Source: a virus. From it: a DNA stretch of 64,000 bases. The notes below the pieces were generated by a model, which saw only the letters and a program-made list of their open reading frames with translations, ran no database searches and was not told the DNA's origin. Below, one piece after another: positions 1-64,000 of this stretch. A program made the translations under genes and the position numbers. The DNA is taken from IMG/VR virus record IMGVR_UViG_3300025131_000006. One strand, written 5' to 3'. Within the stretch, counting starts at the first letter, position 1; each line of letters starts with the position of its first letter.

Positions 1-256
1 TCTTGGCACCTGTGCCCTTGACCTTGGAGAGTGCTTCTCCGATGCTCCCTGCTCCTGTTGCGATGGGAGGCATGAATGGCTCGGTAGCTGCTTTCAGTGC
101 CTCGGACAGATCCCTCATTTCAGGAGTGAGTTCTGTCAAAACTGCCTCTAGTGCTTCGGAGACTTCCGTCTCATGCTCGCCGCGATCATAGAAGTCAGAG
201 TGGTCTTCGGGCTCATAGGGAAAGGGAGTATGAAAATCTTTGGGTGTTCTGGGCAT
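1..256 (-). CDS. hypothetical protein, 3' end runs off the window (MPRTPKDFHTPFPYEPEDHSDF...)
   Basis: ATG at 256 preceded by CAGGAG RBS; frame stays open to the window edge. Confidence 0.6.
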   Translation of the reverse strand, partial: MPRTPKDFHTPFPYEPEDHSDFYDRGEHETEVSEALEAVLTELTPEMRDLSEALKAATEPFMPPIATGAGSIGEALSKVKGTGAK

Positions 257-380
257 ATCGTCTACTCCTGTGTGAATAATGTGGTGTGTGGGGGGTATGT
301 GGAGATGCCGGAGTGTGTCAATTGGCATAAGTGCCTCTCGGCGTCGGGCTGCGATGTCGGCCAACCTGTCTCGGTCGGTC

Positions 381-1634
381 TCAACTGTCGGTGGAGTCTT
401 CCCCAACAAGATATGCCCACTCGCTCCTCTCTCTTCTTTCTTTTTCATGGCTCTCTAGCTCCGGGCGAGTTATGGCTTTTGTCAGTAGCTCGACGAGTTC
501 GTGCGACGATCCTCGTTGCATAACAGTGTCTTCCTCTATGTCTGTGGGGTGGCTCCAAATGTCATACAGAACATCGATGCTGCTTCCATCGCTGACATGC
601 GCAACACAGAATCCTCCGGCCACCAAGTGCATGACCGTCCACCACGTCTGCGAGATCCCCAAGGACTCCGGAGCGGGGATCGCCTCGCGAGTGATAGCAT
701 GGTGTGGGATCACTCCCGGAAATCCCCCTATTATTTTATCCAAGATAATCTCTGGTAATCCTGTGATGTGGCCCAAGATCTCTCGTTGCCATGTGGATCT
801 TGAGGCGATGTCGAAAGACACTTCCCTGAATCCGACGATTTGATAATGTTGGTTGGGGAAGGTGCGGTCTTTGGATTCGGGTGGATGATTGATGCCGTAC
901 TCTTTCCAACCCCAACAATGTGATTCTGTATCTCCTGCCGGGGGAGAGACGCAACCGTCACCAAAGGGTGTCAAGCTCCAGATCCAATCCCCGCGTGTGG
1001 GAATTCCCAACGTGCTGAATAATTGACACGCTTTCCTGCGTAGAGATCCCGGACCCCAACCTCTGGTCGTTCGGGCATAGTCGTACTCTCCTAAGCTCAT
1101 CATGTCCGATAGCCTTGGAGATGGCTTTTTCCCAAAGCCCATGGTTCTCGGAAGACTCAGCCCGTCTTCCGATGCTCCGGCGAATCCTGTTTCTATTCTT
1201 GAATCGGTGCCTGCTCCCATGATGGACAGCCCTGGTCCCGTGGACAAAGACCCCGCAACCAGAGTTCTCGTTGGTTCAGTGACTGAACCGGGAGTCTCCT
1301 CCTCTTCCTCATGGAGGGCTCTTTCGAGTAAAACCCGATCGACAATAGAGCTTATATCGGCCAACATCTTTGGCGTAAAGAGAGCGTCTATCTCGCTGTC
1401 GGGAACGTCTCTTTCTACAACCCCGGACTCCTCCGCGATGCGACGCCGGATCGTCCTGTGGATTGTGTGCAGCAAAGACACGGATTCGCCAACCGAGCTT
1501 ATTCCTAGAAAGGATTCGTCGCCGATAATGATTGTCTCGTCGAGGCTGATCCACCTTTCGGACAGAAGAGCCTCCACGAACTCTTGTCGTTTCTCGCTAT
1601 TGATCAATATCAACAATAGTTCTCGTGCGGTCAT
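381..1634 (-). CDS. hypothetical protein with sub-terminal S[DE]W tag (LESHEKERRERSEW + 11 aa)
   Basis: 452-codon open frame 381-1739; ATG at 1634 preferred as start. Confidence 0.75.
   Translation of the reverse strand: MTARELLLILINSEKRQEFVEALLSERWISLDETIIIGDESFLGISSVGESVSLLHTIHRTIRRRIAEESGVVERDVPDSEIDALFTPKMLADISSIVDRVLLERALHEEEEETPGSVTEPTRTLVAGSLSTGPGLSIMGAGTDSRIETGFAGASEDGLSLPRTMGFGKKPSPRLSDMMSLGEYDYARTTRGWGPGSLRRKACQLFSTLGIPTRGDWIWSLTPFGDGCVSPPAGDTESHCWGWKEYGINHPPESKDRTFPNQHYQIVGFREVSFDIASRSTWQREILGHITGLPEIILDKIIGGFPGVIPHHAITREAIPAPESLGISQTWWTVMHLVAGGFCVAHVSDGSSIDVLYDIWSHPTDIEEDTVMQRGSSHELVELLTKAITRPELESHEKERRERSEWAYLVGEDSTDS
1274..1288. repeat. palindrome GTTYAGTSACTRAAC copy 1 (intragenic)
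   Basis: GTTCAGTGACTGAAC. Confidence 0.9.
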
Positions 1635-1689
1635 GGCTCTACCTGTGCTTGTGGCATTCGGATCTTGGGAGGCTTGGGGGGCCAGGCTC

Positions 1690-2442
1690 TCACCACTCGG
1701 ATCGGGACCGGCGTTCGGCAGCGGCTGCTGCCAGAGCAAGATTCGTCACAGATCCCGACTTCCAAGAGCTAGCGATGGACCTATCCACGAATTCATCGCT
1801 CGCCAATCCTTGGTGGACAGCATACTCCCACAGGTGACTCAACTCCACAGAAACAAACTCCCATGGAGATAGCGTCCGGGTCTCCGAAAATCCGTCTGCT
1901 CTTAAAGGGACCATCGCGATCCCCATTCGATACGGGGCCAATAGTATCTGTGCGTACCCCAATAAGGTGTGTGCTTGGCTCTGCTTTGCGAATCTGATAA
2001 GAAACGCATTTGTCAGGCTGTGATGGTCCAAAGGAAATGGGATCGTGTCCCAAGAGGTCTCTTCTGGGTATGGCCGAAGACTTCCCGCGTGTCTGGGTTC
2101 CATGTTGAATATGTTTCGTAACTCGGCGGAAGCGGTGTCTTGCAGCACTTCGGGAGTCCCGTAGTTGCATATTCCCACCATGTGTGCGACCGGGTCTCGA
2201 TATGGGTCACTGTGACTTCTCCGGAGACCCCGTATGCACAGAACCGCTTTCTTTGTCAAGGAAACGTGTCTGTGGCGAATAAAAATGTCCTCTGTCGCCG
2301 CTTCGAGAGCATCTTTCGCCTTGGTGTTGTGGCGCAAGTAGGGAGCTTCAAGTGCAACCAATCCAGGTGGTGGCGTTAGCTTGCTGTCGTACCACTCGGC
2401 GTATGGATCGGGGGTGACAGCTACATCCGCTGTGCTTATCAT
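1690..2442 (-). CDS. hypothetical protein with C-terminal tag LAAAAAERRSRSEW*
   Basis: ORF; ATGA overlap with the upstream stop, GGAG RBS. Confidence 0.75.
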   Translation of the reverse strand: MISTADVAVTPDPYAEWYDSKLTPPPGLVALEAPYLRHNTKAKDALEAATEDIFIRHRHVSLTKKAVLCIRGLRRSHSDPYRDPVAHMVGICNYGTPEVLQDTASAELRNIFNMEPRHAGSLRPYPEETSWDTIPFPLDHHSLTNAFLIRFAKQSQAHTLLGYAQILLAPYRMGIAMVPLRADGFSETRTLSPWEFVSVELSHLWEYAVHQGLASDEFVDRSIASSWKSGSVTNLALAAAAAERRSRSEW

Positions 2443-3431
2443 GACATGCTCCAATCGCTATTGGTCTTCCGGCGGGCCTCTGCTGCCTCCAAGACCGTTG
2501 CTTTCTTGACCTCTGGCTTCGACGGCAATGTCTCTGTGAATGTCTCTGCGGGCTCCTCTGGGGAGCCCATGACGCTACCTAAGACCGCTAGTCGCTCTTC
2601 TTTGATCTTGCTGTCGGGCACGTACTTCTCTAACCACACGGTCGAGTCACTGTGGGGCAGTGGACGCAGATAAAAGAACGGGTCATGTGCCAAGAACCGA
2701 ATGCTATGAATGTCAATGTCCGGATTTATACGAAAGGCTGTTGAGACTCCTCCGGTCAGCAAGCTCGATGCGATGTACATGCCCAAAGACAAATTCACAG
2801 GTTCTCCGCCCTCTCCACCGCTCCGTCGCAACCTGATGTAGTCGTCGAGAACCACCAACTTGATCCGGTGAGTTTGAGGCAAGAAAGACCACCCGCGTGC
2901 CATGATGTTGGCGATCAGGTATTCGATCTCTCTATCCGTTGCAATGTACAAGCTTCGGAGTGCTGCTTTGAATTTATCTTCTTGCTCTGCGAGGCTGCAT
3001 CCTGTCGGGAGGGAGGTGATCACAATATTCGAGTGATGAATATCCCTGTGGGCCTTGCGGCGATAGACCTCTTTCTCTGATCGTGTCGAGCCGGGAAGAG
3101 GAAGCAGGAACATGTCACCCGGATCTTTTGCGTAAGACGCCTCCAAAGGAGAGAGTTTCCCAGTTGACACGAGCATGCCATCGGACTTCCAAGACTCCCA
3201 TGCCTCTCGGACCTCCTCGATGACTTTTGGGTCCAACAGCCGGGCTTCGTCTATCAGAGCCGGAGCCGTGACACCAGGAGCAACCGCTCTACAGTCGGAG
3301 CACATCCACGTGTACGCACTGATAAGCTCTCGCAAGGTCTCCGTGTGTGCGGGAGGCAGATTCACTCCAACTTGACCCAACTCGCCACTACAGCACCCGC
3401 AATGTACGTTGACAAAGGCTTCGAAGAACAT
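2439..3431 (-). CDS. hypothetical protein, N-terminal Cys (Zn) motifs, sub-terminal tag LEAAEARRKTNSDW+SMS*
   Basis: 330-aa ORF with CGCC and CSDC motifs. Confidence 0.75.
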   Translation of the reverse strand: MFFEAFVNVHCGCCSGELGQVGVNLPPAHTETLRELISAYTWMCSDCRAVAPGVTAPALIDEARLLDPKVIEEVREAWESWKSDGMLVSTGKLSPLEASYAKDPGDMFLLPLPGSTRSEKEVYRRKAHRDIHHSNIVITSLPTGCSLAEQEDKFKAALRSLYIATDREIEYLIANIMARGWSFLPQTHRIKLVVLDDYIRLRRSGGEGGEPVNLSLGMYIASSLLTGGVSTAFRINPDIDIHSIRFLAHDPFFYLRPLPHSDSTVWLEKYVPDSKIKEERLAVLGSVMGSPEEPAETFTETLPSKPEVKKATVLEAAEARRKTNSDWSMS

Positions 3432-3641
3432 GATCCATCCTGTTTTGACAGTCTTACTTTGAGTCCGGTTTTGTGCTGCCCGTGAACTTCTTGTCTGTGT
3501 TCTTGTCTGTGTCTCTCACCACACGCTCCTTCGTCGGCGATCTCTCTCTATCTCGGCAGGAGAAAGTTTCTTTGGTCGGGTTGCTCGCGGAGGAGGTGGA
3601 GTGAACAGAAGCTCTTCGGTCGCAGGCCGTGAGGCTTCTGT

Positions 3642-4025
3642 TCAAATTCTTTCGCGGATCTTCCTTTCCGCATGACCGATTTCGTTGCATAAGTCTCGGT
3701 TGAGGCGTTTCTGTCGAGGGTTCCGGGAGTACTTGAGCAGAGTCTCTGTGTATCGGTCTAAGTCGATGCCATCGTTCAAAAGATCGACGACTTGTTTTAT
3801 CCGCGATCCGGAGCCAAGGAGCAAGACAAGCTCCACATAGCAGAACATGGCCCAACCCTCTTCGGCATCTTTTTCGGATTTTTTGGGGTCGTCCGGGGTG
3901 TGCACGACCAACAGTGTACGAGCCGCACGAGTGGCACTTCCTTTGCTTACATGGAACTCTTCGATGTTGTGGTTTCGAGCCTCCTCTGTGTCGAGGAGAG
4001 GCGATCGCAGTCGATATAAGTTCAT
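3642..4025 (-). CDS. hypothetical protein; frame continues past the TGA to 3516, ending PAEIERDRRRRSVW*
   Basis: ATG at 4025 with CAGGAG RBS; downstream in-frame codons translated by hand. Confidence 0.65.
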   Translation of the reverse strand: MNLYRLRSPLLDTEEARNHNIEEFHVSKGSATRAARTLLVVHTPDDPKKSEKDAEEGWAMFCYVELVLLLGSGSRIKQVVDLLNDGIDLDRYTETLLKYSRNPRQKRLNRDLCNEIGHAERKIRERI

Positions 4026-4045
4026 TTGTCGTTTCTCCTGGAAAT

Positions 4046-4060
4046 GTTCAGTGACTGAAC
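4046..4060. repeat. palindrome copy 2
   Basis: GTTCAGTGACTGAAC, just 5' of the RBS of the gene starting at 4025. Confidence 0.9.
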
Positions 4061-4115
4061 ATCGATTTCGTGTCTTACTTGAATATGCCAAGGGCGATGC
4101 GGATAAATATCTGGA

Positions 4116-5678
4116 TTAGACCTTCCCCGAACTCCCGGTCTTGTGGGGCTTTCCCCCGACATGGGCGTCTTCTGCGGAGATCGTGGTGGAGGTGCTGTCA
4201 GTGTCCACTGCAAGATCGACCGTGTCCGTCACGGGATCGGCTACAGGAGGTGTTCCGGGCACACGAGAGACCTTTTCGGTCGCCGGAATGGCCACGTGGT
4301 CTTCCACGATAGACACCATCCCCATTAGCGACCGGACTGCCAATTGGACTTCGGCAGTGTTGTGCTCGGCAGGCAGGTTCTCAAGGGCAGTACACACCGT
4401 GGACACATCGACACCCAAAGCCATCGCGTCGTCGCCTCGGAAAAACACCCCCGGCCAATCGTCGCCAAAGCGAACAGGTCCGGTCTCGATGCGTTCTCCG
4501 ATCGGACCCGGCACCGAGCAGATTCCGTATAACCCATCCCACTCCGGGGAGAAGTACTCGTTCCAATCTCTCTCATCGTGATATTCGCGGAGATAGGCTT
4601 TTCGCTCTTTATCCAACTCTTCGGTGAGGCGACGCCTGCGATTCAATGAGATGCGGTGAATGACGCCCATGACCAACCGAGCGGATTCGTCGATGTCTTG
4701 GAGGGCGTCATTGAGTCCGCTCTCTTCGGAGAGCCGGAGGTCTCTCTCTCGCAAAGACAAGGGGAACTCTTCCAAGTGCTCCGCGAGGCCCTCTTCCTCA
4801 TACCGTCGAGCTTCGATGTACTCCGACCACGAGATCTCGCCGTTCTGAACTCTGTCGTACATCGAGGCAGCGGCTTGTGTTTGCCGGAAAGGACTCTGGG
4901 TGGCGTCGGCTGCTCGCGGCGTAGAGGGCTGTCTCCCTCTGGCAGGTTGGGACGCAGGGAATCCAAACAGGGAGGTCTGTCGAGGTGGTCCAGACTTCTT
5001 TCCACCGGAGCGTCCTTGATTGACACCCGGAGGCGTCATGGAACTCCACGGGTCCACCGGATCAGTAGACATGTCCGACCGTCGAGTACTGTACCCGCCC
5101 TGACGACCTCCTCCGAATGACGATCGACTGCGGCTTCCGCCGGGGGAACTGTGCGAGTTGGCTCCGGTGCGACCACCCGATCGGTGCCACCTTTCGTCCT
5201 CCGGGATCGTGCGACCACCATTGACGCCACCATCGCTACTCGAAGAACGCGACCCCGACGACGAAGCACGAGGCCACTCTCGGTCGCCATTGTCATCGAA
5301 CTCAGGCAGATCTTCCAAGCCGTCGTATTCGCTGTCGATCTCTTCGGCGATAGATTCCTCTTCTGTGATCTCGCCAAGGGCGATCTTCTCGGCCAACTCG
5401 TCCGCCTCTCGAAGCAGCTTCTCGACCGACTGACGCTTGAAACTGTGCCGGTGTATGGCCACAGAGTCTTCCAGAAACAAAGCTTGCTCCAAGCCCTCTC
5501 GAACCTCCTCCACGTCGTATGGTCCCAAGTCCGATCCGCCAAAGCGAACAAACCACACTTTCGTGGGGTCTCCCTTGGGGATATTGCCCTTCTTGGTGCG
5601 AGCCGGGCTCTTAGATCGAGTCGCCTCTCTCTCTCGTCTCCGATCGCCCTTTGTCTGCATCTTTCTTTTCTTCGTCAT
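4116..5678 (-). CDS. GYF_2 (DUF4339)-like domain protein with long Gly/Ser/Arg-rich disordered region
   Basis: WFVRFGGSDLGPYDVEEVREGL matches the GYF_2 pattern W-Y/F...G..GP; ATG at 5678 with GGAGAG RBS. Confidence 0.65.
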   Translation of the reverse strand: MTKKRKMQTKGDRRREREATRSKSPARTKKGNIPKGDPTKVWFVRFGGSDLGPYDVEEVREGLEQALFLEDSVAIHRHSFKRQSVEKLLREADELAEKIALGEITEEESIAEEIDSEYDGLEDLPEFDDNGDREWPRASSSGSRSSSSDGGVNGGRTIPEDERWHRSGGRTGANSHSSPGGSRSRSSFGGGRQGGYSTRRSDMSTDPVDPWSSMTPPGVNQGRSGGKKSGPPRQTSLFGFPASQPARGRQPSTPRAADATQSPFRQTQAAASMYDRVQNGEISWSEYIEARRYEEEGLAEHLEEFPLSLRERDLRLSEESGLNDALQDIDESARLVMGVIHRISLNRRRRLTEELDKERKAYLREYHDERDWNEYFSPEWDGLYGICSVPGPIGERIETGPVRFGDDWPGVFFRGDDAMALGVDVSTVCTALENLPAEHNTAEVQLAVRSLMGMVSIVEDHVAIPATEKVSRVPGTPPVADPVTDTVDLAVDTDSTSTTISAEDAHVGGKPHKTGSSGKV

Positions 5679-5874
5679 TTTTCTCTCCGTTTGGCAGCAA
5701 CGTAATCGCCTCCACAGATCTGTGGTTTTTAAAGACTGTCGCGAGCGGCGCCGCATGCCTTGTCCAATCTGGAACCAAGTAAATATAGACTGACATGTTC
5801 GCTATTTGAACATCGGCGGAGCACTTAAGTGGCACTTTTTCGCGTCGCGAAGCACTTCACCACAATCACCACAA

Positions 5875-6282
5875 TCACCACAAATAGGTAAACTGACGAT
5901 TTCTCGCGGCTCGGTCTCGTCTCTCTTTCTCTTCCTTTTTCTGATTCTTCGCGTCCCATAACAAAAAGGTACGCACCATGCGACGCAGCTTGCTCTGTGT
6001 CTTCTTGTCAGGCCGGAACTCGACCACGAAGCTGTCGTCCAACGACACCGGGTCACTCGGGCCGCTGTAGTGTGCGAAGACCACATACCGACGCTCATCC
6101 GGCGACCAGATCGAAAACGTTCCCCCAATGCCTGGCATGGCAATCATGCCCACCTCTGAGACTTCAGCACCAAAAGCATCCGGGCCGAACGGTGCCGGAC
6201 CACGTGAACCATCCGGTGCCACCCACTGAGGCCGAAACTTGGTCACCCATGCGTTATCCAGGACACACTCAATCCGATGCAT
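5875..6282 (-). CDS. hypothetical protein, ends RDRAARNRQFTYLW* (degenerate tag?)
   Basis: ORF coupled to the upstream gene; GGAG RBS. Confidence 0.6.
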   Translation of the reverse strand: MHRIECVLDNAWVTKFRPQWVAPDGSRGPAPFGPDAFGAEVSEVGMIAMPGIGGTFSIWSPDERRYVVFAHYSGPSDPVSLDDSFVVEFRPDKKTQSKLRRMVRTFLLWDAKNQKKEEKERRDRAARNRQFTYLW

Positions 6283-6958
6283 CACCTGCTCCATCGGAAT
6301 CCCCAAGCTCTGCCGAGTCGGATACAATCTTCAACTTGGCCACCAAGCGAATCTGCCGGTGCATCCGCAGCCGAACAAAAGACCAATCCACCGGCAAGCT
6401 CTCCGGCAACAGTGCTTGTATCTGAGAGAGCCCTGCATCCACGGCATCGCCCAATCGACAAACCTCCTCGGTCTCCCAATCAAGAGCCGTCGTCTTGCGT
6501 GGCGTCTTGTATCCCCGCAAACTCACCGGCAGGTCACGCACCCGACGCATATCCGGTGTGCTGTACCGGGTTTCGAACTTCGACCAAGAACGCACCGCTT
6601 CGTTGTTCACCCACGCTGCCGCCCCCTCTAGGAAGACAACCCGCAGCCACATGGAACACGGACTCCGTGCAATCACCGTACACGGTATGCCCGCAGCCGA
6701 CCCCATAAACCCCTGCTTGTAACTGTCCAAGCTAGCCGTTTGGCTGATCAGATGCAGGCGATCCAAGAGCATATTCTTCATTCGACCCGGACCCAACCCG
6801 GAGAACTCTCGCATGCCCTGCAACGGTGGTCCATAGTCTTCTAGCAGGTAGCTCTCTCTATCCCCCAACAGAGATGCCAAAGCCCTATGCTCGACCTTGT
6901 CCTCGGCATAGTAGCGAATCCAACTCTCAAACGTCGACTTGTCTCTAGTGATTCCCAT
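6269..6958 (-). CDS. hypothetical protein
   Basis: 229-aa ORF with CAGGAG RBS. Confidence 0.7.
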   Translation of the reverse strand: MGITRDKSTFESWIRYYAEDKVEHRALASLLGDRESYLLEDYGPPLQGMREFSGLGPGRMKNMLLDRLHLISQTASLDSYKQGFMGSAAGIPCTVIARSPCSMWLRVVFLEGAAAWVNNEAVRSWSKFETRYSTPDMRRVRDLPVSLRGYKTPRKTTALDWETEEVCRLGDAVDAGLSQIQALLPESLPVDWSFVRLRMHRQIRLVAKLKIVSDSAELGDSDGAGDASD

Positions 6959-6977
6959 CTCAACGGCTCCTGGTGTA

Positions 6978-7301
6978 TCAAGTAATGATTATCTCTTCGT
7001 ATACGTGCTTCACACGAACTGTGTGCATTACCGTGCCCCCTAGTTGGATAGAGTCTATATAATCCAAGATTAACTCTTCGGGGATGTCCTCAAAGGCCGA
7101 AAACATGTGAAAGACACGTGTCTCCCACAGTTCAGGTTCACTCTCGTGTTTACGCAGGTGCTCGGCGAACAAGTGCACTTCGCTGGTTTCCGTCATCGGA
7201 TTAGTGTAGCCAACTACACACAAAATCTGCGAATCCGGGGGCATCGACATGCTTTGTGTTCGGGTCTCCGACAAGTAGAACTCTGTGATTGTTTTGCTCA
7301 T
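6978..7301 (-). CDS. conserved phage hypothetical protein
   Basis: 107-aa ORF, GAGGAG RBS; resembles a widespread small phage family (MP..SQIL.V...HVYE). Confidence 0.7.
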   Translation of the reverse strand: MSKTITEFYLSETRTQSMSMPPDSQILCVVGYTNPMTETSEVHLFAEHLRKHESEPELWETRVFHMFSAFEDIPEELILDYIDSIQLGGTVMHTVRVKHVYEEIIIT

Positions 7302-7371
7302 GTCTGGATTCTCTCCTCTTTCAAGTCATCGTATCGGGCAGATTATATTATATCGGGCAGGTACCAAAAAA

Positions 7372-7386
7372 GTTCAGTCACTGAAC
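7372..7386. repeat. palindrome copy 3
   Basis: GTTCAGTCACTGAAC, intergenic. Confidence 0.9.
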
Positions 7387-7413
7387 TTCATGTGCTGTTG
7401 TCGGATCGCAGCA

Positions 7414-7776
7414 TCACCAATCCGATAAAGCCTTTCGGTTCCTCATCATGGCATCCAATGACAGGCCGGGATACTTGCCCAACACACGCAGCACCATGCG
7501 AGTCGGCTCCAACAAAACACGCAGAAGCATAGCCCGACCCACGTCAAGCTCGCACCTCTCTATTGTCTTTGGATTCGGCTCCACGATCTTTAATGCGATT
7601 CCCGATGTCCGGGTTCTCACACGCTCCATTCGGAGCGTGTACCTGTGAAAAGCTTCTCCCTTGATCGCACCGCCCGGATTCCCGAAGATCGTCCAACTTT
7701 GAAGCGGAGTATTCTCCAACTCAGCCCTCCGGACGATCCAATCCAACCGCCTCACCAATCGCGATAACTTACTCAC
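7414..7776 (-). CDS. hypothetical protein with C-terminal tag LDAMMRNRKALSDW*
   Basis: GTGA overlap with the upstream stop. Confidence 0.7.
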   Translation of the reverse strand: MSKLSRLVRRLDWIVRRAELENTPLQSWTIFGNPGGAIKGEAFHRYTLRMERVRTRTSGIALKIVEPNPKTIERCELDVGRAMLLRVLLEPTRMVLRVLGKYPGLSLDAMMRNRKALSDW

Positions 7777-8714
7777 GACACTGCCTTACCAGGGACACAC
7801 AACTCATACGACTCTTTCAACGCATCCAACCCAACCGCTGCATCCGCGTCGCGAACCACCGACCGATCATGGCTCATCCAAGACCTCACCATGTCCATCT
7901 GGCGTTTGGTCTGCGGCGACTCCGCGTTCGCCATGTACTCATCCACCGACCGACACCACTCCCAATACCCCAACACACCATGCACGATCGATTCTTGACC
8001 CATGTCCTGAATGTCGTTCGCCTCCACACCACACCACCCGGCCATCCACTCCCACAACCACGGACCCGCGTGTCGTTGCAACCAACAACACATCACCGTT
8101 CCTGTTCGACCGTGCCCTCCCCAACAGTGCACATAGATACCCATCCCCAACGCCAACGTCGCGTCCATCACATCCAAGAGCATATTCATCGTCCTGACGT
8201 CCGGAACGCTCATGTCTTTGATCGGCGCATGCACGTTCGAACCACCCACGCGAATGTCACCCGCCTTGCTCCCGTGCAACATTTGCCATGCTGCGGCATA
8301 CGACAAAAACCCGTGATTCTCCCACGTCTTCTCTCCATCCTCTTGCAAGCGAAAGAGCGTATCCACCCCAGACTCTTTCAAGGACCGCAACGCCTCCATC
8401 GCTCGCGGCGACGACACCGCTAGTTTTCTCCCTCGATCCCACGAAGCTCTGCTCTCGTATCCCGGATACGGACCACAGATGATCGGAACGCTCTCCTTCC
8501 CCAATAACGACGCCCCCGCTGACCCCACCCTCGCAACCTCGAACCTCCGAGGCCCATGCGACACCGGAGCCACCACCGACGACAACTGCAACTCCAACTC
8601 CATGTCTCGCACCATCACGAGTTCACCCCATGTCGGGAGATGTTTGCGTCGCGACACCGACAAGTGCATCTCCATCATTGCTTGCTTCGTCTTTGCGTCC
8701 AATCTCTCTTTCAT
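7773..8714 (-). CDS. dual-specificity/protein-tyrosine phosphatase family protein
   Basis: Catalytic loop IYVHCWGGHGRTG (HCx5R); PIKDMSVP general-acid loop; SPQTKRQ Q-loop. Confidence 0.85.
   Translation of the reverse strand: MKERLDAKTKQAMMEMHLSVSRRKHLPTWGELVMVRDMELELQLSSVVAPVSHGPRRFEVARVGSAGASLLGKESVPIICGPYPGYESRASWDRGRKLAVSSPRAMEALRSLKESGVDTLFRLQEDGEKTWENHGFLSYAAAWQMLHGSKAGDIRVGGSNVHAPIKDMSVPDVRTMNMLLDVMDATLALGMGIYVHCWGGHGRTGTVMCCWLQRHAGPWLWEWMAGWCGVEANDIQDMGQESIVHGVLGYWEWCRSVDEYMANAESPQTKRQMDMVRSWMSHDRSVVRDADAAVGLDALKESYELCVPGKAVS
8604..8670. repeat. 67-bp exact repeat, inverted copy of 59998-60064
   Basis: Base-by-base identity; both copies encode MHLSVSRRKHLPTWGELVMVRD. Confidence 0.95.
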
Positions 8715-8906
8715 CTTCCACTCCTGTCCTGGCTCTCAAACCACACACAGCACCTCATGTGCCATCTGTGTTATCTTCTAGTGTCTTCTCTCAATCGCCA
8801 CCCTCAGCGGCAACCAATCTGACGTGCTCTGCACCCCAACCTGCTGCATACATATAACCCACTAAACCGCATATCACGACACACGCACACGATCGGAGGC
8901 TTCATT

Positions 8907-9629
8907 ATGTCAATCACCCACCACCACCACTCCATTCCCCTCGTGTCCATGATAAACATACAAGGCCATACCATCATCATCGCACCCAAGCAAATCGCAC
9001 CCGAACACCTGCTCCACCGACGCGACTCACAAACCCAACTCCCCACCTTCCAATGCATGACACCATCCGGCAACCCACACCAATGCATGTGCCCTCCACA
9101 CGCCATATGCCCCGTACTCATCGCCACCCGTGCCGCCGTCTTGTTCGAACTGCTCCCTCTCGCACAGCAAATCATCATACCCTGGCGTGACTCCACACTC
9201 ACTCGCCGACTCCCACCCGCACAGTTCGCCGCACACCTGAATAATGAAGCCGACCCACACACACGACCCACACAAGAACCATGGACTCCCCCCGACTCCA
9301 TGTCCGAAACACACCGCGAAATACGATCCCTGGAACACATGGCACAACAAGAACAACGCACCGGACGACAAGTCGCCGCATCCATCCACCAAGGCGTACG
9401 ACTCGGCGCCCAAGACACACTCCGACGACTCCGGGCCATCGGACCTTCCCAACAACCCACCGAAACCATACCACGCTTATGGTGCATCTGGATTCCACGC
9501 AACTTCCACGCACACCCCACACCATACCAAGTCTTCCGAGCCAACTACGATGGACTCAATTGGTCCGTACAACAAGGCGCACTACTTCACGTCAAACCCA
9601 CACCACAATGGATCGTCTCCGGATACTAA
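8907..9629 (+). CDS. hypothetical protein
   Basis: 240-aa ORF with GGAGG RBS; lies in strongly C/A-skewed DNA. Confidence 0.5.
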   Translation: MSITHHHHSIPLVSMINIQGHTIIIAPKQIAPEHLLHRRDSQTQLPTFQCMTPSGNPHQCMCPPHAICPVLIATRAAVLFELLPLAQQIIIPWRDSTLTRRLPPAQFAAHLNNEADPHTRPTQEPWTPPDSMSETHREIRSLEHMAQQEQRTGRQVAASIHQGVRLGAQDTLRRLRAIGPSQQPTETIPRLWCIWIPRNFHAHPTPYQVFRANYDGLNWSVQQGALLHVKPTPQWIVSGY

Positions 9630-9812
9630 CAACCAACCAATCACCAACAACCACCCCCGGTCGTCCGCACTGTATAAGCACCCCCTCTCTCCAAAGGCCA
9701 AGCCTATTGCAGGCCACCCCCTCACCTACCACCAAGCCACCAAGCCACCAAGCCGATACCGGTCGCTCGGCTCTGATGAAGCCCCCCTTCGCTCAAAGGC
9801 CAGCCCTATTGC

Positions 9813-9866
9813 GGTCCAAGGGTGGTCCAAGGGTGGTCCAAGGGTGGTCCAAGGGTGGTCCAAGGG
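9813..9866. repeat. 11-bp tandem repeat (GGTCCAAGGGT) x about 5 at the strand-skew inversion; candidate origin iterons
   Basis: Repeat read directly; + strand is C/A-rich to the left and G/T-rich to the right. Confidence 0.85.
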
Positions 9867-10765
9867 CGGGTGGTTTCGGGTGGCCCCCTTCTTTGGGGGG
9901 AGGGGGTGCATTTTAGGGGGTCTGGGTTCCCATGCGGCCCAAGGCGGAATGGAACCGCTGCCTGACGCGGAGACGCACGGGGGTTTGGTTTTGGGCTGTG
10001 TGGGGGTCTGTGAGTGGCCTGTGGGGCTTCTAGTGAGTGTGGGTCTCTGTGGGTCTCTGTGGGGGTCTAGTTGCCTCTCTGTGGGGGTCTAGTTGCCTCT
10101 CTTGATGGGAGCCCGGTGTGTCGGTGTAATATTCTTGTGGGGGGAGGGGGTTGATAATTAGGGGGAGTGGTGGTGGGGGTGTGGTGGGGGGTGTTTGAAA
10201 AAGAAATTTATTTCTTGGTGATTCTAGGGGGTTGTTTTCGTGGGGGAATGTGTGGTTTTGTTGGAATTGTTTGCGGGATAAAGTATTTTTCTGTGGGTGA
10301 TGTTTTGGGCTAAGTGCCTGATGTTGTGGAGGGTGGGGTTTTGTGTTGTAGGAGAAAGTGGGGGGTGTGCTTGTAGGGGTCTGTGGGTGTATTTGATTTT
10401 TCGTGCCGGGTGTGTATTTTTGCAAAAAAATACTAAGTAGCTGGAAGTGTGGAGATGTCTGTGAATTCTTACAGGTGTAGTCTGTGTGATGTGGGGTGTA
10501 AATGGGGTGGTTCGGTGGGTGGTGTGGATTATTTTTTATTTTTTTGAAAAAGGTGGAGGCGGGGTGCCTTTGTATGGTGAGGGGGGGTTGAGATGGGAGA
10601 GGAAGATGGTGGGTATGAAGGAGAGGGTTAGGTCTGAGTTGAGGTCGAGGTTGTTGAGTCAGTTGGTGCGTGGGATGGAGAAGTGGGAGTTAGTGGAGTT
10701 GCGGGATGTGTTGTGTGAGAGCGTGGGGGATGTGGATGGGATGGACGTGGGGTCTAGGGTTCGGT

Positions 10766-11230
10766 TCAGGATGTGTCGCCGTCGTATGGGGTTGTGGTGG
10801 GGGCGGTCAAAGATTGGTTGAGCAGGTCGGCGGATGTGGGGCAGCATTGGAATGGTTCGGACTGACATCCGTCCTGGCATGAGATGAAGTGTTCTCGCCA
10901 CATATTCAGCAGGACTTCGCGGGTGGGTCCGGTGGTATCTTCGACCCATGTTTGGAGGTTGTGTTGATTGAGTTTGAACCAATGCACGGCACCGCGTCGG
11001 TTGGCCAGGGCTTGTTCATAGGGTTTTCCGTTATCGTCGGTGATTCCCAGGGATCGTTGTATGTATCTTTGTCCGTTGGGTTTTTGTTTCAGGGTACGGA
11101 AGACAACCAGGGGTCCGATGTCATTTTTCTTGGCGGATGCTTCGACTTGGGATCGCCAGATAGTAAGTTCAATGCGGTCGACTGTGGGGAGTTCGGCGTG
11201 GTTTGGGTGCGTGTCGGGTGTGTCTGTCAT
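10766..11230 (-). CDS. hypothetical protein with Cys cluster
   Basis: ATGA-coupled start; protein-like composition. Confidence 0.6.
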   Translation of the reverse strand: MTDTPDTHPNHAELPTVDRIELTIWRSQVEASAKKNDIGPLVVFRTLKQKPNGQRYIQRSLGITDDNGKPYEQALANRRGAVHWFKLNQHNLQTWVEDTTGPTREVLLNMWREHFISCQDGCQSEPFQCCPTSADLLNQSLTAPTTTPYDGDTS

Positions 11231-11433
11231 GGTTTTCCGATTTCCTTTATTTTGAGTGCTTTGACTTGGGATGTCCAGAATTTCAATAGCAGGGGTGGGT
11301 TTTGTTGTGCCATGGCGGCGAGCAGTGATTTTCCGACGGGGCAGGGGGGTCCTTTTGGAACAAGTTGGCATTTCGCGCAAGAGTGTTTGTGGTCGACGAA
11401 TGGGTTTCTGTTCGTGGGTATGATGAGTGTCAT
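11227..11433 (-). CDS. small hypothetical protein (CAKC...CPVG, possibly Zn-binding)
   Basis: ORF within a tight minus-strand gene run. Confidence 0.45.
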   Translation of the reverse strand: MTLIIPTNRNPFVDHKHSCAKCQLVPKGPPCPVGKSLLAAMAQQNPPLLLKFWTSQVKALKIKEIGKP

Positions 11434-11457
11434 GGTCTTGCCCGTTGTGACTGTTTC

Positions 11458-11739
11458 CTAGTAGGAGAATTCGATCCAGAGGTTGGGTTCTTTGTTGAGT
11501 CGTTCGACGAGTCCGATCAAGCGTCGTTGTATGTTGGGGGAGTAGCCGGAGGACTTGATGCTGGAGATGCATTGTTCGGGAGAGGAGGGTCGGCACACTT
11601 CGGTGTCGTCGATGTTCTTTCTGTCGAAAGAGTGGGAGTTGGCGAACCAGGTGTCTCCGTAGTGGCGAGCGGTGTCCCACCATAGGACAAGCTCTAATTT
11701 GTCCTGTGCTTGGCTATAAACGATGATATTCATGCCCAT
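11458..11739 (-). CDS. hypothetical protein
   Basis: ORF with CAGGAG RBS. Confidence 0.55.
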   Translation of the reverse strand: MGMNIIVYSQAQDKLELVLWWDTARHYGDTWFANSHSFDRKNIDDTEVCRPSSPEQCISSIKSSGYSPNIQRRLIGLVERLNKEPNLWIEFSY

Positions 11740-11768
11740 GGGCGGGTACTCCTGGGGTGGGGGTGTGG

Positions 11769-11960
11769 CTATTTGTTTTTATCAATCTCTTTCAGCAGTA
11801 GGCGTCGGGCAAGCTGTCCGACAGACTCTCCGTTTTCGAGCAAAGGGGAGATTTCTGTTTCTTGTTGGTTGGTTATGCGAAAAGATATGAGTCGGTTGGA
11901 TGCTATAGGTTGAAGCTTTGGCTTCATGCCAGAGTTCTTGCGTTTTCCTCCGCGAGGCAT
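11769..11960 (-). CDS. small DNA-binding protein (RGGKR..SG.KP basic arm plus ribbon-helix-helix-like region)
   Basis: MPRGGKRKNSGMKP arm, alternating ISFRIT strand, two helices; GGAG RBS. Confidence 0.6.
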   Translation of the reverse strand: MPRGGKRKNSGMKPKLQPIASNRLISFRITNQQETEISPLLENGESVGQLARRLLLKEIDKNK

Positions 11961-12016
11961 GTCGGTGTCTCCGTAGTGGGTTATACTTGGTTAGGGTGTG
12001 TTGTATGGTTCTTCCA

Positions 12017-12517
12017 TCAGGCTTCGGTTGAAGTCTCCGACGGCTCGCTGTCGAAGTGAGATTGGTTGTGCATGGGGAAGGTGGGGCACATTTGGCAGGT
12101 CCAGACGTCGAGCTTGGGGTGTGGCATCATGGTGGTTCGACAGTAGGAGCAGACAAGGGGTGGTCGGCGGGCACCGGGTAGATCGGTGCGGGTGTCGAGT
12201 ACGACTTCGGGAGCGGTGCGGATTGTGAGTTGTAGGTGTTCTTTGCGGGTGGGTAGTCGTTTGTGTATGTCGATGAAGTTGTGTGTTTCTACGGCGAGTT
12301 TAATGTCGGATGTTTCGATCGCGACAGTGCCGGTGTTGTGTATGGGGTTTTTGGAGATGCGGACACGGTATCGTTCGCATCCGTATCCCATTTGAAAAAC
12401 TAGAAAGGCTCCGAAGGGTTCGTCTTCGGGTATGAGTGTGAAGGAGATGGGTTTCATCTGCATGGTGAACCACAGGTCGTGTCGCCATTTGTTGACGGAG
12501 TCTACAGTGAGCGTCAT
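12017..12517 (-). CDS. hypothetical protein with C-terminal Zn ribbon (CSYC/CQMC)
   Basis: ORF with CAGGAG RBS. Confidence 0.65.
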   Translation of the reverse strand: MTLTVDSVNKWRHDLWFTMQMKPISFTLIPEDEPFGAFLVFQMGYGCERYRVRISKNPIHNTGTVAIETSDIKLAVETHNFIDIHKRLPTRKEHLQLTIRTAPEVVLDTRTDLPGARRPPLVCSYCRTTMMPHPKLDVWTCQMCPTFPMHNQSHFDSEPSETSTEA

Positions 12518-12668
12518 GGGTTTCTCCTGGGGGAGTGGGGGTTTTTTTGTTGTGGGAGACGGGGAATATGGTTTGGACGAGTGTGCTTGGGTCCGAGCTT
12601 GGGTCCGAGCTTGGGTTCAAGTGGGGTGTTGGTTTTGGCCAATGGCAGCAGTGTAGCAGTGGTGTGTA

Positions 12669-12683
12669 GTTCAGTGACTAAAC
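12669..12683. repeat. palindrome copy 4
   Basis: GTTCAGTGACTAAAC, overlaps a stop codon. Confidence 0.9.
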
Positions 12684-13097
12684 GTTGTAATCGAGGATAA
12701 GGGGTTCGTTTGCAGGAGATCCGTTTGCAGGAGATCCGTCTTTGTTGTGTTTGCGGACGACGCGGGCAGGTCGTGGTTGTCGTTGGCGTCGAGGTGGGTC
12801 TTCGGGTTGCGTGGGCGGCTCATGGTTGTCATTGGGGTCTGGGTATGTGGCTTCTCTCCAAAAGACGTCAACGGTCTCTTTGATGGACTGTGCGGTCTTG
12901 GGGAATCCGATGGCGTTCCAGAATCGGACTTTCAAGGGAGCCCATAGATGGACAGCAGTGGCGAGTGCGATTCTGCCGGGAGTGGATCGGGCGGTGTACT
13001 GTGCGACGTTTTTGATCGTGTCTTTGGTTTTCTGGAGTATAGATTTCTTCACGTTGGGCCTCTTGTTGGGCGGGGTGTGTTTGGGTTTATTCGTCAA
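12678..13097 (-). CDS. hypothetical basic protein
   Basis: ORF; stop codon lies inside a palindrome copy. Confidence 0.5.
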   Translation of the reverse strand: MTNKPKHTPPNKRPNVKKSILQKTKDTIKNVAQYTARSTPGRIALATAVHLWAPLKVRFWNAIGFPKTAQSIKETVDVFWREATYPDPNDNHEPPTQPEDPPRRQRQPRPARVVRKHNKDGSPANGSPANEPLILDYNV

Positions 13098-13416
13098 CTA
13101 GGCGACATGGCATCATGGGGTGGGTGACGTCCCACCAGATGCTGGGTTGTCTGGTGTTGCGGCTCAGTAGGCGGCACTGTCCGGATGTGTCGGGGGAGGG
13201 GAGTTTGGTGAACCACAGAAAGTATCTGAGTGATTTTTTGACGGGTTTGATGTTGACCTCGATGATCCATCCGCCTCTCCAGAACTCCCGTGCGTTTTCC
13301 AATTTTCCGATAAATGTCGAGTGGTTGCCGCGAGTATTGCTGGTGACTCGTCCATTTTTTGAAACGGCGAAGTCCAGTGATATTTGTGGTAGTTCTTCGG
13401 TTTCTGTCTTGGGCAT
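13087..13416 (-). CDS. hypothetical protein
   Basis: ATG at 13416 with GGAG RBS. Confidence 0.55.
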   Translation of the reverse strand: MPKTETEELPQISLDFAVSKNGRVTSNTRGNHSTFIGKLENAREFWRGGWIIEVNIKPVKKSLRYFLWFTKLPSPDTSGQCRLLSRNTRQPSIWWDVTHPMMPCRLVDE

Positions 13417-13445
13417 GGTGTTCTCCGCAGTGTCGTGTTTCTGTG

Positions 13446-13679
13446 TTATTGGGTAAATAGGGCATGAGTGGCCCATATAGCAACACACAGGAAGGCGGAT
13501 GCCAGGCACAGGCAGAACGTCGCGGTGAGGTCACTGATGGGAGGCCGGTGCGGTTTGGGCTTCTTGTGCGGCATGATGGCCCACACGAGAACGAGAGCCG
13601 ATCCGATCGCCAGCAAGATCGTGGTGATCAGATAGTGCGTGGCAACTGCAAACATGGCGGTGTTTATAAGAAAACTCAT
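13446..13679 (-). CDS. small two-TM membrane protein
   Basis: Two hydrophobic segments; AGGAGG RBS. Confidence 0.6.
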   Translation of the reverse strand: MSFLINTAMFAVATHYLITTILLAIGSALVLVWAIMPHKKPKPHRPPISDLTATFCLCLASAFLCVAIWATHALFTQ

Positions 13680-13697
13680 GGCTGCGACCTCCTGGGG

Positions 13698-13712
13698 GTT
13701 TAGTCACTGAAC
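13698..13712. repeat. palindrome copy 5
   Basis: GTTTAGTCACTGAAC, intergenic. Confidence 0.9.
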
Positions 13713-13919
13713 TTTGAGTATCTTACCATCCGGCCCATTCGAGCGGAGAAAAGTTGAACATCTTGGGGTGGGGGATGTTCGGGAACCCATACTCCATATA
13801 GAGATATGTGTGTGTCTGCCAAGACACATCGGCTTCTGGATCGACGCCGTCGGCGATGGCGTCTTCGGCTGTTGCGTAATGGGAAGACCACTCTCCTGTT
13901 GGCGGGGGGTTTCCTCCAT

Positions 13920-14264
13920 TCACGTAGACTCGAATAGAGTATCCCAAAAGGGCGTGTTTTCGTTGGTGAATATTGCGGCGATCTCCCACAGGGGTTTGCC
14001 GACAGTGGGAAACTCGTCGCAGTGAGTTTCCAAGCTAAATTCTTCGTACGATCGCAGGTGTTCGATCTCCGGCATGAGCAAGTCTCGGTCTTCCTTGCTC
14101 ATTTTGTGGAGGAATCCCTTGACGTATCTCAGGTCGGGGTGTCGCTGTTTCGAGTAATCAGCAAGCTCGACAATCTCTTTTCGTTCTTTGGCGGTCAGGC
14201 TTTCCCAATCCGATGTCGTGTGGATTGGTTTGGACATGAGTTCTGCGATCTCTGGCTTGGTCAT
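13920..14264 (-). CDS. hypothetical protein (followed by a GTGA-coupled small ORF, 13723-13923)
   Basis: ORF with CAGGAG RBS. Confidence 0.6.
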   Translation of the reverse strand: MTKPEIAELMSKPIHTTSDWESLTAKERKEIVELADYSKQRHPDLRYVKGFLHKMSKEDRDLLMPEIEHLRSYEEFSLETHCDEFPTVGKPLWEIAAIFTNENTPFWDTLFEST

Positions 14265-14633
14265 GAGTTTAGACTCCTGTGGGGGTTTCCTAGTAATTTT
14301 AGTTTTATCTTGTCATGTAATATGTGACAAGTATGACATACCTGTAGCCAGGGAAGGTCTCTTCCTGTATGTTCTCGATGATATGTAACCTTTTTTGGGG
14401 ATATTTGGACATCGTGTGGAGAGATAAGTCTTCTCGTCCGACCTGTAATTTGTGCTTGGGTTCAAATTGTATGTGTTTGGGTTCTTTGACCTTTTGTCAA
14501 TGTGAGCGTATATTCGAAGGAGCCAGGAGGCGTCGTACCTTTTGGTTTGGTTTCACCCCAATAGACCTACTGCCAGGATGGTTATCTGTGGGGTGATGCC
14601 GTCTGTGTTAAACCTGCGAACGGGGAGCTTGTA

Positions 14634-15209
14634 ATGGATATAGAATTGGTATTGTGGATAGCAGCGGGCGTATCCAAGGAGGGTTGGTCGCCTGGGATGG
14701 TTTTTTGGGGAAGCGTAGTTGGATCAGTGTGGGCGAGTTTCCTGTTTGTGAATTGGTTGATCGATCGGTTCAAGGCGTGGGGTTGGCTGAAAGACCCGAT
14801 TCAGGAAAAGTTGGAGAAGCACCTGGATGCGTCCGAGGAGTCCGATCGCAAGATCGCTGCAATTGTAGAGATGCAAGAGACTCAGACGGAGATCGTCCAG
14901 ACGATTTATGGTCTCTTGACCGATACTTTGACGCAGGAACAGTTAAAGAAAGCTCTTGAGTCTTTGGGGTCGGTCCACAGTGAGGTGCTGCGGATAGGAG
15001 AGTGGACGCCAACACCTCCCACGATTTCTGTGCCACGCCATTGGTGTCAAGCAGGAGATTTGGGGAATGACGTCTCTGCGATGCGGGACAAAATAATTCG
15101 AATGGAACACCGCGTGGAGGAGTTGTCTCGTTTGGAGTACAGTGCAGCGGCGAACATATCGAAGATGTCATTGCTGTTGGAGCAACTGGCTTCACATTTG
15201 TCAAAGTAG
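14634..15209 (+). CDS. N-terminal TM plus coiled-coil protein (holin-like architecture)
   Basis: Hydrophobic N-terminal helix, heptad-like remainder; GGGGAG RBS. Confidence 0.55.
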   Translation: MDIELVLWIAAGVSKEGWSPGMVFWGSVVGSVWASFLFVNWLIDRFKAWGWLKDPIQEKLEKHLDASEESDRKIAAIVEMQETQTEIVQTIYGLLTDTLTQEQLKKALESLGSVHSEVLRIGEWTPTPPTISVPRHWCQAGDLGNDVSAMRDKIIRMEHRVEELSRLEYSAAANISKMSLLLEQLASHLSK

Positions 15210-15362
15210 TGGGTGAGGTGAAGGAGGGAGTGTTTAATAGACGGTCGGGCTGGTTGATAAGGGGGGAGACAACAGATATGATGTATGCCATGAAGTCACA
15301 ATGCACAAGCTCTGGTGCAATCGTTGTGAGATTTCAAATCATTGATATGGAGAGTAGGTGGC

Positions 15363-15590
15363 ATGGTCGATCTGCAACAGGCAATGGAAGTACACGAAGA
15401 GACATCGGATCGCTTGGATAAATTACTGGAAGATGCGGGGTGGGTCGGCAACGGGGAACATCGGCCTGTTTTTAGTTTGGCTGGATCAGGGATTCCGCGT
15501 CCGAGCTTTCTGCCACCTGTGGCAGAAAAAGATGGGGAGTTTGGGTTCTCGGAGCTTGATAGTTTTGGGAGAGAATTGGAAGAGTTTTAG
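15363..15590 (+). CDS. hypothetical protein
   Basis: Short acidic ORF with RBS. Confidence 0.4.
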   Translation: MVDLQQAMEVHEETSDRLDKLLEDAGWVGNGEHRPVFSLAGSGIPRPSFLPPVAEKDGEFGFSELDSFGRELEEF

Positions 15591-15828
15591 GGATCTTTTT
15601 TTTTGATCCTGTGGGGAATTCTATGGAGATCATTTTTTTTCTCCACAACAGAGATCTCAGAGATCTTCGGTGGCTTTTTTTCTCTATGTTTGATTTAGTA
15701 AAATTCGAAAAAGGTCAAGCACTATAATAAGTCATTGCGTTGCCCTGTCAAGATGTTGAAATATCAGGATAATTCTCTTTATGAATGTTTGTTAATAGAA
15801 GACTTGATCTATTTTTCTAGAGATAGAA

Positions 15829-15843
15829 GTTTAGTCACTAAAC
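15829..15843. repeat. palindrome copy 6
   Basis: GTTTAGTCACTAAAC in an AT-rich gap. Confidence 0.9.
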
Positions 15844-15929
15844 TTCTGCAGGGCGATTTTTGAAATTGCGTTTTTTGACATGCCTTATAGAGATCTTTTT
15901 GTCTTGTCTGTGGAGAAAAGAATAGAGCC

Positions 15930-16349
15930 CTAGTTTTTGCGTCCCGATGGCAGCAGATGGGGGTCTGCTTTTGTGCACAATCGGATAACGTGAAGACACT
16001 GCTCTTCGTCGAACATTCCGATGTGGGTTTCCTCTTGCGGAAGATCCATTTCTAAGCTCAACCAATGATAGGCCAGCTTGCGCCAGGTTCTTCTGGCTTC
16101 AGGGGAGCCTGTTCTCCACCTCTTATCAAAGACTTCGTGAGCTTCCCTTCTCAGTCCACGCAGTTTCTTTCTCGCAGGAGTTCCCAGGGGTCTCCCGTCG
16201 GCATGACACCCCACGTACGCCGGGCATCCTGTGCATTTGTAAAATTGTTTGCTTTCCAGGTCGGGTCGCCAGGGGTAGATGTCGGCCCCTGTTGCCAAAA
16301 CAGAAGGCACGTCGCAATACGGGCAAAGGGGAGGGCTATGCGTCATCAT
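15930..16349 (-). CDS. DUF3268-like zinc-finger protein
   Basis: CPYC...CTGCPAYVGCH...PLGT.A...AH..FD..W...AY.WL...HIGMFDEEQC pattern. Confidence 0.8.
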   Translation of the reverse strand: MMTHSPPLCPYCDVPSVLATGADIYPWRPDLESKQFYKCTGCPAYVGCHADGRPLGTPARKKLRGLRREAHEVFDKRWRTGSPEARRTWRKLAYHWLSLEMDLPQEETHIGMFDEEQCLHVIRLCTKADPHLLPSGRKN

Positions 16350-16869
16350 CAGGTGACATAACGCTTCGTACGGCCCCCAAGAGACGCTCTCTCATTGACT
16401 TTCTTTTGGTCCGGGTGTGCACGGATGTGGTCTCGGAGGGAACGATGGCATAGAGGTTTTCGCAGTGAGGGCATCTGTGTGTGGAGGTGGTGTATTGTGG
16501 ACGATTGCCGGGATTTGGGAGAGGGCAGACTCCGTGAGTGGAGTGCGGGTCTTCTGTGTAGGCAAGTGACATCTCTGGGGGAATCGCCCCTTCTGGAGTA
16601 ACGTCCCACTCGCTTGACCAAAAGACCATGCGAAGATTGTCGGTGAGCGATGCCAAGAGATAGTAGGGTCGGATGTCCTTGGGCATGTCTGGGTGACTTG
16701 TGATGTCTTCCAAGCGGAAATTTGGGAATTCCGCCAGGAACATCATCGACACAGACACTAGAGCCAATCGTGACTCGGTGCCGCGAAACTCCTCGATGAC
16801 GTCAATTATTCCGGTGTGGAAACGTTCTAGGATTTCGTCTCTGAGAGAGGGCACGGGAAGCGTGGACAT
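16336..16869 (-). CDS. hypothetical protein
   Basis: 177-aa ORF, coupled to neighbours. Confidence 0.65.
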   Translation of the reverse strand: MSTLPVPSLRDEILERFHTGIIDVIEEFRGTESRLALVSVSMMFLAEFPNFRLEDITSHPDMPKDIRPYYLLASLTDNLRMVFWSSEWDVTPEGAIPPEMSLAYTEDPHSTHGVCPLPNPGNRPQYTTSTHRCPHCENLYAIVPSETTSVHTRTKRKSMRERLLGAVRSVMSPDDDA

Positions 16870-17396
16870 TAGTGGGTGGCCCCGGAGGCAATCTTCTCAT
16901 GCAGGTTGGAGCCGACGACGAGTAGTCTCATCTGTGTGTGATTCATGCCGAAGATAAACTGTGCCGTTTGGCTGATGTGCCCCTCTGGTGAGATGCCATG
17001 TCGCATGATAATCTCGCCGAGTTGATCTTCTCGAATATCGACCAAGATGGGCTTCTGGCAGATGTGGACGATGGCTTTCCAAGCTCTTCCACCGTTGCCT
17101 CTTTCTTCGATCTCCACGAGTTGAGCACCCGAAAAGGGTTCGTTGGGGATGATCTCGATGTCGTGTTCGGCTCTCGATGGAAGGCCATTATTGGCCCACC
17201 GGATGCCTGTTTGGATGGACTTTTCGCTGGCACCGCGAGCGATGAATGCCGGGCTGGCCTCGTACGTCTCTTCGTACGCCTTCTCAGAGTATCGATACCA
17301 CCTGCGGACAGATGCTTGAAAGAAGTTCCGGGTGACGGTGTGGTTGGGCGTGATGATAGCGATGGTTTCGGGGATTGTTCCAATCTTTCGAGCCAT
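16869..17396 (-). CDS. hypothetical phage protein
   Basis: 175-aa ORF with GGAGAG RBS. Confidence 0.7.
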   Translation of the reverse strand: MARKIGTIPETIAIITPNHTVTRNFFQASVRRWYRYSEKAYEETYEASPAFIARGASEKSIQTGIRWANNGLPSRAEHDIEIIPNEPFSGAQLVEIEERGNGGRAWKAIVHICQKPILVDIREDQLGEIIMRHGISPEGHISQTAQFIFGMNHTQMRLLVVGSNLHEKIASGATH

Positions 17397-17417
17397 GGGT
17401 GAACTCTCCGTGTTTTT

Positions 17418-17951
17418 TTATTTTGTGTAGCGTCGAAAGCCGAAACGTCGCATGGTGCTCCTGGATCTGTATCGCGGTCCTGATCTGGAGCTTCGGTATC
17501 GACTGCCCCTCGTGTTGGACCGATACCTGCTGCGTCGTGGGGGTTTGGTCACACGGAACCACTTGGCTCGGTTGCGGGCGTCGGAAGATCGGTATCGACT
17601 CAGTGCGATGCGGTAGCTGGATGTGCCGCGTTGGTGGCGTTGCCACTTGCGAACTTTTTTGTATCGTTGGACTCGAACCTTGCGGTATCTGTAGATCGGC
17701 ACGCCCTTCATGTGGTAGGCGATGTACCGCTGAGATTCCATGATCCAATAGGGCACAGTGTCGTCCCACCCGACCTCGACGTAAGGAGGTTCCCACTCGT
17801 CATAGTCATTTTGGGATACGGCACCCGAAGGCATTGATTTGAGGCAAGCTCTTGCTCCAAAGAGGACAACGACAACAGCGGTGCAGAAGATCAGGAAATT
17901 GATGAGTGGGAAGTTGGGGCCTTGACGGTTTCGTCGGTGTGCGTGTCCCAT
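17418..17951 (-). CDS. membrane-anchored protein with Arg/Ser/Tyr-rich C-terminus
   Basis: One TM helix followed by RYRS repeats; CAGGAG RBS. Confidence 0.65.
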   Translation of the reverse strand: MGHAHRRNRQGPNFPLINFLIFCTAVVVVLFGARACLKSMPSGAVSQNDYDEWEPPYVEVGWDDTVPYWIMESQRYIAYHMKGVPIYRYRKVRVQRYKKVRKWQRHQRGTSSYRIALSRYRSSDARNRAKWFRVTKPPRRSRYRSNTRGSRYRSSRSGPRYRSRSTMRRFGFRRYTK

Positions 17952-18014
17952 ATCAAGTGTCTCCTGTGACAGTGGGGGGAGATTTTATTGGATCTTTGGG
18001 TCGTGGAAAAATAA

Positions 18015-18109
18015 GACCCCATACAGGCTCGTCAGCACTTTCGAGGCAGCAGTCTATACCTCGACATTAGAGGACGTGTGTTTTTGGCACAGCGAGCCTG
18101 TATGGGGTC
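18015..18109. other. intergenic structured element: perfect 17-bp inverted repeat enclosing two small hairpins
   Basis: GACCCCATACAGGCTCG (18015-31) pairs with CGAGCCTGTATGGGGTC (18093-109). Confidence 0.75.
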
Positions 18110-18116
18110 CGTTTTC

Positions 18117-18833
18117 TTACATGTCGTCCATAGGAATCATAAGGATGACAGCTTTCAGGTCTTTGTTGTAAGTACTCTGCCACCCTATTGCCGCAGGGTA
18201 GAGTCCGTGGATGTACTTCCACATCTCTTCATGGGTCTGATCCAAGATGGCGGCAGCTTCCGCCATCATGATGCGGGCTTGGTATCGTTTCTTTGCCAAG
18301 GCTTCGAGCGGAAGGTTCTCTTCGTCCGAGAGTTGGATCAGCATGCCGGGGTATCCGGAGTCGGAAGCCGGTGGGGGATCGACAGGAGCGGGGTCGGGGT
18401 CGGTTCCGGGATCTCCGGGCAAGGAGATGTGATGGGTCAGGGCGTTCACAGCTTCGTTAATCTCGAACGGGATCATGTCACCCCCTTCGCCGATATTGAA
18501 CAACAGCAGGAGGGGTTGTTCGACACGGTTATTGTCGAACGACGGGTGCCAATGCTCGGTTGCCCGGATGGGCGAAGCGTGGGTGTTGTCATGAACAACA
18601 CGAACGAACTCCAAAGACATGTGGTCGGGGAAGAGGCTGTTGAATTGGCGAAGAGCGTCTTGTCCTTGACCGACGGCAACATCAAGTTCCGCATCAGAAT
18701 CAGGGCGGGGGGAGTTGGCGTACACAGTATACCGTGGTTGGATAGGGATCTCTTCGTCGGTGGGCCAAAGAGGTGGCGTGTCTGCGTGTTTGGTGATTTT
18801 CAGGGTCAGTTCGACAAGGGACATTTGATCCAT
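18117..18833 (-). CDS. hypothetical protein
   Basis: ORF, CAGGAG RBS before ATG at 18833. Confidence 0.7.
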   Translation of the reverse strand: MDQMSLVELTLKITKHADTPPLWPTDEEIPIQPRYTVYANSPRPDSDAELDVAVGQGQDALRQFNSLFPDHMSLEFVRVVHDNTHASPIRATEHWHPSFDNNRVEQPLLLLFNIGEGGDMIPFEINEAVNALTHHISLPGDPGTDPDPAPVDPPPASDSGYPGMLIQLSDEENLPLEALAKKRYQARIMMAEAAAILDQTHEEMWKYIHGLYPAAIGWQSTYNKDLKAVILMIPMDDM

Positions 18834-18882
18834 GAGTTTTTTTCTCCTGTGTGGTGGGGGGCAAGTAAACAGTATCATCACT

Positions 18883-18897
18883 GTTCAGTCACTGAAC
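18883..18897. repeat. palindrome copy 7
   Basis: GTTCAGTCACTGAAC. Confidence 0.9.
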
Positions 18898-18980
18898 AAT
18901 GCAGAGCATTGTTGGCTTTAGATAAATATTTCCTCCTGTAATCATCTACATGATATACAGGTACTATGGTTGTTGCGACA

Positions 18981-19244
18981 TTATGTGCTCACTAAGGAAC
19001 GCATTTTTACCATGTCCACGTATTCGATGACGTTGAACTCGCGAGAGAGCCAAAAGCATTTCGTGGCTCTCTCCAGGTGGCGGCGTTCCCCGCTGTCATA
19101 GAATCTCTTCAGGCACGTATGAGCGTGTACCTCAAATTGACCCGCCAAGGTGTTGGCAAATGCCATCAGGTGGGATTCCGGACGGAGACCGTTTTCCCGG
19201 CACCACTCGTCAAACAATTGAAAGAACTCTCGTATTGATTCCAT
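18981..19244 (-). CDS. hypothetical protein
   Basis: Starts just after the methyltransferase stop; GGGAG RBS. Confidence 0.55.
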   Translation of the reverse strand: MESIREFFQLFDEWCRENGLRPESHLMAFANTLAGQFEVHAHTCLKRFYDSGERRHLERATKCFWLSREFNVIEYVDMVKMRSLVST

Positions 19245-19245
19245 C

Positions 19246-20391
19246 TTACGATCTCCCGTCCAAGATGTCTTGTACCAATTGGATTCGCTTGCCAATCCAA
19301 GCGACAACCGGAACGGTAAACCCGTTGCCGATGGCTTTGTATCGTCGTGAGTCGGGGCATTCCGACAGGTCTTTGCCTCGCCAAGGAATTTGTGTCCAAT
19401 TATCAGGCATTCCTTGCAGTCTTTCGCACTCGACAGGAGTGAGGCGCCGCACCACATAATTCTCAGGGCGGTCTCCCATGAGAACGGCGGGTTTGTTGTC
19501 TCCCATGGAAGACCGCAGCGTCGGAGCGTTTTCTCTCAAGTCTGTTGGACCAGCTTCTCTGGCGATGGAACCCGGCTCGAAACACATGGGCCTGGTTCCG
19601 TTGGGGGAGCGGAAGACAATGGGGGCCTCGTGCAAGCACGTCAGCGTGGGGGAGACCCCCGTGGCGATGCATGCAGAAGCTTGGCCATGTGCCATGACTA
19701 CGGGCTCTTCTTGTTCAAGGGAGCCAGGAGTCGAATCGGAGGCATCTTCACGTCCGCTGTCTTCTCTGGTTCGGCTATCGCCAACAAGGCGGCTTCTAGA
19801 CGAGGAGGTAGTTCTCTCTCTCGGATCTTCGCTCGTCGGAGTATTCCAGAGCATGCCTTGGGGCTCAAATAGTACCGCTGCGGCAGGCTTCCAATCTCCA
19901 AGGTGTCCAACAAGGAAGACTCGACGACGTCGTTGGGCGACTCCGAAAAATCGAGAGTCAAGAATTCTGTAGGCGAACCCATACCCGCACGCAAGAAGCT
20001 CTTCGAGGAATCTTGAAAAATCGCCTCCGGCGTTCGTGCTGAAAACGCCCGGAACGTTCTCCCATACGATCCACCTTGCCCCAAGTGATCGGGCAAGTCG
20101 CACATGTGACAGTGCCAGTGAACCACGCTCATCAACCATCCCCTCTCGCTTACCGGCAATGGAGTAGCTTTGGCAGGGTGTGCCACCGACAACAAGCTCA
20201 ACTGTAGGGGTCTTCCACTCATCAGGGTTTACCTTTGTGAAGTCGCCAACGTTCGGGGTGTCAGGGAAGCGATAGGCCAACAGGGCGGACGGAAAAGGGT
20301 CTATCTCGGAGAAGAACCGACATGTCCATCCCAAAGGTTCCCATGCCAGGTGCTCGGAGCCGACACCGGAGCAGATCGAAACGTAGTGCAT
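19246..20391 (-). CDS. DNA (cytosine-5)-methyltransferase
   Basis: Motifs I SICSGVGS, IV GGTPCQ, VI ENVPG, VIII QRRRRVF, IX RRLTPVECERLQG, X YKAIGNG. Confidence 0.93.
   Translation of the reverse strand: MHYVSICSGVGSEHLAWEPLGWTCRFFSEIDPFPSALLAYRFPDTPNVGDFTKVNPDEWKTPTVELVVGGTPCQSYSIAGKREGMVDERGSLALSHVRLARSLGARWIVWENVPGVFSTNAGGDFSRFLEELLACGYGFAYRILDSRFFGVAQRRRRVFLVGHLGDWKPAAAVLFEPQGMLWNTPTSEDPRERTTSSSRSRLVGDSRTREDSGREDASDSTPGSLEQEEPVVMAHGQASACIATGVSPTLTCLHEAPIVFRSPNGTRPMCFEPGSIAREAGPTDLRENAPTLRSSMGDNKPAVLMGDRPENYVVRRLTPVECERLQGMPDNWTQIPWRGKDLSECPDSRRYKAIGNGFTVPVVAWIGKRIQLVQDILDGRS
19698..20222 (-). CDS. nested alternative-frame protein resembling the beta subunit of EcoHK31I-type C5 methyltransferases
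   Basis: SSLLDTLEIGSLPQRYYLSPKACSGILRRAKIRERELPPRLEAAL, wholly inside the MTase gene in another frame. Confidence 0.7.
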   Translation of the reverse strand: MSGRPLQLSLLSVAHPAKATPLPVSERGWLMSVVHWHCHMCDLPDHLGQGGSYGRTFRAFSARTPEAIFQDSSKSFLRAGMGSPTEFLTLDFSESPNDVVESSLLDTLEIGSLPQRYYLSPKACSGILRRAKIRERELPPRLEAALLAIAEPEKTADVKMPPIRLLAPLNKKSP

Positions 20392-20436
20392 GAAATGTAT
20401 TTCGCAAATAAAATTACGTGTCTCGACCCGGCCCAA

Positions 20437-20451
20437 GTTTAGTGGTTAAAC
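20437..20451. repeat. palindrome copy 8 (2 mismatches)
   Basis: GTTTAGTGGTTAAAC upstream of the methyltransferase. Confidence 0.6.
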
Positions 20452-21120
20452 ATGAAACCTTTTTGGGGGAGACACATAGATCATTTTGTCAAAATGGATC
20501 GTGTTAGATGGGGTAAATGGACCCCATGATGATCCGGGCGGTTGTTTGTCCTTGTGGAGAATCATCGTCTCTTTTGCAAGAAAAGTCCAGGGCCATTCGC
20601 TCTCGACAACCAGGATTATGTTTCCTGCGTGACACCACAAGTTTATAACGTGGCCGTTGGGGGGAGAATAGAACTCGATGGTGCGGTGAAACATGTTGTC
20701 GCTCATGGGAAAGGACGGGTTCATAGAGACGGCGTGTTGTGTGTGGATTGTGTGTGGGGCTTCGCCGGGCTCCTGTAGGATGTCTTTCGCTTCCATGTAT
20801 CGAGCGATGACAAGCAAGTCCATTCTGATCTTTCCCAAGAGGTGCTTGGGGTACCGAACGCCGAGCTTGCAAACGACAAGTTCGGCGGTGTCTGCAATGT
20901 GCAGGCTTGGAATGTATGCGGCAGGGGCTACCCAAAAGAGAGGCAGGTTATGCGTCATTCTGACAGCGGTTATCGCTTGCTCAAGCTCAGATTTGTCTCT
21001 CTGGTTATAGGGAGGTATTTTATTGATGTCGTTCAAGAGAGCTTCGATTCTGTCTTGTGAAATAATCCATTGCATGTCAAACCTCCCATGCGTGTCACAG
21101 TGATAATCGCAGTATAGCAT
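20446..21120 (-). CDS. hypothetical protein
   Basis: 224-aa ORF. Confidence 0.65.
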   Translation of the reverse strand: MLYCDYHCDTHGRFDMQWIISQDRIEALLNDINKIPPYNQRDKSELEQAITAVRMTHNLPLFWVAPAAYIPSLHIADTAELVVCKLGVRYPKHLLGKIRMDLLVIARYMEAKDILQEPGEAPHTIHTQHAVSMNPSFPMSDNMFHRTIEFYSPPNGHVINLWCHAGNIILVVESEWPWTFLAKETMILHKDKQPPGSSWGPFTPSNTIHFDKMIYVSPPKRFHV

Positions 21121-21194
21121 GAGTGATTTGATGTCCTGGATCGCATCTGATCATGATCAGACGAGTTTCTTGACAAAGATTTCAAGGAGTGAAA

Positions 21195-21209
21195 GTTCAG
21201 TCACTAAAC
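21195..21209. repeat. palindrome copy 9
   Basis: GTTCAGTCACTAAAC. Confidence 0.9.
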
Positions 21210-21352
21210 TCAGGAGTATGTAATGGATTTTTTTTGATCTAACAAAACCCCCTGCGATCTCACATTAGAGATCCCTAGTCTTTCTCGTAGGTTAGATATG
21301 GTGTTGTTGAGATCGCTGTGAGATACACCCCCGATATTATAGCCAAGCTATG

Positions 21353-21805
21353 CTATCGAATCGACGATAGATCACGTTCAATTTTGGCGTCGATTTTGAT
21401 ATTGGTCATCCGACGCTCAGACCATGCGACGATGCTGATCATGCCCGACACAAAGTCTTGGGCTCTCGATGCACACGTGGCAGCATCTGTCATAGGGAGT
21501 CCGGAGTATTCAACCAACATGAACAAGATCTTTTTCAATCTTGTCTTGTAGGACGACAGGCTTGTTCCGACTATTTTCAGAGAAGGGTCTCCCATGCGGC
21601 AGATGATGTTGAACATCCACTTGGTGACACGAAAGAGGTCTTCTCCGAGCCATTCGGGCTGGTCCTGCATGTCGGGTGGGGCAATTGCGTCCAAGATCCA
21701 TAAGGCTTCTTTTCGACACTCTAGAAGCACCTCATAAGCCTTTCGACGATTGCCATTGAGCTTGGAAGAGATCTCGGATTTGGACAGAGCAACGAATACA
21801 GTCAT
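21353..21805 (-). CDS. hypothetical protein
   Basis: ATG just after the upstream stop. Confidence 0.6.
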   Translation of the reverse strand: MTVFVALSKSEISSKLNGNRRKAYEVLLECRKEALWILDAIAPPDMQDQPEWLGEDLFRVTKWMFNIICRMGDPSLKIVGTSLSSYKTRLKKILFMLVEYSGLPMTDAATCASRAQDFVSGMISIVAWSERRMTNIKIDAKIERDLSSIR

Positions 21806-21810
21806 AGGGA

Positions 21811-22206
21811 TCACCGCAGGAAGGTGGGAGTGGGGAGGGAAAACTTCTCGCAGAACTGCAAGAGTTGGCCCCACGTGGTGCGTCGGTGCCCACCGGGTGT
21901 GCGGTGCCCCTTGAGCTTCCCGTCGTCCATCCACGTGAGGACGGCAGAGGCGGAAACACTCAGGGCTTTTGCGACCTCGTGCGTGGTCATGGAGATGTCG
22001 TGGGAGGTCTCGGGGTTCTTTAGCTCGTGGAGTTCGGTTTCCAATGCGAGTGCGGCAGTGGCGATCTCTTCGAGTTTTTCTTCAAAGGTCTTGACATGCG
22101 TGGGCGGATCGTCATTTCCTGCGTGACAGGAAAAGCCGTCGCGGACCAATCTGAGTCGTCGGATGTTTCTGATTCTGTTAGCGAGGGACATGTTTCTTGT
22201 CTCCAT
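21811..22206 (-). CDS. excisionase/MerR-like HTH (HTH_17) DNA-binding protein
   Basis: MTTHEVAKALSVSASAVLTWMDDGKLKGHRTPGGHRR. Confidence 0.8.
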   Translation of the reverse strand: METRNMSLANRIRNIRRLRLVRDGFSCHAGNDDPPTHVKTFEEKLEEIATAALALETELHELKNPETSHDISMTTHEVAKALSVSASAVLTWMDDGKLKGHRTPGGHRRTTWGQLLQFCEKFSLPTPTFLR

Positions 22207-22212
22207 TGCGAG

Positions 22213-22482
22213 TTACTTGCGACCGCAACGGTCGTAAAATTCGTGGACGTCGATGCGGACTTGGGTTTCTACAAGCTCGTACTCTACGATGTCAGCTTCC
22301 GCATAGGGGTTGTCTCCGGAGCTATGTAAGAGGGAAGGCACGGCGATGGTGAGGTGAGACTTAAGAGATCGCTCTGTCCATATCTTCCCTGTCCTGCTAG
22401 ACCATCGAGGACGGGAACCTCCCATCGAAAACTTCTTTGTGGTCCTGTGTTGTATGCGGTATCTCTTGTTTGATGCAGGCAT
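22213..22482 (-). CDS. conserved phage hypothetical protein
   Basis: FSMGG..PRWS..GKIW...LKSHL pattern; CAGGAG RBS. Confidence 0.65.
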   Translation of the reverse strand: MPASNKRYRIQHRTTKKFSMGGSRPRWSSRTGKIWTERSLKSHLTIAVPSLLHSSGDNPYAEADIVEYELVETQVRIDVHEFYDRCGRK

Positions 22483-22571
22483 CTTTTCTCCTGGTTGTAC
22501 GAGTCCATACTCAGATATATATCCAAGTAATCGATGTATTTGGACTTGGTGAAGAAAAATAAAGGCGTCTG

Positions 22572-23252
22572 CTAGGGTCCGAGACGGAGCCAGGTGGGGG
22601 CATTTCGTTGAGAGGAGGCTACGGAGATCAGCCAATCAGCGGTTTCAATGTACCGTCGAGCACACCATTCTTCGATGGGGCTACAGGGGGAGGTGCCGAG
22701 TTTGACTCCCTTCTCGCGGAATCGGGGCTCCAGTCGTTTCCGGACTCTCTCGCATTGATACGTGTTTCCCATAAGGGATTGTTCCGCCATGAAGCTCGCG
22801 ACAGACATGTCGTCTGCCAACTTCATCAGCGTGTGTTCGGGAGAGTCTTTCTCGTAGACTGCTGAGCAGACCCAATCGACCAGAGAAGGGGGCAGGTGTT
22901 CGGCGGCGACGTTCGCCTCCCAAAGGGCGACCTCACCGTCTTTCCACAAGTTCTCTAACGTGAGGTCTCTCTTCTTGATAGAGCGATTGATGTCTCCGGT
23001 CAGGGCTTCGGGCAGATCATGGGTAACAGCCAACCCCATGAGTTTGTAGAAGTCGATCTCTTCGGCGAGGTCGGGGTCGGTCTCTTTCATCCACTCATAT
23101 AAGCAGAACGTGTACAAGCAAACCCAATACGAGTGATCGGATACCGTCTCCTTTGTCATCACATAGGGATTGTATCGGGTCGCGTGGGCCAATCCTCGAA
23201 CGTTTCCGTTCAGCAGATTTCGTGTGCGGGTCGCAGCAAGATCGTAGTGCAT
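22572..23252 (-). CDS. HD-domain 5'-deoxynucleotidase (YfbR/DatZ-like)
   Basis: ETVSDHS...HDLPEALTGDI...KLADD. Confidence 0.85.
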   Translation of the reverse strand: MHYDLAATRTRNLLNGNVRGLAHATRYNPYVMTKETVSDHSYWVCLYTFCLYEWMKETDPDLAEEIDFYKLMGLAVTHDLPEALTGDINRSIKKRDLTLENLWKDGEVALWEANVAAEHLPPSLVDWVCSAVYEKDSPEHTLMKLADDMSVASFMAEQSLMGNTYQCERVRKRLEPRFREKGVKLGTSPCSPIEEWCARRYIETADWLISVASSQRNAPTWLRLGP

Positions 23253-23267
23253 GGTCTGTCTCCTGGT

Positions 23268-23660
23268 TTACCATTCAGATTTTTTTCTGCGGTCAGCTTC
23301 TTTGGTCGCTAAGGTCTCATTTTTCAGCTTCATTGACTCGGTCCTGTCCTGCACGGGGATTGTGACGAAATAATCCTCTTCCGGTATACCACATGTCTTT
23401 TTCCATGCTCTTATCTGAGCGGCTGTATCCGTGTGAGGTGCGTACCTGTGAATAACAGATAATTCGTCAACGCACGGCAATAACTGTGGATAAGCGAATA
23501 CGATTTTCTGGATTGCTATGTATCTTGCTGCGTCAAGTGTTGCATGGGGGCCTGCCAAGAATCGTATCGCGGCGGCTTGAGTTGATGGACCAGAAAACAT
23601 GTTGGGACTTTTGAATAGAATGCCCAGGACCGTGCGGAAATCGACTTTATATCGGAACAT
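23268..23660 (-). CDS. hypothetical protein with C-terminal tag LATKEADRRKKSEW*
   Basis: 130-aa ORF. Confidence 0.7.
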   Translation of the reverse strand: MFRYKVDFRTVLGILFKSPNMFSGPSTQAAAIRFLAGPHATLDAARYIAIQKIVFAYPQLLPCVDELSVIHRYAPHTDTAAQIRAWKKTCGIPEEDYFVTIPVQDRTESMKLKNETLATKEADRRKKSEW

Positions 23661-23702
23661 GGCGTTTTTCCGGAGATTCTAGAGGGCTTTCTGTCTCTGT
23701 GT

Positions 23703-23717
23703 GTTCAGTCACTGAAC
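23703..23717. repeat. palindrome copy 10
   Basis: GTTCAGTCACTGAAC. Confidence 0.9.
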
Positions 23718-23905
23718 TTTTAATGGGTCTGTGCGGGTCTTGTTTCTGACCAGAATCGCCACGGATCTGATCGGCGACTTCCAATAGGAACCCCGCGTCT
23801 CCGTATGAGGTGCACAACTGCTCGTCTATTGGGAACTCAGGAGGAGTGTGTTTTGTTGCTTTCATCGGCACCTCATACGGAGACATGGAGAAGAGGGCTT
23901 GAGGT

Positions 23906-24377
23906 TTACTCGCTCAGGAGTCGTCCTTTCCCGGCGTACGCGGCAGTCGTGGCGGCGAACTTCGAACGCCACGACCACTCGTTCTTGACCCATTTGCGGA
24001 ACTGCGAGAACGAGATGGAGACTTTATCTTCGACGCTCATTTCGAGCATTTCGATCACGGTGTCGTATTCGTTCACGTGGGATTGGGGGGCGTGGAGATC
24101 GTTCCAGATATTGGAGGCGGAGAATTTTCTGGGGTCTGCTTCGTCGGTGCTGTTGGGAAAGTCGATGCTTTGAGCGGCAATGGCGATCGTTCCGCCCGGC
24201 AGCTTGGAGAGAGCAACCAGAGTTTGTTCCACTCGCTCGGCGGTCTCGACGATATAGCCGTCGAGGGCTTCTTGGTACTCTTTTCTGTGAGCTTCGCGGG
24301 ACTCTTTGAGCTTCGCGGGACTCTTTGAGCTTCGCGATCAGTTCTTCTCGTTTGACAGTGACAGTTTCTTTGTTCAT
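23906..24377 (-). pseudogene. phage hypothetical gene frameshifted by a 19-bp tandem duplication (24288-24336)
   Basis: Deleting one TGAGCTTCGCGGGACTCTT unit joins MNKETV...KESREA to HRKEYQEALDGY...VEQTL in one 150-aa ORF. Confidence 0.8.
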
Positions 24378-24412
24378 CAAGTTCTCCTGGTTGTGAATGG
24401 GGGTAAGCGAAG

Positions 24413-24643
24413 TCAGTCTTCGTCTACTCCAATGTATTGGATGAGTTCTCTTTCTGCATCGTAGAGTTGGGTTTGAAGCAGGTTGCATCGTTGCTTCTGC
24501 TGATGAAGCTGCTCTTCCAATCGGTTGATGTAGGCGAAGATCTCGTCCAACTCGGCGTTACACAGGGCCTCTCCTGTAACGTGTCTTTGACGCAACTGAG
24601 AGATCCTGTGTTCTTCTTGTAATCGTTGGTAGTGATCAGGCAT
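24413..24643 (-). CDS. small coiled-coil protein
   Basis: Heptad-rich ORF. Confidence 0.55.
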   Translation of the reverse strand: MPDHYQRLQEEHRISQLRQRHVTGEALCNAELDEIFAYINRLEEQLHQQKQRCNLLQTQLYDAERELIQYIGVDED

Positions 24644-24646
24644 GTG

Positions 24647-24907
24647 TTATTCGGGTGGATGGAGTCGTTTCGCGGCGTTCTTTGCCCACAGTGCGAGCCA
24701 CCCATTCGTGAATTGGGCATCGTTGATGCTCTCTACTTGAGACACCAAAATTTCGAGACTCCCGACAGGGAGGTGATCGCGGGCGAGCAAGTACAGCAAG
24801 GACACCCATCGGTCACGAGAGCTTTGCGACCCGGAGGCTTCTCGCATCCTCCTGTTTATTCTGTTATTGGGAGAGACAATAGATCCAGATGATTCGGTGG
24901 TCTTCAT
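24647..24907 (-). CDS. hypothetical protein
   Basis: ATGA-coupled ORF. Confidence 0.55.
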   Translation of the reverse strand: MKTTESSGSIVSPNNRINRRMREASGSQSSRDRWVSLLYLLARDHLPVGSLEILVSQVESINDAQFTNGWLALWAKNAAKRLHPPE

Positions 24908-25063
24908 GTTCCCGACAGGTCTTTAAGGGCGGTCTCTGTTATATAGCGAAGTTGGTCGGACAAGACCAGGCATTCATCGGGGATCAATAGTTTTTTTCTG
25001 TCCATGGGGTCACCTTTTGGCTTGAGTGAGTGGGTTGCCCATAGATATAAGCGAGGAAAGAGA

Positions 25064-25675
25064 CTATTGAGACTGTGCAGGCTCGTTTTTTTCGGGGATA
25101 CAGTTTCGGCATCGTGCCTCATATGACTCGCTATCACCAATCAAGATCAGTTCCGAGTTCTCCACTGTCCGATAAGTGTGGGAGGCAGGGAGTCCGCATG
25201 TCTGGCATATGGCAGTGAGCTTGGTGACGTGGTCGGCCAAGCACAGTACTTGGGCAGCTTGTCCAAATGGATCGCCAAAGCAGTCTCGCTCCAATACAGC
25301 GATATACACAAGAATCTTTCTCTTCAGGAGATAGTGAATCACCGGCATAATGTCTCCGCCGAAGAATTGAGCCTCGTCCATACCGACGACGTGGGTGTCG
25401 GATTGGATGCAAGAAGGCAGGTCGGAGATCTTATTTAATGTAATGGCCGGAAAGCTGGCGCCGGAGCGCGAAACAATGGCCTCAGAGGGCTCGCGTGTGT
25501 CGAGCGCGGGTCGAAAAGCAGATACCCTGTTTGGACCATATCGATAAATGGCTTTTCGCAGGCGACCGATCAATTCGTCGCTTTTTGCGGAAAACATGGG
25601 TCCGGAGATGACTTCAAGCCACCCTTGTGGAGGGGGTTGGACGGCAAAAGATTGGGCTGGTCGGGATTGCGTCAT
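25064..25675 (-). CDS. tdk: thymidine kinase
   Basis: GPMFSAKS P-loop, DEAQF, KLTAICQTCG, IGDSESYEARCRNC. Confidence 0.95.
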   Translation of the reverse strand: MTQSRPAQSFAVQPPPQGWLEVISGPMFSAKSDELIGRLRKAIYRYGPNRVSAFRPALDTREPSEAIVSRSGASFPAITLNKISDLPSCIQSDTHVVGMDEAQFFGGDIMPVIHYLLKRKILVYIAVLERDCFGDPFGQAAQVLCLADHVTKLTAICQTCGLPASHTYRTVENSELILIGDSESYEARCRNCIPEKNEPAQSQ

Positions 25676-25753
25676 GGTGGCCTCACCAATACAATGGTTT
25701 TGGGTTCAGATGGTCGAGTCCTGCTATCGTATCACACACGCAGGAGTGCCGAA

Positions 25754-26488
25754 ATGGGGAAATACGGAGTCACACGAGAAGAATGGGTTGATGCTTTGCG
25801 ACATGTCCAGGCTTTGGGAAAGCAGCAGTGGAAGTCACAGATCGAATATGAATTGATGGGTGATCGCATGGATCACGGATGCCCTCCTCCCTTAGAGGAC
25901 TACCAAGACCGTTTTGAGATCAAGCAGGGGTCGGAATCCGGGGTGACAACGAACACCACGTGGAACGGGGAGCGCGTCTTATGGGCGTATCCGGCTGTGT
26001 GGAAAGGAAGTGCCAACGCCAAAGAGCGTGTTGTCACGTCAGAGTCTCGCATCCCGACGGCTTGCGGCGGTGTCATGATGTGGGCCATTATCCACGCCCT
26101 CAAAGAATTGGGCCTGGAAGAGGAGATCCCACGCAGCGACATCGAGACAATGAAACGGCTTGGCCTGCAAGACAAGGACGGCATCGCAGCAGCTTTTGTT
26201 GAGTTGGGGTGGGCTCCCAAGATCATCCGAGACGTATCGGCTATCCGAGAAGGTGATGTTCTGTGCTTGGGGTACTTTGGGGAGTCGGGTGGTTCGTTTC
26301 ATCATTGGTGTATTGCACGAGAAAAGCCTCACCAAGGCATCGAGGGAAAGCCTGTGTTGTGGACGTGGGGTAGTTCTCCAGACGCGGGAGGGTATGGCCC
26401 CGATTGGTACTCCAAGAACCGAACGAGAACGATCGACGGGGAAGAGCGAACCCGTATGTTTGTGGCGGCGAGTCCTTTCTCCGATTAG
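25754..26488 (+). CDS. hypothetical protein, possible papain-like (Cys-His) peptidase/amidase
   Basis: CAGGAG RBS; TACGG and EGDVL...HHW motifs; function is a weak inference. Confidence 0.6.
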   Translation: MGKYGVTREEWVDALRHVQALGKQQWKSQIEYELMGDRMDHGCPPPLEDYQDRFEIKQGSESGVTTNTTWNGERVLWAYPAVWKGSANAKERVVTSESRIPTACGGVMMWAIIHALKELGLEEEIPRSDIETMKRLGLQDKDGIAAAFVELGWAPKIIRDVSAIREGDVLCLGYFGESGGSFHHWCIAREKPHQGIEGKPVLWTWGSSPDAGGYGPDWYSKNRTRTIDGEERTRMFVAASPFSD

Positions 26489-26490
26489 TC

Positions 26491-27069
26491 TTACCAATCG
26501 GATGCTTCTTTCCGGTCTTTCTCAATCTTCGCCAGTTTTTCTATCTCGGCTTCGCGAAAAGGGTCTATCACTTGGAGTTCTCCAAAGGGTCGGTGGACTT
26601 TCACGGTAACGGCAGAGGATGGAACGGATACTCTGCTTCCTATTCGCAGGAAGAGTAATTCTGACTCGTCAACAGTGAAGGGCACGGGTGTCGTACAGAT
26701 CCACATGGTGGACCCATATTTCTCACCTCTTTTGACCACTATTATGTGTCCTGAGACTGTCTGATGCCCAACTATATTCCCTGTTCTTTCTAGGACAAAC
26801 GGGAGCTTCTTGCTCCCGTTGTCAATCACCTTGTAGGTTCCGACATTTTTATCTGGCACTGATTTTGAGTGGACAACGAGGACGGTGTCTCCATTGCTCA
26901 GTTCAAAGTTGTCAGATGCGTGCAGCGGTATGGTTCCTGGTTCAACCCCAATGAGTCGGTTGGGGTCTCCTCCGTGGATGAACGTTAGCTTGTCGAGGTG
27001 GACGATTGAATAGGCGGTGTCCATGTGGGAGATTGTCGTATCCAATTTCTTTGCGAGTATGTCTGCCAT
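26491..27069 (-). CDS. hypothetical beta-rich protein with C-terminal tag LAKIEKDRKEASDW*
   Basis: 192-aa ORF. Confidence 0.75.
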   Translation of the reverse strand: MADILAKKLDTTISHMDTAYSIVHLDKLTFIHGGDPNRLIGVEPGTIPLHASDNFELSNGDTVLVVHSKSVPDKNVGTYKVIDNGSKKLPFVLERTGNIVGHQTVSGHIIVVKRGEKYGSTMWICTTPVPFTVDESELLFLRIGSRVSVPSSAVTVKVHRPFGELQVIDPFREAEIEKLAKIEKDRKEASDW

Positions 27070-27082
27070 GTCTCTTTGGTTC

Positions 27083-27097
27083 GTTCAGTCACTGAAC
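27083..27097. repeat. palindrome copy 11
   Basis: GTTCAGTCACTGAAC in a 30-bp intergenic gap. Confidence 0.9.
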
Positions 27098-27099
27098 TT

Positions 27100-27957
27100 T
27101 CACTGAGGTGGTGAGATCTCATCGGAACTATTGTTGCTGAGATTTTCGTCTTCGTCCATCCATAGTTTCCATTGGGTGTCGTTCATGGAGGTGTCGGCTT
27201 GCACCATTGCCCGGTGTGCGATCTTCACAGTGAGGGCCTTGGCATCTTGAAAAGTCAGCTTTTCGTTTTGGTCATTCATCCACATGGACTTCAATTCATC
27301 CAAGGAAGCCCAAAGTTCACCGTCGATGACTTGCTCTCCCAGGTAGCGTTTGTATCCAGAGACCCAATAGTGGACATGGACCGATGGGTCTTCAATAGAC
27401 CACACTCCCCATATCCAATGCTCGCCATTGTCTCCGGGAACGTTCAGGTGGGACACGAGAGAGCCTTGGTTTTGGGAGACCAGTGCGATTGCGTCGAAGT
27501 CGTTGTGGATCGCGATAAGCTCGCGGAGGTCGTTCAAGAGGTTATATACGATCGTGGAGGGGCTGTATGGCCCGCCGTCGAGCAAAGCCCTTTGTTCATC
27601 GTGAATCGCGAGTAGCTGCTCCAATAGGAGGTCTACAGCTCCATACATCTTGTGCACGGACTTGGCCACGTTGAGCATAACCCGACCTGTATTGGCGATT
27701 AGCTCTGCTGCGACAGGATAGCGATGACTGACTCGACCGACAATAGATCCGTCTCCCCCTAGCACGATCAGGTCTCTGCCATCAGGAGGTGCCAAGGACT
27801 CTCCTGCCTGCATCAGTTCTAATTGGGATGCGACTGTCCAGGGAAGAGGGGGGTCCATGCTCGCTACTTGGTCCAATATCTGTAGTGCGAGTTCTTCTAC
27901 TTGTAATTCGTCATCTGCGTACTCTTCTGTTGCTTCTGCTGTGGGGTCGATTGACAT
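27100..27957 (-). CDS. hypothetical protein
   Basis: 285-aa ORF with CAGGAG RBS. Confidence 0.75.
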   Translation of the reverse strand: MSIDPTAEATEEYADDELQVEELALQILDQVASMDPPLPWTVASQLELMQAGESLAPPDGRDLIVLGGDGSIVGRVSHRYPVAAELIANTGRVMLNVAKSVHKMYGAVDLLLEQLLAIHDEQRALLDGGPYSPSTIVYNLLNDLRELIAIHNDFDAIALVSQNQGSLVSHLNVPGDNGEHWIWGVWSIEDPSVHVHYWVSGYKRYLGEQVIDGELWASLDELKSMWMNDQNEKLTFQDAKALTVKIAHRAMVQADTSMNDTQWKLWMDEDENLSNNSSDEISPPQ

Positions 27958-28981
27958 GATGGTCTCCTGTGAGGGGGATGGAGAGGGGTTCTGTGTGATG
28001 TTTCTGTAGATGGTTTGATTTGTTCTGTGTGTGTAAGATGCAGTTCCCCCCTTTTGGGCGTCAAGGGGAGCGCGACGCGCGAGGGAACGAAGAGACCGAG
28101 AGAGGGTGTGACCCGCGAGAGCCCGTTGGAGCGAATGCGACCGGAGGGTTCCCGTGTTATTCAGAGAGAAGCGAGAGAGGATCGCGTCGGTGTGGGTCGG
28201 GTATAAAAAGATCGGGTGGATCTTTTGGGGTATGTCGGTGTGTTTCGTTTTTGGTTGTTATGACGCACGGGTTGTGAAGATGGGGTTGTGGTGTGTGGGT
28301 GTGCGTTATAACGTTCGCGGTGGTGCTGTGTGTGTAATTGAATTTCGGCAAGTGGTATCGGATGACCGAGAGTCTGGATTTGTGTAACAAGTGGATCTTG
28401 TTTTGACGACCAGACACAGAAGAAACGAAGAAAGAAACTGGGGTTCCGATGGTAGATGCACGTGGACGTGGTGTCGTGTGTGAATCGTGCTTGCGTTCCG
28501 ACAATATTGTGGTGAGTCCCGTGTGTGTTTCCAGTGTTAAACCGATGAGGCGCCGTTCTCTGCGCGAGGGTCTGCATGGGTGTGGGTGTGGAGTGGGGTG
28601 TTGGGGGTTGCGATGGTGTCGCGTTGTGTGGGGTGTGGATGAGGTGGGTGAGATGCAGTCTCGTGGTCATTGAGAAGCGGGAGGCTCGGTTCTCCGGGGG
28701 CATGGCTTCGTTTTGCGGGAGCCTGGAGAGCACGCGGGGTGGGCCAATCTTTGCCCGACCAGCGAGTAACCGTACCAAACGTTGCGGTGCCGAAGTCCCA
28801 TTCGGCTGCGATTTTTGGTGCGTGGATGTGTTACGTGCGGGTTTGTTTCCTCTGGCGGCTGGTGTTGCCTGGAAACATGTTCCTTGGGATTGTGTGTTGT
28901 GGCGGTTGCCAGCGGTGGTGTGGTGGTGTGGTGTGTTGTGGATGCAGTTGCATGTGTGGGGGTGGCATACGGTGTCTTGGA

Positions 28982-28996
28982 GTTCAGTGACTGAAC
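28982..28996. repeat. palindrome copy 12
   Basis: GTTCAGTGACTGAAC. Confidence 0.9.
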
Positions 28997-29223
28997 GCTG
29001 GGGGGAGATTTTTGGAAAAATCACTTGAACGGAGGGCCGAGACGATGTATGTTGATTTTGGTTTGACGAAAGTAGATCTCCCGACCGACGATCGTCACAC
29101 TCGAAGAGAGTTGCCCAAGGAACCCGACCAAAGGGGCCAGCCAGTGGGATGTTGAGACCAAACATTGCGAGAGGCATCGACAACAACTCTTTTTTCAAAT
29201 GTCCATGGGGAAACCCAGAAAAG

Positions 29224-29255
29224 AAGCTCATCGGAGACGGTGGGCTTTTTTTTTT
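29224..29255 (+). terminator. Rho-independent terminator
   Basis: AAGCTCATC-loop-GGTGGGCTT stem followed by a long T run. Confidence 0.6.
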
Positions 29256-29715
29256 GGGTTTTTGCGAATAAGAACACTCGGACGATACTGGATCGGTGAG
29301 AGGGTCGTCAAGAAAAAAAGTGTGTGGGTGTTATATTTTTGTGGTGTGTATAATTTGTATTGAGAAAAAAACTTGTTTGGTGTGTATGACTTGTGTTACG
29401 AGTGGTGTGACGCAAGTGGGCACGGATCAAGTTTTCCATGACAAGAGTGCATATCTCCTAACGCCAGGTGTTATGTGTTGCGTGGGAACATTCCGATTGG
29501 TTGGTGTCAGGTAGCGTACAATACAAAAGAGCATTGCGAGGGAGTCGATTTGGGTGAACATCGGCTCCCTCGTCGTGTATGTGGGGTATGTGTTTGGGGG
29601 GTGGTAGGTCTGTGTATGGGTGGGTGTTGCGTATATATGTGTGAGTCCGTTGGTTTGGCGGGTCATGTAATATTGTGCATCATGTATAATGGGCATATTG
29701 CCGGGAGTTGTGAAG

Positions 29716-30378
29716 ATGAAAGAGACGAAAGTGAGTCCATCGTCGTTGCGTTTGTTTGGTGCGAGTGCGTTTGCGTCATTGGTGGGTGTGTTGAGTCCGT
29801 TCCGGGAGGGAGCGTTATTGGTGAGGGATTTGGGGTTGGAAGACGGTCCGGATGTGTTGGAGCGTTGGCGGGATCTTGTGGAGCAGCAGGTGTTGGACTC
29901 AACAACCGAGGAGGGTTGGTGTGATACGTTAGTTCATTTGATGTTCCCGGTGGGGGATCGTTATGCGAGCTTGGTATTGGACTTGGGAGATGCGTTGGAG
30001 GATGCGGTCGTAGAGAAAGCCACCAGGGGGATGGTCAGGGTGGTGGGTGCACGGTTGGGTGCGCGGGGTATTATATTGCTAAAGGTGGCGAATGCGTTGT
30101 TGTATAATGACGTCCCGAAGGAAGACAGGGAGGGTCGTGCGGCTCGTGATTTGAGGGAGTATGATCAAGTGGAAGAGATTCCGGAGTCGATGAAGGTGTT
30201 GGCTATTGTGATGTCGGGAATGGAGAGTCCGTCGGAGCGGTCGATCACATTGTTTCCGTTGGACAGTATGGGTGTTCCGCAAAGGGATGAGCGGGCGAGC
30301 GTTGAGGGAGACTTGGCTTTCGGGTTGAGCGAGAATGGAAAAATGGCAGTGGTTCACGAGAGAGACCCCCGTGTTTGA
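29716..30378 (+). CDS. hypothetical protein
   Basis: ORF with GGGAG RBS. Confidence 0.65.
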   Translation: MKETKVSPSSLRLFGASAFASLVGVLSPFREGALLVRDLGLEDGPDVLERWRDLVEQQVLDSTTEEGWCDTLVHLMFPVGDRYASLVLDLGDALEDAVVEKATRGMVRVVGARLGARGIILLKVANALLYNDVPKEDREGRAARDLREYDQVEEIPESMKVLAIVMSGMESPSERSITLFPLDSMGVPQRDERASVEGDLAFGLSENGKMAVVHERDPRV

Positions 30379-30498
30379 TTTGGTGTCGCAATAGGGGTGT
30401 TCGTCGGTTATTTATGGGCAGGGATTCACCGCAGGAATTTTTGTTACCCAAGCGAGGGTGGTTGTTACCACGTTCGTTGGCGACGCGGTGGGTCTCTA

Positions 30499-30554
30499 TT
30501 TCTTGAGTTGTTTCTTGAGTTGTTTCTTGAGTTGTTTCTTGAGTTGTTTCTTGA
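30499..30554. repeat. 12-bp tandem repeat (TTTCTTGAGTTG) x4.7, directly before a palindrome copy
   Basis: Read directly. Confidence 0.9.
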
Positions 30555-30558
30555 AAAA

Positions 30559-30573
30559 GTTCAGTGACTGAAC
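30559..30573. repeat. palindrome copy 13
   Basis: GTTCAGTGACTGAAC. Confidence 0.9.
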
Positions 30574-30593
30574 TTGCATGGTCTTTTTTCAGA

Positions 30594-30637
30594 TTTCAGA
30601 TTTGCACCGCAAAATAGAACGGGAAGAAAGACATTAC
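30594..30637 (+). promoter_or_regulatory. 44-bp conserved upstream element (copy 1)
   Basis: Identical to 40315-40358; variant at 45115-45149; TATAAT at 30671. Confidence 0.7.
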
Positions 30638-30694
30638 GGGGTACTTTGGCACGACCGAAGTGCCTTTTTTTATAATATTCAGGAGAAGAACCCG

Positions 30695-31762
30695 ATGGTT
30701 GAGATGAAAAAAGAGAACAGAGTTGGATTGGAAGAGTGGGACAGGGCTCGTCCGACGGCTCTTGATTACAAGGATCGGATCAAGGGGGCCTTGTGGGGTC
30801 TCGCGGTGGGAGATGCCCTTGGGGCACCGTATGAGTTCGACAGTCGAGATTCGCGTCGTATCGGCAGCTTGGACGTTTCAATGAGTTACGGCACGGGTGG
30901 TACGTGGAATGTCCGCGAGGGGGAGTGGACGGACGACACGGCGATGGCGTTGTGCGGTATCGAGTCTTTGTTGTTGTGGGGAGGGTTGAATCCGGATGAC
31001 TTGCTTCGTCGTTGGGTGGCGTGGTGGAGGAAGGGCTACATGAGTACTCGCGACGAGTGCTTTGACATCGGCACGACGACGTCGAGTGCCTTGTTGGAGT
31101 TCAGGAGGAGAGGCTTGTGGTATGAGGCGGGTCTCCAAAGTGGCGGTTCGGGGAATGGGTCGTTGATGCGGTTGGCTCCCTTTGTGCTTTGGTACGCGGA
31201 GCAGTCGGGCGACGTCGCAGTGGAAGCGGGTCGTATTTCGGGGAGACTGACGCACGGTTCGAGAGATTGCGACGACAGCGTGATGATCATGTCGCTCTTG
31301 ATGGAGGCGTTGGTGTCGGGTGAATACATGACGGGGGCTTTGTTGGAGTTGCCGGATTTGTTGTCGGATTGGGTGGGTGCACCGGGTCTGATGCGATTGT
31401 TGGATGGTTCGGTTATCGCGATGTCGCGGGAGCAAGTGAGGTCGGGCGGTTATTGCGTGGACACGTTGGTGGCAGCGGTGTGGTCGGTGTTGCAGTCCAC
31501 TTCGTTCTCGGAAGCGGTCGTTACGGCGATCCGTTTGGGTGGAGACACGGACACGGTGGCAGCGGTGGTTGGTCAGCTTGCGGGTCTCTTGTACGGGTGT
31601 TCGGGTATTCCCAGGAGGTGGATCGAAGGGTTGCTTTGTTATGATCGTGTGAATGCATACATCAATCGTTTCACGGACGTCGTGATAGAGTTGGGTGAGC
31701 ATGGCGAGACCACGTTCATGCCGCAGTGGATGGGAAGTCGGGTCTATTACGAGGGGCCTTAG
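30695..31762 (+). CDS. ADP-ribosylglycohydrolase (DraG/ARH family)
   Basis: GLAVGDALGAPYEF, GEWTDDT, DIGTTT, GNGSLMRLAP, LTHGS, GGDTDT. Confidence 0.95.
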   Translation: MVEMKKENRVGLEEWDRARPTALDYKDRIKGALWGLAVGDALGAPYEFDSRDSRRIGSLDVSMSYGTGGTWNVREGEWTDDTAMALCGIESLLLWGGLNPDDLLRRWVAWWRKGYMSTRDECFDIGTTTSSALLEFRRRGLWYEAGLQSGGSGNGSLMRLAPFVLWYAEQSGDVAVEAGRISGRLTHGSRDCDDSVMIMSLLMEALVSGEYMTGALLELPDLLSDWVGAPGLMRLLDGSVIAMSREQVRSGGYCVDTLVAAVWSVLQSTSFSEAVVTAIRLGGDTDTVAAVVGQLAGLLYGCSGIPRRWIEGLLCYDRVNAYINRFTDVVIELGEHGETTFMPQWMGSRVYYEGP

Positions 31763-31763
31763 C

Positions 31764-32345
31764 ATGACAAAGGCATGGGATGCGTTGGAGTTGGCCTTTC
31801 GGGGCCTGTCGGAGACTTCGGATGGCTCGGAAAAGAAAGAGTCTTCGGAGGTCTCGCCTGTGTCTGTCGTTCCATCTGTCGTTCCACCTGTCGTTCCACC
31901 TGTCGGTCGGGCGGATCTTCCAAGAATTCGTTCTGTGAAGGAGTTGTTGGCCCCCAAGGGTCGGTCGGAGGTAAGGCCAGTGGTCCCTGTGGCGTCTGTA
32001 ATGGCACCGGAGGAGCATGTTCGGGCGTATGGGTTCGTGTCGATCGATTGGGACCACGTGGAGGCTTGCAAGGCGGTCGGGAACAAAGAGAGGAGGGTGC
32101 CGAGAGAGTGGACGAAGCGGGAGGTGTCTTTGATCGAGTGGTTTCGGGCTGTTCGGTTAGAGGGAGTGTTGCCGACGAAGCCGTTCTGGTTGAATGCTTG
32201 CAGTTGGCTATCAGAGCCGAGCAAGTATTACGAATGGATGGAGTCCAGGATACGCCGAGGCCCGATGTCCAAGAGGTTTGACAGATTGTTGGATAAGTTG
32301 GAGGAGTTGCGTCGGGCAGCGAAGAGGATACGAGGAACAGGGTAG
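31764..32345 (+). CDS. hypothetical protein
   Basis: ORF starting right after the ARH stop. Confidence 0.65.
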   Translation: MTKAWDALELAFRGLSETSDGSEKKESSEVSPVSVVPSVVPPVVPPVGRADLPRIRSVKELLAPKGRSEVRPVVPVASVMAPEEHVRAYGFVSIDWDHVEACKAVGNKERRVPREWTKREVSLIEWFRAVRLEGVLPTKPFWLNACSWLSEPSKYYEWMESRIRRGPMSKRFDRLLDKLEELRRAAKRIRGTG

Positions 32346-32446
32346 ATATTTTGGGGGAGGTGTCTCGTTTGGTTGTCGATGTGTATATATATATTGCGGA
32401 AAAGATGGCAGCAACGCATACTTGATTGGGTAACAAAGAGGTAGTC

Positions 32447-33373
32447 ATGAGCTTTATAGACAAGCCGATTCAATGGGACATGTCGAAAGACGACGCGGCA
32501 AAATCAATCCACGAGAGGTTCCGCAATCGTCAGTTTTGGTTGGAGGTTGTGTGTGAGACGCCCTTAGAAGGGGCGGACTACCCGAAGATGCTTGATGTTG
32601 CCCGTGACAAGGCACGTCGAGTGGACGTGCCACGATCGTCGGATGAGTTTCTTGATGAGATTCGCACTTCTCGACCCCGTAAGCTCTGCGTGTTCAAGGG
32701 TTTCAAGAAAGGCCCGTACACGTGGTGGGCGGCGATCGTGGAGTTCGGCGATCCGACGATTCGAAGAATGCTTCGTTCGCGAGTCGAAAAGTCCGAAGAC
32801 GATTTGGTTCCGGGGGTTGAAGAGCGTCGGGTTTACGCACTCTTTAACGGTTGGACGTCAAGGCGTGGCACGGAGGCTGTCTTGGTGGATTACTCTGGTT
32901 CGAGCGAGATTATGGGAAAAACCCATACGGTGACGGATGCCCGCGAGTTCATGCAGTACATGCTGGATGCTCGCGTGGGAGACCGCGTGACGGACGGTTA
33001 CGGACCATCTTTTGAGTTGGAAGACATTGATCTTGGCTCGTCGGAGTTGCCTCGCATCGAGGGATTGCCTCCGGTTGTTCCGAGAGAACGTAAGCCGACA
33101 GGACGCAAGTCTTGGGAAGAGGAGCATCGACCGTGGGAGGACGAAGAGGAAGACGATGACGACATGGAAGTCTTGTCTCGACGCCCCCGAACGGAGTCGA
33201 GATCCGATAGAGAAGAGAGCAGCGGGTTCGAAGAACACAAACGTCGAAAAGCGACGGAAGATTCGAAGGGATCGGATTTTTGGGGTCGCACCGAGCCAGA
33301 GGGTGCCCCTGATGCGGGAGTTACCGACCTGGAAAAAGCGGCTCGTAATCGCAGAAAGTCTTCGGATTGGTAA
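32447..33373 (+). CDS. hypothetical protein with C-terminal tag LEKAARNRRKSSDW*
   Basis: ORF with GAGG RBS; acidic disordered linker before the tag. Confidence 0.8.
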   Translation: MSFIDKPIQWDMSKDDAAKSIHERFRNRQFWLEVVCETPLEGADYPKMLDVARDKARRVDVPRSSDEFLDEIRTSRPRKLCVFKGFKKGPYTWWAAIVEFGDPTIRRMLRSRVEKSEDDLVPGVEERRVYALFNGWTSRRGTEAVLVDYSGSSEIMGKTHTVTDAREFMQYMLDARVGDRVTDGYGPSFELEDIDLGSSELPRIEGLPPVVPRERKPTGRKSWEEEHRPWEDEEEDDDDMEVLSRRPRTESRSDREESSGFEEHKRRKATEDSKGSDFWGRTEPEGAPDAGVTDLEKAARNRRKSSDW

Positions 33374-33390
33374 GCTAGATACGGGAGGAT

Positions 33391-35529
33391 GTGTTGCGGG
33401 AACAGATGAGTCTGCCCCTTATGCCCCCAAAGGGACGTCAAGATGAAGCAGTGGTGGAGATTGGGGCTTTGCCCCGGCTCCCGCCTGCGGGTCGTAGTGA
33501 CTTGGAGTTGGTGGAGGAGGAGCCGAAGTCGTCTGTGCGGGTTCGGTTCCGGGGTGCGTACTTTTACGTCCATCCTGCGAGTCAGTTGAGCATAGAGGTT
33601 GAGCGTTCTATCTCTTTTCAACGCAAAGGATTCGAGAAGACTTTTACTTACCAAAAGGGTAAGTGGGATGGGTACACTTCGTTGTTCAAGCGTGTCCGAG
33701 GGGAGGACACCTTGGAGGTTCCGATTGGGATGTATCCGCAGTTTGCGGCGGGGTGCGATCTGCACGGCGTCAGCGTCGTGGTTGACAATAGTCGAATGCG
33801 TCCGATGTCTGTGGTGCCTCCGAACTTGGAGTGGTGGAGGCTCCAGGGGAAAGACGGGGAGATTGAGCTATACGATTATCAGTTGGACACGGTGGGGCAT
33901 ACGACCTACGATGAGGACGTGTATAAGCTCTCCCCGGAGAAAGCAGAAGAGTTGTCGAGTGGCCTTGGGTTGTTGACGCGATACAGGGTCAATGGTTGCG
34001 GTATTTGGCGATCGGCGACGGGATCAGGGAAGACGACAGCCGTGGCGGGATTGATCCAAAAGCTTGGTGTCCGCGTTGTTTTTGTGGTGTACGGTACAGA
34101 GTTAGTGGAACAAACGGCGGAGAGGTTTAAGCAGATGTTGGCTCCGTGGCTTGAGCGTCACGGGTTGGATGTGGAAGACGCGATCCGTGTGTGCAACAAG
34201 AAAAGCACGGAGTTTGGGCTCATTACAGTTGCGGGGTCGTCGCTCTTGGCGGCAGCACTCAATAGGCCGGAAGCTGTGAAGCGAGAGGCAGGTCGCTTGT
34301 CAAGTGCTGCGATGGATCTGCTTGATCCTGCATTGTTTCGATCGGATGAAGAAAAGGAGGCGATCGAGAAGATGCGGGACTTCGTCTCGAAGTGGTTTCG
34401 TGTGTGCAGGAAAGAGAGCTACGATAAGGCAATTCGGGACTTCGGGGATGATTGGAAGGGGTTGTCGGAAGACGTGTTAGATGAGCCATTCCGATTGGTG
34501 GGTGGTACGTTTTTGATGCGTCAGTCTTCTGGCGACCTTACAGAGGAGACGCAGACGGAGTTCTATGAGAGGTTGTCGAAGGTTTTTCTCTCGATGCACA
34601 CTCTCCCAAGGAGGGCGAAAAAAGCACTCTCTCGAAGAGATCAGGTTGCTTCGGGGCTACAGAGAGCAGGTTTGTTGATCGGCGACGAGGTCCACCTGGC
34701 AGGCGGCAAGGGTTATCACGAGGTGTTGATGGCTTGCCCGGCGTATTATCGCGTAGGGATGTCAGGAACGCCATTAGAGCGGACGGATGGCCAGAACATT
34801 AGGGTGATCGCTGGATTCGGCGAGATCTTGTCGCATGTTTCCAACAAGGACATGCAAGAGGCGGATGTTGTCCCGAACGTCAACATCAACTTTGTCTCGA
34901 CCAAAGGGGGTCCATCGATCAAATTGTCAAAGGGGTGGCTTTGGAATGACGTAGTGGATCTCGGAATATCTGGGTATTCATTGAGAAACGACATCATTTC
35001 GTTCTTGGTGCATCGTGCATACCTCGCGAACAAGCAGTCATTGGTGCTGTTCCGGTCTCGTGTTCATGGAGAGAACTTGTCCGTGTTTTTGGATGTATGG
35101 GGAGTTCCCCACACTAAGTTGGACGGTCGCTCACCAATGGAAGATCGTTTGGCGGCATTGGATAGGTTTCGTAGCGGTACGGAGTTGGCGTTGGTCGCGA
35201 GCGATATTTTTGGGACAGGTATCGACATCCCCGATGGTTTTGATCTTTTGATTAACGCAGGGGGTGGGAAGGGAAGATCGAAGGACGACGATCGCGGCGG
35301 GATAAAGATTTTGCAGCGATTGGGTAGAGGTTTGCGTGGAGATTCGGACCATACTTTGGAGTTTTGGGACTTCTACGACGACCATTTGTGGAGATTGGCT
35401 CAACATGGAGAGAGCCGATTCAAATTGTATGAAGAGCAAGATTGTTTTACGATGCAAGATGTTTCGTGGAGGGATTTGCTCCCTCCCGAAGTGATTGCTC
35501 GGTATGAACCAGAAGGGAGTTTGTTGTGA
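33391..35529 (+). CDS. superfamily 2 DNA helicase (UvsW/XPB-like)
   Basis: SATGSGKT, DEVH, SGT, GTGIDIP, QRLGRGLR. Confidence 0.92.
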   Translation: MLREQMSLPLMPPKGRQDEAVVEIGALPRLPPAGRSDLELVEEEPKSSVRVRFRGAYFYVHPASQLSIEVERSISFQRKGFEKTFTYQKGKWDGYTSLFKRVRGEDTLEVPIGMYPQFAAGCDLHGVSVVVDNSRMRPMSVVPPNLEWWRLQGKDGEIELYDYQLDTVGHTTYDEDVYKLSPEKAEELSSGLGLLTRYRVNGCGIWRSATGSGKTTAVAGLIQKLGVRVVFVVYGTELVEQTAERFKQMLAPWLERHGLDVEDAIRVCNKKSTEFGLITVAGSSLLAAALNRPEAVKREAGRLSSAAMDLLDPALFRSDEEKEAIEKMRDFVSKWFRVCRKESYDKAIRDFGDDWKGLSEDVLDEPFRLVGGTFLMRQSSGDLTEETQTEFYERLSKVFLSMHTLPRRAKKALSRRDQVASGLQRAGLLIGDEVHLAGGKGYHEVLMACPAYYRVGMSGTPLERTDGQNIRVIAGFGEILSHVSNKDMQEADVVPNVNINFVSTKGGPSIKLSKGWLWNDVVDLGISGYSLRNDIISFLVHRAYLANKQSLVLFRSRVHGENLSVFLDVWGVPHTKLDGRSPMEDRLAALDRFRSGTELALVASDIFGTGIDIPDGFDLLINAGGGKGRSKDDDRGGIKILQRLGRGLRGDSDHTLEFWDFYDDHLWRLAQHGESRFKLYEEQDCFTMQDVSWRDLLPPEVIARYEPEGSLL

Positions 35530-36053
35530 GCCAAAAAAATGGTGACGCGAAAGTTGTGTCTGTGGTTGAAGAGCCGATGCGAGATCCGATAGTTTATGTC
35601 GAGGGGGTGGGGTCTGTTCCTCCTGAGATTGCCAAGCAATTGGTGTATGCGTGGAGGGCATTGTTGATGTCTTTGCGGGCCGAGGGGAAGTTCGAGGGAG
35701 ATGTTCCGCGAGCCTTTACAGCTAAGATGTCACCGAATGGATCGGTGTCCTTGGAGCCGTTTCATATGCCCACAGGGGTGGTGATAGGTGGCGAGGAGGT
35801 GAGCTTGGACGGTCCATTGGAGCATATGTTCCGACCGGCACCTCGTCTAGACGCTTCCTTGGCTCCGACTCTCCCTCGCAATGGATTGGGGTCTTCGCCG
35901 ACGCACTTGGACATGGAGATGGAGTCTCGTAGGTCGGCTCGACGTCGTCGTGCTGTTGGTGGTGCTGAGTTGGTGGGCTCCAAGGTTCCCGATGCTTCGG
36001 GTCAACATCGTGCGTTGGTCTCTGATGGTGGAGAGGTAGAGGTTGTCTCATGA
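35526..36053 (+). CDS. hypothetical protein
   Basis: GTGA-coupled ORF. Confidence 0.65.
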   Translation: MSQKNGDAKVVSVVEEPMRDPIVYVEGVGSVPPEIAKQLVYAWRALLMSLRAEGKFEGDVPRAFTAKMSPNGSVSLEPFHMPTGVVIGGEEVSLDGPLEHMFRPAPRLDASLAPTLPRNGLGSSPTHLDMEMESRRSARRRRAVGGAELVGSKVPDASGQHRALVSDGGEVEVVS

Positions 36054-36769
36054 GCGGGGTGAGAGACTTGTTCAAGGTGGCTTTGCCTGTGAAGCTCGCC
36101 AGGAAAGAGATCAAGAGAGAGGTTAGAGGTCTCAATTTGGGACGTGGCCGCAGGAAGAAGGAGAAGAGAGCCACCAGGACGGAGATGATTCGCAGGACAC
36201 ACGAGGGTCGTATTCTGGTGCCAGATCGTCGAGATCGAGAGGCACGGATGGAGGCGGCTCGTGTAGCCCAAGCTTTCGCAGAGAAGCACGCCAGGTACTT
36301 CGGCAGTCGCCAATGCGATTGGCAGAGGATGATGGAGAATCCCGGTGCGGTGGGGTGCTTCTCTCGTGCTGCCGCATATGCGTCCGAGTTGACTTGTTCG
36401 GCTTCGGATTTTGTGGAGGCACAGTTTTGGTATTTTGATAAATACGTGGGCCAGGTTCCCGACATAAAGAATTTGGCGGCACCAGATGCTGTCTCCCGGT
36501 ATAGTATTTGGAAGGAGTCTAGAGAGTCGGGTGAGGCGCCGGATGCGACGGTTTATCCGGCAGTGGGAGGGAGGGTCGCAAAATTAACAGATGACGAAAT
36601 GCGGGGCTATGAGGAGTCTTCCTTGCGTCGAATGGTCTCTCGATGGGGTTCGGAAGATAAAGTGTGGGAGTTGTTTGGACAGGAGGACGATGTTTTCTCT
36701 TTGGCTTTTCGGGAGAGCCGGGGGTCTTGGCAGCGTATGTACGGAACAGGAGACCTTGAAAAAGTTTAG
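36050..36769 (+). CDS. hypothetical protein in the replication cluster
   Basis: ATGA-coupled 239-aa ORF. Confidence 0.7.
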   Translation: MSGVRDLFKVALPVKLARKEIKREVRGLNLGRGRRKKEKRATRTEMIRRTHEGRILVPDRRDREARMEAARVAQAFAEKHARYFGSRQCDWQRMMENPGAVGCFSRAAAYASELTCSASDFVEAQFWYFDKYVGQVPDIKNLAAPDAVSRYSIWKESRESGEAPDATVYPAVGGRVAKLTDDEMRGYEESSLRRMVSRWGSEDKVWELFGQEDDVFSLAFRESRGSWQRMYGTGDLEKV

Positions 36770-36778
36770 TCACTGAAC
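36764..36778. repeat. palindrome copy 14
   Basis: GTTTAGTCACTGAAC, overlaps a TAG stop. Confidence 0.9.
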
Positions 36779-36888
36779 GCACAGGTGCTTCTCTTGCTGT
36801 GCTCTTGTGTTCTTCACATGTCGCTATATCCGTATTTTATTGTATATATAGAGCGACAGTACAACGTTCGAGAGTAGAGGTTGAGATC

Positions 36889-37119
36889 ATGATTAAAGTA
36901 TCGACATTGGCAATCAAAGGACACCAGGCATTGGTGATGACCCCGACAGGAAGATTGATTGTTTTGAAGTTCGACAAGCCCCTGCCGGATGGGTATGAAG
37001 TCAAGATGTTGGATGAGGAGCCTCCGGAGGCTGACGTGTGGCACGGAGGGGAAGACTTGGTTGTGCCTGTTTTTCCTGCATTTGAAGCGTCTGATATGCC
37101 GGACATGCCGAGCGTTTAA
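36889..37119 (+). CDS. hypothetical protein
   Basis: GAGG RBS. Confidence 0.5.
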   Translation: MIKVSTLAIKGHQALVMTPTGRLIVLKFDKPLPDGYEVKMLDEEPPEADVWHGGEDLVVPVFPAFEASDMPDMPSV

Positions 37120-37221
37120 TAAAAAAATGTCGAGGTGTTGTCATCTGTGGGTATATGACAATAGGTCACATAGAAGATCGGATCATATGCACCACACGAT
37201 TCGCTGTGCGCGATAGGAGGG

Positions 37222-38607
37222 TTGATGGTAACACCGGGAGTTGCGGGTCCAGAGGCGTTTGAGAAATTTGCCTTTGGCGACGGTATGCAGAAAGACGTGC
37301 TGCGATTGATGGCACGAGAGCAGTTGTTTTCGGAGGCTTCGGTTCATTGGATTGAGCCGAAGTACTTCGGGACAGGGGCACAGAGATGGATGGCCAAGGC
37401 CCAAATCCGTTTCTTTGAAAGATACATGATGCCGCCAACAAAGAGCGAAGTGTTGGAGGTTTTGCGCAAGTCACAGGTGTTGGGCGAGGTAACCGATGTC
37501 TTGGTTTCGGACATCTCTCGCTTGACGGGGGAGATATACGACGAGCCGTTGTCGGGGTCTCGCGAGTTTACATTGGACTCCGTCAGGGGGTTTGCTCGCA
37601 AAAGAGCGTGGCAGTCGGCCATATTGGAGGCTCTGCCTTATTTGGAGATGGGAGATGCCGATCGGGTTGATCTGATCATGGAGCGAGCCAAGTCGTCCGT
37701 GTATGATTTGGAAGCGGGCGGGTATTGGCTGTTCGAGACTGTAGAGGAGAGAGCCCGGCGAAGGGCAATGGACGAGGAGACCGGGGGGGATGTGTTTCCT
37801 TTGGGGATACCTCCGCTAGACCTGGCTTTACGCCGGGGCGGCATTGGTCCTGGGGAAGTCGTTATGTGGATCGCGGAGAAAGGGGGCGGGAAATCAATTG
37901 CCTTGTGCCATACGGCTCGACACGCTGTCTTCTCCCATGGTCGCGTCGCGATATTTTCGTTCGAGATGGCCGAGGAGCAGATCGCAGATCGCTTGGATGC
38001 GGGATTCGGTGGCGTCAGCATGTGGAGTATGGTCGCCGAGCAAGAGAAAATGATGGAGAACTTGCGGTTTTTAACAGGCAGGTTCCCGCGCAGCGTCTTT
38101 ATTCGCCGTTACCCCACCAAGGGAGCAACCATATCGGACATAAAAAGATGCTTGGACTCTCTGCGGAGGCAGCACAGTTGGACGCCTCACGTTATCGTTT
38201 TGGACTATTCTTCGATCGTCCGTCCTTCTCGATCGCGAGAGAGAAAGAACGAGGAGCTTCAGGAAGTCGTCGAGGATTTTCGTGGATTGTGTGTTGAGGT
38301 GGGTGCTGCGGGCTACACAGCAGCGCAACTGAATCGGATGGGAGCAGCACGTCGTGTCGCAGATGGAACGCATGCAGCGGGTTCTTGGGACCAACTTGCT
38401 ACGGTCGATTACTCATATATTATCAATCAAACATTGGAGGAGCGGGAGCGAAACATGATTCGTATCTTGATAGAGAAAGCTCGCGATGGCCTCTCCAAGT
38501 TAGAGATTGGGCCTCTGGAGACTGAATGGGCCAAGATGAGATTTATCGCTCCCATCCACGCACCTCCGTGGGAGATCCGTGAAAAGTACGGCATTTACTT
38601 CAAGTAG
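37222..38607 (+). CDS. dnaB: replicative DnaB-like (SF4) helicase
   Basis: Walker A AEKGGGKS, FSFEM, IVLDY, TAAQLNR, IEKARDG. Confidence 0.9.
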   Translation: MMVTPGVAGPEAFEKFAFGDGMQKDVLRLMAREQLFSEASVHWIEPKYFGTGAQRWMAKAQIRFFERYMMPPTKSEVLEVLRKSQVLGEVTDVLVSDISRLTGEIYDEPLSGSREFTLDSVRGFARKRAWQSAILEALPYLEMGDADRVDLIMERAKSSVYDLEAGGYWLFETVEERARRRAMDEETGGDVFPLGIPPLDLALRRGGIGPGEVVMWIAEKGGGKSIALCHTARHAVFSHGRVAIFSFEMAEEQIADRLDAGFGGVSMWSMVAEQEKMMENLRFLTGRFPRSVFIRRYPTKGATISDIKRCLDSLRRQHSWTPHVIVLDYSSIVRPSRSRERKNEELQEVVEDFRGLCVEVGAAGYTAAQLNRMGAARRVADGTHAAGSWDQLATVDYSYIINQTLEERERNMIRILIEKARDGLSKLEIGPLETEWAKMRFIAPIHAPPWEIREKYGIYFK

Positions 38608-38622
38608 AGGCAGGCGACGAAC

Positions 38623-39765
38623 ATGTCTGATATTGGGAGTCTTCGGTTCGAAGATCACGAGATAGAAAGAGTTCGCCATGCTGCGAATGTGGTGGAGCTT
38701 GTGGGGTCTGTGGTTAAGTTGACTCGTGCGGGGTCTTCTTTCAAGGGTTGCTGTCCTTTCCACCAGGAGAAGACCCCATCGTTTTTTGTTGAACCCGAAA
38801 AGAAGGTGTATTACTGCTTTGGTTGCGGTGCGAGAGGAGATGCTATCACGTTCATGCAGGAGATGTTCTCCCTGTCTTTTGCGGATGCTATTCGCGAGCT
38901 TGCTCACCGGCACAGCATCTCTTTGGGGGATGGTGCGTTTAGGGACTTTACTGCCAAGGTGATGCGGGCTCTTCACCCACCAGCTACGACGTGGGCAGTG
39001 CCAGGCCGAAGTGATTGCCGAGATGAGGGGGTTCGGGTTGAATCTATCGCCAAGGTTATGTCGCACCACAGGATTGACGCTCCCGCAGGGATGGCTCGTT
39101 TGGGTCATCCGATGATTTGCGAGATCAACGATTACGTGGAGGGTCGCGGTTTTTCGGTGGAGGATTTGGCCACCAAGGGGTATGGCGGTTTTGTTTTTGG
39201 TCCGCACGGCGGGAGGCTTTTTATCCCGTGTGTGATGGACGGTGACTTGGTTTTCTGGCAGACACGTTCGATTGTCGATCGCCAGGATATGTACGGAAGG
39301 GTTCCACCAAAGTACCTGAGTGCGCCGGATGTGACGTCGGGGATATGTATCTATAATTTGGATGTGGCCAAGAAGTTTCCGCTTGTTCATGTGGTGGAGG
39401 GTGCGTTTGACGCGGAGACTGTAGGGGATGACGCCATATCGATGTTTGGGTGTCGAGTCACGGCGGCACAGGCTCGCGTATTGGCTTTGCGAGGGTTTCG
39501 AGAGTTAAACTTGTGCTTTGACCCCGATGCTTGGAAAAAAGAACACAAGGGCAGTATCGACCGGGAGCCTCCTGTGTTGGCGGCAGGTCGGGCTATTTTG
39601 GAAGAGGGTATGGCCTTGCGTGTTTCTATCTTGGAAGGGAGAGACCCCAACGAGATGGGGAGAGATGCAGTGCGAGAGGTATTGGGACGTTCTAAGTCTG
39701 TTGCAGATGTGGTATTTTTAGAGAGTCTTGTTGCGCGTGTCGGGGGTATGTTGTCTTCGTCTTAG
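38623..39765 (+). CDS. dnaG: DNA primase (CHC2 zinc finger plus TOPRIM)
   Basis: CPFHQEKTPSF...YCFGCG; KYLS; VVEGAFDA; FDPD. Confidence 0.93.
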   Translation: MSDIGSLRFEDHEIERVRHAANVVELVGSVVKLTRAGSSFKGCCPFHQEKTPSFFVEPEKKVYYCFGCGARGDAITFMQEMFSLSFADAIRELAHRHSISLGDGAFRDFTAKVMRALHPPATTWAVPGRSDCRDEGVRVESIAKVMSHHRIDAPAGMARLGHPMICEINDYVEGRGFSVEDLATKGYGGFVFGPHGGRLFIPCVMDGDLVFWQTRSIVDRQDMYGRVPPKYLSAPDVTSGICIYNLDVAKKFPLVHVVEGAFDAETVGDDAISMFGCRVTAAQARVLALRGFRELNLCFDPDAWKKEHKGSIDREPPVLAAGRAILEEGMALRVSILEGRDPNEMGRDAVREVLGRSKSVADVVFLESLVARVGGMLSSS

Positions 39766-39784
39766 TTTTTCAAGGGAGAGTCGC

Positions 39785-40294
39785 ATGAGTAATTTGTCTG
39801 TTTGTCCGTTCTGTGGGGGCAGTGCAACCAGCTTGCCGGGTCGGGGGGGTGGACGGTCTCATGCTTTGCGAGATTTGTTGTCAGACATCGGACAGACGTG
39901 TTTTTGTAAAGTCCCTGGGGGGCAGTTGGAGCAGATGCTCCAAGAGCACGAAAAGAAATGGGAGGCGTTGGTTAAGCAGTACTTCCCGGATTGCATGTCG
40001 ATGGAGGATGTGATGTCCGAGCTTCGAGGGATGGATCGTTCGGATGTGCTGTATGTGACGATGGTAAAGAGGTTTGATTATCTTCGGCTTATGAGGGACG
40101 CATTGAAGCGGAAGATAAAGGAGAGGGAGAAGATGGCTTCTGATCTCGATCGGGACAATGAGGGTGTTCGAACTGTCTTCCGCGATTTTTCGTCAGAGGA
40201 AGCCAAGCAGCAAACTATTTCGGTGCCGCGCAGGATGCCAAAGGTCGAGGGGGGGTCTCTCCGCGATTGGATGAGAGACGCCGAAGACAACTAG
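39785..40294 (+). CDS. hypothetical protein with N-terminal CPFC
   Basis: ORF with GGGAGAG RBS. Confidence 0.6.
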   Translation: MSNLSVCPFCGGSATSLPGRGGGRSHALRDLLSDIGQTCFCKVPGGQLEQMLQEHEKKWEALVKQYFPDCMSMEDVMSELRGMDRSDVLYVTMVKRFDYLRLMRDALKRKIKEREKMASDLDRDNEGVRTVFRDFSSEEAKQQTISVPRRMPKVEGGSLRDWMRDAEDN

Positions 40295-40296
40295 AA

Positions 40297-40311
40297 GTTC
40301 AGTGACTGAAC
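40297..40311. repeat. palindrome copy 15
   Basis: GTTCAGTGACTGAAC. Confidence 0.9.
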
Positions 40312-40314
40312 TTT

Positions 40315-40358
40315 TTTCAGATTTGCACCGCAAAATAGAACGGGAAGAAAGACATTAC
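40315..40358 (+). promoter_or_regulatory. 44-bp conserved upstream element (copy 2)
   Basis: Identical to 30594-30637; follows a palindrome copy. Confidence 0.7.
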
Positions 40359-40454
40359 AGGGCGAAGTGCGAGAAAATGGGATGAATCGAAAATTCCATG
40401 TCGTGTTTCGTCACGATTTAGCTATATGTTTTTTAGAAGAAACAGGGTGCCAAG

Positions 40455-41060
40455 ATGCCAAGAACAAAGACGCCGCACCTCGAAAGTCACATTTACGGTG
40501 TTCAAAAGATGGGAGCCAGGGAAGGTATGGATATTGAACGCATGAGAGTTCTGGGGTATTCGGTTCATCCCGGTGCCATTATGCAGCTTCACAACAAAGG
40601 AAAGCCGTGGAGGATTTACTTGACTTGCACGACGGGTGGGTCAAATAAGTTTTGGGAGGCGTGGTGGGAGGGAGTCGGGTTTACGCCGAAGAGTCGGTAT
40701 GGAGCCATCGGAACGAATGGTCGGACTTCGGAAAGAGCGGCTCTTTGGTGTGCCCGAAAGGCTCAAGAGAAAGCAACGAGTGTACGGTCACAGTACGTGA
40801 GACCGGAAGGAAGCCTCTCTTCTAGGGGTGCTATCAAGTGGCTAGAAGACCATTTGGACCCGTTAGGTGCGATGAGGTTATCCACGCCGGGATCGACAAC
40901 TCCGGAAGCCCCTCCAACGGAGACCGATACGACCGCTGAGACTAAGACCGCACCGCGACGAAAGACTCGGCGTAAAAAATCCCCTCGCCCCAAGGTGAAG
41001 TCAAAGCCTAAGAGCTTGTCTGAAATCGCCCAAGCGAGAAGAAAAAGCAGCGATTGGTAG
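40455..41060 (+). CDS. WGR-like domain protein with C-terminal tag LSEIAQARRKSSDW*
   Basis: YLTCTTGGSNKFWE...RYGAIGTNG...EK pattern typical of WGR domains. Confidence 0.7.
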   Translation: MPRTKTPHLESHIYGVQKMGAREGMDIERMRVLGYSVHPGAIMQLHNKGKPWRIYLTCTTGGSNKFWEAWWEGVGFTPKSRYGAIGTNGRTSERAALWCARKAQEKATSVRSQYVRPEGSLSSRGAIKWLEDHLDPLGAMRLSTPGSTTPEAPPTETDTTAETKTAPRRKTRRKKSPRPKVKSKPKSLSEIAQARRKSSDW

Positions 41061-41061
41061 A

Positions 41062-41592
41062 ATGTTTACAAAAAGCCCACAATGTCTGGACTCCTTTGAA
41101 GATGCATTGGAGTCAATGCGGAATTATAGAGCGTGGCGGGTGCGTCTTGAGAAAGATGGTCTTGTTATTGAGTTTTGGGCGTACCCTTCGGCCTTTAATA
41201 ATGTGTATCTTCGGAAGTGCGAAGTGTTGGAACTCAGGGACTGTAGAGAGTGTACCTCTGTTACCCTGAATTATATGTTGGATCGCGTTCCGGGGTACTT
41301 GGATGCAGGGTTCCTCATCTGTAGATCTCCAGGAGTTTTGGAAGCTCCATCGAATGCGGACTTCTCGTGGTCGGAGTCGGTGATGATTCCGACAAAATAC
41401 AGAGGGCATCCTCCTGTGGCCCCTTTTCCTTCGGCTATCAGGAGACCGAGAGTGCCATCGAGTAAAGCCTCTTATCGAAGTAAGAGGGCTCCTCGGAAAA
41501 AGAAGAAAGTGGATAATAGTAGCCAGATCACCATTGAAGAGCATGGATTGGCAAGTATCGCTGCCAAGCGGAAAAAGAATAGCGATTGGTAG
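41062..41592 (+). CDS. hypothetical protein with C-terminal tag LASIAAKRKKNSDW*
   Basis: 176-aa ORF. Confidence 0.75.
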   Translation: MFTKSPQCLDSFEDALESMRNYRAWRVRLEKDGLVIEFWAYPSAFNNVYLRKCEVLELRDCRECTSVTLNYMLDRVPGYLDAGFLICRSPGVLEAPSNADFSWSESVMIPTKYRGHPPVAPFPSAIRRPRVPSSKASYRSKRAPRKKKKVDNSSQITIEEHGLASIAAKRKKNSDW

Positions 41593-41684
41593 AAAAGCGA
41601 AAAAAGATAGTCTGGATAGGACGCCTAGCAATTTATATATAAGGCGTCACTACAGACAACAACCAAACATCCAGGAGTCAAGAG

Positions 41685-42953
41685 ATGTCTGAATTCGAGA
41701 GTATCCCTGCCCCTTCCGAATTGATTGCCCCTGCTACTGCTGAAACGGTGGAGGCTCCCCCGGTCCTTCCGCCTGTTGTCACCGAGCCGATCTTGTCGGC
41801 GGAAGAGCGGGCCGAGTCTGCGGCTTCTCGTCGCGGTGGTGCTGGCCTCCAAAAATACGACACCGACGGAAATCCGGTCTGCCGTCTTTGCGGTCGCGGC
41901 GTCGAAGACATGGCGAAGCACGTCCAAGAAGCTCACGGTGTCAATATCACCGAATACGCCAAAGAGTATCCCGGTTGGCCTTTGGTCTCCAAGAAGGTCA
42001 AGGGGCTCGGCGACGGACTCTCGTACTTGGAACGAGAGAAGAAAAAATTCTCGGTGTTTGAAACGTTCGGTTTTCATTGGCCTGAAAAGCCCGACAAAAC
42101 CGTCGATGGATACGCCGAAAGAGGCCCCCTGTGCCCCACGGTCGATCCCTTCTACGTGTTCGATCCCGAAGTCACGATGGATGCCCTCATGGCTATGCAC
42201 CTCGGCGACAAAGTCCTGACCGTTGGTCCCACCGGATCGGGCAAATCTTCCCTGTGGCAGCAAATCGCGGCTCGCCTTGGTATGAACTTTCTCCGCATCA
42301 ACTTCGATGCCGGTGTCACCCGACCCGATCTCGTCGGTCAGTTCGTGGTCAAGGGTCGAGAGATGGAGTTCGCCTACGGTGCCCTGCCTCGCGGTATGGC
42401 TCTGCCCGGCACGATCATCTGCTTCGACGAGTGGGATGCTGTCTCGGAAGAGTGTGCTTTCGTTCTCCAACGCCCCTTGGAGGAAGACTCCCAACTGATG
42501 ATTCTGGAGATCGGAGATCAAGTGGTCTCCCTGCACCCGGACAATATCATCGTTGCCACGTCGAACACCACCGGACTCGGTGACGATTCGGGCCTCTACT
42601 CCTCCGGTACCCGCATCCAGAACTACGCCACTGTCAACCGCTTCTCTATGACGATCAAGTTGGACTACCTTGCGAAAGAGCAAGAGGAGCAGATCCTGCT
42701 CCGTCGGTTCGAAGACCTCTCCGAAATGGAAGCTCGTGCTCTGGTCAAGATCGTCAACGCGACCCGCTCCTCCTCCGAGAAAGGTGAGATCGCCGCTCCC
42801 CTGAGTACTCGCGATCTCGTGAATTGGTGCCAGAAGTACATCTTGACGGGTGATGTCGAAAAGGCCGCGAAGCTCGCCTTTATCCACCGCTCGCCTCGCG
42901 AAGATCAAGATGTCCTGCGCGGCATCGTCCGTCGCGGATGGCGTGGAGAGTAA
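41685..42953 (+). CDS. CobS/CbbQ/MoxR-family AAA+ ATPase with N-terminal C2H2 finger
   Basis: GPTGSGKS, FDEWD, LQRPLE, ATSNT, NRF, LSTRDL; CRLC...H...H. Confidence 0.9.
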   Translation: MSEFESIPAPSELIAPATAETVEAPPVLPPVVTEPILSAEERAESAASRRGGAGLQKYDTDGNPVCRLCGRGVEDMAKHVQEAHGVNITEYAKEYPGWPLVSKKVKGLGDGLSYLEREKKKFSVFETFGFHWPEKPDKTVDGYAERGPLCPTVDPFYVFDPEVTMDALMAMHLGDKVLTVGPTGSGKSSLWQQIAARLGMNFLRINFDAGVTRPDLVGQFVVKGREMEFAYGALPRGMALPGTIICFDEWDAVSEECAFVLQRPLEEDSQLMILEIGDQVVSLHPDNIIVATSNTTGLGDDSGLYSSGTRIQNYATVNRFSMTIKLDYLAKEQEEQILLRRFEDLSEMEARALVKIVNATRSSSEKGEIAAPLSTRDLVNWCQKYILTGDVEKAAKLAFIHRSPREDQDVLRGIVRRGWRGE

Positions 42954-42968
42954 TCTCCGTACTCCCTG

Positions 42969-42992
42969 CCCCCAAGTTTTCTTGGGGGTTTC
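42969..42992 (+). terminator. stem-loop after the AAA+ gene
   Basis: CCCCCAAG-TTTT-CTTGGGGG followed by TTT. Confidence 0.5.
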
Positions 42993-43041
42993 CCATGTGC
43001 GGTTTCTTGGCTAGCTCTTGGCTCATGCGTAATGCATAGGA

Positions 43042-43056
43042 ATTTAGTCACTAAAC
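43042..43056. repeat. palindrome copy 16 (1 mismatch)
   Basis: ATTTAGTCACTAAAC. Confidence 0.75.
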
Positions 43057-43149
43057 CGCACATTTTCTGTGTCTGCTTTGCTCTCTTGTTTGTATATATA
43101 TAGGCATGAGTCAGAACAGGTAAGCCAAGAGCAACGGAGAAAAGAGAAA

Positions 43150-45090
43150 ATGATGAGAAGACCAGGAAGAGCGGCACGAGACTCTTTAAATAGTTCCTTG
43201 GAAAGGATTGCGCGAGTCATCAGCGACAGGTACGACATTAACGTTGTCTTTCATAAAGACGACTGCTACACGGACGGTAGGACTATCGTTCTTCCTTCTG
43301 TTCCCGCCTCGGCAGATGCCGACTTCCTGCAAGCCCTTGAAGGCAAGTTGGATCACGAAGCCGGACACATCATTTTCACCGATTGGGATGCCGTGAACCG
43401 CTCCGCTGAACACCCTCAATTGAAGTGGTGGACGAACGTTTTGGAAGATGCTCGTATCGAGGCGTGTATCTGCGAAGCGTGGCCGGGTTGTCGGGCGAAC
43501 TTGGAGTTCACTCAACGGTGGCTCTTGGAAAAAGATCTCGATGAGTGGCACTCCTTTGATAAGGAGAACAAAGAGGCCAAACTCGCGATTCTGTACGCTA
43601 AGGGCTATGGCAGTTGGTTTTTGGAGATCCCCGATGCCGAATCGATGTTCAAAGAAGCGTGGGAAGACATCCTCCCTGCTCTGGGTTTGGCGGCGAAGCA
43701 AGAGTCCGCTTTTCACTCCCTCGCCTTGGCCATTTGGGTCATGGATACGATCGATCCCGATTGGCGTGAGGCCGGTCGCGAAGGTCTCGCTCCGTTCGTG
43801 CGTTCGAGCGAGGAGTTGGACGAGCTTTTGCGTACCCTCGCAGGAGCCGAGCGAGAGTTGGCCCGTATCGGTCGTGGTGGCAAAGTCATCGAAGGCGAAG
43901 GTGGTTCCGGCAGCACCGATCGATTCTCCGAAGCTTCTCGTCGTGCCCGAATCGAGGAAGAGGCGGGAGAGAGATACGGACACGGTATTACCCGGTCTTT
44001 TCTGGAAAAGTACGACGGCACCGACAGAGAAGAGAGGAAGCGTCGATCTCTGGCTCGAACGGGGGGCATGGGGGGGCGCCCTGCGGAGCATGGTCCTCGC
44101 TCCACGGATGACTTCGGTTCCAAGGCTCTGTCCGGGGTAGCAGGAGACATTCGACATCGCATCGGTGTTCCCGGCTCCGAACACTATGTTCCGGCGACAA
44201 CCGAAGACGACGTGATCCAATTGCAGTGGGACGGAAACTTGCATTGGTTCCAAACGAACCTCCAGGAGGTTCGAAAGATGTCGGGTGCCATGTCTCGCAG
44301 ACTCCGTATGGTCATGATGTCTAAGGCATACCCAAGCACGGAATACGAAAAGCACTCTGGACGTCTGAATGTCCGGTCTCTCCCTCGGTTCCTGATGACC
44401 GGCAACCCTCGCTGTTTCAAGCAGCGGTCAAGAGGCGAGGAGTTGTGTGCGAGAGCAACGCTGTTGGTCGATGAGTCCGGTTCCATGCATGGCACTCGTA
44501 TCCAAGAAGCTCGGCGTGCTGCGATTCTGTTTGGTGAGTTTTGTGAGCAGTTGGGTATCCCCTTCGAGATTTTGGGTTTCTCCACGACCTCGACAGGCCA
44601 CGAGCAAAAGAGATACGATCGTGCTGCTCCCGAAGACAAGTCGTACTACACGCGGTGGGGGAATCACCTTCTGTTGGTGTACAAGCGATTCGATGAGCAG
44701 TGGCGTCGTGTGGGTCATCGCATTCAACACATGTCGGGTCGCGACCAGAACTACGATGGTGAGTCTGTGCAGATCGCAGCCCAACGCTTGCTCATGGCGG
44801 CACAGCCCGGTGAGCGAAAGCTCCTGTTTGTCTTCTCCGACGGCTCTCCCGTTCAAAGCATCTACGAACACGCGGATGCCCACCAAGAGTATCTTCGCAC
44901 GGTCACGGGGTATCTTCCGGAAGTCGGTATCGAGGCCATTGGTATTGGCATCTGCACCGAAGCTGTGAAACACTACTACCCGAATTGGGTTGTGATCAAC
45001 GATCCCCGTCAATTGTCCGGTGCCCAAATGTCGAAGCTGCGAGAAGTCTTTTTGGAGTCCAAAAAGCCGAAGCGTCGGCGAGCAAGATAG
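43150..45090 (+). CDS. CobT-like VWA protein with N-terminal HExxH-type domain
   Basis: HEAGH, NVLEDARIE; MIDAS DESGSM, NYDGE, FSDGSP. Confidence 0.9.
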   Translation: MMRRPGRAARDSLNSSLERIARVISDRYDINVVFHKDDCYTDGRTIVLPSVPASADADFLQALEGKLDHEAGHIIFTDWDAVNRSAEHPQLKWWTNVLEDARIEACICEAWPGCRANLEFTQRWLLEKDLDEWHSFDKENKEAKLAILYAKGYGSWFLEIPDAESMFKEAWEDILPALGLAAKQESAFHSLALAIWVMDTIDPDWREAGREGLAPFVRSSEELDELLRTLAGAERELARIGRGGKVIEGEGGSGSTDRFSEASRRARIEEEAGERYGHGITRSFLEKYDGTDREERKRRSLARTGGMGGRPAEHGPRSTDDFGSKALSGVAGDIRHRIGVPGSEHYVPATTEDDVIQLQWDGNLHWFQTNLQEVRKMSGAMSRRLRMVMMSKAYPSTEYEKHSGRLNVRSLPRFLMTGNPRCFKQRSRGEELCARATLLVDESGSMHGTRIQEARRAAILFGEFCEQLGIPFEILGFSTTSTGHEQKRYDRAAPEDKSYYTRWGNHLLLVYKRFDEQWRRVGHRIQHMSGRDQNYDGESVQIAAQRLLMAAQPGERKLLFVFSDGSPVQSIYEHADAHQEYLRTVTGYLPEVGIEAIGIGICTEAVKHYYPNWVVINDPRQLSGAQMSKLREVFLESKKPKRRRAR

Positions 45091-45114
45091 ACGGCATTGT
45101 CGATATACAGGGGG

Positions 45115-45149
45115 TGCACCTCAAAATAGATTGACAAGAAAGACATTAC
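45115..45149 (+). promoter_or_regulatory. variant copy of the upstream element carrying TTGACA
   Basis: TGCACCTCAAAATAGATTGACAAGAAAGACATTAC versus TGCACCGCAAAATAGAACGGGAAGAAAGACATTAC. Confidence 0.6.
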
Positions 45150-45255
45150 AGAGTGAATGTATGCGGAGCCCGGAAGACCGGGCTCCGTTTTTGTGCATCG
45201 TGACAAAATTGGTCACGAAAGCCACACAGATCAAAACAAAACAGAGGTAACGGGC

Positions 45256-45918
45256 ATGAACAGAAATTGGCACTACAATGATTTCCTGAAAAATTACGAA
45301 GGCTTTCTGCACAACCAGGCGAAGATTCTCGCGACTTGCCCCGGTGTCGATCTCGATGATGCCGCACAAGATGTTAGGATGTTTGCGTGGGAGGCCGTGA
45401 CACACGAACGTTTCAACAGTTGGTCTGAGTCTCCGTCGGCTTGGATCTTTCAGCGGGTCGTGTGGGGTGTGCAGCGAAAGATCTCTGTGTATCGTCGATC
45501 CTATCTGGAGGTGCCTGCGAGTGCTTCACTGCAAAATAGGTGGTGTGTTTCTGAGTTCGGGTCGTGGAGGGTGCGGTGGTTGGACAATTTGGGGGAGTCG
45601 GATGTTACTTATTCGGATGTGTTCAGGGGTCGATTCTATGACATAGAGAATCAAGTGGAGGCTCGTATCGCGTTGGAGCGGATTGAGAGATTCGCTGAGA
45701 CATCGCTTCCGGAAGGGCAGCGGAGACCTATTTTGGCAGTGTTGCAACGCACGGAGGAGGTCATTGAACACTCGCAGAAGTCGAAAGGGGGTCGTGCGGG
45801 TGTGGCGACTTACGAGGTTGCGTCGGGTCCAAACCTGTCCACTTTCTTGAACCACCCGTGGGCCGCAAAAATGATGGAGCGGGCACAGAACAAAATCATC
45901 GAAGAGTTCAGTGACTAA
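45256..45918 (+). CDS. RNA polymerase sigma-70-like factor (region 2-like)
   Basis: DLDDAAQDVRMFAWEAV...F...SAWIFQRV resembles sigma region 2. Confidence 0.55.
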   Translation: MNRNWHYNDFLKNYEGFLHNQAKILATCPGVDLDDAAQDVRMFAWEAVTHERFNSWSESPSAWIFQRVVWGVQRKISVYRRSYLEVPASASLQNRWCVSEFGSWRVRWLDNLGESDVTYSDVFRGRFYDIENQVEARIALERIERFAETSLPEGQRRPILAVLQRTEEVIEHSQKSKGGRAGVATYEVASGPNLSTFLNHPWAAKMMERAQNKIIEEFSD

Positions 45919-45920
45919 AC
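45906..45920. repeat. palindrome copy 17
   Basis: GTTCAGTGACTAAAC, overlaps a TAA stop. Confidence 0.9.
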
Positions 45921-45934
45921 TTTTTTTGAGGTGA

Positions 45935-46648
45935 GTGTTGCCAAAGGACACAACAGCGTATCGTCGAAATAAGCGTATCTTTGAGAAAGTGCCGCGAGTT
46001 AGAGGCACAGGCATGCAGCATCGACGGTGCAATGTGTGCCAAGGGTGGTTCACCGCACAAGATGTCGAACAGGGCCTCTTTCCCCGACCGGGATTGGGGT
46101 CTTCTTGCGTTCGGTGTTTTGTGGTGGAGGTAGAGAAGAGGGGTGAGGTGTCCCTGCCGGATTGTTTCGGGGTGGGGTTCCAGGGGTCGTCGATGTTATG
46201 TCGGCAGCGGTGTGTGGTGTCGTCGGCTTGCATGATTGAGTTTACTGACAAGGTGTTCGACAGAACGGCGAGGGAGGTGGATCGGCGTCCATCCAAGACG
46301 CTCCTGATGGAGCGAATCTTACGGGCATCCGGTCGCCCTGTTCATGTTTTGGATTTGGGACCAACAGCAGCAAGGATAGCAAAGATAGAGGGGTTAGAGT
46401 CTCGACGTAGAGTCAATTGGGTGAGCGGTTTGCATGTTCTACTAGGGGAGAGCCCGCACGTTGTGAACTTGGGGGGTGGATTTTATGTGTATAAAGACTT
46501 CTGGGATTTAGAGAGGGATGGTGGTACACTTGGTGTCCACAGGGCTCCCCGGTTGGAGCCTGTAGGAACCATTTTATCTCGATTGGAGAAAGAAAGTGAG
46601 TGCATTCAGGATCACCATGAGGGGAACGCCGACCCGGAAGATTCGTGA
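45935..46648 (+). CDS. Cys-rich (Zn) hypothetical protein
   Basis: CNVC, CVRC and PDCFG...C..C...C motifs. Confidence 0.65.
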   Translation: MLPKDTTAYRRNKRIFEKVPRVRGTGMQHRRCNVCQGWFTAQDVEQGLFPRPGLGSSCVRCFVVEVEKRGEVSLPDCFGVGFQGSSMLCRQRCVVSSACMIEFTDKVFDRTAREVDRRPSKTLLMERILRASGRPVHVLDLGPTAARIAKIEGLESRRRVNWVSGLHVLLGESPHVVNLGGGFYVYKDFWDLERDGGTLGVHRAPRLEPVGTILSRLEKESECIQDHHEGNADPEDS

Positions 46649-47027
46649 GTTCTGCTGTGAGTTGTGCGAGTTGGTGTGGGAGGCTCGCGTGTATGACTCT
46701 GAAAGAGAGAGTCAGGTTTGCGAGTCGTGCGAACAACCAGCGGTGGAGAAGGTGACGTCTCCCACTTTCTGGGATGGCTCTCCGGAGGCCGAGAAAGAGA
46801 AGTTGAAGCGTCGATCTCGTGATCACATGGATTGGTGTCGGCGAACGGGGAATCATCCAAGTAGCACAGGTGATCGGAATCCAAGATCGCGTGCTCGGAA
46901 TACCTCTACGACGACGATCGCCGAGCACAAGCACACGTGGAAGAAGTGGAAGAGGGAAGCTGAGAATAACACAGATCAAGCGACCGAGGTTGTGACGCGA
47001 ACACCTGGCAAGGTCATCACGTCATGA
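46596..47027 (+). CDS. FmdB-like zinc-ribbon protein
   Basis: EFCCELCE...CESC...VEKVTSP. Confidence 0.6.
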   Translation: MSAFRITMRGTPTRKIREFCCELCELVWEARVYDSERESQVCESCEQPAVEKVTSPTFWDGSPEAEKEKLKRRSRDHMDWCRRTGNHPSSTGDRNPRSRARNTSTTTIAEHKHTWKKWKREAENNTDQATEVVTRTPGKVITS

Positions 47028-47302
47028 GCTGGGAAGTGGAGGTCAAAGCATTGCCGCGACTCCGCGACACAAGTCGTCCCAAGCTCATGTCTGTGGACGG
47101 TAAGGGGTATAGTGGCAAGGTGGAGGAGTTCTCGTACCTGAGTTTGATCTCTGACCGAAACAAGTCTCTCGCGACCCTGCTCGCTGAGAGGGGATACAAA
47201 CGACCTCATATTGTGGGAAGGTTGGCAGTTTTGGGTCCAAGCATCAGGCTCCAAGTGATAGAGAAAGAGAGAGTTCGTAAAAAAAAATCTCCTGTGTCGT
47301 GA
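47024..47302 (+). CDS. hypothetical protein
   Basis: ATGA-coupled ORF. Confidence 0.55.
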   Translation: MSWEVEVKALPRLRDTSRPKLMSVDGKGYSGKVEEFSYLSLISDRNKSLATLLAERGYKRPHIVGRLAVLGPSIRLQVIEKERVRKKKSPVS

Positions 47303-47390
47303 TACGTCACGGATTTGATATATGTTGTCTATGTGCCAGCCACGCAGAAAACATTCTGTCAAACATCCAGTACCTGTCTAAGGAGATTCC

Positions 47391-47897
47391 ATGAGAAGTA
47401 TTCGAGAAGACCTGCGCATATCGGACGATCTCGATCAAGAGTTCGCCACTCATCCAGAGGCTGTTGAGCATTGGGGAAGAGAGGCCGCTGACGCGGAGGT
47501 TGCTTTTCTGTACGCTCGCCAACGTTACAAAAAAAAGCAGGCCGAGGTTATGATGGAGAAGCGTCGTGCTGCTGCCATCAGCGGAGACCCCAAGAAGTCG
47601 ATCAAGCTTCTGGAGCAAGAAGTCCTGCTGGACTCGCGGGTGGACGGAGCTTTCAACGAGATGGTTGAAGCTCAACGGCGACAAGGGTATGCTGCCGCAG
47701 CGTACAAGTCTATCTTGGAGAAGTCCTCCTCGTTGATCTCTATGGGTGCCAAAGAGAGAAGGGGCATGGGACACGCTCCGAGTGTTTCGACCTCTCCTTC
47801 CCCTTTTGGAGGTGACAGCACGTCACCCCCTTCCTCCACGCATTTTTCTCGCGAGGATTTCATGCCTCGCGGTGAAGCTCCCCCTCACGGGAGATAA
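47391..47897 (+). CDS. UvsY-like recombination mediator (helical)
   Basis: EDLRISDDLDQE start, helical body, location before the SSB and RecA genes. Confidence 0.55.
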   Translation: MRSIREDLRISDDLDQEFATHPEAVEHWGREAADAEVAFLYARQRYKKKQAEVMMEKRRAAAISGDPKKSIKLLEQEVLLDSRVDGAFNEMVEAQRRQGYAAAAYKSILEKSSSLISMGAKERRGMGHAPSVSTSPSPFGGDSTSPPSSTHFSREDFMPRGEAPPHGR

Positions 47898-47957
47898 TCG
47901 GTCCTTTGCGACCCTGTTTAAGGCTTCTTACAGCCGAGTTTTCAAGTAGGAGAAAAC

Positions 47958-49226
47958 ATGACCTTTTTCGAAGTTGACATTGATGCGGGGAAAGCCCGTG
48001 CGGACAAATGGACCTCCGATTCGTCTTCCGACGGTGGTGGTGGTGGTGGTGGTGACTTTACCCCCACGATCTGGGTGAAATTGGGCGACGGGCAAACGTT
48101 GGAGATGCGTGTGATGCCTCCGTGGACGGATAAAGGCCCGAATGGTTTGGTTCCGTACTGCGAGAGCTTCACGCATTGGAAGTGCGGCCCGGACGGAAAC
48201 AAACAGTGCATCTGCCCCCGCAAGCTGCGTCGGGCACAGAACGACATCGTGTCCGAGATGTCAGAAGATCGCAAAGCTCGCTTGGGCCTCTCGGACTATG
48301 ACGTCACGCAGGAAGATCCGTGCTATATCTGCGAGGAGTTGGACAAGAAGTTCGCGACAGGAGCCAAAGCTGACAAGGACTTCGCGATGCGTCGCATCGG
48401 AAAGCGCGGCCTCTTGTTTCAAGTGCTGGACCTGCAAGACCCCGTGTGGACCGGCTCTGAGCCGCAACTTTCGGATAAGCCGGAGAAGGCGGAAGAGCTT
48501 CGCGGCAAGCCCAAGATCAAGATGCTTCGGTTGTCGCCGCATAACGGCGGCATGCGTTTGGTCAACATCTTGAACGACCCCGGCACGTATGGTCTCGTGA
48601 CTCACCCGTACGAGGGCACCGGACTCAAGCTCTCTCGCACCGGCTCCGGATTCAACGACACCGAGTACCACGTTGAGCCCCTGCTGCGGGATCTCGCTGT
48701 GGTGCGTGGACCCCTCTTTTCCACGCCTTCGGGTGAGCCCGATAAGGAGCGAATCATCCAAGCGTTGGAGGCGATGGTGGACATCGACTCTCATCCGTTT
48801 TTTCGCTCGGTGAGCTACGAGTACACTCGTGCCATTTGGATGGGTATCGACCCCAAGACCTTGGAGGAAGGCAAGGGCTCCGGTGGCTCTTCCGGTGGCT
48901 CTGGGCATGGTCGTGCCGCATCCCCCGCATCCCCCGATGGCTCCTTCGCTGCGTGGAAAGAGTACGGTGAGCGACACCGTAGTTTGACCGCTTCGGAGCT
49001 TGCCAACGAGAGCGGATGGCAGGAGTCTCAGGTGCCGAAGTGTTACAGCAACCGACCCGATCACAACATCCAAGACTGCCGTGAGTGCCCCATTCGCGGG
49101 TTCTGCGCGGCTCGTCATAAGTCCACTTCGGGCAAGTGGTCCCTGAGTGAGCCCACTCCGTCGGCTCCGTCCGTTCCGATGGGGCGATCGGCACCTCCTC
49201 CGACAGACGAAGACATTCCGTTCTAG
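47958..49226 (+). CDS. gp32-like single-stranded DNA-binding protein with DEDIPF tail
   Basis: MRVMPP...H...CP...CYICE pattern; bacterial SSB-type acidic C-terminus. Confidence 0.75.
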   Translation: MTFFEVDIDAGKARADKWTSDSSSDGGGGGGGDFTPTIWVKLGDGQTLEMRVMPPWTDKGPNGLVPYCESFTHWKCGPDGNKQCICPRKLRRAQNDIVSEMSEDRKARLGLSDYDVTQEDPCYICEELDKKFATGAKADKDFAMRRIGKRGLLFQVLDLQDPVWTGSEPQLSDKPEKAEELRGKPKIKMLRLSPHNGGMRLVNILNDPGTYGLVTHPYEGTGLKLSRTGSGFNDTEYHVEPLLRDLAVVRGPLFSTPSGEPDKERIIQALEAMVDIDSHPFFRSVSYEYTRAIWMGIDPKTLEEGKGSGGSSGGSGHGRAASPASPDGSFAAWKEYGERHRSLTASELANESGWQESQVPKCYSNRPDHNIQDCRECPIRGFCAARHKSTSGKWSLSEPTPSAPSVPMGRSAPPPTDEDIPF

Positions 49227-49253
49227 GTGCGATTGCAACGCTTGAGTTGCTGT

Positions 49254-49284
49254 GGGGAGTGGCCATGTGTCACTCCCCTTTTTT
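49254..49284 (+). terminator. Rho-independent terminator
   Basis: GGGGAGTG...CACTCCCC stem followed by TTTTTT. Confidence 0.75.
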
Positions 49285-49301
49285 GTGTGAGGAGGTGATG
49301 T

Positions 49302-50189
49302 GTGGGAAAAGATGATCCATTGGGGAGAATGAGAAGCCGAGAAGACCTGCTCCCTGCGATCCCAACGGGGGTTTCTTATGGAGAAGATTCAGGAAGCATA
49401 GAAGAGACCGTGCGTCGATTACAAGAGGAGTTGGGTGGCGATGTGGTGTCTAGGGTCTCGGACTTGGCAAAATTGCGTCCTGACGGCTTCTCTACGGGTC
49501 ACGCGGGGCTTGACGCAACCTTGGGGGTGAATGGGTATCCCAGGGGTCGTATTGTTGAGATATTTGGTACGGAAGGGTCGGGCAAGACTACATTGGCCTT
49601 GCATGGCGTCGTCAGTGCTCAGTCGGAGGGCAAGGATGCGGCCTTTGTGGACATGGAACACTCTTTGGATCTGCTTTACGCAGAGCAGGTCGGTGTTCAA
49701 GTCAGCGACTTAGTGTTTTCGCAGCCAGATAACGGGGAGCAGGCTTTGCATGTGGTGGAGTCGATGGCGAGATGCGAGACCGTCGGGGTGGTTGTCTTGG
49801 ACTCCGTCGCAGCGTTGGTGACGCGAGCGGAGTTATCGGGTCGTATTGGGGATGACTTTTCCGGGGAGCAGGCTCGATTGATGAGCCAGGCCATGCGACG
49901 TTTGGCCACAGTGGCGAGCAGGCACTCCACGACGATCTTGTTTTTGAATCAGGTGAGATACAAGACAGGGGTGCTATACGGAGATCCAGAGTTTTCTCCA
50001 GGTGGCGTGGCTTTGAAGCATTATGCGAGTCTGCGTATGCACGTCCGACGTTTATCTACTTGGGAGGAGGCGGGTTCTCCCGTTGGGATAGAGAGCTTGG
50101 TCCGGGTCGTGAAAAATAAGCTTGGACCCCCGACGAGCGAGACCAAGATAAAGATACGTCACAGCGTGGGCGTCTGTTCGACCGAATAA
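49302..50189 (+). CDS. recA: RecA/UvsX recombinase
   Basis: GRIVEIFGTEGSGKTTL, DSVAAL, QARLMSQAMR, NQVR, GGVALKHYAS, VVKNK. Confidence 0.95.
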   Translation: MGKDDPLGRMRSREDLLPAIPTGVSYGEDSGSIEETVRRLQEELGGDVVSRVSDLAKLRPDGFSTGHAGLDATLGVNGYPRGRIVEIFGTEGSGKTTLALHGVVSAQSEGKDAAFVDMEHSLDLLYAEQVGVQVSDLVFSQPDNGEQALHVVESMARCETVGVVVLDSVAALVTRAELSGRIGDDFSGEQARLMSQAMRRLATVASRHSTTILFLNQVRYKTGVLYGDPEFSPGGVALKHYASLRMHVRRLSTWEEAGSPVGIESLVRVVKNKLGPPTSETKIKIRHSVGVCSTE

Positions 50190-50204
50190 GTTCAGTTACT
50201 AAAC
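50190..50204. repeat. palindrome copy 18
   Basis: GTTCAGTTACTAAAC, directly after the recA stop. Confidence 0.85.
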
Positions 50205-50226
50205 TTTTACCAGGAGCCGATACCTG

Positions 50227-53200
50227 ATGAGCAACCGAGTTCTCGTTTTTTCCGACTTGCAAGCACACACGCATCATGCGTACGCAAGGTCATTGCCGAA
50301 TGGCCGGAATACCCGACTCAAGGCAGCGACGGACTGCTTGAAGTATATCATCGACTTTGCAAGGGAGAACCGGATTCGGGATGTGGTCTTCTGCGGGGAT
50401 CTCTTCGAGACCAAGAATCGAATCCCGATGGTTGTTCTCCAAGAAGTGTGCGAATTGATCGTTGATTCGGTGGTTCACGGGTTGCGTTGGTTTATGATCC
50501 CAGGGAACCATGACTATGCAGTGCGTAACGGAGAGGTCCACGCCTTGGCGTTATTGCGTGGGCACGAGGACATTTACATTTTTGATGAGGATTGGTCGCG
50601 TGTTCCATTTCATAACTTTGGGGCATCCTTGGACAGTTCCATGTCCGCACGAGGGGGCGTGCCGACCTTGATCCACACGGTCAAATATGCAGAGAAATTA
50701 CCAGTAGAGGTGTTCGATGTGGAGCCGGACGAGGGCTCTCTGCGGGTATTGTTGGCTCATGGTTATGTGGAGGGCATGTGCGACTTCCCCCACGACTTCC
50801 CGGAAGACGAGATGGCCCAAGACGGGGAGTGGATACGAAGAGCGTGGCTCCGAGGCTTCGACGCGGCTCTGGTGGGTCACTACCACAAGCCAATGGTTGA
50901 GAACATTCACGGGTGCCAGGTTATTGTTCCGGGTTGCCCGTATCAAGAGAAGTCCGACGCTATGGGCCAAGAGCGAGGGTTCTTTGTTTGGGACTTGGAC
51001 AGTCGGGAGGCAACGAAGCATGTGATCCCGGAGAGCGTGGCACCGAGATTTGTGAAAGTGTCCATTGGGGCCGATGGTGTTGTGGAAGAGGAGGTCGCGT
51101 CCAACAGCATTGTATTATTGGAGCCTGCGGTAAGAGGGGTGCCTGCGGATGTGATTAAGCAAGCTCGTCAGAGCCTGATGGCTTCGGGTGCCTCGTACGT
51201 AGAGCCCCTGACGTTGCCACGCACTCCGGTCGTCCGGGTGGAGCGTCCAGCGATCGAGGTCGGCACCCGAAGTACACCGTTGAGTGTGTTAAAGCGTGTC
51301 CTTCGTTCGGATGCTATCGACCTGCGGGGGTGTTCTCTGCGTGAGTTGGAGCGAAAGGCTTCGGCTATTATCGCGGAGCATGGGCTCTTGCGAAAAGGGG
51401 CAAAGGGTGGATCTCCTGTGGTGGAGATGTATTTGAGTGCGCGAGATGCGTTTGCATTCGGTCGGGTTGATGTGGAGTTGACCGACCAGGGCTTGCTTGG
51501 AGTGGGGGGTGTCAACATGGAGACTTCTCAGGCGAGCAGCAATGGTGCGGGGAAGTCCACGCTTCCGGATGTGGTGTCGTTAGTCTTGTTTGGGAAGTCT
51601 CTGCGAAATGTGCGGGCAGATGAAACGATCCGCCGGGGAGCACGATCGTATCGAGGCATGATTCGGTTTGCGACATCCGATGGCAAGCGATACGAGATCT
51701 TTCGTTGCAGAAAAGACAAAGAGTTCGGGGGCGGGCTGTTCTTCCGGAAGGGATGGGGTGAGTACGACTTGGAGGAATTTGAACTTCCAGGAAAAGACGT
51801 CGATATGCGCGGAGGAGAGGGGAAGGAGACGCAGGATCATATCTCAGCGTCGCTCAGTATGGGGTTCGGGTTGTTCCGTGCCTTAGTTCTGTTGGGAGAA
51901 GGTGGAGACTTTCGGTTTGCAGCGTTGGGAGATTCGGCAAAAAAAGATGTCTTGTCAGATATTCTGGGGGTGTCGTTCTATGATGATCTCGCCAAAAACG
52001 CTCGGTCTCTTGCGAACACTCTGAGCGACGAGCAGGACAAATTGGAAGCAGAAGCAGGAGTACTGCTTTCGGAGAAGGAGGACGCAAACCGCGAGTGGCA
52101 TGTCGTGCAAGAGTCATTGGTGCGTTGGGAGAGAAAGCACCTGTATGAGATCCAAGGTGCCGAGGAGACTTTGGTTGCCGCACAAAAGGTTTTGCGACTC
52201 GCAGACGAAAAAATCATTGCACCGGCAGCGGGAAGTTCAGTGACTGAACTGAAAGATACGCGGGTTCGTGTTCTGGAATTCCGGGAATTGCTCGAACAAG
52301 CCAGAGAGGACCATGCAGGTCTCTTGGAGGAAGCGAACGAGAGTGCTCTTGCTTCTCAATCCAAGGTTGTCGGCCTGTTGTCGGATGTTCGATCGGTCGA
52401 GGCCCAATTGAAAGATCGGCGTGACTTGATCGCTCGTGGGAGGTGCGGAGAGTGCGGGCAAATCGTGACGGAAGATGTCTGCGAAGGCAAACTCTCCGAG
52501 TTAGAGGGACGCTTGGCAGAGTTGCAGGAAGATCTCCATGTTGCCAAAGGTCGAAAGTCCAGTTTGTCCGCGATCTACAACGATAGGCTTGTCTCCAGCA
52601 CAGGGGATACCTCAGAATTGGAAGAGACCTTGGGAGGGTTTCGGGCGAGAGTCGAGGAATTGGAGGCCGACGGTTTGTTGATCGCACAGGCGAAAGACCG
52701 GCGTGCTCAAGCTGCTCGCTTGCACGGGATACGCAGAGATGAGGTCGAGCGTTTGAAAGCCGAGGCGAATCCACACACAGGAGAGAGCGAAAGGCTCGTA
52801 GGGAGATCGGCCCGGTTGGTGACCGAGCGGGACATAAAGTTGCGAGAGCAGGCGTCGAAGCACTTGGACATGCTGCACTACAAAGTCCTCGCGGATGCGT
52901 TCGGACCCAAAGGGGCTCGATCAATGCTGTTTGACGAACTGATGCCGCAGTTGAACGATCGTTTGGAGTTATACTCCGACCTTTTTTGCGGGGGGTATAT
53001 TCGAATATCGGTGCAGTCGCAGTCTGAAACTGCCAGGGGAAAGGTGCAAGAGAAGATTGGGCTTGTGGTGGACTTCCCATCCGGTTCGTGTTCTTATGGC
53101 TCATGCAGTGCAGGAGAGAAGAGGCGAGTGGATTTGCCTGTTCTGTTTGCTCTCCAAGACGTCGCTGCTGCTTACGGTGTGGGGTTGGGCTTCTGCTTTT

Positions 53201-53421
53201 TGGACGAAGCGTTCGAGAATGTGGACGCAGCGGGCAAGGTTGGACTGATGGACCTGCTCTCCGAGGTGTCGGGTCGATCGCACACTTCCACGGTCTTTGT
53301 CGTCACTCACGATGAGGACTTGTTGGGATTGTTCGATCCGGTGATGTGGTGTTATCGTGTAGGCGGGCGAACGAGCTTGTTTTTCGGAACATCGACTGCC
53401 CCAACAGAAGTGCCTGCTTGA
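50227..53421 (+). CDS. Mre11(SbcD)-Rad50(SbcC) fusion nuclease/ATPase
   Basis: SDLQ, GDLF, PGNHD, AHG, GHYH; NGAGKS, coiled coil, CGEC Zn hook, CSAGE signature, LDEAFENVD, VVTH. Confidence 0.93.
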   Translation: MSNRVLVFSDLQAHTHHAYARSLPNGRNTRLKAATDCLKYIIDFARENRIRDVVFCGDLFETKNRIPMVVLQEVCELIVDSVVHGLRWFMIPGNHDYAVRNGEVHALALLRGHEDIYIFDEDWSRVPFHNFGASLDSSMSARGGVPTLIHTVKYAEKLPVEVFDVEPDEGSLRVLLAHGYVEGMCDFPHDFPEDEMAQDGEWIRRAWLRGFDAALVGHYHKPMVENIHGCQVIVPGCPYQEKSDAMGQERGFFVWDLDSREATKHVIPESVAPRFVKVSIGADGVVEEEVASNSIVLLEPAVRGVPADVIKQARQSLMASGASYVEPLTLPRTPVVRVERPAIEVGTRSTPLSVLKRVLRSDAIDLRGCSLRELERKASAIIAEHGLLRKGAKGGSPVVEMYLSARDAFAFGRVDVELTDQGLLGVGGVNMETSQASSNGAGKSTLPDVVSLVLFGKSLRNVRADETIRRGARSYRGMIRFATSDGKRYEIFRCRKDKEFGGGLFFRKGWGEYDLEEFELPGKDVDMRGGEGKETQDHISASLSMGFGLFRALVLLGEGGDFRFAALGDSAKKDVLSDILGVSFYDDLAKNARSLANTLSDEQDKLEAEAGVLLSEKEDANREWHVVQESLVRWERKHLYEIQGAEETLVAAQKVLRLADEKIIAPAAGSSVTELKDTRVRVLEFRELLEQAREDHAGLLEEANESALASQSKVVGLLSDVRSVEAQLKDRRDLIARGRCGECGQIVTEDVCEGKLSELEGRLAELQEDLHVAKGRKSSLSAIYNDRLVSSTGDTSELEETLGGFRARVEELEADGLLIAQAKDRRAQAARLHGIRRDEVERLKAEANPHTGESERLVGRSARLVTERDIKLREQASKHLDMLHYKVLADAFGPKGARSMLFDELMPQLNDRLELYSDLFCGGYIRISVQSQSETARGKVQEKIGLVVDFPSGSCSYGSCSAGEKRRVDLPVLFALQDVAAAYGVGLGFCFLDEAFENVDAAGKVGLMDLLSEVSGRSHTSTVFVVTHDEDLLGLFDPVMWCYRVGGRTSLFFGTSTAPTEVPA
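52235..52249. repeat. palindrome copy 19 (intragenic)
   Basis: GTTCAGTGACTGAAC within the Rad50 coiled-coil coding region. Confidence 0.9.
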
Positions 53422-53451
53422 GAACGAGAGCCAAAGGGAGAACGGACGAAG

Positions 53452-53913
53452 ATGGGAATGATCAAAATCACAGACATCCTCTGTATTATGGAAATACCTG
53501 CTCTGACTAAAAAGGGGGATGAGTGGACCTTGCATGGGTCTGACTTCTCAGAGGGTTCGATGGGTCGGGTAGAAGAGGTCTTGGGGCGAACAGGAGGCAA
53601 GACACGTGTTCGCATGATTGTCTTGAAGGGTTCTGTTTTGTACCAGAATACAGCAGAGGACCAGATGGTGTTGGAGAGAAGTGAGGGGGCGGACGGGTAT
53701 CGTCAGTTGGCTCGCGATGCGATGGCTGTACGATCCGAGATGGCTCGCGAGGCTCCTCCTCAGTCGTCGGGCTCATCGTCCGCTCCAGCTACGGGTGCAG
53801 CGGTCCTTCAGAATTTGGGGATGCTGGATCAGCAGGGGAATGTTGTTCCTGATGGCTCCAGGAGAAGTATGGGGGTTATGTCAAAGTCCCAATACAACAA
53901 GGGTCGGCAATAA
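53452..53913 (+). CDS. hypothetical protein
   Basis: 153-aa ORF. Confidence 0.6.
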   Translation: MGMIKITDILCIMEIPALTKKGDEWTLHGSDFSEGSMGRVEEVLGRTGGKTRVRMIVLKGSVLYQNTAEDQMVLERSEGADGYRQLARDAMAVRSEMAREAPPQSSGSSSAPATGAAVLQNLGMLDQQGNVVPDGSRRSMGVMSKSQYNKGRQ

Positions 53914-53969
53914 TTATTCCCTAAGTGGGTTCGTCCGTGGTACTATTTGTTCTTTTTGAGGAGGAGTGA

Positions 53970-54533
53970 ATGGGACTGTTCCGACGATCGTCGCAACCTA
54001 TCGTGCGATTGGATATTCCAATTACGCCGATCCCCAAAGGAAGACCTCGTTTCTCCAGGAGGGGTTCGCGGACATACACACCCGCTCGAACTTTGGATTA
54101 TGAGAAGGCTCTTCGTGCAGAGGTTGTAAAGGGCTTGTCAGACCAGGCGGATGAGTTCCCGGTGTATCCAAAAGGGGTGCATGTTCGAATCATGGTGGAT
54201 TTTATCTTCGAGAGGCCAAAAACGAAGTCTCGAAAGAAAGACCCTGACGGGTTATTGTGGCGTATCGGGAGAGAGGATGGGGATAATCTTGAAAAAGCGG
54301 TCCTCGACGCCCTAAAAGGCGTTCTGTGGCATGATGACAACCAAGTTGTCTCTGTGACATGGCGAAAGATGTACGCACCCAAAAGAACTCCATGCTCTGA
54401 GCATGGAACTTTAATGGGGGAGGCTCGCGGTCCTCGTGTTTGCATATACACGCGGGCTGTGACAGAATGTCCTGTGCAACGCACCTGTAGTTTCGGTGCT
54501 TTACTCCCGTTCGAGGATTATGAAGATGAGTAA
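53970..54533 (+). CDS. rusA: RusA-family Holliday junction resolvase
   Basis: PIPKGRPRF...YTP; DGDNLEKAVLDAL...W.DD.QV. Confidence 0.92.
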   Translation: MGLFRRSSQPIVRLDIPITPIPKGRPRFSRRGSRTYTPARTLDYEKALRAEVVKGLSDQADEFPVYPKGVHVRIMVDFIFERPKTKSRKKDPDGLLWRIGREDGDNLEKAVLDALKGVLWHDDNQVVSVTWRKMYAPKRTPCSEHGTLMGEARGPRVCIYTRAVTECPVQRTCSFGALLPFEDYEDE

Positions 54534-54694
54534 AAAGCAGGAGCCGTCCGCAGACAGACCTGTGATAGTGGAGTCCACTCCTGATCCCGGATACAAGGCC
54601 CCTGCGGGTCCAATGATACCCAAGTGCACCAAGTGTCGTCGTCAACTGACAGACTGTGAGTGCAGTTACAATAGCCTGAAAAAATAGAGACAGG

Positions 54695-56416
54695 TTGATG
54701 AGTGACGCACGTAAAATTATTGCACCTACCCCGGATATTATCGCAGGAGCACGGGATGTCTCCGAGCGTTGGTATCTGAACTTGGCTCTTTGGTCACAGT
54801 ATTCGGGGCTGCGTGTAGACGGTCACCCTTTCTCGTTCGATCGACATCTTTATTTGCTGCCTATCTACATGGATCGCAGCTTGGATATTGTGGTGATGAA
54901 GTCGGCACAGATGGGGCTGACCATTGCGGAGTTGCTTCGCTGTTTTCACCAAGCCCTCCACCACGAGGCATGGGGTTATCCGTACCCAATTAAGATTGGT
55001 TTTTACTTCCCGGACAAGTCGGGTGTTTTGGATGTTGTTCGAGATCGCGTCGAGCCATTGTTGGCGTCGAGCCCTGAGTTACAACCCTACTCGACGCAAC
55101 CGACCAAGCTCTTGAAGCGAATCGGGCCAAGTTCTGTGTACTTTCGGTATATGGCCGGTAAATCGACAAAGGATTCGATTCCGCTGATGTCCTTGTTCTT
55201 CGATGAGGTTCGACTGATGTCGCCTCGTGATGTCTTTCAGGCATACGAACGTGTCTCTGCCGCCGAGATTAAGTACAAGTTTCACGCTTCAACAGCGGGC
55301 GTGCCCGACACCGATATTCATGGTCTCTTCTTGGAGTCAGACCAAAAGTGGTTCTACACGAGATGCACGCGCTGCCAGTACGAGCAGTGCCTGCCTCTGG
55401 AGTTTCCGGACTGTATCGCCGAGCACACGATCGGGACAGAGAAAGGGAAGATATACTACATCTGTAAGAGTTGTCGGCTCCCGCTCGAAGATAATCAACG
55501 GGGTCGGTATATTCCACATGGAGATCCGCTTCACGAGGTCTCCGGCTACCAATTCAGCCAGTTGGTTTCCAAGAAGATTACGGCTCGCGAGATCTGGAGA
55601 ATGTTCCAGACAACGGACAATATCCCGGAGTTCTGGAACGCAAAGCTTGGAATGCCCTATGTGGACGAGGAGAACAGGCCCGTGCACATGGGTGGCTTAG
55701 TTGATAACGAATACCAGAACATCAGCACATTGGCCGAGTGGGGGCAGTACACAGGGCAGACGTATATGGGCGTAGACCAGATGATGAATCTGAACTACGT
55801 GACGATTATCGAGGTGCGAGGAGAAGAGAGGCGTCTTGTCTGGTTCGAGATCATCGAAGACCGAGATCCTTTTGCCCGACTGTACCAACTTATGGAAGAT
55901 TACAGTGTATCTGTGTGTGTGTGTGACAGTGAGCCCAATACAAATGACGCTTTAAAGTTCGCCAGGGCATTCAATCGCCGGGTGTTTCTCGCGAAGTACG
56001 GGTTGTATCCGGACTTAGTCAGGTGGGATGACCATTGGCGGCCCAAGCGGGCTCACAAAAAGGCTGCACAGGAAGAGTTTTACCAATATCGGGTGTTTCT
56101 GGACAAGTACCAAAGTATCGGTCGAACCTTGGAGTGGATTCGTCGGGGTCGAGTGCAGTGGCCGAATCCGGAGAGGCTTGTACAAGAAGCTCTTCCTTTG
56201 GGAGGTGGCGCCAGGATGCCGTATCCTGTGATGAAAACACACGCCTTTCACCATTATTCCAGCCCTATCCGAATCAAGATCATGGAAAACGAGGAAGAGC
56301 AGAGATACAGGTTCGCGTGGAAGTTCACGATGGGAGATCCGCATGCTTTGGATTCTTTGAACTACGCGATCACGGCTTCCTTGAGGCGCCGTTCGATCGC
56401 GGGTTGGTGGTCGTAA
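54695..56416 (+). CDS. terL: terminase large subunit (lambda GpA-like)
   Basis: KSAQMGLT Walker A, FFDEV Walker B, STAG coupling motif, Zn ribbon, MGVDQ and HALDS nuclease residues. Confidence 0.88.
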   Translation: MMSDARKIIAPTPDIIAGARDVSERWYLNLALWSQYSGLRVDGHPFSFDRHLYLLPIYMDRSLDIVVMKSAQMGLTIAELLRCFHQALHHEAWGYPYPIKIGFYFPDKSGVLDVVRDRVEPLLASSPELQPYSTQPTKLLKRIGPSSVYFRYMAGKSTKDSIPLMSLFFDEVRLMSPRDVFQAYERVSAAEIKYKFHASTAGVPDTDIHGLFLESDQKWFYTRCTRCQYEQCLPLEFPDCIAEHTIGTEKGKIYYICKSCRLPLEDNQRGRYIPHGDPLHEVSGYQFSQLVSKKITAREIWRMFQTTDNIPEFWNAKLGMPYVDEENRPVHMGGLVDNEYQNISTLAEWGQYTGQTYMGVDQMMNLNYVTIIEVRGEERRLVWFEIIEDRDPFARLYQLMEDYSVSVCVCDSEPNTNDALKFARAFNRRVFLAKYGLYPDLVRWDDHWRPKRAHKKAAQEEFYQYRVFLDKYQSIGRTLEWIRRGRVQWPNPERLVQEALPLGGGARMPYPVMKTHAFHHYSSPIRIKIMENEEEQRYRFAWKFTMGDPHALDSLNYAITASLRRRSIAGWWS

Positions 56417-56418
56417 AA

Positions 56419-56433
56419 GTTCAGTGACTGAAC
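56419..56433. repeat. palindrome copy 20
   Basis: GTTCAGTGACTGAAC after the terminase stop. Confidence 0.9.
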
Positions 56434-56532
56434 GCGGGAGTTGGGTTCTTGCTATTATCTGGTTCGGCTTATTACACGGCTCAAGCATTACTGACGCGCC
56501 GTATTTTACGCATCCTTTGCTGCGGGCACCCC

Positions 56533-56784
56533 ATGTTTCAAGAGGACATCTTTTCGCACCTTCCGCATGCGGAGACGACGGATTCGACATCGAAGCCTTT
56601 TGGGTTTAGCGAAATTCATCTATTCTGTGGCTCTTGTGGTCACGAGATTCGATTGGATTGTCTGATCTCAGGCACAGCAGACCAGGCGTGGCCTTACGTT
56701 GAAGCTGATCATTTTGCGAACGCCGTGTCTCGCAAGCGAAACAAGAAAGACAGAGAGGAAGGAGAAGCCGATGCCGATTTATGA
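56533..56784 (+). CDS. hypothetical protein
   Basis: Short ORF with CGSC. Confidence 0.4.
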   Translation: MFQEDIFSHLPHAETTDSTSKPFGFSEIHLFCGSCGHEIRLDCLISGTADQAWPYVEADHFANAVSRKRNKKDREEGEADADL

Positions 56785-57064
56785 GAGGTCTCCCGTGGGA
56801 CTCACCGGAGCAGAGTACAATTCGTTCAACGAAGAGACCGGAGAGTCTGTGTTTATCGCGGTGCAGCCGGAGGACGTCTTGGGGCACCTTGCTCGCGGAT
56901 GCACGATCGCTGAGATCCAGAAATCGATTCAAGCTCCCCGCGAGGTCATTGAGCATGTGATCATGCAGATTCCTGTGATGGTTGCATGGAGAGAGCAGCA
57001 GGCCGAGCAAGCGTCGAATGTTCAAAGGTTGCCGGAAGTTTCTTCTGTGCCAATGGGGGAGTAA
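56771..57064 (+). CDS. hypothetical protein
   Basis: AGGAG RBS. Confidence 0.55.
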   Translation: MPIYERSPVGLTGAEYNSFNEETGESVFIAVQPEDVLGHLARGCTIAEIQKSIQAPREVIEHVIMQIPVMVAWREQQAEQASNVQRLPEVSSVPMGE

Positions 57065-57074
57065 CGTGTCTCGC

Positions 57075-57539
57075 ATGGGAATAAGTCAAGCACGGGTCGC
57101 TTTGTTGGGGTCTGGTCCTTCGGAGTGGAGGGAGATGTTGATCCATCAGATCAACAGTACGTATATACGGGAGTATTCATCCGGAGACGATGTCAGCCCG
57201 GTGATGTTTTTGTTACCGACCCATCCTTCTCGGATGGAAAAATTCCCGTCAGATATGGACGATCGGTACCAAGAGGCGATTGTTGGCCAGGAGCAGCTTT
57301 TGGCAGCACGATCTGATTTGGTCGTGTTTGCAAATGACGGGTCTTGGAATCAAACCAAACATCGGCACTTGGATCGATTACTGCGCCAAGTAGGGGGCGT
57401 GATAATCTGGAATCCACCGGGCGTAGAGGACGCACCTCCGTCGGAGACAAAGCCAGGTGTTGTGACGGTTTCCGGTGGAGTTCCGAGCTTGGTGTATACC
57501 ATTTTCTACCTGCTCTTGGTTCAGGCTCGTTCGTCGTAG
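57075..57539 (+). CDS. hypothetical protein
   Basis: ORF in the plus-strand gene run. Confidence 0.55.
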   Translation: MGISQARVALLGSGPSEWREMLIHQINSTYIREYSSGDDVSPVMFLLPTHPSRMEKFPSDMDDRYQEAIVGQEQLLAARSDLVVFANDGSWNQTKHRHLDRLLRQVGGVIIWNPPGVEDAPPSETKPGVVTVSGGVPSLVYTIFYLLLVQARSS

Positions 57540-57618
57540 TTGTTTGGGGCTGTGCTTATATATGGGAGGAAACCAACCATATAGGTGCAATCGATGAAGG
57601 ACGAAAAGAAAAGAGAGA

Positions 57619-58521
57619 GTGACCTTTCCCATGCCCCCCGTTCGAGCCAGGCCAGGAGCAGCCGCTGCTGCGTTTGGTGCAATGCGTGGCGTGTCTGTTG
57701 AAGAGATGGAGAGGATGATCACAGAGGAAGACCTCGACGAGATAGAACGGAAGTCCGTCTCTAGACGATCAGCCCCTTATGCTCCAAGGACTTATCCGAC
57801 CTTTAAGTCGGTCAAACCAAGAAGTCCGGAGACAGGATTGCGGCGATTGAGAGAGGCCGAGATTGGTTCGGAAACAACGAGAGTTCTAGGAGCGGCAAAA
57901 GAAGATCTCTCGGAGATGATTTCGATTCACTTTCCAGTAAAGGGTGCTTCGACTATTGGCGGTATCTCATCTCCGGATGCACCTTGGTCTATCGAGATAG
58001 AGGCATCTACGATGCACGACTTTGAGTTGCGGGTCGTAATGCCTGTGTCTCAAGCATTCTTTGCGGATGGGCGGGTGATCCCGTGGACCCTGCGTGGGCT
58101 TCATTCGTGGAGTTCTTTGGGTTCTTTGCCGGAAGGCGTCCCAATCCCGGCGAGACAGTTTTATTGTAGATCTCTCGCTCACCCACGCGATTTGTTTTCG
58201 TCATGGGGGATGGATGCGGAGATGAGCTTGGGCTTAATGCCAGGGGAGTTTTGGATCTCAAATGGCGGAGTTTGGGTGTGGATATATAGTGCTTGGGTTC
58301 GTCTTTTGGATGTGGGGTCGTCTGATCTAAATGCACTTCGTCACAAAATAGGAGGGGCCGAACGAAGAGCCGTTCATGCTATGTCGTCAACAGATATGCC
58401 TATGTCGAGCCTGGAGTTTGAGCCTATCGTTATGGGTCGTGGTATAGTAGTCGAGAGTGACGTGGACACAGAGGCGTTGGAGAGAGCATCTTCTCAGCGA
58501 AAAAAAGAGAGTGATTGGTGA
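57619..58521 (+). CDS. hypothetical protein with C-terminal tag LERASSQRKKESDW*
   Basis: 300-aa ORF. Confidence 0.75.
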   Translation: MTFPMPPVRARPGAAAAAFGAMRGVSVEEMERMITEEDLDEIERKSVSRRSAPYAPRTYPTFKSVKPRSPETGLRRLREAEIGSETTRVLGAAKEDLSEMISIHFPVKGASTIGGISSPDAPWSIEIEASTMHDFELRVVMPVSQAFFADGRVIPWTLRGLHSWSSLGSLPEGVPIPARQFYCRSLAHPRDLFSSWGMDAEMSLGLMPGEFWISNGGVWVWIYSAWVRLLDVGSSDLNALRHKIGGAERRAVHAMSSTDMPMSSLEFEPIVMGRGIVVESDVDTEALERASSQRKKESDW

Positions 58522-59189
58522 TGGCTAAGAAGAAAAAAGAAAAAGAGTCAAAGAAAGTTGTTGAAACCCCTCAAGTACAGATTGCTTTGCGACAGCCACC
58601 GGAGACGCACCAAGAGCGTGTTGATAAAATAATCAAGTGGGTTGTCGCCTGTATGGTGAAAGCAGCCGAGCAGGTTCCCCACAGCGATGTGTTTTCTTTG
58701 CCTGTTATCCAAGACTACTTGTCGGATCGTCAGTCAGGGATTCCTGTATCTTTGGTGCCGCACGAGGTGTACGAGATCCTGATGTCAGGAGGGGAGTCTG
58801 ATTCGCCGGGGTGGGAGTCTTGTTTGTCTATGGCTGTCTATCAACTTTCTTGTTTACCGGTGTCTCCATCAGATTTTCGAGTGGGAGAGGCCCGGTGGGG
58901 TGCTGTGCGTCAGTTTGTGGAAGACTTTCGGCATCTGGGCATGTTGTCCCACACGGCAAATGCTGCAATGGAGATCGTGGAGCATCTTGGCGTCGGGGTC
59001 TCAGGTGGCAAAGCCAACCCAGGAGGAGGATGGGAGAACGTGTCCGATCCCACAGACATGTACGACTTTATGGCGCATTGCGAGGAGTTGTATCGAGTTA
59101 TCGTGGAGAACGTCGATGAGTCTTTTGCGGAAGATGGGAATAGAGAAGGAGATCCCACCCCAATCTCCGGAGAAAAAGAGGAAGAGTGA
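58521..59189 (+). CDS. hypothetical protein
   Basis: TGATG-coupled ORF. Confidence 0.7.
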   Translation: MAKKKKEKESKKVVETPQVQIALRQPPETHQERVDKIIKWVVACMVKAAEQVPHSDVFSLPVIQDYLSDRQSGIPVSLVPHEVYEILMSGGESDSPGWESCLSMAVYQLSCLPVSPSDFRVGEARWGAVRQFVEDFRHLGMLSHTANAAMEIVEHLGVGVSGGKANPGGGWENVSDPTDMYDFMAHCEELYRVIVENVDESFAEDGNREGDPTPISGEKEEE

Positions 59190-59568
59190 GTCCGGGGGGT
59201 TGGTCTACTTTATCGAGGAGGTGGCTAAGCCCGGAGAAGAGGGGGCGATGAAGATTGGATACTCCGCGACGCCACCGCGACGACGCCAACTGCTACAGAC
59301 CGGAAACTCGCAGAGGTTGGTGATCTGGGGAACTGTTCCAGGGACGAAAGAGGACGAGGCGAGGCTTCATGGGCACCTGCGAGAGGATTGGATTCATTTG
59401 GAGTGGTTCCGCCTTACACCCCAAGTGGAGGCAAATGTCCGAATGTGCCTGCGTGTTGGGTCTGTTCCAGGGGAACTGCTGTTAGGACAGGAAGTTGGCT
59501 CTCATGCGAATGATGGCTATGTTGCAGTTCAGGCTTTGCTGCGGGGGTCGTCTCCAGGAGAAGAATGA
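59134..59568 (+). CDS. T5orf172/GIY-YIG-like domain protein
   Basis: VYFI...KIGYS..P.RR...LQTGN...E..LH...EWF. Confidence 0.75.
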   Translation: MGIEKEIPPQSPEKKRKSESGGLVYFIEEVAKPGEEGAMKIGYSATPPRRRQLLQTGNSQRLVIWGTVPGTKEDEARLHGHLREDWIHLEWFRLTPQVEANVRMCLRVGSVPGELLLGQEVGSHANDGYVAVQALLRGSSPGEE

Positions 59569-59689
59569 ATGGAGAATCGACGAAACATGTCTAGATTGTT
59601 TGTTGTTTTGCTTATCTTGTTGTTGTGCTACTACATAGCAGAGGCAATTCACATTCATCGTATGGTGCTGAATGCACCAGGAGAAGGTT

Positions 59690-60217
59690 ATGGACGGATC
59701 GAGAATCAAAGACACCCTGACGGAAGTTCCTCCTATCGTTGTAAGTAACGAGGTAAGTGACGAGGACGCAGCAGCGATCGATAAGCTGAGAGAGGCAAAG
59801 ACTCTTCGAGAGAATCTGCTTGGTTTGTCTTCGGATTGGGCATGGGATTATTTTCCCGATCTAGCGGACCTCCCTGAGAATTGGAGGCCGATCGACCAAT
59901 GCGAAGGCGGGTTCCGAGCGGTGGTCTTGAATAAGAAGGGACTCCCCCATCTTGCTGTAATCGCCAGTTGTGGTGTCGAGCAGGACGGAAATAAGTGGAT
60001 GCACTTGTCGGTGTCGCGACGCAAACATCTCCCGACATGGGGTGAACTCGTGATGGTGCGAGACGCTATTATTGGAACAGATTATTTCGCGTATCAGGTG
60101 ATCCCCCCTCGGTCTGAACACGTTGACATCGCGGATGTCCTTCACATGTGGATCTTGCTCGACGATGATAAAGGCCAAGTCTTCCCCGACTTCACCGAAG
60201 GCACAGGTCTTATCTGA
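59690..60217 (+). CDS. conserved phage hypothetical protein (W.HLSVSR...PTW.EL..V family)
   Basis: VIAS...W.HLSVSR...PTWGEL...PP.SEHV....LHMW. Confidence 0.75.
   Translation: MDGSRIKDTLTEVPPIVVSNEVSDEDAAAIDKLREAKTLRENLLGLSSDWAWDYFPDLADLPENWRPIDQCEGGFRAVVLNKKGLPHLAVIASCGVEQDGNKWMHLSVSRRKHLPTWGELVMVRDAIIGTDYFAYQVIPPRSEHVDIADVLHMWILLDDDKGQVFPDFTEGTGLI
59998..60064. repeat. 67-bp exact repeat, inverted copy of 8604-8670
   Basis: Base-by-base identity. Confidence 0.95.
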
Positions 60218-60219
60218 AA

Positions 60220-60234
60220 GTTCAGTGACTGAAC
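60220..60234. repeat. palindrome copy 21
   Basis: GTTCAGTGACTGAAC between convergent genes. Confidence 0.9.
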
Positions 60235-60276
60235 TTTATCCCCTCCCTTTGAGTACCCCCTCTTTCTTTTACCTCC

Positions 60277-62145
60277 TCAGATCTCGCACACTCCACCAGC
60301 ACAAGCCTGTGTTTGACGGACTTCCGTGCCATCCTCCCACTCTTTGACGTCCGATACTTTCATTTTGTGGACGTTTGCGGCCAGTCTCTCCCATTCTTCG
60401 TCGGGTATTTGTTGGTACACTAGCTGCTCGAAGTCGGTGTCGTCTTGTTGCGGGAAGACACTGATCGCCGTGTAGCTGTCGCGGTGTTCCCACATCCACT
60501 CGCCGACATCGTCCCACTCGTTTTGCCCCACATAGACGGTGGCAGACACATTGTTTTGGTTGTCGCCTTCGCGGTGGCCGGGTTCGATCCAATCTTGGTG
60601 GAACCGACGGATTCGCTCCAACAGGTCGATGGGGGATTCGGTGCTGCGGCTACTGCCGCTGCCGCTGTGGACCAAGGGGATATTGATGAATGCCTCTCTG
60701 TCAGGGACATACACGGAGTCTTCCACGAGTTCTGGTGCGACTGCCATGGCATGTTCATAGATTGCACTGCCCTTATTCAGGGTCAGGCGTCGAATGTACC
60801 GACCGTGACGCTCCGGGCTATGGATGCCACATGGGACGCCTCCCAATCGCAAGGAGGAGGTTCCTTCGGGCTTCAGCAAGGTTGTGCGCTTGGCCGGATT
60901 GATTCCCAAGATTTTGGCCATGCGTGCGTTCTCCTCCAGCACGACGCGGGCGGCAGCTTGCAGATCCAATCTTTCGACGTTGCCTGCGGTGATGCCCGTC
61001 ATGGAGATGCCAATGAGGGCGTCTTCGTCGGTGCGCTCTTTCCATTCAGGTCGCAGCAGGTGAAAGTCGGTGTAGGTGGCCTGGATCGTGGCAATCCGTG
61101 CAGCCATTCGTGCTCTGTGTTCCAGATCAGATTGACATTCAATGGTGGATGCGTTTATCGTGGCAAGGTTACAAAACGTATAGAAACGGAGGCTTGCCTC
61201 AAGGCATGGATTAAATAACCAATCCAGGTTATGGGTCCAAAAGATGGCGGGCTCGCCGTATTTGGATTGAGCGATAATCTCCCAGTATTTCCAGAAGGAG
61301 GACTCGTCGTGCTCCGAGCGGAGGAGGGCAGCATCTATATTGGCCATGCGGCGCCAAGGGTGGGTTTCGGTCCAATTGCCTGCTTTGTAGTGGAGCATGC
61401 GAGGATCGTCGTGGGAGAAGATGCAAACATAAGAGGAACGGCGAACACCACCAGACAGGACCGCTTCCGCGAAGTGACACATGATGTCGGAGGCTTCATC
61501 GGTTTCCAACTGTTGGCCCGGTTTCTTGTCGGCCAGGATGCTCTCGACTCGTTGGAGGGCGTCGAGTAGGGGGTTGGGTCCGGGGGCTCGACCTCCTGTT
61601 GTGCTCAGGAAAGATCCTGCCGGTCGGACGTCGGAGGGATCGAATCGAGGCCTGGGGTCGCCGCAGAAGTAAGCGCAGAGGAGGGCGTCGAGCGCTTCGG
61701 CCCATCCTTCGATGGTGTCCACGATCAGGTATCTGCGATCGAGTCGTGGTCTTTGGATAGGGGGGAGTTGGGCGACGTGTTGGCGTTGAACGGAGTATCC
61801 GACACCGCATCCGCTCAGGAGGAGAAAAAATGCCTCAGTGAAGGCTCGCGGGTGGATAATGGCAGTCGCCGAGCAGTTGTACAAGCGGGCCGGATTCTTG
61901 ATGATCGGGTCGCCGCCGTACTGAAGAGAGCGCATAGAGGGGAGAACTTTATCGTCGTAGACCAATTGAAACGCTTCGCGGATCGGATCGGCCAAATGGG
62001 GCAGCTTCCGAATGTGCATGGTTTCGGTGCGAGATACATTCTCTCTAGGGGTCTCCCTTCGATGCAGTTCCTTCAAGTATTTTGCGTACTTGTCGAAGTG
62101 GATTAGTTGTTTGAGTAAGGTGCGGGCATTAGCGTCTTGACTCAT
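60277..62145 (-). CDS. nrdJ: class II (B12-dependent) ribonucleotide reductase
   Basis: LYNCS, GGVRRS, NPCLE, FCNL, KPEGT, C-terminal CAGGVC; no small-subunit gene nearby. Confidence 0.92.
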   Translation of the reverse strand: MSQDANARTLLKQLIHFDKYAKYLKELHRRETPRENVSRTETMHIRKLPHLADPIREAFQLVYDDKVLPSMRSLQYGGDPIIKNPARLYNCSATAIIHPRAFTEAFFLLLSGCGVGYSVQRQHVAQLPPIQRPRLDRRYLIVDTIEGWAEALDALLCAYFCGDPRPRFDPSDVRPAGSFLSTTGGRAPGPNPLLDALQRVESILADKKPGQQLETDEASDIMCHFAEAVLSGGVRRSSYVCIFSHDDPRMLHYKAGNWTETHPWRRMANIDAALLRSEHDESSFWKYWEIIAQSKYGEPAIFWTHNLDWLFNPCLEASLRFYTFCNLATINASTIECQSDLEHRARMAARIATIQATYTDFHLLRPEWKERTDEDALIGISMTGITAGNVERLDLQAAARVVLEENARMAKILGINPAKRTTLLKPEGTSSLRLGGVPCGIHSPERHGRYIRRLTLNKGSAIYEHAMAVAPELVEDSVYVPDREAFINIPLVHSGSGSSRSTESPIDLLERIRRFHQDWIEPGHREGDNQNNVSATVYVGQNEWDDVGEWMWEHRDSYTAISVFPQQDDTDFEQLVYQQIPDEEWERLAANVHKMKVSDVKEWEDGTEVRQTQACAGGVCEI

Positions 62146-62424
62146 GCACTTTCTCCGTTGAATTGTCTTGTGATTTTAAGAGGATAAGGTGTGTTTCATG
62201 CGAGCCGAATCTCTGGGAGAAGAACATGAACCACAGACCTACCATGCTATCCAATTTTATTGGGTCATGTCAATTTGTTTTGGGTGGGTTGAGGCTCCTT
62301 GTGAACACTCGAATCCCTTGACAATCCTGCGTTATTGAGGAATAAAAAAAACTGGTAGAAGCCCCCGTGTATAGACTTCTGTTCGGAGTTGCATAGACTT
62401 CGTGAATCCAAAGAGAGAACTCAT

Positions 62425-62703
62425 ATGCCGCTGTATTTGAATGGGAAAGAAGTTTCTGGACACGCTCTTGACGTTGAGGGGTTTGAGCCAGGGGTAAACG
62501 ATCCTGCTGAGTTGCACTTGGTGGATGGGTTCAAAGACAAGGATCTCGTCTATGTCGAGTCTCTGGATCGTCTCTTTCGGTACGAGGACACATCGACGGC
62601 ATCGGATGACGGAGGTGGTGTCCTCGAAGAGGAGGAGGAAATGAGCGAACTCGAAAGACTTCGTCTCCGTGTTGCAGAGCTTGAGTCCGGTGATAAAGTT
62701 TAG
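62425..62703 (+). CDS. hypothetical acidic protein
   Basis: ORF; stop codon overlaps a palindrome copy. Confidence 0.55.
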   Translation: MPLYLNGKEVSGHALDVEGFEPGVNDPAELHLVDGFKDKDLVYVESLDRLFRYEDTSTASDDGGGVLEEEEEMSELERLRLRVAELESGDKV

Positions 62704-62712
62704 CGACTGAAC
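62698..62712. repeat. palindrome copy 22 (1 mismatch)
   Basis: GTTTAGCGACTGAAC, overlaps a TAG stop. Confidence 0.8.
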
Positions 62713-62745
62713 AATTTTAGAAAATAACGGGCAGGAAGATATGAG

Positions 62746-63414
62746 GTGAGAGTCTTGTTCTTTTTGTCCGCGATGCCGCCAGAGCACGCCAAGTGGATTC
62801 AACTGACCATCTTGGTTTTGATTGTTTGTATGGCGATCGGTCGTGTGTTGATCGCTGCCAAAGATGGCCAGGGCAACACGAGTTCTTCGTTGACGGGGAT
62901 GCAGATCACAACGTTTGTGATTTTTGCTGTCGTGATGATTGATACATTTAACGATCGATCTTTCCGGGATTTCGATGCATCTTCCATTGTGGGGAAGGTT
63001 ACAGGTAAGCGAGGGAGGCGGGGCCGGGTGGCCAGGGCGTCGGGGGTTCGGACGGAGCGATCCACCTCACGTTCTGTGATCAAGGAGAAGTATTGGCTCT
63101 TGGCTATGGTCTTCTTGGCTTACTGCGTACTGTTTTTGTTATCCCATCGGAAGAAAGACATGAGGGATTGGACAGTAAAGGGAGCGATGGCGATAAGGGG
63201 GAACGACCCGTACGAGCATATCGTTGATGAGACGTTGGTTGCTATTCTCAGGGATAGTCCGGACGATCCGGACATCCAAGACTTTTTCATTCGGGGGATG
63301 TTGGCCAAGAAGGGGCAGGCGGTCGCGGCGGGGGGAGAGTCGGGGGAGAGCCAGAAGAAAGAAGATCCTCCTCCCTTTAAGCCTCCTTCGACTCCATTTT
63401 TGGATGACAAGTGA
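62746..63414 (+). CDS. membrane protein with about 3 TM helices
   Basis: Three hydrophobic segments. Confidence 0.6.
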   Translation: MRVLFFLSAMPPEHAKWIQLTILVLIVCMAIGRVLIAAKDGQGNTSSSLTGMQITTFVIFAVVMIDTFNDRSFRDFDASSIVGKVTGKRGRRGRVARASGVRTERSTSRSVIKEKYWLLAMVFLAYCVLFLLSHRKKDMRDWTVKGAMAIRGNDPYEHIVDETLVAILRDSPDDPDIQDFFIRGMLAKKGQAVAAGGESGESQKKEDPPPFKPPSTPFLDDK

Positions 63415-63418
63415 GCGA

Positions 63419-63994
63419 CTAGGGGTTTTGGCGGGCTCGATAGACGATGTGGGTGATAGAGACAGACATCTCTATAGTGGCACTGTCGGTGGTGGCTTTG
63501 ATAGCATCGCCAGGGTTGATGAGGAAGTGGTCTGTCAGGGTGGCGTCATCAGTCGTGTTGTTGAGGGGGATAACGCGCTGCTCGCTTCCGTCTCGCCTCA
63601 CGATATAGATGCCGCTTGTTGCGCCGCGAGCACCAGGCTCGACGCCTCCGTGATTCCGGAAGTGTATAGAGGTGACGGTGACAGGGTAGTTGAATGACCA
63701 ATATCCACCTCTTGTGGGGATAGTGGGAGGAGCGGCAGATCCAGGGTCTCCTTGGATGTCTTGATCGGGGGTTCCGCCAAGGAAGTCGTTTCCAGCCGCG
63801 ATGCGTTGTGTGTCGGTGCGTCCGGTCATCGATGCAGGCAAGGGCTGATTTCTCTGGTTGACCAGCTTGCCCTCTTGGCGCCGGATGCCAGCCCCTTCTT
63901 TAAATAACGTCAGGGTCATAGCCTTGGACTTTCGACCGTCCGATGGATTTGTGACTATGACGGGCTTGTCGCCGACGCCCATTGTGTTGGTCAA
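63419..63994 (-). CDS. hypothetical protein, possibly 5'-truncated by the window edge
   Basis: 191-codon ORF. Confidence 0.55.
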   Translation of the reverse strand: MTNTMGVGDKPVIVTNPSDGRKSKAMTLTLFKEGAGIRRQEGKLVNQRNQPLPASMTGRTDTQRIAAGNDFLGGTPDQDIQGDPGSAAPPTIPTRGGYWSFNYPVTVTSIHFRNHGGVEPGARGATSGIYIVRRDGSEQRVIPLNNTTDDATLTDHFLINPGDAIKATTDSATIEMSVSITHIVYRARQNP

Positions 63995-64000
63995 GACGAT

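Follow-up and report, generated by a model that had tools for sequence, protein, structure and literature searches.

How does it come about that ten proteins of one phage, with bodies that bear no resemblance to one another, carry the same short peptide at or near their C-termini, and what might this peptide do? The question is raised by a stretch of 64 kb (hereafter the window) of a ~160.6-kb phage contig from marine metagenomes, which encodes a gpA-type terminase, helicases, a primase, RecA, an SbcD-SbcC fusion, a CobS/CobT-like pair and a class II reductase. The closest terminase of a cultured phage stands at ~30%, and full-length matches to RecA (44-52%) are spread over many phyla, with no host singled out. 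The 1064-aa SbcD-SbcC fusion (50227-53421) recurs in the relative L194 (4988-8155) and is found as separate genes in G001, G003, G004 and G005. A 48-nt promoter-like repeat (30594-30641, 40315-40362 and 45106-45153) sits upstream of an ADP-ribosylglycohydrolase operon, the operon of the WGR-like protein of Table 1 and a sigma-like gene, while an identical 67-nt stretch occurs in inverted orientation at 8604-8670 and 59998-60064, in frame in the N-terminus of a dual-specificity phosphatase and in a DUF7694 gene.

When all six frames of the window were scanned with L-x6-R-[RK]-x2-S-[DE]-W, exactly 10 matches were obtained, at the very ORFs that a preliminary description of this DNA had listed (Table 1); eight lie immediately 5' of the stop codon, one 3 aa and one 11 aa before it. 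In 300 codon shuffles the mean was 0.03 matches and the maximum 1, S-[DE]-W-stop was observed 8 times against 0.6 in the shuffles, and leave-one-out profile scores of the tags ranged from 14 to 35 bits, with a shuffle maximum of ~13 bits. Three further tagged genes past the left edge, namely the 358-aa ORF that begins in the window and two more behind it (247 and 135 aa, L005 12187-14402), bring this genome to at least 13, so that the left operon has a run of six consecutive tagged genes and, after a TGA, a degenerate copy of the tag. This copy is probably a decaying tail, read-through of the TGA being conceivable; no strain variant at this TGA was seen in four runs, all of the same strain. 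For the last tagged ORF, the database gene call is 296 aa with a start at 57631.

Table 1. Tagged genes of the window and other features discussed in the text (window coordinates unless another contig is named).
Position	Strand	Feature	Remark
1..256	-	358-aa ORF	5' part in window; ends in tag outside (L005 12187-14402)
381..1634	-	417-aa ORF, no family match	tag 417-458, 11 aa before stop
1690..2442	-	250-aa ORF	terminal tag 1693-1734
2439..3431	-	330-aa ORF	tag 2451-2492, 3 aa before stop
3516..4025	-	127-aa ORF (3642-4025) and in-frame tail behind TGA	Pro-rich linker, degenerate tag 3519-3560
7414..7776	-	120-aa ORF directly behind dual-specificity phosphatase	terminal tag 7417-7458
8907..9629	+	gene X, unannotated family	~150 aa, three invariant Cys, 37 members
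23268..23660	-	130-aa ORF	terminal tag 23271-23312
26491..27069	-	192-aa ORF	terminal tag 26494-26535
32447..33373	+	308-aa ORF before helicase	tag 33329-33370; predicted helix, long low-confidence linker before it
40455..41060	+	201-aa WGR-like protein	tag 41016-41057
41062..41592	+	176-aa ORF directly before CobS-like AAA+ gene	tag 41548-41589
57619..58521	+	~300-aa ORF after terminase	tag 58477-58518
~67,400-86,300		Gly-Phe-Gly motif region	L228 9210-18460, L229 13719-18094

It could be supposed that the carriers are paralogues with a larger common C-terminal domain, but once the tags are cut off no pair of window carriers is significantly similar (best E 0.036), in agreement with the earlier impression of unrelated bodies. 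None belongs to a significant Pfam or PHROG family, five of them have no NCBIfam match, many tagged proteins are of low complexity, and the 330-aa ORF has no relative among 1.84 billion representatives. The WGR-like domain of the 201-aa protein is a weak Pfam match (E 0.0014 for its orthologue), and a homolog search with this protein returned only itself. That several tagged bodies are WGR paralogues is unsupported by profile and pairwise comparison; the profiles of the families of this protein and of the 308-aa ORF, both shallow, do not match each other. The tag itself had no match among PDB sequences or, in the tag region, among curated NCBIfam and Pfam models (a stretch of 14 residues may fall below what such models can score); atlas searches with the tag or gene X gave no usable match, cultured phages none to the WGR-like protein or gene X, and in the literature no description of the motif or of such a tag was found. 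Recent DNA copying as the means of its spread is ruled out: the conserved Ser is encoded by mixed codons in the window, and synonymous codon sharing is at chance (138 versus 122, 62 versus 58 and 16 versus 15 expected), which therefore indicates, as had been proposed, that selection acts on the peptide rather than on a DNA repeat. The polar linker noticed earlier was likewise recovered, the 30 aa upstream of the tag being poorer in order-promoting residues (0.25 versus 0.32, p 5e-6). In an AlphaFold model of the 308-aa protein, of low confidence (pLDDT 48), residues 290-306 form a helix that follows a disordered stretch; a fold search with this model, which is too poor to use, gave WGR rows at Z ~3.

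A comparison of 37 tags from 8 phages, for which W14, R8 and S/A/T at position 12 were selection criteria, yields the core consensus hydrophobic1-x6-R8-x3-[SAT]12-x-W14. Trp14 and a small residue at position 12 occur in all 37, R8 in 35 (Lys in the other 2) and L, F, V, M or I at position 1 in ~31; on a helix, positions 1, 5, 8 and 12 would share one face. Other parts of the original wording need revision. An acidic-Trp anchor is not general, since 12 of the 37 tags have K, R, I, V or P at position 13 and 11 have Ala at position 12; neither is the helix strictly basic, as net charge spans -2 to +6. Of the 37 tags, 35 are C-terminal, some of them followed by 2, 3 or 11 aa, but two relatives, L194 and L196, possess a second copy that is internal or N-terminal, and a free C-terminus is therefore not needed. 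In two relatives the gene in the region after the terminase is doubly tagged, and at the other extreme tagged microproteins of only 47-69 aa exist.

The tag extends well beyond this genome, being present in nine relatives (G001, L194, L196, G004, G006, L224, L226, G008 and L237) with terminase identities of 39-58% where measured, from each of the two main branches of the terminase tree; G008 and L237, which carry 4 copies and 1 copy, lay outside the profile-building set. Three genomes have 12, 9 and 5 terminal R-x3-[SAT]-x-W matches against 0.22, 0.08 and 0.23 expected, and 1.2 Mb of unrelated phage loci have no terminal match, so that the motif scan against shuffles and across related phages, called for at the outset, found enrichment in the window and tags in the relatives too. 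In G001 (144 kb, terminase 51%) ten C-termini are tagged, among them those of the orthologues of the 308-aa ORF, whose same-place genes are tagged in five other relatives, and of the WGR-like protein, which in L227 is untagged; the blank from an HMM search that used the ten window tags on G001 was a false negative, real tags having been missed. The earlier remark that no replication or metabolic enzyme is tagged has to be qualified, because a methyltransferase of G001 carries a tag variant and enzymes are thus not excluded. Each genome has its own tag dialect, with greater similarity within than between genomes (31.7 versus 23.2, reached in 0 of 5000 permutations), partly owing to ancestry and to three G001 paralogues; such likeness is expected if the tags track a lineage-specific partner. 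These paralogues (L033 4851-6353) stand in tandem, with a Ser-Lys-Trp dialect of their own. No tag was found at any gene end of G003 (161 kb, estimated 68% complete), nor above threshold in the DNA seen of G005, L198, L225 and L227. Tag-bearing genomes have 49-59% G+C, and most tag-less ones are below 46%. In conclusion, the motif is real, family-wide and previously undescribed.

As to its function, we favour, at a probability of roughly one half, a docking helix by which accessory proteins are brought to a common partner inside the cell. The helix face formed by the hydrophobic residue at position 1, Arg8 and the small residue at position 12 would, together with Trp14, fit a groove on one and the same partner in the infected cell, which could be a hub that the phage encodes or a complex of the host; as the tag would be carried on a flexible linker, any accessory protein gaining it would be brought to this partner. 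We infer the helical binding mode, the one common partner and the action during infection from the features given above. The shared receptor of the preliminary description is kept in so far as it relied on a peptide motif, unrelated bodies, a polar linker and tagged orthologues, and is given up in its wording as a basic, acidic-Trp, terminal signal. A close parallel is offered by T4, in which gp33 and gp55 dock on the gp45 clamp via a shared C-terminal motif (LDFL), likewise a short motif by which unrelated phage proteins dock on one hub (PMC9690074). However, the tag differs in sequence from LDFL, T4 has two or three clients where here there are 13, and these are accessory proteins rather than a polymerase or sigma factor, with a hub that is here only presumed.

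Another possibility, which the preliminary description had also raised, is that the tag is a head-loading signal, its helix binding the procapsid interior or the scaffold so that tagged proteins are packaged and injected. We consider this unlikely, although T4 internal proteins are encoded away from the head genes, so that gene position does not exclude packaging. The T4 capsid-targeting signal is N-terminal and cleaved, whereas the tag is mostly C-terminal and is absent from head genes. What the two have in common is that diverse proteins, in T4 the internal proteins, share only a short peptide (PMC3012670), and the low complexity of many tagged proteins would suit this role. Another likeness is found in phage 80alpha, whose scaffold and the SaPI protein CpmB both end in a helix and hook of 16 residues that includes an essential Arg, that is, different proteins with a helix of about the same length (~14-16 residues) and an upstream Leu (PMC5644958). 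The invariant Arg has its counterpart in R8; yet in 80alpha the scaffold itself carries the helix-and-hook, with RIIK, whereas here the scaffold, protease and capsid lack the tag, which ends in small-x-Trp. Indeed, in the ~97 kb of the 160.6-kb genome that were read, on the right side to ~88,800, no head gene is tagged: not the portal, head protease, putative scaffold (assigned from its place between protease and capsid), major capsid, decoration protein or neighbouring large proteins, and the portal-to-decoration genes score below 11 bits with the tag profile. The 192-aa tagged protein has a weak match (E 0.008) to a PHROG also matched by the head-decoration gene, but the two proteins do not align. 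Portal-region proteins contain another motif, Gly-Phe-Gly-hydrophobic-x-x-Lys, of which a variant stands at the N-terminus of the major capsid protein; it is likely a separate head-targeting or cleavage signal and fits such a role better than the tag, all of which weakens the packaging proposal.

Less probable still is a signal for proteolysis or remodelling, recognised by a protease of the host or by the CobS/CobT-like AAA+/VWA pair of the phage, and timing the removal of early proteins. An exposed tail on a disordered linker would be suited to this, both the window and G004 have a tagged gene ahead of the AAA+ gene, and S-x-hydrophobic-COOH resembles a class I PDZ ligand; more generally, bacterial SSB-Ct, class I PDZ ligands and C-terminal degrons also present a terminal aromatic anchor after a linker. 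These, however, need a free C-terminus, and SSB-Ct is acidic, whereas the tag tolerates both the extensions of 2-11 aa and the internal positions in L194 and L196, on which grounds membership among degrons or PDZ ligands is rejected. Position 13, often basic, cannot be a ligand of the VWA metal site, and recognition by the AAA+/VWA pair, put forward earlier, loses ground because G003 keeps the pair and has no tags in its 161 kb. A gp32-like protein (window 47958-49226, L194 1139-2323, L196 1055-2293) ends in an acidic Ile/Val-Pro-Phe tail resembling the bacterial SSB tail, a second, known docking tail in these phages. Taken together, the tag appears to work like the T4 clamp tail and resembles the 80alpha helix-and-hook in shape, but it is a member of neither, nor of the T4 capsid-targeting or free-terminus signals.

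A nucleic-acid-binding tail that ties proteins to phage DNA or to a 3-kb palindrome lattice is very improbable: the Arg/Lys-rich character of the tag with its terminal Trp, the WGR-like nature of some bodies and the palindromes just upstream of four tagged genes, the cryptic one included, are offset by a net charge of zero or below in 9 of 34 tags, by tags in genomes with no repeated palindrome (G004, L224 and L226) and by the lattice in genomes with no tag (G003, L198 and L227), and the lattice is independent of the tag. The 15-bp palindrome, GTTYAGTSACTRAAC, occurs in ~21 copies ~3 kb apart (window 1274-62712), some inside genes; relatives have palindromes of their own (~28 copies in G001, 52 in G003, 4-5 in L194, L196, L198 and L227), and a ParB-like gene lies ~1 kb past the right end of the window. 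Equally remote is a role in modification (phosphorylation of Ser or ADP-ribosylation of Arg), in membrane anchoring or, as a peptide, in translation termination, for although R-x-x-x-S resembles basophilic kinase sites and the window encodes a dual-specificity phosphatase (7773-8714) and an ADP-ribosylglycohydrolase (30578-31762), the frequent Ala at position 12, a hydrophobic moment of 0.23 and a mean hydrophobicity of -0.52, low for a membrane helix, and the internal copies argue against these roles in turn; Arg modification of the tag is conceivable. A docking helix for one partner thus accounts for these features better than does a role in degradation, modification, membrane anchoring or DNA binding.

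For the partner of this docking helix, gene X and a host protein are about equally likely. The G+C split between tag-bearing and tag-less genomes hints at a possible partner of host origin. Gene X is a weak candidate for the reader by gene neighbourhood: it stands divergent from the main tagged operon of the window, gene-content comparison places it in the window, G001 and G004, and in six relatives a tagged gene follows directly downstream of it, which is probably one inherited arrangement. In two low-G+C phages gene X has no tag nearby (20 kb of L225 and 8 kb of L227), and it was not found in G003, whose incompleteness means that absence is no proof. A complex prediction of gene X in its G001 form with the tag alignment, run without controls, scored 0.00 and leaves its standing as reader unchanged, and fold searches with its model (pLDDT 82) gave no clear match, the best being DapF-like at Z 6.6. 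At the place taken by gene X and a tagged gene in other relatives, G003 has, before the helicase (L199 5434-9983), genes that by eye resemble a ThiF, JAB and ubiquitin-like cassette. We venture, as a rather doubtful extension, that the phage may possess its own peptide address system, in which gene X as reader would bind the tag and bring together 5-14 accessory proteins, a set that varies, as a single complex; reader and tag would drift jointly within each lineage, in parallel to a separate head-targeting code.

Short linear motifs are well known in eukaryotic viruses and, to our knowledge, few have been described in phages, where the docking tails that we know of have two or three client proteins. 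In the present case a single motif is borne by no fewer than 13 proteins of one genome and is maintained across a wide family of uncultured phages. The identity of its partner could place dozens of proteins annotated with no function in one pathway, and a portable 14-residue tag could serve as a protein-targeting tool.

Follow-up and report, generated by a model that had tools for sequence, protein, structure and literature searches.

Near-perfect palindromes at regular intervals, mostly between genes, in the genome of a large uncultured phage

Introduction

What is a near-perfect 15-letter palindrome doing roughly once in every 3,000 letters, chiefly between genes, in the genome of a large uncultured phage? 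A sequence-only reading of the window (the whole 64,000-nucleotide stretch analyzed here) had listed 22 copies, proposed a genome-wide binding lattice (for silencing, condensation, segregation or protection) rather than a promoter-specific operator, and likened it to mycobacteriophage stoperators and ParB/parS-type arrays, a comparison that we find apt in architecture. Palindromic words of 12–16 bp dispersed over a replicon are familiar from ParB-parS, Noc-NBS, SlmA-SBS, MatP-matS and the N15 SopB centromeres, where the role of a known dimeric reader is to mark or organize the DNA, not to control a promoter. The dispersed palindromes are common to these arrays and to the phage, but the arrays are confined to a region or consist of few sites and are not known to be evenly spaced over the whole replicon.

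Results

All 22 copies were present where they had been placed, 18 of them as exact matches to GTTYAGTSACTRAAC, compared with 0.00 expected from 100 dinucleotide shuffles, and the remaining four (20437, 43042, 50190 and 62698) with one or two mismatches. When up to two mismatches were allowed, scanning the window gave 22 copies against 0.27 expected. Scored against GTTCAGTNACTGAAC, 12 copies were perfect, six had one mismatch and two had two, while the degenerate copies at 20437 and 43042 matched the Y/R consensus only. Raising the limit to three mismatches added a single word, at 38937, unrelated in look; the copy set is discrete, and intermediate matches are almost absent. The sites, to which no strand is assigned, are as follows.

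Site 1, 1274..1288: GTTCAGTGACTGAAC, perfect; within ORF 381-1739(-), which has no family match, and read there as S-V-T-E
Site 2, 4046..4060: perfect; between ORF 4116-5756(-) and ORF 3642-4025(-), whose AGGAG and ATG lie 20 nt past the site
Site 3, 7372..7386: perfect; intergenic, flanked by an A-run and TT
Site 4, 12669..12683: GTTCAGTGACTAAAC; one arm with A at position 12
Site 5, 13698..13712: GTTTAGTCACTGAAC; followed on the - strand by AGGAGG, with an ATG 18 nt on
Site 6, 15829..15843: GTTTAGTCACTAAAC; T/A form in both arms
Site 7, 18883..18897: perfect; intergenic, upstream of ORF 18117-18833(-)
Site 8, 20437..20451: GTTTAGTGGTTAAAC, degenerate with 2 mismatches; flanked by ORF 20446-21120(-) and the C5 DNA methylase gene 19246-20436(-)
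Site 9, 21195..21209: GTTCAGTCACTAAAC; intergenic
Site 10, 23703..23717: perfect; within the short, unsupported ORF 23647-23886(-)
Site 11, 27083..27097: perfect; 2 nt past the stop of ORF 27100-27957(-)
Site 12, 28982..28996: perfect; local gene calls uncertain, a 356-aa - strand ORF looking spurious
Site 13, 30559..30573: perfect; preceded by an A-run, heads a rightward gene block, ∼80 nt ahead of a strong terminator (30638-30666)
Site 14, 36764..36778: GTTTAGTCACTGAAC; supplies the TAG stop codon of 36050-36769, a candidate helicase loader gene lying upstream of dnaB
Site 15, 40297..40311: perfect; closes the primase module, 2 nt past the 39728-40294 stop
Site 16, 43042..43056: ATTTAGTCACTAAAC, 1 mismatch; between CobS-like and CobT-like genes
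Site 17, 45906..45920: GTTCAGTGACTAAAC; contains the TAA stop of the weakly sigma-like 45157-45918, next start at +17 nt
Site 18, 50190..50204: GTTCAGTTACTAAAC, T centre; abuts the recA/uvsX-like stop (49302-50189), with the SbcCD ATG 22 nt on
Site 19, 52235..52249: perfect; within the SbcD-SbcC fusion gene 50227-53421 (PHROG annotation), read as S-V-T-E
Site 20, 56419..56433: perfect; 2 nt past the terL stop (terL 54695-56416)
Site 21, 60220..60234: perfect; between convergent 59672-60217(+) and the ribonucleotide reductase gene 60277-62145(-)
Site 22, 62698..62712: GTTTAGCGACTGAAC, 1 mismatch; left arm TTTAGC, as in the KorB operator

The symmetric variation described earlier, C/T at position 4 and G/A at position 12, was seen as the main variation, in a single arm or in both, and the arms vary independently, as in the C..A combinations at 45906 and 50190. 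Of the 22 copies, 16 have A at -1 and 12 have T at +1, giving an extended motif of A-N15-T, and comparison of 30 nt on each side of the 22 copies revealed no second conserved motif. Such near-perfect identity is stricter than in most operator arrays and would suit an enzyme target too.

Gaps between sites in the window range from 758 to 6205 bp with a mean of 2925 bp. The check on spacing regularity that had been suggested was run, and the sites were significantly regular, with a coefficient of variation (CV) of 0.46 and P values near 1e-4, namely 1.5e-4 against uniform placement and 4.5e-4 against sampled gene boundaries. The sites of a 144-kb relative (G34) gave the same CV, 0.46, with P below 5e-5 in both nulls. 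The spacing is far more regular than chance, and more regular even than a random choice of gene boundaries.

As had been noted, most sites occupy small intergenic gaps or gene ends: on our crude gene map, 15 of the 22 are wholly intergenic and four overlap the end of a gene. Two perfect copies lie inside long ORFs (1274 and 52235), where both read SVTE, as reported, and one or two more (23703, 28982) fall within short or unsupported ORFs, so that 2–4 of 22 are in ORFs. At least 19 of 22 sites are not wholly within genes (P = 3e-9, crude map, 75% coding), a statistic that is approximate at 12–30 kb, where the gene calls are uncertain. The usual layout is a stop codon, 0–20 nt, the site, 12–40 nt, and a start codon. 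Since the motif itself contains stop codons, in two of three frames with a G centre and one of three with a C centre, the abutting of stops is partly automatic; SVTE is the only open frame of a G-centre copy on the coding strand. The recA-like and terL stops adjoin sites as claimed. For the third gene named, described as sigma-like, the TAA of 45157-45918 does lie in the site, but the sigma identity is weak, with a sub-threshold Sigma70_r2 match (18.7 bits vs a cut-off of 24). All functional modules are covered alike. The gap between recA and sbcCD is 37 nt, too small for a promoter; a pair of convergent genes encloses one site, and other sites are within genes. Together with the lack of a second conserved motif in the flanks, this agrees with the view that this is not a promoter-specific element.

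Two relatives with TerL identity of ∼50% each carry their own perfect version of the palindrome. In the 144-kb genome, which is 89% complete, the word is GTTAGG-W-CCTAAC, with 28 perfect 13-mers and only two near-matches; 26 of the 28 sites are intergenic (P = 1e-19), and the centre base is A or T, mixed within one long leftward gene block with no consistent orientation. In the second relative, a 23-kb fragment around terL (G35), the word is TTTAGA-N-TCTAAA. The base pair beside the centre is thus mirrored within each lineage, T..A here, G..C in the 144-kb relative and A..T in the fragment. Positions of sites persist at ∼45% protein identity although the word has changed: site 18, past recA, is kept in the 144-kb relative, site 20, past terL, is kept in all three lineages, and site 15 at the end of the primase module corresponds to a relative's site on the primase stop. 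The word co-evolves in place, with the recA, terL and primase-end positions kept and the word altered.

These sister words bear on the level at which the sites act. A small RNA hairpin that terminates transcription, directs RNA processing or is bound by a translational regulator near the ribosome-binding site would form identically in either direction of transcription, and there are sites immediately 5' of ribosome-binding sites, T-runs after some copies (40297, 45906, and 7372 on the - strand) and A-runs before. However, the predicted stem is weak (-4.3 kcal/mol for this motif, -1.1 for the version of the 144-kb relative), a C-A mismatch interrupts it at two of the three asymmetric sites of the securely rightward block (45906 and 50190), and the canonical GC-rich terminators of the phage sit elsewhere (30638, 45163 and 49254). 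The stable compensated stem, free loop and U-tract that define a terminator or hairpin were not found together. Positions -1 and +1 beside the centre would be loop and unable to pair, yet they are complementary and covary, which implies two-fold symmetry of DNA. We consider an RNA-level signal highly improbable. The earlier argument for a two-fold DNA site is borne out by the mirrored change in three phage lineages and by the weak hairpins, and comparison of the words supports the idea that the sites act as a two-fold symmetric signal in double-stranded DNA.

Three families of known repeats resemble the array. The IncP-1 plasmid RK2 carries 12 OB sites, the operators of KorB. OB is TTTAGCGGCTAAA, with A/T-rich flanks favored (PMC5577506). 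KorB, a ParB-family CTP clamp, can slide as far as 1.5 kb away from the operator (PMC11790492), a range about half of the mean site gap here. The arm and spacing are the same (OB TTTAG-CSG-CTAAA, this motif TTYAG-TSA-CTRAA), a resemblance of sequence only, and the words of the relatives, TTAG-GWC-CTAA and TTTAG-ANT-CTAAA, share the TTAG-N3-CTAA architecture. Both systems have A/T-favoring flanks, S as the centre base, and many near-identical copies dispersed across the replicon, some far from promoters. They differ in that no KorB/ParB domain, KorA-type partner or second operator was found in the window or the 144-kb relative, and in that OB sites are placed relative to promoters on a plasmid, whereas the sites here are evenly spaced, mostly between genes, in a large phage whose DNA, as far as examined, shows no sign of lysogeny.

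Cluster O mycobacteriophages such as Corndog carry 17-bp dyad repeats with arms GTTCGG-N3-CCGAAC (PMC4351075), which agree at five of six positions, in the same register and with the same 3-bp spacing, with GTTCAG-TSA-CTGAAC here; these phages also encode an orphan ParB-like protein, gp90, with a GQRR motif. When we scanned the 70 kb of Corndog, we found 35 near-perfect copies, of which many occupy short gaps between genes and the majority are away from promoters; this phage, too, is not obviously temperate. There is no sign of relationship between the two phages, however, and the Corndog centre is a non-palindromic AAA/TTT rather than the mirrored T-S-A, its copies crowd toward one end of the genome, in places as little as 35 bp apart, instead of being regular, and about one-third of them lie in genes, compared with 2–4 of 22 here.

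The third family, Cluster A (L5) stoperators, consists of 13-bp asymmetric, transcription-oriented sites to which a temperate phage's immunity repressor binds (PMC4351075). A single short word, recognized by a single phage protein, recurs dozens of times genome-wide in tight intergenic gaps near stop and start codons, and the similar distribution raises the possibility that the sites here are transcriptional punctuation, that is, operators or roadblocks for a classical repressor that stop read-through or shut gene blocks without action at a distance. Tight gaps between co-directional genes, before a ribosome-binding site, are indeed used in the window, in the 144-kb relative and in an actinophage (G2) whose 31 sites in 36 kb amount to nearly one for each small gene. 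We nevertheless regard punctuation as unlikely. The sites here are palindromes, they are spaced more evenly than randomly chosen gene boundaries, they occur in genes and between convergent genes as well, and they cover functional modules indiscriminately. No repressor was identified, and no tyrosine integrase was found in G34, G35, G2 or G3 or in the Pfam scan of the window.

An unrelated high-GC actinophage has 44 copies of the identical 15-mer in 62 kb, and the word is abundant on a plasmid-like contig (C58) too; with neither element does the window share a protein detectable at E<1e-3. This occurrence elsewhere, together with the failure to find a reader gene in the 144-kb relative, would fit sites of a host protein (a regulator, nucleoid protein or defense sensor) that phages recruit, titrate or evade, the different versions reflecting different hosts. 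We give this explanation little credence. In a species-wide scan, all but one of the genomes listed had a single copy, as chance predicts; the 30 relatives of the metagenome-assembled genome that carries the contig have none or one copy; a common host is hard to reconcile with GC contents of 53% and 67%; and the Arthrobacter-phage relatives of G2 and G3 lack the motif.

An enzyme target (for nicking or cutting, a recombinase, or site-directed modification) or a mobile REP/MITE-like palindrome would fit the nearly perfect copies, and the window encodes a C5 DNA methylase, which adjoins site 8, and a protein with a T5orf172/GIY-YIG-like domain. Two deletions between repeats in Cluster O phages (PMC4351075) point in the same direction. 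Against these, C5 methylases recognize 4–6 bp rather than 15, nicking at a symmetric site would lead to double-strand breaks, and ∼50 recombination sites would scramble the genome. Because the flanks are unconserved beyond one A/T pair, nothing above 17 bp has moved; conservation spans 15–17 bp only, compared with a REP/MITE unit of 20–40 bp or more with conserved ends, and positions shared with relatives that carry another word speak against recent insertion. Enzymatic and mobile origins both seem to us quite improbable.

Searches for a reader covered the window and the carriers of the word. No ParB_N, KorB or KorA domain was found by Pfam among 95 window ORFs of at least 95 aa. The 144-kb relative, at 89% completeness, lacks a KorB match and yielded nothing for ParB_N with the threshold relaxed to E≤10, its 23-kb counterpart gave no ParB/KorB-type match, and the plasmid-like contig has no ParB_N. 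No KORA-family match above cut-off was obtained in the relatives or among the window ORFs scanned. The unrelated actinophage with the identical 15-mer encodes only a ParB_N-only protein in which the arginine motif is absent (GNHTW) and no HTH is recognizable. Two readers put forward from the window sequence are weak candidates: the RHH protein at 11769-11960 scored 17 bits vs a cut-off of 27, the HTH protein at 21811-22206 scored 26.4 bits vs 27 (HTH_17), and neither has a homologue in the syntenic 144-kb relative or in unrelated carriers of the word.

Discussion

We think it somewhat probable that the sites are a spacing-controlled docking lattice, extending over the whole genome, for a cognate dimeric sequence-specific protein, rather than promoter operators. 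We infer that a protein binds the sites and that binding has an effect, and the protein is most probably encoded by the phage. Each (G)TTYAG arm would be read by one subunit, and the base pair beside the centre may set lineage specificity, being T here, G and A in the relatives, and C in RK2 KorB. Sites would be kept from coding sequence if possible, squeezed in after a stop codon and ahead of the following ribosome-binding site, and would be tolerated in a gene only where a long gene otherwise left too large a gap; to judge from such placement, the reach of the bound protein is probably limited to ∼1.5–3 kb on each side.

For what the docked protein does, the leading though tentative candidate is a clamp of the ParB/KorB type, which would load at every site and slide from there, covering or silencing the whole chromosome or organizing it for replication or packaging. 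Possible, but doubtful, is a phage "chromatin", in which a ParB/KorB-like CTP clamp or a new site-loaded DNA tracker would coat or partition the whole chromosome from an even grid, silencing, insulating or protecting it, and in which lineages would have re-tuned ∼30–60 sites and the reader through one mirrored base pair.

Dispersed dyad repeats in phages have been known since the Cluster O work (2015). To this the clade adds a spacing that is statistically regular across more than 100 kb, a trio of sister words differing at one mirrored position, and site positions that outlast changes in the word; taken together, the three features predict a co-evolving reader whose specificity residue could be found by comparison. 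If there is no phage reader, the same word in an unrelated actinophage would suggest that some cellular factor is shared. Should the reader prove to be a KorB-like sliding clamp, long-range clamp control would extend from plasmids to whole phage chromosomes, and the Cluster O repeats would gain a mechanism.

A Discrete Palindrome Set in a Divergent Tailed Phage

The sequence-only reading had listed 22 copies of a 15-bp palindrome across the window, and all of them were recovered. The word GTTYAGTSACTRAAC gave 18 exact matches in 64 kb, where dinucleotide-preserving shuffles predicted 0, and allowing two mismatches added the remaining four listed copies and nothing else (22 in total, 0.27 expected). 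The set is discrete: compared with GTTCAGTNACTGAAC, 12 copies were perfect, six had one mismatch and two had two, the most degenerate copies (20437 and 43042) matched the Y/R consensus only, and at three mismatches a single, unrelated-looking word was found. Copies differed mostly by transitions at position 4 or 12, affecting either a single arm or the two together, in agreement with the symmetric C/T and G/A changes described earlier. The motif is longer by one flanking pair: 16 of the 22 copies have A at -1, outside the left end, and 12 have T at +1. Isolated arms were strongly depleted relative to base composition, but against a Markov expectation most of this depletion was lost, TAG-containing words being generally rare; TTCAGT alone stayed modestly low (4 observed, 10.9 expected), and we do not claim half-site avoidance.

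The window belongs to a novel tailed phage of large size. Its terL (54695-56416) is only ∼30% identical to the terminases of FelixO1, SPO1 and Thermus phages, and it encodes a SbcD-SbcC fusion, a UvsX/RecA-like recombinase, DnaB, primase, CobS-like and CobT-like proteins, ribonucleotide reductase, RusA and a C5 DNA methylase. Megablast of 20 kb of the window against the phage collection gave no match, and a terL search of JGI metagenomes returned already-known relatives only. SbcD and SbcC are fused in a single 1064-aa gene (50227-53421(+)), and in the relatives appear as pieces that are separate or arranged differently. Two unrelated proteins, 32426-33373(+) and 40455-41060(+), share a C-terminal peptide ending in RRKSSDW.

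From ∼8 kb up to the end of the window (8000-64000), the + strand is rich in G regardless of gene direction, with the skew reversed before ∼8 kb, and leftward genes past this point have C-rich third codon positions (e.g., 19246-20436(-) and 60277-62145(-)), a strand asymmetry that is uncoupled from transcription. On the C-rich strand it yields long ORFs that are spurious, such as 28161-29231(-), and this direction-independent G-richness of the + strand makes composition-based gene calling unreliable, notably in 12-30 kb. The secure gene calls are those of the rightward block at 30-60 kb.

Sites Occupy Gene Boundaries and Are Regularly Spaced

Within the rightward block, sites occupy minimal intergenic gaps, and the earlier observation that some abut or overlap the stops of recA, terL and a sigma-like gene was borne out, the sigma likeness being weak.

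Placement of selected sites relative to genes
36050-36769: gene whose stop codon lies inside a site
45157-45918: weakly sigma-like gene whose stop codon lies inside a site
50190: site directly after the recA-like stop, with the SbcCD start codon 22 nt past the site
56419: site preceded by the terL stop, which ends 2 nt before it
60220: site between convergent genes

A crude gene map, 75% coding, had 15 of the 22 sites fully intergenic, four overlapping a gene end and three inside calls (P = 3e-9 for so few gene-internal sites). The G-centre word contains stop codons in two of three frames, so that frames entering it tend to end there, and S-V-T-E is the sole open reading where the coding strand carries a G-centre copy. 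The 356-aa ORF spanning site 28982 has a low-complexity translation rich in H, T, P and S, and is probably spurious. The orientation of the centre base followed no consistent rule relative to gene direction, the calls in 12-30 kb being too uncertain for this comparison.

Gaps between sites averaged 2925 bp (range 758-6205 bp), matching the earlier estimate, and their coefficient of variation (CV) was 0.46. The spacing regularity that the sequence-only reading had proposed to compare with a random model was evident, since uniform random placement gave a CV near 0.96 (P = 1.5e-4). A null that sampled 22 of 68 gene boundaries gave a CV of 0.87 (P = 4.5e-4), and the regularity is therefore more than a by-product of intergenic position. 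That the palindrome is an enzyme target, or is itself mobile, seems to us quite improbable.

Relatives Carry Different Words at Partly Shared Positions

TerL is ∼50% identical in two uncultured phages, G34 (the GTTAGGWCCTAAC lineage) and G35/L181 (the TTTAGANTCTAAA lineage). G34 (IMG/VR 3300018080_000112; 144 kb, 89% complete) is syntenic with the window at 32-57 kb, with protein identities of ∼28-53%. The window's own word was absent from G34, which carries 28 perfect copies of GTTAGG-W-CCTAAC, with zero copies of the reversed control and two near-matches. These copies were also regularly spaced (CV 0.46, P below 5e-5) and 26 of the 28 were intergenic on a crude gene map of a genome that is 85% coding (P = 1e-19), typically lying 0-20 nt after a stop and 12-40 nt before the following start. 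G35/L181 has seven copies of TTTAGA-N-TCTAAA in 23 kb, within an A-run and T-run. A site directly after recA is common to the window and G34, as is one at the end of the primase module, and all three lineages have one after terL; other sites are shifted by one gene. It follows from such partly kept positions with differing words that the array is old, and that all sites within a lineage changed together.

The Symmetry Is That of a DNA Site

Alignment on the dyad gives TTYAG-T-S-A-CTRAA in the window, TTAG-G-W-C-CTAA in G34 and TTTAG-A-N-T-CTAAA in G35/L181; the base next to the centre differs among the three lineages, and its mirror base changes along with it. If the palindrome acted as a transcribed hairpin, the -1/+1 pair flanking the centre would lie in a minimal 3-nt loop with no reason to be complementary, whereas in a two-fold protein-DNA complex it must remain so. 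The would-be loop bases are complementary and covary between lineages, the predicted hairpins are weak (-4.3 kcal/mol in the window, -1.1 in G34), and of the three asymmetric sites within the securely called rightward block, two (45906 and 50190) would place a C-A mismatch in the stem. Strong ordinary terminators are located elsewhere in the phage. An RNA signal is accordingly very improbable, in line with the earlier argument from the 1-nt centre.

Canonical strong terminators, each with a 10-12 bp stem containing 5-9 G-C pairs, followed by a T-run
30638-30666(+)
45163-45188(+)
49254-49278(+)

The view that the palindrome is not a promoter-specific operator also held. A promoter element was rejected since no conserved second motif adjoins the sites, the 37-nt recA-sbcCD gap leaves no room for a promoter, and the sites include one that separates convergent genes as well as gene-internal ones. 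We consider a classical repressor or roadblock array unlikely.

The Identical 15-mer Recurs in Unrelated DNA

The exact 15-mer was found in two IMG/VR contigs from one sample, 3300037193_000597 (G2; 31-35 copies in 36 kb) and _000179 (G3; 9 in 26 kb). These have 67-68% GC and carry the word 44 times in all, nearly once for each small gene, along with additional isolated half-sites. Their portal shares 38% identity with Arthrobacter phage portals, indicating an actinophage, in which no tyrosine integrase was found; TTYAG-N3-CTRAA was absent from Arthrobacter phages with related portals. On the 36-kb contig, 25 of 31 sites lie between genes by a GC3-based call, often in the order stop, site, ribosome-binding site, start.

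In a species-wide scan, nearly all 15-mer occurrences were single chance copies, and among the matches listed one contig, C58, was multi-copy. This 32.6-kb plasmid-like or phage-plasmid contig (51% GC) of a 7.1-Mb MAG has six copies, as close pairs at 7494/7564 and 21726/21821 plus two single copies, and a weak match to an actin-like (ParM-type) partition protein. The rest of the MAG had no copies, and 30 related genomes had at most one. If the protein that reads the palindrome were allowed few specificities (four at -1, Y at -4), a repeated word in a distant lineage would not be very surprising; transfer of the reader's gene, or a reader of cellular origin, could equally account for it. Binding by a host factor is, in our judgment, improbable.

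Candidate Binding Proteins

Pfam searches of 95 window ORFs found no ParB_N, KorB or KorA domain, and G34 yielded neither a KorB match nor, even at E<=10, one to ParB_N. The binders proposed from sequence alone are weak candidates: the RHH protein (11769-11960) scored 17 bits and the HTH protein (21811-22206) 26.4 bits to HTH_17, both below cut-offs, and neither had a homologue in G34 or the other word-carrying elements. The sole notable multi-HTH protein in G34, of 393 aa at 55389-56570(-) (L171:15389-16570, a piece of G34), in which two XRE-type HTH motifs flank sigma-70 region 4, had no counterpart in the window. A protein common to the window and either the actinophage or C58 was sought with tblastn and blastp, accepting hits as weak as E 0.3, and noise alone was obtained. 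The proteins common to G34 and G2, a metallophosphoesterase and a SLOG-domain protein, are not DNA binders. The sole ParB_N protein of the actinophage has IIAGNHTW, lacks the arginine motif and any recognisable HTH, and is therefore a poor clamp candidate.

Two conserved genes were also rejected. A small acidic HTH-looking protein after terL (56699-57064), kept in three lineages, was set aside because its putative recognition helix is acidic. The basic 239-aa protein of 36050-36769(+), upstream of dnaB and conserved in all three lineages, had as its only named ESM Atlas look-alike cluster a T4 gp59-type helicase loader, a match scoring 0.91 and taken as a lead only.

Resemblance to Plasmid Operators and Phage Repeats

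The KorB operator (OB) of plasmid RK2, TTTAGCGGCTAAA, has an arm and spacing equal to those of the palindrome, and both favour A/T-rich flanks; the outer six bases on either side, GTTTAG/CTAAAC, are identical to the half-sites of the KorA operator, GTTTAGCTAAAC (PMC5577506). Site 62698 has TTTAGC in one arm, resembling the KorB operator arm. KorB, a CTP clamp of the ParB family, silences promoters by loading at OB and sliding as far as 1.5 kb (PMC11790492); by analogy, twice this distance would come close to the mean gap in the window. Cluster O mycobacteriophages have 17-bp repeats, TGTTCGGNNNCCGAACA, that agree with the palindrome at five of six arm positions in the same register and were interpreted by their authors as bound by a dimeric protein, with most sites away from promoters and function unassigned (PMC4351075). 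We counted 35 copies in Corndog, where, in contrast to the window, the centre is a non-palindromic AAA/TTT and copies are crowded at one genome end. Corndog encodes an orphan ParB-like protein, gp90 (ParB_N 27.7 bits, GQRR motif). At 53900-56400, its gp91-gp90 operon is flanked by two of the repeats (54274 and 56294).

The explanation we favour, as somewhat probable, is that the palindromes are double-stranded DNA docking sites at which a cognate dimeric protein binds, and that they form a lattice with controlled spacing. Under this docking-lattice view the foremost candidate, tentative overall, is a clamp of the ParB/KorB type, and the main argument against it is the absence of ParB_N from G34. 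As far as we have searched the literature, neither the regular spacing nor the lineage-specific mirrored change has an earlier description; the palindromes themselves belong among the dispersed dyad repeats known from phages and plasmids.
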